Assembly (NCBI RefSeq): GCF_040938485.1
Contig: NW_027271583.1
Span: 310,001 to 374,000, forward strand
DNA length: 64,000 nt
DNA from: Diadema antillarum
Lineage: Eukaryota
Direction: 5' to 3'
In this document: in pieces, positions 1-64,000 of the stretch
How positions within the stretch are numbered: position 1 is the stretch's first letter
Layout of the letters: each line of letters opens with the position of its first letter
Program-made: the position numbers and the translations under genes
Notes under the pieces: generated by a model
Databases searched by the model: none
Seen by the model: only the letters and a program-made list of their open reading frames with translations
What the model was told of the DNA's origin: nothing

Positions 1-39
1 GGGTAGTATAGTTTCCTAAAAGCATCAAGTTTTATATAG

Positions 40-71
<32 letters not shown>

Positions 72-482
72 GTATATATATATATATATACATGTATATA
101 ATTCATATATGTATAGATATGTATACATATTACTTTGAACATATAGTTCATTGAAGCTGTTGACGCCTAGGTACGATACATCTTTATTTGTATTCAACAA
201 TATTGTACATTATATTGGTTTTGTTGGTTTGAAATCTCTTGACTAGTAGATAATGTTATCCGTCTATATGTCAACTAATACATGTCAAAACGTGTGTTCA
301 TTTGATGTTAACATGCATTTAGTACACTTTTGATAATCTCTGTCATGAATTTGTTTCTTGTCATTAATATTTTTGTGCTCCTGTGATACAGCAGTTAAGA
401 TACGACACATTCACACAAAAAAGGAGAGAGAGGGAAAGAAAACATGTTTGCCTTTTGTCTTATTCTGTCCAATCTGTCACAG

Positions 483-1126
483 AGATGTTGAACGATAACT
501 ACACATACAGCTACGTCGACAAATTACTCGACGCTGACTACCCCGACTCCAAAGTGCTCTTCGTCAAAGGGATGATCGAAGGAATTCGCGGCGACTTCGA
601 CATCGTCAACCCAAAATACAAACACTCTTTTCTCGTGCGCCGACCCGAGAAGACCTATAAATCTCTCGATCACATGTCTAAGGTGGTCCCTGGAAAACCG
701 CATGACTTGATCACCGCTTTCAAGAACATCTACCACGACCTCGAAGACTTCTACAACCACGTCCAGACGAAACTCAGCCAACCCTCACCTCCAATTATCG
801 ACGCGGATGATCTCGTCGCCCACCCAGAGACCATCCTGCCGAAGTACTGCGAGGCAATGGGGATCGAGTTCACACCCAAGATGCTCGAGTGGGACAGCGT
901 AGACGCCCGTGAACTCAGGTGGCACTTTGCCGACGTAGGGGACATATTCCACGAGGCAACCCGAAACACTATCGTGTTGTCAAACGCCATGCATGGTCGA
1001 GGGTTTGGTGAGGCACCGAAGTTAGCTCATTACACAGACTCAACGCTTTCTTCTTTAGTTGAGGAATATACAGAACACGCGATGCCAGTTTACGAGAGAT
1101 TTTATGAACGCCGCATAAAGCCTTAA
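483..1126 (+). CDS. Sulfotransferase-like (Sulfotransfer_5/PF19798-type) gene copy 1, last coding exon only; first coding exon lies upstream of the window
   Basis: CAG acceptor at 480-482, then 2 nt and ATG (485), 213 codons to TAA. Contains the FLVRRPEKTYKS and PPIIDADDL...LPKYCEAMGIEF motifs and is homologous to the last exon of the other six copies. Confidence 0.85.
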
Positions 1127-1943
1127 ATTGCTTCAACATTAATTTTCAACTCATAGATATCATAAATTGTCGATATTATGCACATAATCATTCCGTGTAA
1201 ATGCAGGAACACACTTGCTTTATTATATTTAGATATACATCGAAGGATAACTTCCAGCAAGAAATGAGAACATGAATGGGGGGGGGGGGGTATTTGTTTG
1301 TTTGTTTGTTCCTGAAAGAGTCATTTCCATCAAAGTGAATTCTATGTATAGCGACTTCTTTCAATTCGGAATCTTCTGTGGAAATTCAGTATGCACATAT
1401 GAGCTGTTGCAAAGCTTTATAAATGCCATGGATACAAATCATTCAGTCACCTTGAAACGCTGGACACGATAGGCGGGAAAATACATTGCTTTACTTGCTG
1501 ACATCACCAATAATGGTGTGGATAACAATGAATATGATAACATCAATGGTTAAAAAGTGATCATAATGGTTGGGACACTAAAATAGTAAAAATGATAGCA
1601 ATGAAGATGGTAATAATATTTCTCATTATTATTGCAATCATTATGAAGGATTGAGAACTTACCGAAAATGTTGAATAAGGAATGATATGTAAGAGACAAG
1701 TCAGATATAAGGGTATTCTTGCGCTCAGGTAATGTATTATGCGTTGTACAATTAAAACAAACACTGCAGGTATGTACTTTATATTTCTTGACAGATGAGC
1801 TTCTAGACCTTGTTCCTAACTTATAGATTCATTGTGGCGTGTATACATGTGTGTTTGTGTACATTAGGTATTCATGTATATATACATAATTATGATGTCA
1901 TGGAGGTGGTTAGAGTCTCTTCCCACCTCCCTGATGATGGTAT

Positions 1944-1976
<33 letters not shown>

Positions 1977-2290
1977 GGGGGGAGAAAGAGAGAAATGAAG
2001 CCCGTGTCGGGTATGAGAGATTTTCCGTTCCTAAATGTTTTTGTTCTTTTCTTTTCTATTGTGTCTTTTATTTAGTAATTCCATGGGCATGTCATAATCA
2101 TCTATCAAGGAAGTACACACATCATACTAACTTATTCAATTCAATTCAATTCAGTTCAATTCAATAAAGCTTTTATTCCCATCGAACAGAAATATAAACA
2201 GATTTAATACAAGGTATACATCAATAAATCCTAAGCTATATTACCAATCTATATACGGAATGCATATCATATAATGTTTATACAATAGGC

Positions 2291-2322
<32 letters not shown>

Positions 2323-2860
2323 GTGTGTGTGTATATATGTATATATACGTGTATAATATATATATATATATATATATATACGAACGAAGGAATATGAACA
2401 TTGCATACTTTGCAGTTGTAACAAAAAGTAAATCATAATATGGATGGAAAAGAGTGATCTACTGAAAAGTGGAGTTTGTAAAGCGGATATCACTCGAAAG
2501 ACAAAATTCCCCAATCTTATGTTATATACCTAAATGTATATATTCATGGAGCATTTTAAGATAAGTGTGATATGTTACAAGTTATCCAAAAACAAACAAA
2601 CAACCGTAAAACCTATCATACATAATACTTATTTTGAAGTATTTTAAAGTGTCTTTAGAGTACATACAAAAATGAAATAAATGATGCGGCACAGACACTA
2701 TTTCTTGAGCAATGTCAACAAAAATAATGTAGCGACAATAAAAAAAAACAAACACAGACAGTTGATAACTCAGAAAAGAGGTAGGAAGGAAGAGAGAAAG
2801 AAGGACCATAACGACTTTACAGCACGATAGAGGTCAAAGAGAAGGGAGCTAGGATGGACA

Positions 2861-2909
2861 GAAGAACAAGAAAGAAGAACAAGAAAGAAGAACAAGAAAG
2901 AAGAACAAG
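2861..2909. repeat. (AGAACAAGAA AGA)-type purine-rich tandem repeat
   Basis: gaagaacaagaaa repeated about 4 times. Confidence 0.7.
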
Positions 2910-4071
2910 AGAGGTCTGATGGGATCAAGTCACTTAATCTCCAGGACAGGTGAAAGTTATCATACATTATTATTCTTATCACGGAATCGGCCTCAAAATA
3001 TGGCACATCACATGCAAGTTTGACGTTCCTTGTGTAGTTAATCAATTAAACGAGTGTGAAACGGAAAGTGAAAGGCGATTCCCCTCGATTTGTTATAGAA
3101 TCGACAGAAACCTGCCATCGGTTAATGGCTGATTTTGACAGGGCAACCCTTTTCCTGCTGTCAAATAAATCTAGCTTTAAGAGGCTCAGTCGTGTCCTAA
3201 CGACAAGTTCACATGCTGAGATACTTGAGGTATACTCCTTTTATATAATATATTGCAAAGTCATTGTTGATGGCCGCATGATATACTGTTGGATTATATC
3301 GGCAATTCAATTCAATTCAATTCAATTCAATTCAATTCATTTCATTTATTTTCACTCTTCTTTTCCCAACAAAACATAACACAGAATAAATCAGGAATTA
3401 TATCATAAACGTATACATTCGACTTTGCAAGGATAAATGATACAGATAAAGATATATGCATGCATACTGGCAAAAATACAGTTATGCTTCAGTTGAGAAA
3501 AAAAAAGAATTCCACTAAAAAAAAGAGGTCCACTAAAAAGCAAGCTTGTATATGTTGTGAACCACTCAAAGAAAAATGTTATGAAATACTTATTTGCAAA
3601 TATTTAGCACAAATACAATGTAAGACAAGACGGAACAAAACAGGAGAAACACAATTATATGTCATGACTTGAGAGAATGGATCGAAAGACTTGAAGGAAA
3701 AAAGAGAATGCCTACCGCTGAACAAGGAAAACTGAAGAGGGAATTGAAGAGGTGCTTCAGACAGCTGGTGGTTGCACACAGCTGTGCAAGGATTATGATG
3801 ACTATTTCATTAGGTGATAATGAATTCAGTCCACGTTTTTATCACCTTCAATTAATATTCCAATAAAAGTTTACATTTATGATCTTACATTTCGCTGAGC
3901 GACGTTGTGACAGCGCTTTCACTTGTTCTCTTCTCATTTCTTCCGTTATTCCCTCTGGTATATGTTTTGTTTTTTATGTGACTTCATTTTGATAGGTCAC
4001 TAATTACGTTTTTAACCCTAATGCATGTCACTTAAACTGTCATCTTTGACTCACTGGCTCAGGAAGGTTAA

Positions 4072-4466
4072 AGGGACTGTACAGTACTGGTTTAGGTGGG
4101 GATTCACGATTTGAACAATCCTAAGTGAGATAATGAGAAACCTCTTATGAAATATAAAAGAGCATGTAATTTTAAGAAGGATTCAACATTTATTTGATGA
4201 AAATTGGTTTTCAAATGGCTGAGATATCCAAAAAAAGAGATAATAATAAAAGGCGACCGGCCATTTTACGGCATGCCCATTAGGATCTCTTTGTTTCACC
4301 TTGTTTTGGGATATCTCGGCCATTTCAAAACCGATTTTCAACAAATCAACTTTTGACACCCCTTAGATTTGCATGCTCTTTGACATCTCAAAGAGTGGTT
4401 ACCTGAATATCTCGCAAAACGTTAAAAGCTAACTCCTCACCTCGACCAGAACTATATACACAATCT
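4072..4466. mobile_element. Non-autonomous DNA transposon, TTAA TSD (Kolobok/piggyBac-like MITE)
   Basis: TTAA|AGGGACTGTACAGTACTGG ... CCAGAACTATATACACAATCT|TTAA, imperfect TIR. A related partial copy lies at ~42170-42410. Confidence 0.5.
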
Positions 4467-4478
4467 TTAACAGACCTG

Positions 4479-4647
4479 GGGGGTGTTTCATAAAGCTGTT
4501 CGTAAAGTTACGAACGACTTACGAGCGACTGGTGCTCAGTTCTTGTGCTGAATCATGGAAATTCTGATAAGTATAGCACATCAGAATTGATCACCAGTCG
4601 CTCGTAAGTTGTTCGTAACTTTACAAACAGCTTTATGAAACAGGGCC
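4479..4647. mobile_element. Palindromic MITE, CTG TSD (PIF/Harbinger-like)
   Basis: ~55-bp TIRs (…tgtttcataaagctgttcgtaaagttacg… and its reverse complement), flanked by CTG on both sides. A second copy lies at 47549. Confidence 0.7.
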
Positions 4648-6346
4648 CTGTAACCTTTTCCCTTCTAGATTCTGATGGTCCTATAGACATTATACCCGAT
4701 CCATCATTGTAGGCAATTAACTTGAAGACAATGGCTTACCTTGATTATATTAAAGTTTCTTATCTTGAGCCCTCACAATCATGATTAACCAGCCTTCTTA
4801 ACGATACACTCTTAGTTTCATATTTCGTGTCTGGTTTGTTTGTTTAGCTTCTTGCAAGTTTCTTGTATCTACGTGCTGCAATCACCGTGTTCATTAGGCA
4901 CCGACAAGAAACCGATAAACCATACACCCACGCAAGTACAGACGTGAACACATCAACGCAAATTTCACATTGAAATTGGTGCCAAACTTTTGATCTCAAT
5001 TCAAGATATTTACCTCAGGAATTTTCAGCTGTTAACTCTTTCAAATATCTCGTAATGAGAGCAAATTTCCAATACAGATGAGCTTCTACTATAATATCAA
5101 GTTACACATAGTATCATTAAGTTTAAAGAGTGCAATTATATACGTAATGTAACGGACGAAAGGGCAGAGAGAGAGAGAGAGAGAGAGGGAGGCTAGAGTT
5201 TCTGCTCCAGTCTGGGAAATGAGAAAAAAAAATGTTTTGAGAATCAAATATCCCTTTAAGAATCAAATATCACTGCCTGAAAGGCATTGAAGCCTATAAA
5301 GTTGCATATGAGTTCTATGCTAGTCATATCATCTGTATCAAATTAGTGCGTCCGTCAACGTCAAGGCTCCATGTGTATCTAGTCGATTGTTACAGAATAA
5401 TAATTTAGATCCTTGACCTCAAGACTTTGAACCCCTTTTGTATGTTTATGGTTTGCATCGCAATGGCTTTCCAGAGCAAACGCTTTGTAATGTCCAAAAG
5501 CAGCAAGAAAGAGATAGAGAGTGAAAGAGACACGTGGAAAGGAAGGCGGAAGATTTTCATACGCGTTTGCAACTGTTTGTCGTGAATGAATGCCTCTGTA
5601 AGAGAACGTCGGTAATGTCCTCAAACACTGTTGAGCAAGTCCACCGCACCACGAATATTGACACATATTGGTGAATTTACTTACAGGTAAGTTTTTCAAG
5701 ATTACCATCATAATACAAAGTGTGTGTAGTAGTGGGGCATCTTTATACATAACAAACGTGAGCTGTTTAGACTTGACCTCAACTGGAACTCTCGTTTTGT
5801 TATCCCGAGTCTCGTATGAAATCTGGTAAAGAGTGCTCATACGTCAAGCATGGCACACTATACACGAGTATGATTGTGATACACAACAGTTCTTGATTAG
5901 GGCAGTAGATCATAAGGCGAGTTGAACAAATCGGTCTTTTCTGCCGTCTTATGACAGCCTGGCCCTCGATCGCTATAGACTGTCACACTGATGTCATTGT
6001 ACATATCTTTTCACAGACAAAGGTGTCCGTATTAATACAACAACATGATCGACGTTGGTCTGAGGGTGAAATGTGAAATTCATATTACAACCTTCAGCCT
6101 CTCATCAGAACTAATGAAGATGACGAAATGCTTTAAATCTTTATTAGCTGCGAGGACCAAGAGGCCTAGTTATGTAAATGGAGAAGGAGAAAAGGTATAT
6201 AAGGGGAAAAAAAGTAAATGGCAGGTTGCTCCGTTATTATGGCGGGTCGTTGTTTATTTTGTTTTGTTTTTTCTTTTACTTTTTACCCCTCAGTATATCA
6301 TTCTGACCGAGGAGGAGAGAACCTGGCTTTACAATCGGACGTCGCC

Positions 6347-8172
6347 ATGACGACCGCGACCGAGAAACAGGCACGCATCATGATCTGGAGCACTCCGCGC
6401 TCGATCTCGACTGCATTCGCGAGATCGATGTCGGCTCGCGGCGACACCGAGGTCTTCTGGGAGCCCTATCTAGCCTGCTACTCGTTCGGTCCGGAGAGGA
6501 AGAAGCACTGGGGAGACAAGATGCCTGGTACGTGGTCGCCATAATCAAGGTTCTGGTATCGGTCAAAGAGCTGCCATGTCATTGTTTGATAGATAGGCCT
6601 ATTCCGCCATTAAAGGAGACCTACGGATGATTTTCAGATTTTTACATTTGAACAACTGAGATTAGTTTAATATACTGAGGACAGATTTTCAGACTTTGTG
6701 CTAATTGGGATGAAGAATAAGAATATTTTAAAATCTAGAACAAATTACATTGAACAAGGATGATGACATGGCAGAGTCACCATAAGAATGCATGAGTTGG
6801 GGCTCAAGGAACCAGAACAAAAGAAGAAGGCATGCATAGATTATACACAGGTGAACTCGTACGCAAGCGGTATTGTAATGGAATTACACTGCTACATTTC
6901 TGAAATATGTGAACCTCCTTTGTCATCATCCTTGTTCAGTGTAGGCCTAATTTGATTAAGATTTTTCAAAGTGTTGTTTCTCTGCTCAAGAACCATAATA
7001 AATTCCACATATGGAGTTGTCGATTTATGTACTACATGATGTGAAATTATGAAAATCGTCTGGAATGTCCCTTTAAAACCATGATGTACTGGAGTAATGA
7101 CAATGTCGTGGCGCTCTGCCAGAGTTTCCTACATTGTCACAAAGGCCTGGTTATACGACTATACAATCTTACATAGAGACAAAGTTAACAATCAATAAAT
7201 GTGCAGATGTGATATTGATGGTTATTTTCTGATATCTTCAGCTAATTCTTCGACGTGTTCTGTGTAGAGACCACTCTTTGTAATCATCAAAGCGAATCAA
7301 TAATTATTGTGAGTATGCTGTGACGTAACCAAAAAAAAAAATCATTGCTTTCTACTTTTGGCATCTCTCTCTGTTTTTTCTTTTATTCAGAATGGAAAAT
7401 GCGAGAATTTTAAATCTTGGCTAAATTTTAACCCATGATTACGGTAACATAGGTAAAACCGTAAAAAGCTGAATTGTAAAGACTTGTCTTTTCTTCTACA
7501 CTTTTATACTGTCTCTAACTTTCTCCAGAAATGATGAACGCGAAGTACACTTACAGCTACATCGACAAACTGCTCAATGCCGACTATCCGAACTCGACGG
7601 TCCTCTTCGTCAAAGGAATGGTAGAAGGCATTCGTGGAAAATTCGACGTCGTTGACTCGACGTACAGGCACTCGTTCTTGGTACGAAGACCAGATAAGAT
7701 GTTTCGTTCTTTGGAGCGTCTTTCTCGAGAGGTACCCGGCAAAACGCAGGAATTTATAAACGACTTCAAGGATATCTACCACGACCTGGAAGCCTTCTAC
7801 AATCACGTGCAGATAAAATTCGGCCAGACCTCACCTCCCATTATCGACGCGGATGATCTCGTCTCCTACCCAGAGACCATCTTACCGAAGTACTGTGAAG
7901 TGATGGGGATTGAGTTTACACCCAAAATGCTCCAGTGGGACAGCGTAGATCCGAGCCAACTCAACTGGCATTGTTCAGACGTAGGGGAAATTTCTCACCC
8001 GGAGACAAAAAATACTGTAGTGCTAATGAACGCCATGCAGGGACTAGGATTCGGAAAGGCGCCGGACCTGGTAACCATAGAGCATTATAAACCATCCCCC
8101 ATTGTCATGGAGTTCGCCGAGCACGCCATGCCAGTTTATCAACGATTCTATGAACGCCGTATACGACCGTAG
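6347..8172 (+). CDS. Sulfotransferase-like gene copy 2, join(6347..6527,7529..8172), 274 aa
   Basis: ATG 6347 (MTTATEKQARIMIWSTPRSISTAF). 181-nt exon, GT at 6528, CAG at 7526-7528, phase-1 intron, open frame to TAG. WSTPRS 5'-phosphosulfate loop and R-x7-S 3'-phosphate motif typical of PAPS-dependent sulfotransferases. Confidence 0.88.
6614..7072. mobile_element. Kolobok-like MITE in the intron of copy 2, TTAA TSD
   Basis: TTAA|AGGAGACCTACGGATGATTTTC ... GAAAATCGTCTGGAATGTCCCT|TTAA. Confidence 0.7.
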
Positions 8173-9829
8173 AACTGTATAAGCTTATGAATTAACATGT
8201 TCATAATTGCAGTTAGACTAAAATCAGAGAGGTTATATAATACATGTATAGGGCGTTTTCTGGAGTAGTCGAAAATACGCTAATCATTTTTTTTTTTTTG
8301 GCATTACATACCTATTATGACAGAGTAAATGTTTTCTTCATTTCCTTTTTGTTTTATTTTCAAGCAACATACTGTTGCAAACGTCATAATTATAGTATAT
8401 TTCATTTAATATAGCATCATTAAACGTGAAAATACGATCGTATCAATCATCAATTACAGGACATGGTACAGTAGTAAAGTAAACATGTGATAGAATGAGT
8501 TCTACGTGTTGCACGTGAGTTCTGGAGTTGTGACTGCTTGTCAGGGGAACGTTTGTAACGGAAGTGTGAGTGACACTCGAATGCATGAGGAAAGTCGTCT
8601 ATAAACCCCAAACAAAATAACTTCAAAACAACTTAACACAACACTTTAATTAATTTTAACTTAATACGAAGAAATACCTGACTATTGATATATACCGCTG
8701 AGTTTTAATTTTCCTACCCTTCTTTTCGGATTTAATAGGATACTTTGAACTGTCAACAATCTTGATCTCTCTCTCTGTTTTTATCTTGCTTCTTCATCAT
8801 ATTCGACAACTATTGTTTCAGCCTATGATGAACTGGAGATACACATAATGATGTATCCAGATTACAAGAAAATAGTTTGTGCTGCTGCTCTCTTAGAAAA
8901 ATAGGTTAAACTCTGCACCTTTATGAGTGCAACTTTGCACCATTCAGACCAGTGAACATCTTGACAAGTCCCACATCGCAACTTTACACCTTCAAAGGTT
9001 CTTACTGGTCTGAAAGGTGCAAAGTTGCACAGTAAAGGTGCAACGCTGAACCTGTTTTTCTTAGAGTTGTCTTTGTATGCCAATAGCTTCCAATGTCCGT
9101 AGTCTTGCGCAATGTATTGTTCATGTTACCAACAACCAAAACTGCAAAGTGACGAGGATTTCATACAATAATCTGTACCAAAGAAAATCGTGAGACATCG
9201 GACACTTTTAATGACATAATTACAGGGGCATTTATTAATACTTGTATTTTTCTACGTGTACATTCATGTTGTGTACCATAAAGCAAGTTGGCATGATTCA
9301 AAGCGAATTAATCAGGCGAACAGAATGGTGGAAGTTGCTTACACACAAAGATATAATCAAAATTACATTTTTTGAGAAAGCAATATAGCATCTGTAACCC
9401 TTTCCTCCTAAAATCATTGTTAAGCTTCACCAACTTCTGACAACAACAACAACAAAAAAAAAAAAAACCACACAAAACAAACAAACTAGAAAGTCGTGTG
9501 ATTTTTTTTTTTTTATTTCGCATGCTTTCGCGGAAAATGATATAGGTTGCATCCAACACATAGGTCCTACTCACGTAGCAGAGGCAATTACAGTAAGTCA
9601 TCACATCTCAACACTCCAACCAGTGTCAACGTATATTCTATACACAGCTCAAGATATCAAAATTACGTTAGTCGAAAATTTGGCATAAAATACATGTAGG
9701 TTTTCAGTTTTGTGCATGTATTATACCATACGTGTGTGTGTATTTCAATTTTGTAATTCGGTGTTGTGCATATGATGAAATAATATGAAATGGTTGTGAG
9801 TACGTGAGCTGGAATAACATTTGCCGAAT

Positions 9830-10173
9830 ACATTATGGACTTCGAACTGCAAGACAGGCCTCGCTGTTGTTCTTCATACACTTGTGATTTCCTCTGCTTT
9901 GTTATCGGTAGGTTTTGTTATACTGTCGTAAATCGTGAACTTTACACAAAAATAAGCCATCTATAGATGACCTGGAATTGTATCTTATATTGTTTGCAGA
10001 TACATCAAGCAATCAAGAGATTCATAAGATATGTGTGGTTAATTATTAGTACAGTACACCTGGTGGTTGGAAGACCTATTCAAAACAAGTTCTTACAAAT
10101 AGGTATGATTGTCTCTATTATATTCCTGGCCACCACCCTATCAACAGTGGCTACTGAGCAGACGAACTCACAG
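9830..10173 (+). promoter_or_regulatory. Putative promoter and non-coding first exon of copy 3 (donor GT at 10174)
   Basis: The block atggacttcgaac.gc.agacaggcctcg and the exon end ...cagac(g/a)aac..|GT(G/A)AG recur upstream of copies 3, 4, 5 and 7. A polypyrimidine-AG acceptor sits ~31 nt before each ATG. Confidence 0.5.
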
Positions 10174-10426
10174 GTGAGTTTGTGCATTTCTTGACCTTTG
10201 ACACTGACGTGCCTCGCCATTATTTTTGAAAATTTCCTGGTTGGTTTCTGCGCTTGTGAAAAGCGACCCATGTGACCGCCAAGCTCTGTTTTGTCACAAA
10301 GCTGGTGCTTGTAATTTTCTTTGACATTTTCCCTGTTGTACATTTACTAACATGATAACAAAGGCGCCATGTTCTGGACCATCTCTCAAAGAATCAAGAT
10401 CCTTTTCTAATTCATCGCATTCTTTA

Positions 10427-11460
10427 AGGTCCTGCCACACCTTTCCGGGTAAGCTACGCGGGTTTGCTACGAGTAGGGACTTTCCAGCACGGGATTTTTT
10501 ATTTTCTGCGGGTGGACATGGATGTTGGCGAGTTCCGTTGCATCTCACCTGCTAGACAGATCCGTTTTCAGTTACGAACGACATACTGGGACTGCGAAGT
10601 ACCTGCGTTACATCTGCGAAGTACCATCGTATGAGTTGCCAGCGAGGTGCTGCCGCTAAGGGCCTCCTACTGGTGCTCTACGTGTACCTCTGCGGCCAAA
10701 CCCCCGCGACTCACCCGGAACAAGTTTTGAGCATGTTCAAGGCCTTGTCACACTGTGTCTGGGAAAGCATTGCGGGTTAATTTGCTGGGGGAAACAAATT
10801 GCTACCCGGACCTCCCAGCAGTTGGCTCGCACCTGACAGTATATTATACCTAGCGCGTATCTCGCCCGTAGTTGCCCGGAGGTGCGCACGAAAGTCCGAT
10901 TTACCCGCAGCCAAGTTTTGAGCATGACCAAACCTTTTTCCGGGTGAGTCGCGGGGATCGCCCGCAGAGGTCCATGCAGAACACGAGTAGGAGGCCCGCA
11001 GCTGCCGCAAGTCACAGGCAGTTGACCCGCTTGAAGTACCAATAAGTTGCCCGTGGATTTATTCTTTTGCGCCGGAAGCGCGTGTCATCTGCATGACATT
11101 CTGTGGGACATCTGCCATATCAAATTCCTTCAGAGGAATTCCGACACAGAGTTGTCAGCCCTCACTCGCCACCCATGCGCCTACACGCAGGTCAAACGGA
11201 ATGGACGTATTAAGTAGAACGTAAGTAGCACGGGTCAGCAGGTAAGACCCATGCAAACTTGCCCAAATCCTTGTCCGTCTGCAAATATTGTCCTGCGTGC
11301 AGGAAACTCCCACACGCATCAAGCCCGCGTATATTGCCCGGAAAATTTTAACAGGTTCAAAATTTCTTCCCGATCTGAAAAATTGCCCGCTCCATCCCCG
11401 TCCTCCAAACGCTGCTGCCACGATGCTTCCGATCCCCGTACTCTTTTGCTCTCTCCCGAT
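10427..11460. mobile_element. Non-autonomous Harbinger-like element of the same family as 37577-39134, inverted, right end degenerate
   Basis: TTA|AGGTCCTGCCACACCTTTCCGGG terminus. 10550-11150 is the reverse complement of ~38420-38950. End coordinate is approximate. Confidence 0.6.
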
Positions 11461-12035
11461 CTGCTAGATCGGGATAGATTGGGGTCCAGATCGTGATAGT
11501 GGAACGGGGGCTTTGGACTTTCCATTTGAAGCACTGTTTTCATGGGGCACGCGAACGATTTGCGAATTATGAGAATGTCTCAAGTCCAACATTCGTATCC
11601 TTTTATGTCATCAGAGTAATGAAAGAGAAGCGAAGTTTTATATAAAGATGTACAATTATGAAATTAAATGCAGGGCTCGACAATGGCGATGGTCCGATGG
11701 GGCCACGAAAAATTGTTGTTGGGCCATCAAAATTTATCTTTTGGCTGCCCGATCGAGCAACTTAGTTTCAAAATGGATTACAATGTTTCTTTAATTTCAG
11801 ACCACCAAAATTAAGATTTACACATTCAAGCGACCCATACGGCACACCAGGTTATGTGTCGAGCCCTATTAATGTATTGTAAATCTATGTATTATGTGGC
11901 ACAGTCGTCGGTTTTTAACATTATACAGTTGAACTTGGCATATAAAAGTCTGTACTATGGGAGTGACAAAACAAAAACATCTTCAATCTGTTCCTTTTTT
12001 ATAGGATCTGAATTCCATTATAACATTCGTCCGCC

Positions 12036-14627
12036 ATGGCATCGTCAACTGACGACAAAGCTCGCATCATGATCTGGAGCACGCCACGCTCGGTCTCGAC
12101 CGCGCTCGCGAGATCGATGTCGGCTCGAGGAGACACGGAAGTCTTCTGGGAGCCCTACCTGGCTTGCTACTACTGCGGACCAGAGAGGAAAGTAAATTGG
12201 GCGGAGAGTGTGCCTGGTATGCATCACAATATACCCTATATTAGAACCTTTGAAATTGAATAAAGCTCATCATCTTTGATTTGGACTTATTAGTGTTGAA
12301 TAAGAGAAATTGGCGTGACTAAACTCCGTCATGAAAGAAACCAAAGTACGGGGAAGTATAATTGTTTAGCACGATGCCAAGGAACCGCAGAATGCAATGC
12401 TTTACAGGGCCCCAGAAAGTCATGCTTTCTCATTCACAATACTTTCCCATGAGAAGCTTTACGTTTTTGTTTTTTGAAAAAGAAATTCTATTTTTCATAA
12501 TAAAATAGTTCATTGAAGCTGTTGCTGATTGCAAGAATATACATTTTTAATTGAATTCAGATAATGTGAACATTATGCTAGTCCCAAACGGATTGATCTT
12601 GGCCAGTGGATGAATGTTATCCGTCGATGTCAACTAATTCTTGTTAGAACTTGTTAAAAGTGTTCACTTGATGTCAACATGCTATTTTGAGTGCAGAGTA
12701 GGGTCTCTTCACACCACCTCCCTGTTCCTACACTTACCTGGCCAGCTACTCCTTTGGTCCGAACCAAAAGATACACTGATGGGGAGGTATTTATCATTCC
12801 CGGTAATTACCAGCACTTAAGCTCATTATTGTACTTGTAGCACACATTACATGGAAGCACATAGGAGTTACAGGACACTTGTAATTCACTGATATTAGGG
12901 TGTTTTTTTTTCTATTCGCACGTGATTGAAAAATCATGATAGAAATTATATTAGATAATGTTAGTTCTGTGTGACCAATCTGTCAGTTATAAGCGTAGGA
13001 AGCAAGAAACGCAGACCCTGAAAGTAGCTATATCTAGATATACACACGTCATTCCTCAATGCAAAAGAATGATATCAAAATCAAAATTATATTATGAAAT
13101 GATATCAAGATTAAAAATCAAAACTCGTACACCACAAACAATGGCTTATGCAACGCCTCCTCAAGCGCCGTTGAAATAGGTATCATAGGTTTATTAGCAG
13201 GCCTCTATAAGAAAGATGAATTATCTGTCAAAACTCTCATTATAATCAATCTCTGAGCCACCTGTGCAGCCCTATGTGATAAGTCTACCTTCCATCGTTC
13301 ACCAGAATAAGATCTACGGGTTTAAAAGTACAAGTAAACAGCCAGTTTAACTTATTTCTTTCATTACAATTTCTAATTTTCCAAAGGAACATCGAAGGAA
13401 AATGCAGCGCTTAAAAAAAACAACACCGTTTTGACAATACTAATAAAAAAGAGGTAAGGCCCAATTGAATTTCATTGATAATTTCGTACCTCTTAAACAA
13501 AAAGGGCAGAATTAAGATAAAATATATTTGCACTATTTGGAAAGGGCCATCGAAATCTAGAACATTTTTGTTTTGTCTGTGTGCTTGTTTTTATGTGCAA
13601 ATAGTCTCTTCATGTTTCTGGCATTGTATGGGTTTAAAAGGATAGTCTTTAGCTAACGACGGGCATAGGGTCACTAAGTGTCTAGCCTTTTGTCAAGGCC
13701 CTCTCGCTGTATGGTGAAGAGAGTCCAGCTGAGTGGGGTTGCGCTGTCGCGCTCGGCTGGGCTCGCTTCGCTCGCCCATTACAGCGAGAGGGCCTTGACA
13801 GAAGGCTACTAAGTGTCCAGCATGAGCTAAATAATGTCCTGCCTACGAGGACTGCACTCCGTTTTGTATCACCGTAAATAAACATCTTTTTCAAACACAT
13901 TTCGTTTTTATCGGGTGGCGGTATATCAGACAAATCTGAATTTGAATTGTCTGTATTTGTACATTTTCCGGTAGACCCACGTTATACAGGCATGCTGAAT
14001 GACAAGTATACGCATAGCTACATCGACAAGATTCTGAATGCTGATTACCCAAACTCTAAGGTACTCTTCGTCAAGGGGATGGTGGAAGGTATTCGTGGTA
14101 ATTTTGACGTCGTCGACGCCAAGTATAAACATTCCTTCCTAGTTCGCCATCCGGAGAAGATGTTTCGTTCCTCCGAACGGATGTTAACATCAATTCCCGG
14201 TGCGCCGGCAGATTTCATACACAACCTCAAGACCATCTACCACGACCTTGAAGACTTCTACAATCACGTCCAAACAAAATTCGGCCAACCCTCACCTCCC
14301 ATCATCGACGCGGATGATCTCGTCTCCCACCCAGAGACCATCCTACCGAAGTACTGCGAGGCGATGGGGATCGAGTTCACACCCGAAATGCTCGAGTGGG
14401 ACAGCGTAGACCCGAGCCAGCTCAACTGGCATTGTACAGACGTGGGGCCTATCTCAATTGAGGAGCTGAAGAATACAATGGTCTTCTCCAACGCCATGCA
14501 AAGCAAGAGTTTCGGGAAAGCCCCCGATCCCACGAAATCATCTAAGCCGTCGCAAATTGTTGCAGAATATGTCGAGTACGCTATGCCCGTCTATCAGAGA
14601 TTTTATGATCTCCGCATTAAACCATGA
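12036..14627 (+). CDS. Sulfotransferase-like gene copy 3, join(12036..12216,13990..14627), 272 aa (chimeric origin)
   Basis: ATG 12036, GT at 12217, CAG at 13987-13989, frame open across the junction to TGA. Confidence 0.87.
12733..12810 (+). pseudogene. Relic 3' half of a sulfotransferase first coding exon inside the intron of copy 3
   Basis: cttacctggccagctactcctttggtccgaaccaaaagatacactg...attcccggtaattacc resembles copy 4 ctaccttgcttgctactcctttggtccggaccaaacgatacactggggag...attccaggtaattacc. The downstream intron sequence also follows copy 4. Confidence 0.7.
13683..13808. mobile_element. 126-bp hairpin MITE with TAG...CTA ends and 9-bp TSD (CTAAGTGTC)
   Basis: ~33-bp TIR TAGCCTT(T/C)TGTCAAGGCCCTCTCGCTGTA. 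TSD at 13674-13682 and 13809-13817; empty site at ~23697 in copy 4. Confidence 0.8.
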
Positions 14628-15291
14628 TATCGTAGCTACTGATTTTTAACACGTAAATGCTCATGATTATCCCCCGAAAAGAAAACTTTACTGTTTTTAA
14701 TTCATGTTTATAACATACATGTATAAAATACGACACGATACGACGGAAATTATGAATTAGAAAAAGGAAATGGAAATTGAGAAAATAATGAAAACAGTTA
14801 ACGTGTTCTGTGAAACAGCTATTATTTCAAAGCATTCTTTATCTGTTAAATGTGCCTTGTAATCAGAGTAAAGAATTTTAACTATTAGTCTGTTTGTGAT
14901 TTTATTACAGCTAAGGAGTTATGTGAAACGGGTTATGTTACAAAGCATTCTATAGATATTTGTTGAATGTGTCTTGTAATATTAGAGTTTAAAAAAATTG
15001 GATTTTTTGGTATTCGAGACGATTATGTCACTGATGTGAGAATCAGATATTGATACCTGTAATTAATGAAGTCCTTTGTATTTTTGATAAATATGCAATT
15101 CAGTCGTTAAAAAAATGGTAGGTTAAACGGGCGTCTTTAGATATGTAATACAAATAGGAGTGATAAGAATGATTTTTATTTCTTTGGGAAATGTTGCTGT
15201 AAACAGAAATATAAAGTAGGCGGATGAATATTACGTCAGTGTTAGTGATCTGAGCTACAAATGTAGCATCTTAATGGGTGATCTATCACTT

Positions 15292-15684
15292 GGTATACTC
15301 CCACTTCGTTTAATATCCATTTAGTCTCACCCTATATGGTCTAATCCCATTTCGTCTACAACCAGTTCGTGAAATGACCATTTAGTCCAATTGCCACTTA
15401 TCCTCATTACCAGTTGGTCTACTTCCATATGGGCTATGCCCATTTCGTCTAATACCCACAGTTTATTAGACAAAATGTGAAAAATCCAAGGAGACAAAAT
15501 TGCAGTCAGACCATCTGGTCATTAGACGAAACGATAATTAGCCAAACTGGGCATTAGACGAAGTGAGAATTGGACCAAACGGACATTAGACGAAACTGAT
15601 AGTAGACCAAATGAGTTTAGCCGTAGTGGTATTAGACAAACTGGAAAGTAGACCATCTGATATTAGACCAAGTGGCAATGAACC
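15292..15684. mobile_element. Fold-back MITE built of ~20-bp cgtctaat/attagacg subrepeats
   Basis: Left-arm repeats (ccatttcgtcta…) mirror right-arm repeats (ttagacgaaa…); imperfect 22-bp terminal inverted repeat. No clear TSD. Confidence 0.6.
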
Positions 15685-18129
15685 TCTTAATGTACCCTTT
15701 ACTAAGTAGGCTTATCATGTTTGTGCTGGCTGTACGCATACCGCAGGAGATTTGTACACACCATGCATGGTAATAATGTACATGAAACGACATGGCACTC
15801 TGGCACTGTGTTGTGCAAGCATCTTTCACAGCAATGGACTGTGTTGGCCGTGTTCTATCAGTAACGATTTCATTCGGCGGAGTTTTCTATCTTGGACAAG
15901 GAAAATTGGTGAGATGTTCAGCTTTCCAATGCTGGTGTCCTCATGTTGTCCGAGAATGAAGGTCCATAATTCAAAAGAGCGGGCTGCTATCTGACTTGTG
16001 GGTTTCTTGATTTCCTGGTAACACCAATAAGTCCAGTGAACATTGTAAGCCTGCGTCCACTCATTTATTTCAGTCCTGGGGTCTGTCACTACATCATCAC
16101 AACCCCTTCCCCACTATTCACGACAATGACAGACAACTCAACATGCATGACATCTTATTACAGCAGGGTGAAAAGGGGAAAAAACTGTTAGTTCGTACGT
16201 CGCGTCACCGACGTGTGTTGACTATACCTTTGAATAATGAGAATACGCAATCCACACTAATATGCAAAATACATTATTTCGAAGCAGAAAAGGTCATCTC
16301 CAAATGGAATGACCAAGGTAAGTGATTAAGAAATTCATGAACCAAACAAGCAAGGCATCGTTAAGTTGGAAGATAAAGCAAAAAAAAAAAAAAAAATGAA
16401 TGAATAGAAACAGAAGAAAGAATAAAGACAATTAAGATCACAATACTGTATAGAAAGGCTGCCCCCTTTTGACTGCCCTCCAGTTGTAAAATCTTACTTT
16501 CCTTTTGTTTTTGCCAGCTAATGGTATAACAAGGGATTTTCTTTGTTTCAATAGTAGTGATCAGTTATGTCTGTTGGTAAAGGATGATAAACCACTATTT
16601 GCATTCTGCATAAATACGCGTTTCATTTGTTGTATGCGGTGCCATAAAAAATCAAGTTCTGGGAATGGATGCTTTTCATATCTTATTGAGATGAAACAAT
16701 GTGTATAAAATAGGAATTTTCTTAAATATGTATTTTGAAATAATAATGATAATAATAACAATAATACATTTATATAGCGCATTTTCCATAAACGTATAAA
16801 AGCACTTTACTATATATTGGATCATAAGTGAAACAAGTGAGTGTTTAGATGTCTCTTGAACTTGAAGATGATGAGAGATTGCTGGATGTGGAGAATTCAT
16901 TTTAAGCATTCGAACCTCACGCAAGAGGAAAGTCACAAGAATATTTCCGTAATGATTTTCTCATATTGTTGCAAGTGTCGGAGATTAAAGAAGAACAATT
17001 CCTACAATACTGCACAGATGGCGGATGGAAGTGACCTAGAAAGTATAATTTCATACTGATGACCGGGGGACAGGAATCATTGTTATACTTCTTATTTCAT
17101 GCCACCGTTACAGGAATACTAGTAATCATTCTGCACAAAGTCGTCATAAGTAACGGTAGTCTGCATGTCATTTGATATGCATGATAAAAGTGGTATGTGA
17201 ATCCCAAACAACGTCACTTCAAAACAGCTGAATACACACGAAGGAAATTTAACCCATAAAGATACTGGCTGTCTATATACCGCTGAGTTTTAACTGCCCT
17301 GCGCTTATTTTCGGGGTTAGTTCGGTGTTTGGGACCGTCAAATTAGTATATTTGTTTGTTTGTTTGTTTGTTTGTTGTTGTTGTTTCTTGCTTAGCGACA
17401 ATCTCGGGTTCTCTTTTCCCTCAGTCCCTTATTTCATCTTCCATTCTTCATCCTGTGTGAAACTGTTGATTCCGCTTAATGATGAACCAAATACATACAT
17501 GATAATGTATCCAGAATAAGACATCATTTTGTGCTGCCTCGTATTCCATTAAATCCCTTCTGGAAATGTCACGAAATTCTCCTTCTTATGTGCTTGCTCT
17601 CAATATCATTACTGCCTAAAATCTTTGAAACGTCTAATTTTCTATTTTCTAACTTTCTTGTTGCAGCTCCGCTTTTGGTGAAAAATAGCCTATACCCTTC
17701 ACATCGTCTTATCATATCTTATTAGTAAAATCCAATTTATCATAAATATAATATAAAAGTACGCATCATGTACTCTGGGATACATTTTGCTAGTTATCAT
17801 GTCACACATTCATTGGAAGAGTAAACTATGATGCGACGTCATGGCTGATGTTAGAATGAATATTATTATGAATACTGAGTAGGCCTACTGAATCAACACT
17901 GCTATCATCACTTTCCTCTTTTACCAGTTGTTTACGCTAATATTTCTTTTTCTGTTTTTCTGTTGTTGTTGTTGTTGTTGTTTTTTGGTATTGATAAAGA
18001 ATTTCGGAGGAGTGTTTGAAAAGATGTAGCACGTATATTCGTCGTGGCGTCTTCAGTACAGCACAAAGACGGTTGTGAGCATTCGTGGTGAGTCATACAT
18101 TAAATTTACCGTCTACCGTTGATCTCAGC

Positions 18130-18859
18130 AGGGAGGTGTTACAGAGATGGAGTGGCAACTCTTCGAAATTCATGCAAACACATGTCATGTTTGGGTTCAA
18201 GGCGTTACAATTGGATGTCTAGCATTCCACTACGCTTTGAAGTCATGCTCGGCACCGCTCTAGTTGTAAGACGAAGTTCAGAGACGAAGGGCGCATTTCA
18301 CCTTTCGTTGAATTACAAGCTTTATTTCAACCTAAAATTTTAAATGAAATACTCGAATTGATTTAGAACAGTTTAGGAAAGAGTTCAATATAATAAACAT
18401 GTATTTCTACTTTCTTCGTAATGCGCAAATCGAAATGAAATGAAAATTAGGCCCTCTTAAAAACCTAATATTTTTCTATAATGCGCACATTTCCGCATGT
18501 TAGTTTTCTATCATTACAAATCTGGTATATTTGATCTTTCAAATAAAGTACTCCTAGCATATTCCAGCGTGCTTTTAAACTATTTTTGCTGTTAAAACTG
18601 TCAGTTTTACACTGAATTCTGATTCGCTGCTCCAATTGAAGGTACACAAATTCCTTGATGCCATCACATTGAAAGAGAGAGCGAATTCCAGTAGGGGCAA
18701 GTATATGTAGATGTGAGAGCGCTCGTCCCGATTATTGATGCTCTCTTTTGTCAAAGCACATGGGTAACACCTGTAGTTGAACGCATAACTTCTCGGCGGT
18801 GCCGCGCATGACTTCAAAGGAGAACAGTAGTTTTCTCTCCTTCTCCGTAACACCTCCCT
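18130..18859. mobile_element. 730-bp non-autonomous TIR element, 9-bp TSD GATCTCAGC (MULE-like)
   Basis: AGGGAGGTGTTAC…GTAACACCTCCCT termini. TSD at 18121-18129 and 18860-18868; empty site ccgttgacctcagccagg near 57455. Confidence 0.8.
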
Positions 18860-19504
18860 GATCTCAGCCAGGGTCGCGTGCGTGCGTTCTGCATCTGCGC
18901 GCTCTTCACAGGCCGTGCAGCGCAGTCGGTATCGTCGTCAAATACGTCTGGGTATTATATAGCATTCGGCACAAACAGACGAAACGGTGTTGATATGATA
19001 TGATAATAATAGAATGATGGAAGCTGCACACAAAAATATAAGCACAATCACGTTTTTAGGAAAAAATCTAGCATCTGCCACCATTTTCTTCTAAAATCAT
19101 CGTTGACGCTTCATCAACTTCTCACAAAAAACCCCACACAAAACAAAACAGAAAGTCGTGTGATTTTTTTCATTTCATATGCTTTCGCGGACATTGAAAT
19201 GTTCGCTAGGTCATCACATCGCAACACTCCATCGTATAGTTTGTACACAGCTCAAGATATCAAAATTACCTTAGTCGATAATTTAGCATAAAATACATGT
19301 AGGTTTTGTGCATATATTATACCATGTGTGCATGTGTGTGTGAATTTCAGTCATGTCATTAGAGTGTTGGTGTATTATGCATGTGTTTTTGATTCACAGA
19401 GTGGTCGAAAAACACCCTCGGGCTGAACCCAGTATACCGTGACGAAATGAAATGCAAGGAAATGAAGGAAATAAGAGTACACGAGGTAGACCGGTCGCGA
19501 AAAT

Positions 19505-19886
19505 AATCAATGGACTTCGAACTACGAGACAGGCCTTGCTCTAGCTGTTCACACACGTGTAGTTTCCTTTGCTTTGTTATCTGGGTGCTCCACTGTCGTT
19601 GATCTGTGACCTTTACACAAAAATGAGCTCCAGATGAGAGGGCATTTCATTGTAACATTTTGCACTATATTTGCATTCAAGAGGTGGGCATATTAAAGTA
19701 TATGTGTGGTTGATTATTAAAGCGGTATAGCATACACCTGTTGCTTGGAAGGCCTATCATTTATAACACGAGTTCCTACAAAGGGGTGTGATTGTCTCGA
19801 CACTCCTGGTCGCCGCTGGTCACCACTGGTCACCACGCTATCAACAGTTGCTATTTAGTGGCTACTGAGCAGACAAACACACAGCG
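19505..19886 (+). promoter_or_regulatory. Putative promoter and non-coding first exon of copy 4 (donor GT at 19887)
   Basis: Same conserved block followed by a GTAAG donor; acceptor at 22560. Confidence 0.5.
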
Positions 19887-20283
19887 GTAAGTTCATGCTT
19901 TTTAATGATCTGCTCTTTTTCTTTTCTTGTTTTTCTTGACCCTTTCACACTGACTTAAAACGTGCCCTGTCATGTTTGAAAATTTCGCTCGCGGTTTCTG
20001 CGCTTGCGAAAAGCGAAAATGATATGCCCGTCGTGCTCTGTTTCGTGTAATCTGAAAAATGCTGATATTGGTAATTTTCGCCACAAATACTTATATCAAT
20101 AGAATTCAACGCATTTTTATTTCTCCAGTAAAAGGGAAAGCAATTAATTCAGAACAAATTATTACCTTTAACATACATCGAGTCAGTCGAACAAGTCTAA
20201 GGAATGTATCAATTCATTTTCCGTGAAAAAACAAACAAACTTTATTTTGTAACAATCTTTGCAATGCAATGTAATATATAAGG

Positions 20284-20285
<2 letters not shown>

Positions 20286-20358
<73 letters not shown>
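20286..20358. repeat. (TA)n microsatellite; others at ~35-100, 2295-2380, 36530-36573, 59872-59917, 60035-60073 and 60241-60278
   Basis: Directly visible. Confidence 0.9.
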
Positions 20359-20360
<2 letters not shown>

Positions 20361-20409
20361 TTGTTCTGCGTCTCGAAATAGTCTTCTCATGCAGCGATGG
20401 TAACTTTAA

Positions 20410-20776
20410 AGGTATTGTGTACCATTGGTAGCAGTGATTTTAAAAAAAATATTTGAGCTATCACATTTGATGCATAAGCGATGTGTATAGGTCAGTTGTA
20501 TCACAAAACATCCTACCATATAAACATTTTTCAAGGAAGCCTAAAATATAAGGAGATATCACTATTTTTCTTACTAAACCATAACTGTAGGCGGTTTAGT
20601 CGAGAAACAATAACTATTGTTCACATTTTTTATACAAATCTAACAATACTTAACATGGACTATAGTATTTAAACCTTTTACATTGATTATTTCCATCCCT
20701 AACTCACATTTTATAACTTTTTAGAAGCACTAAAGCTGAGTTTTTGTTTCATCTGCAAATGGTATACCCAACGCCT
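20410..20776. mobile_element. Kolobok-like MITE, TTAA TSD
   Basis: TTAA|AGGTATTGTGTACCATT ... AATGGTATACCCAACGCCT|TTAA. Confidence 0.6.
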
Positions 20777-21061
20777 TTAAATATTCATAACATTTTAACG
20801 GATTGTTCGATTTCCCTTAAAGAGTTGATTTTTTTTTTTTTGGGGGGGGGGGGGTGACATTCTCTTTATTACACATATATTAACATTATAATAAAGGCGC
20901 CATGTTCTGGGCCAGTACTCAAAGAATCAAGGTGTGTTTTGTAATACGTCTGTACAAAATACAGTTATCTGCATAAAGACGTATGATCGATGTTGTGATT
21001 AAGTAGTAATATGAATTACAAATGAAACATTAAAACAAACAAAATTGGTACAAACATGAGT

Positions 21062-21360
21062 AGTTCCCTTGGGGACACCAGATTTCACGTTGACCCAATC
21101 GGCGCATTCCCCATTTAGCACAACTCTCTTCAAGAAAATGCATAGTTCATTTTAAATTGGAGTTCACTATACCGCAAAGTTTCAATTTCGTTTCGAAAAA
21201 GACTAAATAGACCAAATCCATCTGAGAGCCAGAATCCATTTCACTAGTCAAATCATGAATAGCTTCTATCAATTGCGTCTCACGTGACCATTTTTTTTTT
21301 CGACAACCGTGCTGACTATCGCACAAAATTGCATTCATTGTGAAGTGATTAGCATGGTCG
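21062..21360 (-). mobile_element. Degenerate LINE (CR1/L2/Jockey-group) reverse transcriptase fragment
   Basis: Minus-strand translations NAILCDSQHGCRKK.WSRETQLIEAIHDL…MDLVYLVF and KRVVLNGECADWVNVKSGVPKGT match RT motifs QHGFR, D.SKAFD and SGVPQG. Confidence 0.75.
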
Positions 21361-22591
21361 ACTACATGCAATATTTTAAAACAGTTTACACACAACAATA
21401 GAGGCTATAATGAAGTTGAACGGTAATTACGTGGGCCGTTTTTCGAGCCCTTTTTAAATAAAGGACAAATTAATGTTCGCATTTTGCGCCATTCAACTGG
21501 CAGCTATAGCACCCGGCGAACAGAATTTTATAGAACAATTCATTAACACAAAGAGTTGCTAATTCTTCATCCCCTTCTTTCCCTTCATTCATTTTTTTTT
21601 TCTTTTGGCTGGCAGGTCATCTGACCTTTGGAATTTATTTACAAAAATTTTCTTTACTGATTAAGTGTAAATCGTGAACACTATTACAAACGATATTTTC
21701 CATGACTGGAACCCTATCAATGAATAATTCAGTCGAGAATATAGACGTAGCAATTATTGATTACAAACTCATATTGTGCATTCTAGGTGTATCAAATCGT
21801 CATCAATTACACGAGTTCCGTTAACTTCCAAAGATAAACTTGTCTTTGCTTCAGTCTTTTTTGAACTTATTTTCCAGAATCTTTTCGGATTTTGCGTTAT
21901 ATTTAATTTCTCTGTCAATCCATGGTGCACAAGGACCAACCATTACTTAACGTTTGGGTACATTTTCTCAGCTGCATCTATTAAATTCCCGTTCCATATT
22001 TTCCAGTTAGACTCAATGTTATCAGTTGTTTCTACATACATTTGTAATTGTAACAAATCCATTCTATATAAGAGACAAAATCGACCCTTGAACCAAGGTA
22101 AATCATCAGAGTATTTTCGTGTACTTTTTTGAGAGTTAAAGCGAAAGTTGGACTTTGCCAATTTAAAGGGCTGTTTTCACGGGGCACACGAACGATTTGC
22201 TAAGGAAGCAAATGTCACAAGTCCAACATTATTTTGTATCCCTTCATGTCATCACAGTAATGAAAGTAAAGCGAAGTTTTATGTAAAGATATATACGAAA
22301 TTACTTATAATTACTTATAATGCTCGACAATACCGGCGGCCCGATGGCCAATTGGGCAACTAAGTTTTGATATGCAGATGGATTACAATGTTTCTCTTTA
22401 TTTCTGCTGTATTACAATCCCAATGTGTGGTACACACGTTGGTTTTAAACATCACACAGATGAATTTGGCATATAAAGGTCCGTGTTAGGAGTGACAAAA
22501 CCAAAACATCTTTCATCTCTGTCCTGGGTTTTGTTGCCGTTGTTGTTGTTGTTTTCATAGGATCTGAATTCTATATTAACATTCGTCCGCC

Positions 22592-24544
22592 ATGGCTTCG
22601 TCTACTGACGACAAAGCTCGCATCATGATCTGGAGCACGCCACGCTCGATCTCGACAGCGTTCGCGAGATCGATGTCGGCTCGAGGAGACACCGAAGTCT
22701 TCTGGGAGCCCTACCTTGCTTGCTACTCCTTTGGTCCGGACCAAACGATACACTGGGGAGACAATATTCCAGGTAATTACCATTTATTTAAGTTCATTAT
22801 TATACCTGTCGCACACAAGACATACATGCACACAGGAGTTAAAGGACACGTGTATTAATTCACAGATTTCCGGGTTGTTGTTGTTTTTTTCATTCGCACG
22901 TGACTGACGAATCATGATAGAAATAGAATAGTGTTATAGTTCTGTGTCATCAATCTGCCAGTTATAATCGCATGAAGCAATAAATAAAGACCCTGAAAGT
23001 AGCCATATACAGCTACATGCATGAACTTTATTCCTCATAATAAAGAAATGGTTTTAAATTAATCTATTTCCCCCCCCCCCCAAAAAAAAAGAGGGTGAAG
23101 GAAGAAAAAACAAAGCTCGTGCATCGCAAATAATAGTTTATACCGCGCTTGCCTCAAGCGCCGTTGATAAGAACCGCTTCAAGGAAAACGGGTTATGGGC
23201 TTATTAGCAGCCTCTCCCATAAAGCCTGATGAATCAGGGTGTCTATCAGTCATAACTCTCATTATAACCAATCTATGCGCCACCACTAAGCCCCTCTACG
23301 TCCAACTTCCACTGTCCACGAAGATAAAATTAACTGTTTTAAAAGTGCAAACAGACCGCCATTTAAATTCATTTCTTTCAGTTCAATTTATAATTTTGTA
23401 ACCGATCATCAAAAGAAAAACAGCGCTTGTAGAAACATTATCATTTTGACAATACTAATAAAAAGGAGGTTAGACCTAATTGAATTTGTTTGATAATTTC
23501 GGAGCTCTTAAACAAAAATGGAAAAGTTAGCGTAATATGTATGGATGTGCACTACATGGAAAGGGCCATCCAAATGTAAAACTTTTTTTTTGTCTGTGTG
23601 TTTGCTTTTATGTGCACATACATGTGTCTTCATATCTCTGGGTTGTGAAGGTATAAAAGAACATTCTTTATAGCTAGCGACAGGTACTCCAGGTCACCCA
23701 GTGCCCAGTATAAGCAAGATTGTCTAGCATATAATTATGTTGACTGCACTTTGTTGTGTATCATCATAAGTGTCATTATCTCTGTTTCACATATTTCGAT
23801 TTGATCAGGTAGCGTTATATATAGTAGGCAAATCTAAATTTTTCACACAATACGTAAGAGTTTGAATTTCCTGTATTTGTACTTTTTTTTCTGGCATGTC
23901 ATACAGGTATGCTGAATGACAAGTATACGTATAGCTACATCGACAAGATTCTGAATGCTGATTACCCAAACTCTAAGGTACTCTTCGTCAAGGGGATGGT
24001 GGAAGGTATTCGTGGTAATTTCGACATCGTTGACGCCAAGTTCAAGCATTCATTTCTGGTGCGCCATCCCGAAAAAATGTTTCGTTCCCTCGAGCGAATG
24101 ATAACAGCGATTCCCGGTGCGAAGGTAGATTTCATACATGGTCTCAAAACCATCTACAACGACCTTGAAGACTTCTACAACCACGTCCAGACGAAATTCG
24201 GTCAACCCTCTCCTCCCATCATCGACGCGGATGATCTCGTCTCCCACCCAGAGACCATCCTACCGAAGTACTGCGAGGCGATGGGGATCGAGTTTACACC
24301 CAAAATGCTAGAGTGGGACAGCGTAGACCCGAGCCAACTCAACTGGCATTGTACAGACGTGGGCGCTATATCCAGCGATGCACTGAAGAATACAGTGATC
24401 CTGTCCAACGCCATGCAAAGCAAGGGTTTGGGGAAAGCCCCCGATCCCACGAAATCATCTACGCTGTCACCCATTGTTGCAGAATGCGCCGAGTATGCCA
24501 TGCCCGTCTATCAGAGATTTTATGATCTCCGCATTAAGCCATGA
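22592..24544 (+). CDS. Sulfotransferase-like gene copy 4, join(22592..22772,23907..24544), 272 aa
   Basis: ATG 22592, GT at 22773, CAG at 23904-23906, intact frame. Confidence 0.88.
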
Positions 24545-25134
24545 TACCATTGCTAGGGATTGTTAACACTGATATGGTAATGATTATCAAAAAGAAAAAT
24601 TATACATTTTTTTTAAATCAATGCTTTCAACATATAATAACAATGTATAAAATACGACACGATATGACAGAAAATGTAATTGATAACGGGAATTATCGCA
24701 ACGCTACATGCATGATATCTCATTACTACAGGGTGAAAGAGGAATGATACTGTCGGTTCGTACATTACGTCACCAATGTGTGTCGACTTTACTTGTGAAT
24801 ATACATGAGAATGCACATTCTACACTCATTTGCAAGGCATCGATTATTTAGAAGCAGAAAGGGTCATCTGAATTTAAAACTTTATCGTATGATATTATGT
24901 GTATAATATATGTGAAGCCATTATCCCCGTCGAGCATGTCCTTTTGATATTAAATGGCCTAGGCTCCATCTCTATTATTCTTACATTTTTTTAATTTGTC
25001 TTTTGAACAACAGGTACGTGATATCTTATTTTCACTTAAGAGTTAAAAACAACTGCTAGTAATCATTGTGTATTATTAAGAAAAATAATTTTGTTAATTC
25101 ATCAAATTATGATCATCAACCTATATCCATGTAA

Positions 25135-25641
25135 ATAACTGTTCAAATATTACTTAAACTTTGTTCAAATGGCTTTCTGTTATATTCTTGTATGAAAAAG
25201 GGAACGCAGGAATAATATCAAATCAATCGAAATCAAATTTGATGAGCAAGGCAATATGTAATTCACTGTTAAAATATTACTTGATAACTTTGTTCAGTTG
25301 GCTTTCTGTTATATTCTTGTATAAAAAAGGGAACGCAGGAATAACATCAAATCAATCGAAATCAAATTTGATGAGCAAGGTAATATGTAATTCACTGTTA
25401 AAATATTACTTGATAACTTTGTTCAGTTGGCTTTCTGTTATATTCTTGTATGAAAAAGGGAACGCAGAAATAATATCAAAATCAATTAAAGTCAAATTTG
25501 ACGAGCAAGGTAATATGTAATTCACTGTTAAAATATTACTTGATAACTTTGTTCAGTTGGATTTCTGTTATATTCTTGTATGAAAAAGGGAACGCAGAAA
25601 TAATATCAAAATCAATTAAAATCAAATTTGACGAGCAAGGT
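25135..25641. repeat. ~129-bp tandem repeat, ~4 copies
   Basis: aatattactt recurs at 25146, 25273, 25402 and 25532. Confidence 0.85.
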
Positions 25642-52965: not shown

Positions 52966-53735
52966 TCTAGAAAATTATCTAGTTTGCCTTCAAGATTCTT
53001 TACTTTAGCAGTGTCATATATATTTTCTTACGCTTCCTAGATATTTTCTTCATCACTCTATCAATCTATGGTACACAAGGACCAACAATTACTTTATGTT
53101 TGGGTACATTTTTCTTAGTTGCATCTAATAAGTTACCCTTCCATAATCTTCCAGTTAGACTCAATATCATTAGGTGATTCGCCATACATTTTGTAATTGT
53201 AACAAATCCATTCTATATAAAAGTCAAAATTGACCTTTGAACCAAGGTAAATCATCGGACTATCACCCCGGTTTTTTTTTTTTTTTTTTTTAGTTATATC
53301 AAATGTTGGGCTTTGCCATTTAAAGGGCTGTCCACGGGGCATACAAGATATGCGAAGAATGCGAATGTCGCAAGTCTAACATTCGTTTCCCTTCATGTCA
53401 TCTGAGTTATGAAAGTGAAGTAAAGTTTTATGTTAAGATAATTTATGAAATTACTTATAATTACTTATATTGCTCGACAGGAGCAGTGGCCTGGTGGCCA
53501 ATTGGGCAACTAAGTTGCAACATGGATTACAATGTTTATTTTTATTTCTGATGTACACTGTATTATAATCCTAATGTGTGGTATACACACGTCGGATTTA
53601 AACATTGCACAGATGAATTTGGCATATGAAAGTCTGTGTTAGGAGTGACAAAACCAAAACATCTTTCATCTCTTCCTGGGTTTTGTTGTTGTTGTTTTTT
53701 ATAGGATCTGAATTCTATATTAACGTTCGTCCGCC

Positions 53736-55546
53736 ATGGCATCCTCAACTGACGACAAAGCTCGCATTATGATCTGGAGCACGCCACGCTCGATCTCGAC
53801 CGCGTTCGCGAGATCGAAGTCGGCTCGAGGAGACACGGAAGTCTTCTAGGAGCCCTACCTTGCCTGCTACTCCTTTGGTCCGAACCAAACCATACGCTGG
53901 GGAGACAATATTCCAGGTAATTAAAGGACGCGTGTATTAATCCACAGATTTCCGGCTTTTTTCCATTCGTACATGACTGACGAATCATGATAGAAATAGA
54001 ATAGTGTTATAGTGCTGTGTCATCAATCTGCCAGTTATAATCGCATGAAGTAATAAATATAGACCCTGAAAGTAGCCATAGCTAGCTACATGAACTTCAT
54101 TCCTCATAACAAAAGGATGAAAAAACAAAGCTCGTACATTTCAAACAATGTTTTATGTAGCGCTTGCCTCAAGCATCGTTGATAAGAACCCTTTTAAGGA
54201 AAACAGGTCATAGGCTTATTGGCAGGTCTCTATAGGCGTGATGAATTAGGGTGTCTATCAGTCATAACTCGCATTATAAGCAATCTATGTGCCACCACTA
54301 AGCCCCTCTACGTCCAACTTCCACTGTCCACGAGGATAAAATTTACTGTTTTAAAAGTGCAAACTGACCGCCATTTAAATTCATTTCTTTCAGTTCAACT
54401 TGTAATTTTGTGACCGATCATCAAAAGAAAAACAGCGCTTGTAGAAACATCATTTTGACAATACTAATGAAAAGGAGGTTAGACCTAATTGACTTTGTTT
54501 GATAATTTCGGAGCTCTTAAACAAGAATGGCAAAGTTAGCGTAATATCGTATGGATGTGCACTACATGGAAAGGGCCATCCAAATGTAAAACATTTTGTT
54601 TTGTCTGTGTGTTTGTTTTCGTGTGCACACATGTGTCTTCATATCTGTGGGTTGTATAGGTATAAAAGAACATTCTTTATAGCTAAAGACAGGTACTCCA
54701 GGTCACTCAGTGCCCAGTATAAGCAAAATTGTCTCGCATATAATTATGTCGACTGCACTCTGTTGTGTATCGGCGTAAGTGTCATTATTTCTGTTCCATA
54801 TATTTCGTTTCGATCGGGTAGCGTTATAGTACACAAATCTGAATTTTTCACACAATACGTAATAGTTTTAATTTCCTGTATTTGTACATTTTCTGGCATG
54901 TCATACAGGTATGCTGAATGACAAGTATACATATAGCTACATCGACAAGATTCTGAATGCTGATTACCCAAACTCCAAGGTACTCTTCGTCAAGGGGATG
55001 GTGGAAGGTATTCGTGGTAATTTCGACATCGTCGACGCCAAGTTTAAGCATTCATTTCTGGTGCGCCATCCCGAAAAGATGTTTCGTTCCCTCGAGCGAA
55101 TGATAACAGCTCTTCCAGGTGCGAAGGTAGATTTCATACATGGTCTCAAAACCATCTACAACGACCTTGAAGACTTCTACAACCACGTCCAGACGAAATT
55201 CGGCCAACCCTCTCCTCCCATTATCGACGCGGACGATCTCGTCACCCACCCAGAGACCATCCTACCGAAGTACTGCGAGGCGATGGGGATCGACTTCACG
55301 CCCAAAATGCTCGAGTGGGACAGCGTAGACCCGAGCCAACTCTACTGGCATTGTACAGACGTGGGGGCTATCTCCAGTGATGCGCTGAAGAATACTGTGA
55401 TCATGTCCAACGCAATGCAAAGCAAGGGTTTCGGGAAAGCCCCCGATCCCACGAAATCATCTAAGCCGTCGCCCATTGTTGCAGAATGTGCCGAGTATGC
55501 CATGCCCCTCTATCAGAGATTTTATGATCTCCGCATTAAACCATGA
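53736..55546 (+). pseudogene. Sulfotransferase-like copy 6, join(53736..53916,54909..55546), premature TAG at codon 38
   Basis: TTC TAG GAG at 53847-53849 where all other copies have TGG (W38); also ATG>AAG (M28K). Splice sites and the last exon are intact. Confidence 0.8.
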
Positions 55547-56295
55547 TACCATTGCTATAGGGATTGTTAACTCTTAAATGTTAATGATTATTCAAGAAGA
55601 AAAATATGAATTTTCTTTTAAATCAATGCTTTAAAGCATATGATATGTATAAAATACGACATGATATGACAGAAAATGTAATAGATAACGGGAATTATCG
55701 CGACGCTACATGCATGATATCTTAATACTACAGGGTGAAAGAGAAAAAGACTCTTGGTCCGTATATCACGTCACCGATGTATGTCGACTTTACTTTTGAA
55801 TATACATGAGAATGCACATTCTACACTCATTTGCAAGGTGTCATGTTATTCAAAAGAAGAAAAGGTCTTCTGGATTATACTCTATCGTATTGTATTGTGT
55901 GCATGTGACGCCATTATCCTCGTCAAGCATGTCCTTTTGATATTGTCTTCACCGTCTCAATTATTGTTACATTTGTTTCGTTTGTCTTTTGAACAGCAGG
56001 TTTAAAGAAGAACAATTCCAGATTCTCACAGAAGGAAAGACTTATAAGAAAGTACTATAATAGGCAAAGGACAAGTACAAGTAATGTTACTGTTCACTTA
56101 CCATCGAAGGTGTAGAAAATGCCAGTGTTACAGTAATATCATTTTGGAGAGAGGTCGTCATGAGTCAATGAAGTGTGCATGACATTTAACATGCATGATG
56201 ATAAAAAATGGTCTATGAACCCAAGACAACGTCACTTCAAAACAGCTGAACACTTATAACGAGAAATTTAACCCATGATAGTGAGAGATGATTGT

Positions 56296-56845
56296 ACTGT
56301 ATACAGATTTAACTGCCCTATAAGCTTATTTTGGGGTTTTGGGATTTGGAGGGTTAGTGATAGGCCTACTTCGAACCGTCAAAGATTTACGTGTTCTTCT
56401 CGAAAACCTCAAGACGCTCTTTTCCTTTGTTTCACCTTTTTATTTCTTTCCTATGTTAAAATCGTTGATAAAATGCACTATGTACTGTACAGATTTAACT
56501 AGTCTATGAGCTTATATGGGGGGTTTGGGATTTGGAGGGTTAGTGATAAGCCTGCTTCGAACCGTCAAAGATGTACGTGTTCTTCTCGAAAACCTCAAGA
56601 CGCTCTTTTCCTTTGTTTCACTTTTTTATTTCTTTCCTATGTTAAAATCGGTGATAAATGCACTATGTACTGTACAGATTTAACTGCCCTATAAGCTAAT
56701 TTGGGGGTTTGGGGACTTGGAGGGTTAGTGATAAGCCTACTTCGAACTGTCAAAGATTTACGTGCTCTTCTTGAAAACCTCAGACACTCTTTTCCTTTGT
56801 TTCACCTCTTTATTTCTTTCCTATGTTAAAATCGTTAATAAAAAT
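56296..56845. repeat. ~185-bp tandem repeat, 3 copies
   Basis: The unit beginning …cagatttaact(g)…ata(a/t)gcttat occurs three times; the paralogous region (~26530-26690) has one copy. Confidence 0.85.
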
Positions 56846-57859
56846 GAACTGCACAAATGTATCAAGACTATCAAAGACGACATTTTATGTTGCCTGGAAC
56901 TCTGTTAACCTCATTGTAGTCTTGTGTCTCGTCGTAAAGGTTGTATATCCCTTCCAGAAATTCCACGATTTTTTTTCGGCTTCTTTTGTGGTTGCTCTCA
57001 TTATCACTATTTCTTAAAACTTTTGAAACATTGAATTTCCTATTGTCTAGCCTTCTTTTTAGCTCCATTTTTGAAAAAAAAAAACCCAAACATTTAGTTC
57101 GTCTGATTGTACCACATTAATACCAATATATGATTAAAAGTACACACAATTCTGGGATCTGTATTATATTTTGCTAGTTATCATGTCACAAATACATTGG
57201 AAGTGTGAAGTATGCGACGGCGTATTCAATGAAGAATATCTTATCGACATTATCATCACTTTCTTCTTTTACGTCGATTTTTTTAGGGAGTTATGAGATT
57301 AAATAGAATGAAATAACCTGTTTCACTTTCTACAATTTTACAATTCCGTGGGAATATTTGACAAGACATCGCACGTCTTCTTACTGGCGTCTTCATTCAG
57401 TACAGTGCGAAGACGGTTGTGAGCACTCCTATGGTGAGTCATACATTATCGCCGTTGACCTCAGCCAGGGTCGCGTGCGTGCGTTCTGGATCTGCGCACT
57501 CTTCACAGACCGTGCAGCGCAGTCGGTATCGTCGTCAAATAGATCGGGGTTCGACAAAAACAGACGAAACGGCTCGTTCGCGCACGCCATACGCCAGAGA
57601 TAAAAAATATATCACACAGGGAAATAGCCAGAAGTAACACGATCGTATATACGTAGGCCCTACTAGCAACCTGACCGTGAAAACACTTCCGGTAAAGTAG
57701 TAATAGAGCCATGGCTGAATATCGATTTTCATTTATAATAATGTTTAAAACCTTAGAAACGGGGAGTCCATGCTCATACTTGGATAATCGAGGCACTTAA
57801 ATGGGTTCAGAGTACATGCATTGTGGTGTTGACAGGGTCAGACAAACATTGCTCGAATA

Positions 57860-58247
57860 CATCATGGACTTCGAACAGCGAGACAGGCCTCGATCTTGCT
57901 GTTCATAGACGTGTGGTTTCCGATGCTTTGTTATCTGTCGGTACACTAACTCCCGTCGTTGACCTGTGATCTTTTAAACAAAAATGAGCCATACATGATG
58001 GGGAATGTCATCATATTATTATTGTATGCAGAAATACGAGCAGTTAGGACGTGGCAAAAGATGCATGGTTGATTATTAAATCTGTAGGCCTATGATACAA
58101 ACACACACACCCCGTGCTTCGAATGGCTTTCTAAAAACAAGTGTCATACGAAAGGTGTTCCGATCATCATCGCCTTCTCCTGGCCAACACAAAAGCAACA
58201 GTCGCTATCACTGGCCTTCTACGAAAGACAAACGCAGAGCTAAAGAG
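57860..58247 (+). promoter_or_regulatory. Putative promoter and non-coding first exon of copy 7 (donor GT at 58248)
   Basis: Same conserved block followed by a GTGAG donor; acceptor at 59572. Confidence 0.5.
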
Positions 58248-59603
58248 GTGAGTTTGTACTTTTCTTGACCTTTCACACTGACGTAACTCTTGCCTAGTCA
58301 TATTTCAGATTTTCGCGGTTGGTTGTTGCATTGGAAAGAACTTGTAAAGCATAATATCATACATGCTCAAATTATTATCATAATCAATGTGAAAAGCGAA
58401 TTAAAATGATGTGATCGCCGTCCTACGTTTTGTCAGGAAGTTGGTGAATTTTGAGAAATGTCGATTTTTGTAATTTTCGCCACAAATGCCATGTATCTCC
58501 AGAAACTGCATCTGCGCAGTTTCAAGGTCAAAGCTTAAACTGATTAAGTGAAGGATAATATCTAAATGGTCAATGACCAGATTATCTAAAACTAATGCGG
58601 AGGTATGAGAAGCATATAGAATAGTCGAATTTGAGAAGTTGCAAGATTTTTCTATAACCATAAGTGCATTCTTTCGACCTCATCTTCAAACTTCCGTTTC
58701 CATTTAAAATGCGTTTGTCAGAAGTATTTTATGTGCAAATACAAGAAGATAACATTTACCAACCATTGTTTCTGAAAATAGTCGATGTCCACGCACACAC
58801 ACATACAAACACACGAACAGCCATGTGCTTTTTATGGTCTTTCGGGACTTGCATGACCCCCAAAATTGTCTCTTTCCGTCTGCTTTTTCAAAGATTATAG
58901 TTAGGCCTATATTCATTTGTTCATTCTTTGTATATACATAACTGCATATAACAGCATCATCTGTTTTTCCGGATATAGTAATGAGAGCGTGCATGTTATT
59001 GTATACGCGAGGGTAGAATGATAATACGTAGGTATTTTTGTTCTCAAGACTAGTCAAGGTAAATTTGCTTGCGGCACAACCTAACTTCTGTGTTACTTTA
59101 GAAATCGTCGACCACCGGTTATTTCTGAAATTACATAGGAGTCAGGACTATTGCAAAGATCATCTGCTACAGTACTGACACAAATTTTTGGAGGCCTTAA
59201 TGTGTAGACCTATAAAATATATCTTCTTACATAGAACATTAAACAGAAATTCAGTTATTAGAATAAATGATAGCACACTCAGTGCAGTTTCTTCGCACTC
59301 GCGCTCTCTGGCTCTCTTTTCTTGTTAAAACTACATGTTTGTGTTGTCCCGTGCACGTCTTCAAATTTATGAAAGTGAAACGCAGTTTACACAAAAGAGA
59401 AGAAGTTGTTTATCTTGTCCATATATTTCAAGCTACTTACCATCCTTTCCTTCCTCATTATATATCATTGTGTACTATAAACTTGGGTTGTAAATATTTC
59501 ATCAGAATCATACAGTATTGCTTTGACTGTTTATGTGTTGTATACTCAAGGACTGATTTTTGTTTTCATTAGGATACGTAATTCACAGCAACACCTGTTC
59601 GCC

Positions 59604-59867
59604 ATGGCATCATCAACCAACGACAAAGCTCGCCTCATGATCTGGAGTACGCCACGCTCGATCTCGACCGCGTTCGCGAGATCGATGTCTGCTCGAGGAG
59701 ATACCGAGGTGTTCTGGGAGCCTTACCTTGCCTGCTACTCGTTTGGTCCGGACAGAAAGATACACTGGGGAGACCATATTCCAGGTATAGGCCCACTATA
59801 ATTATAGTCCATCATTACACATGTCGCACACAAGGCATGCATGCACATTGGACTTAGAAAACACATG

Positions 59868-59920
<53 letters not shown>

Positions 59921-60032
59921 ACATCAAATCTTGCACATTAATAGACACGTCTATTAATGTGCAAGATTTGATGTCAATAGATTTACTGTTCTTGCACCGC
60001 CCGCCATGTTGTGGTTAAGTCTTTTGATGCCA

Positions 60033-60077
<45 letters not shown>

Positions 60078-60239
60078 TGGTCCAAAAAATGTTGCGAATT
60101 CACGTATTGGCTCCAATATATTACAAACGAAGAATCAAGAAACTCCTGAGGAAGGTGGAGGCCCACCGAAAATTTGAGTACAATAAACTCATTCTTATTG
60201 GCGAAATAATGCATTACTAGTTTATTTCTTGATTCTTCG

Positions 60240-60279
<40 letters not shown>

Positions 60280-61784
60280 TACACGTCCAACTACAATAAT
60301 CAATGTACCAATAGATAATGCTAGTTCTATGTGACAGGTCCGTCACTTATAATCGTCGGAAGCAGTAAACGTATAGACCGAAAATGCCCGAGCTACATCC
60401 CTGAACATGTCTTTAGTTCTTGCTGGTCGATTCAAGGCACCTGCCTATAGGGTACTGTGGTGGAGAGCCCTCAAGATAAACAGGCCGGCCTCCTCGATGA
60501 ATGATAAATGACCAGCCGTAACTCTCATACCTTCAAGAGGAATATAAATGTTCCTTCTAACCCTCCATGAATAAGATTTACCGGAGTTTCACAAGTCCAA
60601 ACAGGTAGCGATTCTTAAATAATTTCTTTACGTTCACGCAGTAGTCGTATATTCATATAGTATTTTGACAATAGTATTAGTCGATTATTCAAAGAGTTAA
60701 TTGAAGTTGATAAGTACTTATCTCGTTCTTAAACAAATTACGGCAGCGTGTCGTCACGTGGTTATACTCCACGGAAGAGTCGGCAAAATCAAAGTCATTT
60801 CTTGTCTACGGTTATATTCTGTGTGCATGTATACAGGTGTTTTATATTGAATATGTACGTTTGTGTGTGCGTGTGAATGGGTGTTGAAAGGACAATCTTT
60901 ACGTAACGACGGGTACTGTTACGTCACTCTGTACCCAGTAGACGCAAAATTGACCTTCCTATCAAAATGCCCTCATCAGTTGCGTATCGCCATAAAACTG
61001 TATCTCTGTTCCATATTTTCCTTTTCGATCGAGTAACATTATACTTTTCCTAATACATCTGTTGGAATGCTGCAGACAAATCTGAAATTTTCAAATATAA
61101 CAGTTTGCGTTACTCTTTGCATTTCCTGGTATGCCATATTATATAGGTATGCTGAATGACAAGTATACGTACAGCTACATCGACACGATTCTGAATGCTG
61201 ATTACCCAAACTCCAAAGTACTCTTCGTGAAGGGGATGGTGGAAGGTATTCGTGGTAGCTTCGACGTCGTCGACGCTAAGTATAAACATTCCTTCCTCGT
61301 TCGCCATCCCGAAAAGATGTTTCGTTCCCTCGAGCGACTGGTTACAGCAATTCCCGGTGCGGAGCCAGATTTCATAAACGGTTTCAAGAACATCTACCAT
61401 GACCTCGAAGACTTCTACAAACACGTCCAAACAAAATTCGGCCAACCCTCTCCTCCCATCATCGACGCGGATGATCTCGTCTCCCACCCAGAGACCATCC
61501 TACCGAAGTACTGCGAGGCTATGGGGATCGAGTTCACCCCCAAGATGCTCGAGTGGGACAGCGTAGACCCGAGCCAACTCAACTGGCATTGTACAGACGT
61601 GGGAGATATCGCCAATGAGGTGCTGAAGAATACGGTGATCTTTTCCAACGCCATGCATAGTCAGGGTTTCGGGAAAGCCCCCGATCCCACGAAATCCGCA
61701 AAGCCGTCACCTACAGTTGCAGAGTATGCCGAGTTCGCCATGCCCGTCTATCAGAGATTTTACGATCTCCGCATTAAACCATGA
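59604..61784 (+). CDS. Sulfotransferase-like gene copy 7, join(59604..59784,61147..61784), 272 aa
   Basis: ATG 59604, GT at 59785, TAG acceptor at 61144-61146, intact frame. Confidence 0.88.
59916..59979. repeat. Perfect 31-bp inverted repeat with 2-nt loop
   Basis: tattgacatcaaatcttgcacattaatagac-ac-gtctattaatgtgcaagatttgatgtcaata. Confidence 0.85.
60142..60179 (+). ncRNA. Minimal type I hammerhead ribozyme-like motif (Penelope-like pLTR remnant) in the intron of copy 7
   Basis: ACTC-CTGAGGA-A-GGTGG-AGGC-CCACC-GAAA-ATTT-GAGT, followed by AATAAA. Lies inside a 16-bp inverted repeat (60127-60142 / 60225-60240) between (TA)n tracts. Confidence 0.5.
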
Positions 61785-64000
61785 TATCGTTGCTACGAAT
61801 CGTTAACACAGAAATATTGATGATTCTTCTAAAACATTATCTCTCTGGAAATCAGTGTTTTCAACGTGCTTGCATTAAAATCCGACGTGATAATTTATGA
61901 CAGAAATTATAGTTGATATTGAAAGGATATGAACGTGACGCTATTAATTGCAGAAAGCTTATTACAGCAGAGTAAAGGGGGAAACTCTTGATTCCGTGAA
62001 TTGCTTCAATCATCTATGCATGTCGACTTTACTTTTAAGAACGTGATCTAAGAATGCCAAATTCACACTAATTTGCAAAATTTTCTTTTATTAAGCACCA
62101 GAAATGGTATGACCAAGCTAAAATCATGAATTGTTTAACAATTCATGATTGAATGAATTGTTGAGGAGAAAAAGTTAAAGGAATAGAGAGAAAAGAAAAA
62201 TGGCAAACTATGATCTCAACGCTAGTTTTCTTGCTTGCAATCGAGATGTACATATAGCAGTCTCTTAGACACAATATCATATTTGAAAACCGATTATTAT
62301 GTGTGAAATAAACTATGTATATACAGCATCGTCGTTTCTCAGCCACATTGGGACTCGCGGCAGAACAAGAATATATTTTCTTGCTAGCTGGTAGGCCTAT
62401 ATTCTAACGGAATTCCACTGTTCATAATAGGGGAATGTTAAATTACTATTTGCATTCACCATGCACACACATTTCCTTTATCTTATGCAATGGAATGCAA
62501 TGTCATTATAAAACAATTGCATGTGTATGGGAATGCACATTTTTAATGTCTTATTGAGATTTATACTCTCATTCATGTGCACATTTGACAAATTATTATT
62601 TTTTTTCAGTTCAGCTTCTTTTCTGTAAACTTTTAAGAGTATAAATTGATATACTGAATTATTCTACTTTATATCCTATTGTTCTGTACGATTCAAATCG
62701 GGTTGTGTATTTTGTTTGTTTTGGTGGTTTTTTTTTTTGCAAATTGATCAAAAGATATGATAGCATAATGCAACCATTTTATTTTGTTTTACTCTTTATT
62801 GGATGGAAAAGCAATGAAACTGAACTGAGATGAAAGAAGTGTGAGTGAGATTGATCCTTTTTAAAAATGCATCCTAAGTCATAGTATTCAAGGAAGTTAT
62901 AGAAATGAATACTTGCCATATCTTAGTGAAATGAAATAATATGTGGAGGTTAAAACTTTAATAGATATTTACGATGATTATATGTATCCATTCTGAGCAT
63001 TTCACGAAATAGTAGAAAGATGTCACACACACACACACACACACACACAAATTCGGCAACATGTCTCTGTTGATAAAGTAAAATCTCCGATGTCCATCAT
63101 TGCAGAGTTCCACTATACGTGCATATAGTATGACTCTGTCCTGGGACCATTACTCTGTTTGATGAATTATGTACATTAATAATACTATGATGATCGTGAC
63201 GAAGGTTTGCGGTTCACGTTCACTTGCAAAAACCTCTCCTCAATTGTCAACACCATGTAAAAACCTTCAAGGATCATAATATTTCATATTACGTGTAATG
63301 ATATTTTTAACACTTCTCCCATGTTGTTGTTCACTTTATTCGCCGATGATATCAGCATTCTGCTATCCCACAAGAACTTTCAAGTAGTAATTGATATTAG
63401 GAATTGAGAATTTAAAAATGCTTCATTATGGTTCAAGTGTAGTAAGTTTTCTTTAAACATAAGTAAAACATGCATTTCCAAACTCTTCGTACACGCATGC
63501 AAATTTGTTACAAATACTATCATTCATAACCTCACTTTAGATAAAAAAAAAACACGTAAAATTTCTTGGTATTTATATAGGCAGGCGTCTGTCATGCATT
63601 GGGGTCAGCACGTATTGCACGATAAACACAAGGAATCTCTTAGTTGATTGTTTATTGTCAAGATACATGACAATAATCTATGAATAGTCTTATGCAATGT
63701 ACGTGTATGTTGAAACACTTAATTATCATAAAACGCTTCTCAGAGTTCTCAGTGCTCTCTAATTTCCATTCACACAGTAGCAACTTGCATTTTTTTACCC
63801 AACTTGTCCACTCAAAGCAAAGGAGAGAAAAGGGAATAGCAAAAAAAAAAGAAAAGAAAAGAAAAAGGAATTCAACCTGAGAGGCTACGTGTTCATAATA
63901 GTAAATTAAGATAATTATGATTCAATGAGCATGTATTGCACGAATGTATGCGTGTTGTACTACACATGTGTGAATATTGTTAGTCCTTTTCAAAGAAGTT

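What the first reader, a model, noticed from the sequence alone, without database searches (positions are those of the whole stretch)
483..61784. Seven-copy, still-evolving tandem array of stand-alone Sulfotransfer_5-type sulfotransferases in an animal genome
Seen: seven same-strand paralogues with identical exon architecture, five or six of them intact, none with a signal peptide or TM segment. Known: the WS.PR..ST..../R-x7-S/IIDADDL signature is that of the PF19798 sulfotransferase-like domain. That domain is best known as the N-terminal module of plant BCAT-like proteins and from microbial proteins, so such genes are often mis-annotated as aminotransferases and are functionally uncharacterised in animals. 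Inference: a lineage-specific expansion of a non-classical cytosolic sulfotransferase family, possibly a specialised small-molecule sulfation system (sulfated defence metabolites, pigments or xenobiotics). A horizontal microbial origin is possible.
Basis: partly seen in the sequence, partly recalled or inferred. Interest (0 to 1): 0.78.

Follow-up and report, generated by a model that had tools for sequence, protein, structure and literature searches.

The report
Sea-urchin array of orphan sulfotransferase genes
The long-spined sea urchin Diadema antillarum carries a real row of eight closely related genes (seven in this window) for soluble sulfate-transferring enzymes of a family that no one has characterised in any organism; the row is old, inherited vertically and still gaining and losing copies, but what the enzymes sulfate is unknown.

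Summary
The window is Diadema antillarum contig JBFRCO010000695.1, about 310001-374000. It carries seven same-strand, two-exon genes with one phase-1 intron after codon 60.

- Five genes are complete and intact (c2, c3, c4, c5, c7).
- c6 has a stop at codon 38.
- c1 lacks only exon 1, which lies upstream of the window.
- An eighth copy (c0) lies about 19 kb upstream.

All copies match Pfam PF19798 (Sulfotransfer_5). They keep every residue that is invariant across animal and bacterial relatives. They fold with high confidence into the PAPS-sulfotransferase fold, closest to the OLS and CurM sulfotransferase domains and to TPST.

Coding sequences are under purifying selection (dN/dS 0.09-0.29). 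Three segments differ between paralogues but are conserved between D. antillarum and D. setosum orthologues, which suggests specialised acceptors.

D. setosum has six one-to-one orthologues in the same order. D. antillarum gained an inner pair, c5 and the pseudogene c6.

Animal proteins form one clade that follows the species tree, so recent horizontal transfer is not supported. The pigment-cell "Sult" of urchins is a different, classical SULT.

Neither the acceptor nor expression is shown. The genes are already in RefSeq as "uncharacterized protein". The scan noted similar sulfotransferase arrays on other pieces of this genome (s1-215052, s1-220816). One may be the second haplotig of this array.

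The parts
483..1126 (+). c1, exon 2 (214 codons and stop). Exon 1 lies upstream of the window.
   Evidence: RefSeq XP_071503836 is on this contig.
6347..6527 (+). c2 exon 1
   Evidence: The spliced product equals P0005 / XP_071503838.
7529..8172 (+). c2 exon 2 (gene product 274 aa, intact)
12036..12216 (+). c3 exon 1
   Evidence: The product equals P0127 / XP_071503839.
12735..12785 (+). Relic of an exon 1 (residues 41-56) inside the c3 intron. D. setosum has it too.
   Evidence: L087 12373-12435
13990..14627 (+). c3 exon 2 (272 aa, intact; the fastest-evolving copy)
22592..22772 (+). c4 exon 1
   Evidence: The product equals P0002 / XP_071503840.
23907..24544 (+). c4 exon 2 (272 aa, intact)
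36779..36959 (+). c5 exon 1
   Evidence: The product equals P0122 / XP_071503841.
43734..44371 (+). c5 exon 2 (272 aa, intact). Its intron is swollen to 6.8 kb by repeats.
53736..53916 (+). c6 exon 1, with an in-frame stop at codon 38 (53847-53849) and M28K
54909..55546 (+). c6 exon 2 (open here; broken by several indels on the second haplotig)
59604..59784 (+). c7 exon 1
   Evidence: The product equals P0001 / XP_071503842.
61147..61784 (+). c7 exon 2 (272 aa, intact). This is the last gene of the array; an ARMC6-like gene follows about 6 kb downstream.
21357..28653 (+). Duplicated segment around c4. Its second copy lies at about 48216-58418, around c6.
   Evidence: Self-comparison, 82-90% identity
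43091..44708 (+). Duplicated segment around c5 exon 2. Its second copy lies at 60493-62116, around c7. The flanks 35939-36524 / 58811-59414 and 47712-48213 / 63140-63637 also pair.

Best explanation
The locus is a tandem, birth-and-death array of genes for soluble sulfotransferases that most likely use PAPS as the sulfate donor. They belong to the stand-alone branch of Pfam family PF19798.

Proposed mechanism (inferred from sequence and model):
- The strand-loop-helix W14-S-T-P-R18-S-I-S21-T22 binds the 5'-phosphosulfate.
- R113-x7-S121 binds the 3'-phosphate.
- E39 acts as the general base and K89 stabilises the transition state, as Arg78, Glu99 and Lys158 do in human TPST2.

The acceptor is unknown. 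Three segments (about residues 46-62, 120-140 and 210-250) differ between paralogues but are held constant within each orthologue. I read this as each copy having its own small-molecule acceptor or acceptor range.

History:
- The gene was in animals before cnidarians and ambulacrarians split.
- It gained its single intron in the echinoid or echinoderm line.
- It multiplied to six copies before D. antillarum and D. setosum diverged.
- D. antillarum then gained an inner pair by a two-gene segmental duplication. One new copy (c5) survives under weaker constraint and the other (c6) is dying.

Shown here: the anatomy, the family, the fold, the conservation and the history. Inferred: PAPS use, the catalytic roles, a small-molecule acceptor, and specialisation of the copies.
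For: Family and fold:
- PF19798 at E 1e-11.
- A family profile hits the CurM sulfotransferase at E 2.4e-6 and the OLS sulfotransferase at 2.2e-4.
- The AF2 model has pLDDT 92 and pTM 0.91.
- All 45 Foldseek hits at E <= 0.001 are PAPS sulfotransferases or close kin of them (one is retinol dehydratase).
- Best VIA-align matches: 4gox Z 14.8, 3ap3 (TPST2) Z 14.3, 4gbm Z 14.2, each over about 220 residues.

Catalytic residues:
- W14, P17, R18, S21, T22, E39, K89, R113, P115, S121, W197 and W207 are kept in all 8 Diadema copies, in all or nearly all of 14 other animal proteins (R18 and S121 each differ in one), and in essentially all of 80 bacterial proteins.
- The R18-to-E39 spacing of 21 residues equals Arg78-to-Glu99 in TPST2. 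The catalytic role of those TPST2 residues is stated in PMC10951654.

Selection:
- dN/dS is 0.09-0.29 for all pairs.
- In the variable segments omega is 0.22-0.67 between paralogues, against 0.02-0.10 between orthologues for c0, c4 and c7.

History:
- Trees.
- The D. setosum array has six genes in the same order next to the same ARMC6-like gene, with no relic of c5 or c6.
- dS of c4/c6 (0.19) and c5/c7 (0.21) is about the same as the interspecies dS of orthologues, 0.13-0.29.
- Segmental duplication seen in the self-comparison.
- The intron is shared with S. purpuratus and absent in Nematostella and Ptychodera.
Against: - No member of PF19798 has a published activity that I could find, so sulfotransfer itself is an inference from fold and motifs.
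- Expression was not shown. No RNA run holding the genes was listed. The laid contigs gave no intron-skipping joint, and only one 158-nt contig came from a run labelled RNA.
- The equivalence of E39 and K89 with the TPST2 and CurM catalytic residues rests on spacing and invariance. I could not make a residue-level superposition; HMMER's weak alignment to CurM is shifted by two residues there.
- No pairwise omega exceeds 1, so positive selection for new specificities is not demonstrated.
- The variable segments include the least confident parts of the model (pLDDT 77-89).
Confidence: 0.72

Rival explanations
1. The enzymes are 'activating' sulfotransferases. They add sulfate as a leaving group within a biosynthetic route, as the CurM and OLS sulfotransferase domains do, rather than making stable sulfate esters.
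For: The closest solved relatives by sequence profile and by fold are the CurM and OLS sulfotransferases. In the sister bacterial clade the gene is fixed next to a PLP-type class IV aminotransferase gene, which hints at a pathway role for the family.
Against: The animal proteins sit in the other clade, without the partner gene. No biosynthetic gene lies within 10 kb of the Diadema genes examined. The Z difference from other sulfotransferases is small (14 against 11-12).
Confidence: 0.1
2. The enzymes sulfate tyrosines of peptides or proteins, like TPST, but in the cytosol.
For: TPST1 and TPST2 are among the best fold matches (Z 13.6-14.3; top Foldseek hits). The same Arg/Glu/Lys spacing is present.
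Against: Sequence identity is only 12-15%. There is no signal anchor or lumenal topology. No Pfam or PDB sequence hit to TPST was found. Bacterial relatives are widespread, which fits metabolite substrates better.
Confidence: 0.05
3. The array came into the urchin lineage recently from a microbe, or is contamination.
For: Bacterial homologues exist in many phyla at 25-32% identity. The Nematostella and Ptychodera genes are intronless.
Against: Animals form one clade that follows the species tree. The genes have a spliceosomal intron shared across echinoids. They lie on megabase scaffolds between animal genes, with conserved synteny to ARMC6 in two species. A single, very old transfer into an early animal is not excluded.
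Confidence: 0.03
4. The proteins are inactive pseudo-enzymes or binding proteins that only keep the fold.
For: No activity is known for any family member.
Against: All donor-site and putative catalytic residues are invariant from bacteria to urchins. Purifying selection is strong (omega 0.02-0.04 for c4 and c7 orthologues).
Confidence: 0.04

Closest known systems
Pfam PF19798 (Sulfotransfer_5), stand-alone members in other animals (for example S. purpuratus XP_003731237, Nematostella 'BCAT-like protein 2')
   Same: Same family, length (about 265-280 aa), motifs and invariant residues. Sequence identity is 55-70% to other urchins and 27-35% to starfish, sea cucumber, acorn worm and cnidarians.
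   Different: Diadema has eight tandem copies derived from a single echinoid lineage. Camarodont urchins spread their copies over three other clades. Nematostella and Ptychodera genes have no intron.
Plant 'branched-chain-amino-acid aminotransferase-like' proteins and the bacterial gene pair of a sulfotransferase with a class IV aminotransferase
   Same: They share the PF19798 domain and the same invariant residues.
   Different: The urchin proteins have no aminotransferase domain and no such neighbour. In the tree they fall in the 'solo' clade, separated from the aminotransferase-linked clade by a long, fully supported branch. Plant sequences themselves were not placed in the tree.
CurM and OLS sulfotransferase domains (PDB 4gbm, 4gox)
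   Same: Best solved relatives: profile E 2.4e-6 and Z 14-15. They share a PRSxST-type donor loop, a Glu 21 residues after the Arg, and an R-x7-S 3'-phosphate motif.
   Different: Those are domains of polyketide synthase modules acting on carrier-bound acyl chains. Here the proteins are free-standing, with 13-19% identity.
Tyrosylprotein sulfotransferases TPST1 and TPST2
   Same: Same fold (Z about 14) and the same Arg/Glu/Lys catalytic layout by spacing (PMC10951654).
   Different: TPSTs are Golgi type II membrane proteins acting on proteins. There is no sequence-level hit here, and these proteins have no membrane anchor.
Classical cytosolic SULTs (PF00685), including the urchin pigment-cell Sult (sult1c2, SPU_006187)
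   Same: Both are soluble, share the PAPS-sulfotransferase fold (Z about 11) and occur as tandem expansions in animals.
   Different: There is no PF00685 hit. The donor loop has Arg instead of the SULT Lys, and a Glu replaces the SULT His as the likely base. The pigment-cell gene is a different gene family (PMC7455242).

Membership tests
Pfam PF19798 Sulfotransfer_5 | Score above the curated gathering threshold of the family HMM | tested here: met
   P0001 (= c7) scores 44.9 bits against a cut-off of 23.2. c2, c1-like and Sp proteins score 42-46 bits.
PAPS-dependent sulfotransferase superfamily | 5'-phosphosulfate-binding strand-loop-helix motif | tested here: met
   W14-x2-P17-R18-x2-S21-T22 follows strand 9-15 and leads into helix 21-30. 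It is invariant in animals and bacteria.
PAPS-dependent sulfotransferase superfamily | 3'-phosphate-binding motif (Arg, then Ser 8 residues on, at a strand-helix turn) | tested here: met
   R113 and S121 are kept in all 8 Diadema and all 80 bacterial sequences; among the 14 other animal proteins R113 is kept in all and S121 differs in one. Strand 107-112 is followed by helix 115-128. This region aligns to CurM sulfotransferase.
PAPS-dependent sulfotransferase superfamily | Sulfotransferase fold | tested here: met
   Model pLDDT 92. Best matches have Z 14-15 over about 220 of 272 residues, and all 45 Foldseek hits at E <= 0.001 are PAPS sulfotransferases or close kin of them (one is retinol dehydratase).
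PAPS-dependent sulfotransferase superfamily | Binding of PAPS and transfer of sulfate | not testable with these tools
   Needs recombinant protein.
TPST / CurM-type catalytic set | Glu general base and Lys that superpose on TPST2 Glu99 and Lys158 | tested here: inconclusive
   E39 and K89 are invariant and the Arg-to-Glu spacing is the same, 21 residues (PMC10951654). No residue-level superposition was available, and the HMMER alignment is weak in that region.
Classical cytosolic SULT (PF00685) | PF00685 match with a Lys in the donor loop and a catalytic His | tested here: not met
   No PF00685 hit at E <= 0.1. The donor loop has Arg18.
Plant BCAT-like fusion proteins | C-terminal class IV aminotransferase-like domain | tested here: not met
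   The proteins are 272-275 aa with PF19798 only. There is no PF01063 neighbour within 10 kb of the genes examined.
Tyrosylprotein sulfotransferase | N-terminal signal anchor with a lumenal catalytic domain | tested here: not met
   The N-terminus is polar and the catalytic strand starts at residue 9.

The most novel reading that the evidence does not exclude
The paralogues are a diversified toolkit that sulfates urchin-specific small molecules, for example polyhydroxynaphthoquinone pigments or sterols. Sulfated spinochromes B and E are known from another urchin (PMC9605347), and steryl sulfates are reported from echinoderms (a 1983 study listed in the references of PMC7996750). If so, this array would give the first biochemical function for the whole PF19798 family, including the plant 'BCAT-like' proteins and the bacterial pair of sulfotransferase and aminotransferase.
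Probability: 0.2. Interest if true: 0.6.

Novelty: new member of a known kind. Interest (0 to 1): 0.36.

Why it matters
I found no characterised member of PF19798, although the family occurs in bacteria of many phyla, in plants (per Pfam and RefSeq naming) and in cnidarians, hemichordates and echinoderms. RefSeq names many of the animal proteins as aminotransferase-like, which is wrong.

A set of eight recent, mostly intact paralogues differs mainly in three segments. That offers a natural panel for finding the acceptor and the specificity determinants.

The locus is also a clear small example of gene birth and death. It shows a dated two-gene duplication, one survivor under relaxed constraint, one pseudogene broken differently on two haplotigs, and possible null alleles of c2 and c3.

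It does not overturn anything known.

Tried and rejected
- Link to the urchin pigment pathway: rejected. The pigment-cell Sult is sult1c2 / SPU_006187, a classical SULT.
- Literature on PF19798 or on the RefSeq names and accessions: only plant expression lists and catalogue mentions, nothing on animals.
- NCBIfam: no hit.
- RNA evidence: no RNA run holding c7 was listed. Laying two DNA runs, one run of unknown kind and one RNA-labelled run on 53500-59499 gave only short Logan contigs with cross-mapping from paralogues. There was no intron-skipping joint and no clear read-out of the codon-38 stop. I treat this as inconclusive.
- Conserved bacterial neighbours in the 'solo' clade: only lineage-specific synteny (ABC transporters in Desulfotignum, NRPS parts in Streptomyces), so no hint to the substrate.
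- ESM Atlas feature search outside PF19798: only generic bacterial Sulfotransfer_3 clusters.
- The 663-aa MetaClust member P0134 is a Cyclin_C + sulfotransferase chimera. I took it for an old merged gene model and ignored it.
- The big representative search was not run, because the family scans and word searches had settled family and distribution.


Full report
**What is there**

The window has 38% G+C and no N. tblastn with the two exons of the last copy finds seven exon-2 copies and six exon-1 copies, all on the + strand. Each exon 1 starts at an ATG and ends one base into codon 61 at a GT donor. Each exon 2 follows a pyrimidine-rich tract and an AG, so the intron is phase 1 at the same place in all copies.

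Gene models:

| Copy | Exon 1 | Exon 2 | State |
|---|---|---|---|
| c1 | upstream of the window | 483-1126 | exon 2 open |
| c2 | 6347-6527 | 7529-8172 | intact, 274 aa |
| c3 | 12036-12216 | 13990-14627 | intact, 272 aa |
| c4 | 22592-22772 | 23907-24544 | intact, 272 aa |
| c5 | 36779-36959 | 43734-44371 | intact, 272 aa |
| c6 | 53736-53916 | 54909-55546 | in-frame stop at codon 38, plus M28K in a conserved stretch |
| c7 | 59604-59784 | 61147-61784 | intact, 272 aa |

**Whose genome, and the true extent**

The products of c2, c3, c4, c5 and c7 are identical to RefSeq proteins of the sea urchin Diadema antillarum. All are named 'uncharacterized protein'.

The window corresponds to JBFRCO010000695.1, about 310001-374000. 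An eighth paralogue, c0 (P0004, XP_071503835), lies about 19 kb upstream of the window. It does not overlap it. An ARMC6-like gene follows c7 by about 6 kb and ends the array.

A second contig of the same assembly (JBFRCO010000794.1) carries the same array at 95-99% identity. I take it for the other haplotype.

**Family and fold**

Full-length proteins match Pfam PF19798 (Sulfotransfer_5) at E about 1e-11 and 43-46 bits, against a cut-off of 23.2. There is no PF00685 hit. NCBIfam has nothing.

A profile of 50 family members hits the CurM sulfotransferase domain (4gbm, E 2.4e-6) and the olefin synthase sulfotransferase domain (4gox, E 2.2e-4).

The AlphaFold2 model of c7 is confident: pLDDT 92.2, pTM 0.91. 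All 45 Foldseek hits at E <= 0.001 are PAPS-dependent sulfotransferases or close kin of them; one is retinol dehydratase. By VIA-align the best matches are:
- 4gox: Z 14.8, 222 residues, rmsd 3.9
- TPST2 3ap3: Z 14.3
- 4gbm: Z 14.2
- classical SULTs, heparan sulfate sulfotransferases, Stf9 and others: Z 11-12.5

**Active site**

I aligned 8 Diadema, 14 other animal and 80 bacterial proteins. The following residues are invariant or nearly so, and all eight Diadema copies, the pseudogene included, keep them:
- W14, P17, R18, S21, T22
- E39, P40, K89
- R113, P115, S121
- the D167-A-D-D-L stretch
- W197, W207

W14 to T22 sits in a strand-loop-helix (strand 9-15, helix 21-30) and is the 5'-phosphosulfate loop. 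R113-x7-S121 sits at the turn from strand 107-112 to helix 115-128 and is the 3'-phosphate motif.

The spacing from Arg18 to Glu39 is 21 residues, the same as Arg78 to Glu99 in human TPST2. That Arg78, Glu99 and Lys158 are the catalytic residues of TPST2, and that their Ala mutants lose activity, is stated in PMC10951654. I therefore propose E39 as the base and K89 as the transition-state lysine. This is inference, because I had no residue-level superposition.

**Selection and specialisation**

Pairwise dN/dS among copies is 0.09-0.29.

Amino-acid differences between paralogues concentrate in three segments, about 46-62, 120-140 and 210-250. Omega in those segments:

| Comparison | Omega in the three segments |
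|---|---|
| Between paralogues | 0.22-0.67 |
| D. antillarum vs D. setosum orthologues of c0, c4, c7 | 0.02-0.10 |
| c3 orthologue pair | 0.74 |

Outside the segments omega is 0.05-0.16 between paralogues.

So the segments are not free loops. They were changed after duplication and then fixed. That pattern is expected if each copy has its own acceptor. No omega exceeds 1.

**History**

In a tree of 44 animal proteins all Diadema copies form one clade (93/97). Other urchins fall in three further clades. The order is urchins, then Acanthaster, Apostichopus and Ptychodera, with cnidarians outside, as in the species tree.

With 80 bacterial relatives added, the 19 animal proteins are one clade (SH-aLRT 95). 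They sit inside a 'solo' group of the family. This speaks against recent horizontal transfer. A single ancient transfer cannot be excluded, and the Nematostella and Ptychodera genes are intronless. The intron is shared by Diadema and Strongylocentrotus at the same codon and phase.

D. setosum (OZ188192.1, about 36.92-37.00 Mb) has six genes in the order c0, c1, c2, c3, c4, c7, followed by the same ARMC6-like gene. There is no trace of further copies between c4 and c7. It even shares the small exon-1 relic in the c3 intron.

D. antillarum has c4-c5-c6-c7 there. Self-comparison shows that the c4 region pairs with the c6 region and the c5 region with the c7 region. This is a duplication of a two-gene unit. 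Its dS (0.19 and 0.21) is about that of interspecies orthologues (0.13-0.29).

Constraint on the four copies:

| Position | Copy | dN/dS |
|---|---|---|
| Outer | c4 | 0.02 |
| Outer | c7 | 0.04 |
| Inner | c5, c6 | 0.10-0.13 |

**Ongoing change**

On the second haplotig:
- c6 lacks the codon-38 stop, but its exon 2 carries several indels and is only 92% identical.
- c2 has a 1-bp deletion in a GGGG run. This is either a possible null allele or an assembly error.
- c3 exon 2 was not found where expected, and RefSeq has no c3 protein there.

**What it is not**

The sulfotransferase known from urchin pigment cells is sult1c2 (SPU_006187), a classical SULT (PMC7455242; PMC3144734). I found no paper on an animal PF19798 protein.

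Sulfated spinochromes exist in another urchin (PMC9605347), and steryl sulfates are reported from echinoderms (a 1983 study listed in the references of PMC7996750). These are candidate acceptors only.

**Expression**

No RNA run was listed for c7. The laid runs were assembled contigs only. They showed no joint across the intron. One 158-nt contig of a run labelled RNA lay on c6 exon 2. Expression is therefore not shown.

**Earlier notes of the scan**

Several notes describe tandem arrays of sulfotransferase-fold genes on other pieces of this genome. One was followed up with a similar verdict (s1-215052), and one names Sulfotransfer_5 (s1-220816). I could not tell whether they concern the second haplotig or other families.

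**Verdict**

The array is real and well defined, and it belongs to an orphan enzyme family. The genes are annotated but unnamed in RefSeq. The evolutionary picture is clear but the chemistry is unknown. I score it as moderately interesting.

Noticed in passing
L009, L016, L018-L020, L023, L025, L027, L030, L034, L041, L043, L044, L048, L055, L059, L061, L064, L078 (bacterial loci): In 19 of 80 bacterial loci a class IV aminotransferase gene (PF01063) abuts the PF19798 gene on the same strand, in either order, across at least six phyla. These sulfotransferases form their own fully supported clade. This is the same pairing as the plant 'BCAT-like' fusion, so it looks like a conserved two-enzyme module of unknown function.
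   Followed up: partly
window 28648-35447: A 6.8-kb element with about 590-bp inverted ends (28653-29236 / 34879-35442, 91% identity) sits between c4 and c5. It was also noted by the scan as a long-TIR transposon. The second haplotig has a shorter interval there.
   Followed up: partly
window 36960-43733: The c5 intron is 6.8 kb against 1.0-1.8 kb in the other copies. It holds a repeat (38513-38909) that recurs inverted at 10614-11020 and near c0 (L001 8443-8866).
   Followed up: no
window 12735-12785; L087 12373-12435: A short relic of exon 1 (residues 41-56) lies in the intron of c3. It is present in both Diadema species, so it is older than their split.
   Followed up: partly
L091 (Nematostella), L092 (Ptychodera): The cnidarian and hemichordate family members are single-exon genes on chromosome-scale scaffolds. 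The urchin intron is a later gain.
   Followed up: partly
L003 4943-6832 against window 53736-55546: The two haplotigs' c6 copies are only 90-92% identical, while the flanks are about 96%. Each is about as far from c4 as from the other c6. Either the pseudogene decays fast or the two are not strictly allelic.
   Followed up: partly
P0134 (MetaClust, 663 aa): A sequence clustered with the S. purpuratus protein joins a Cyclin_C domain to the sulfotransferase. It is probably an old merged gene model.
   Followed up: no
window 27880-28000, 35850-35940, 60000-60300: Long (CA)n / (TG)n and (TA)n-type microsatellites lie between the genes.
   Followed up: no
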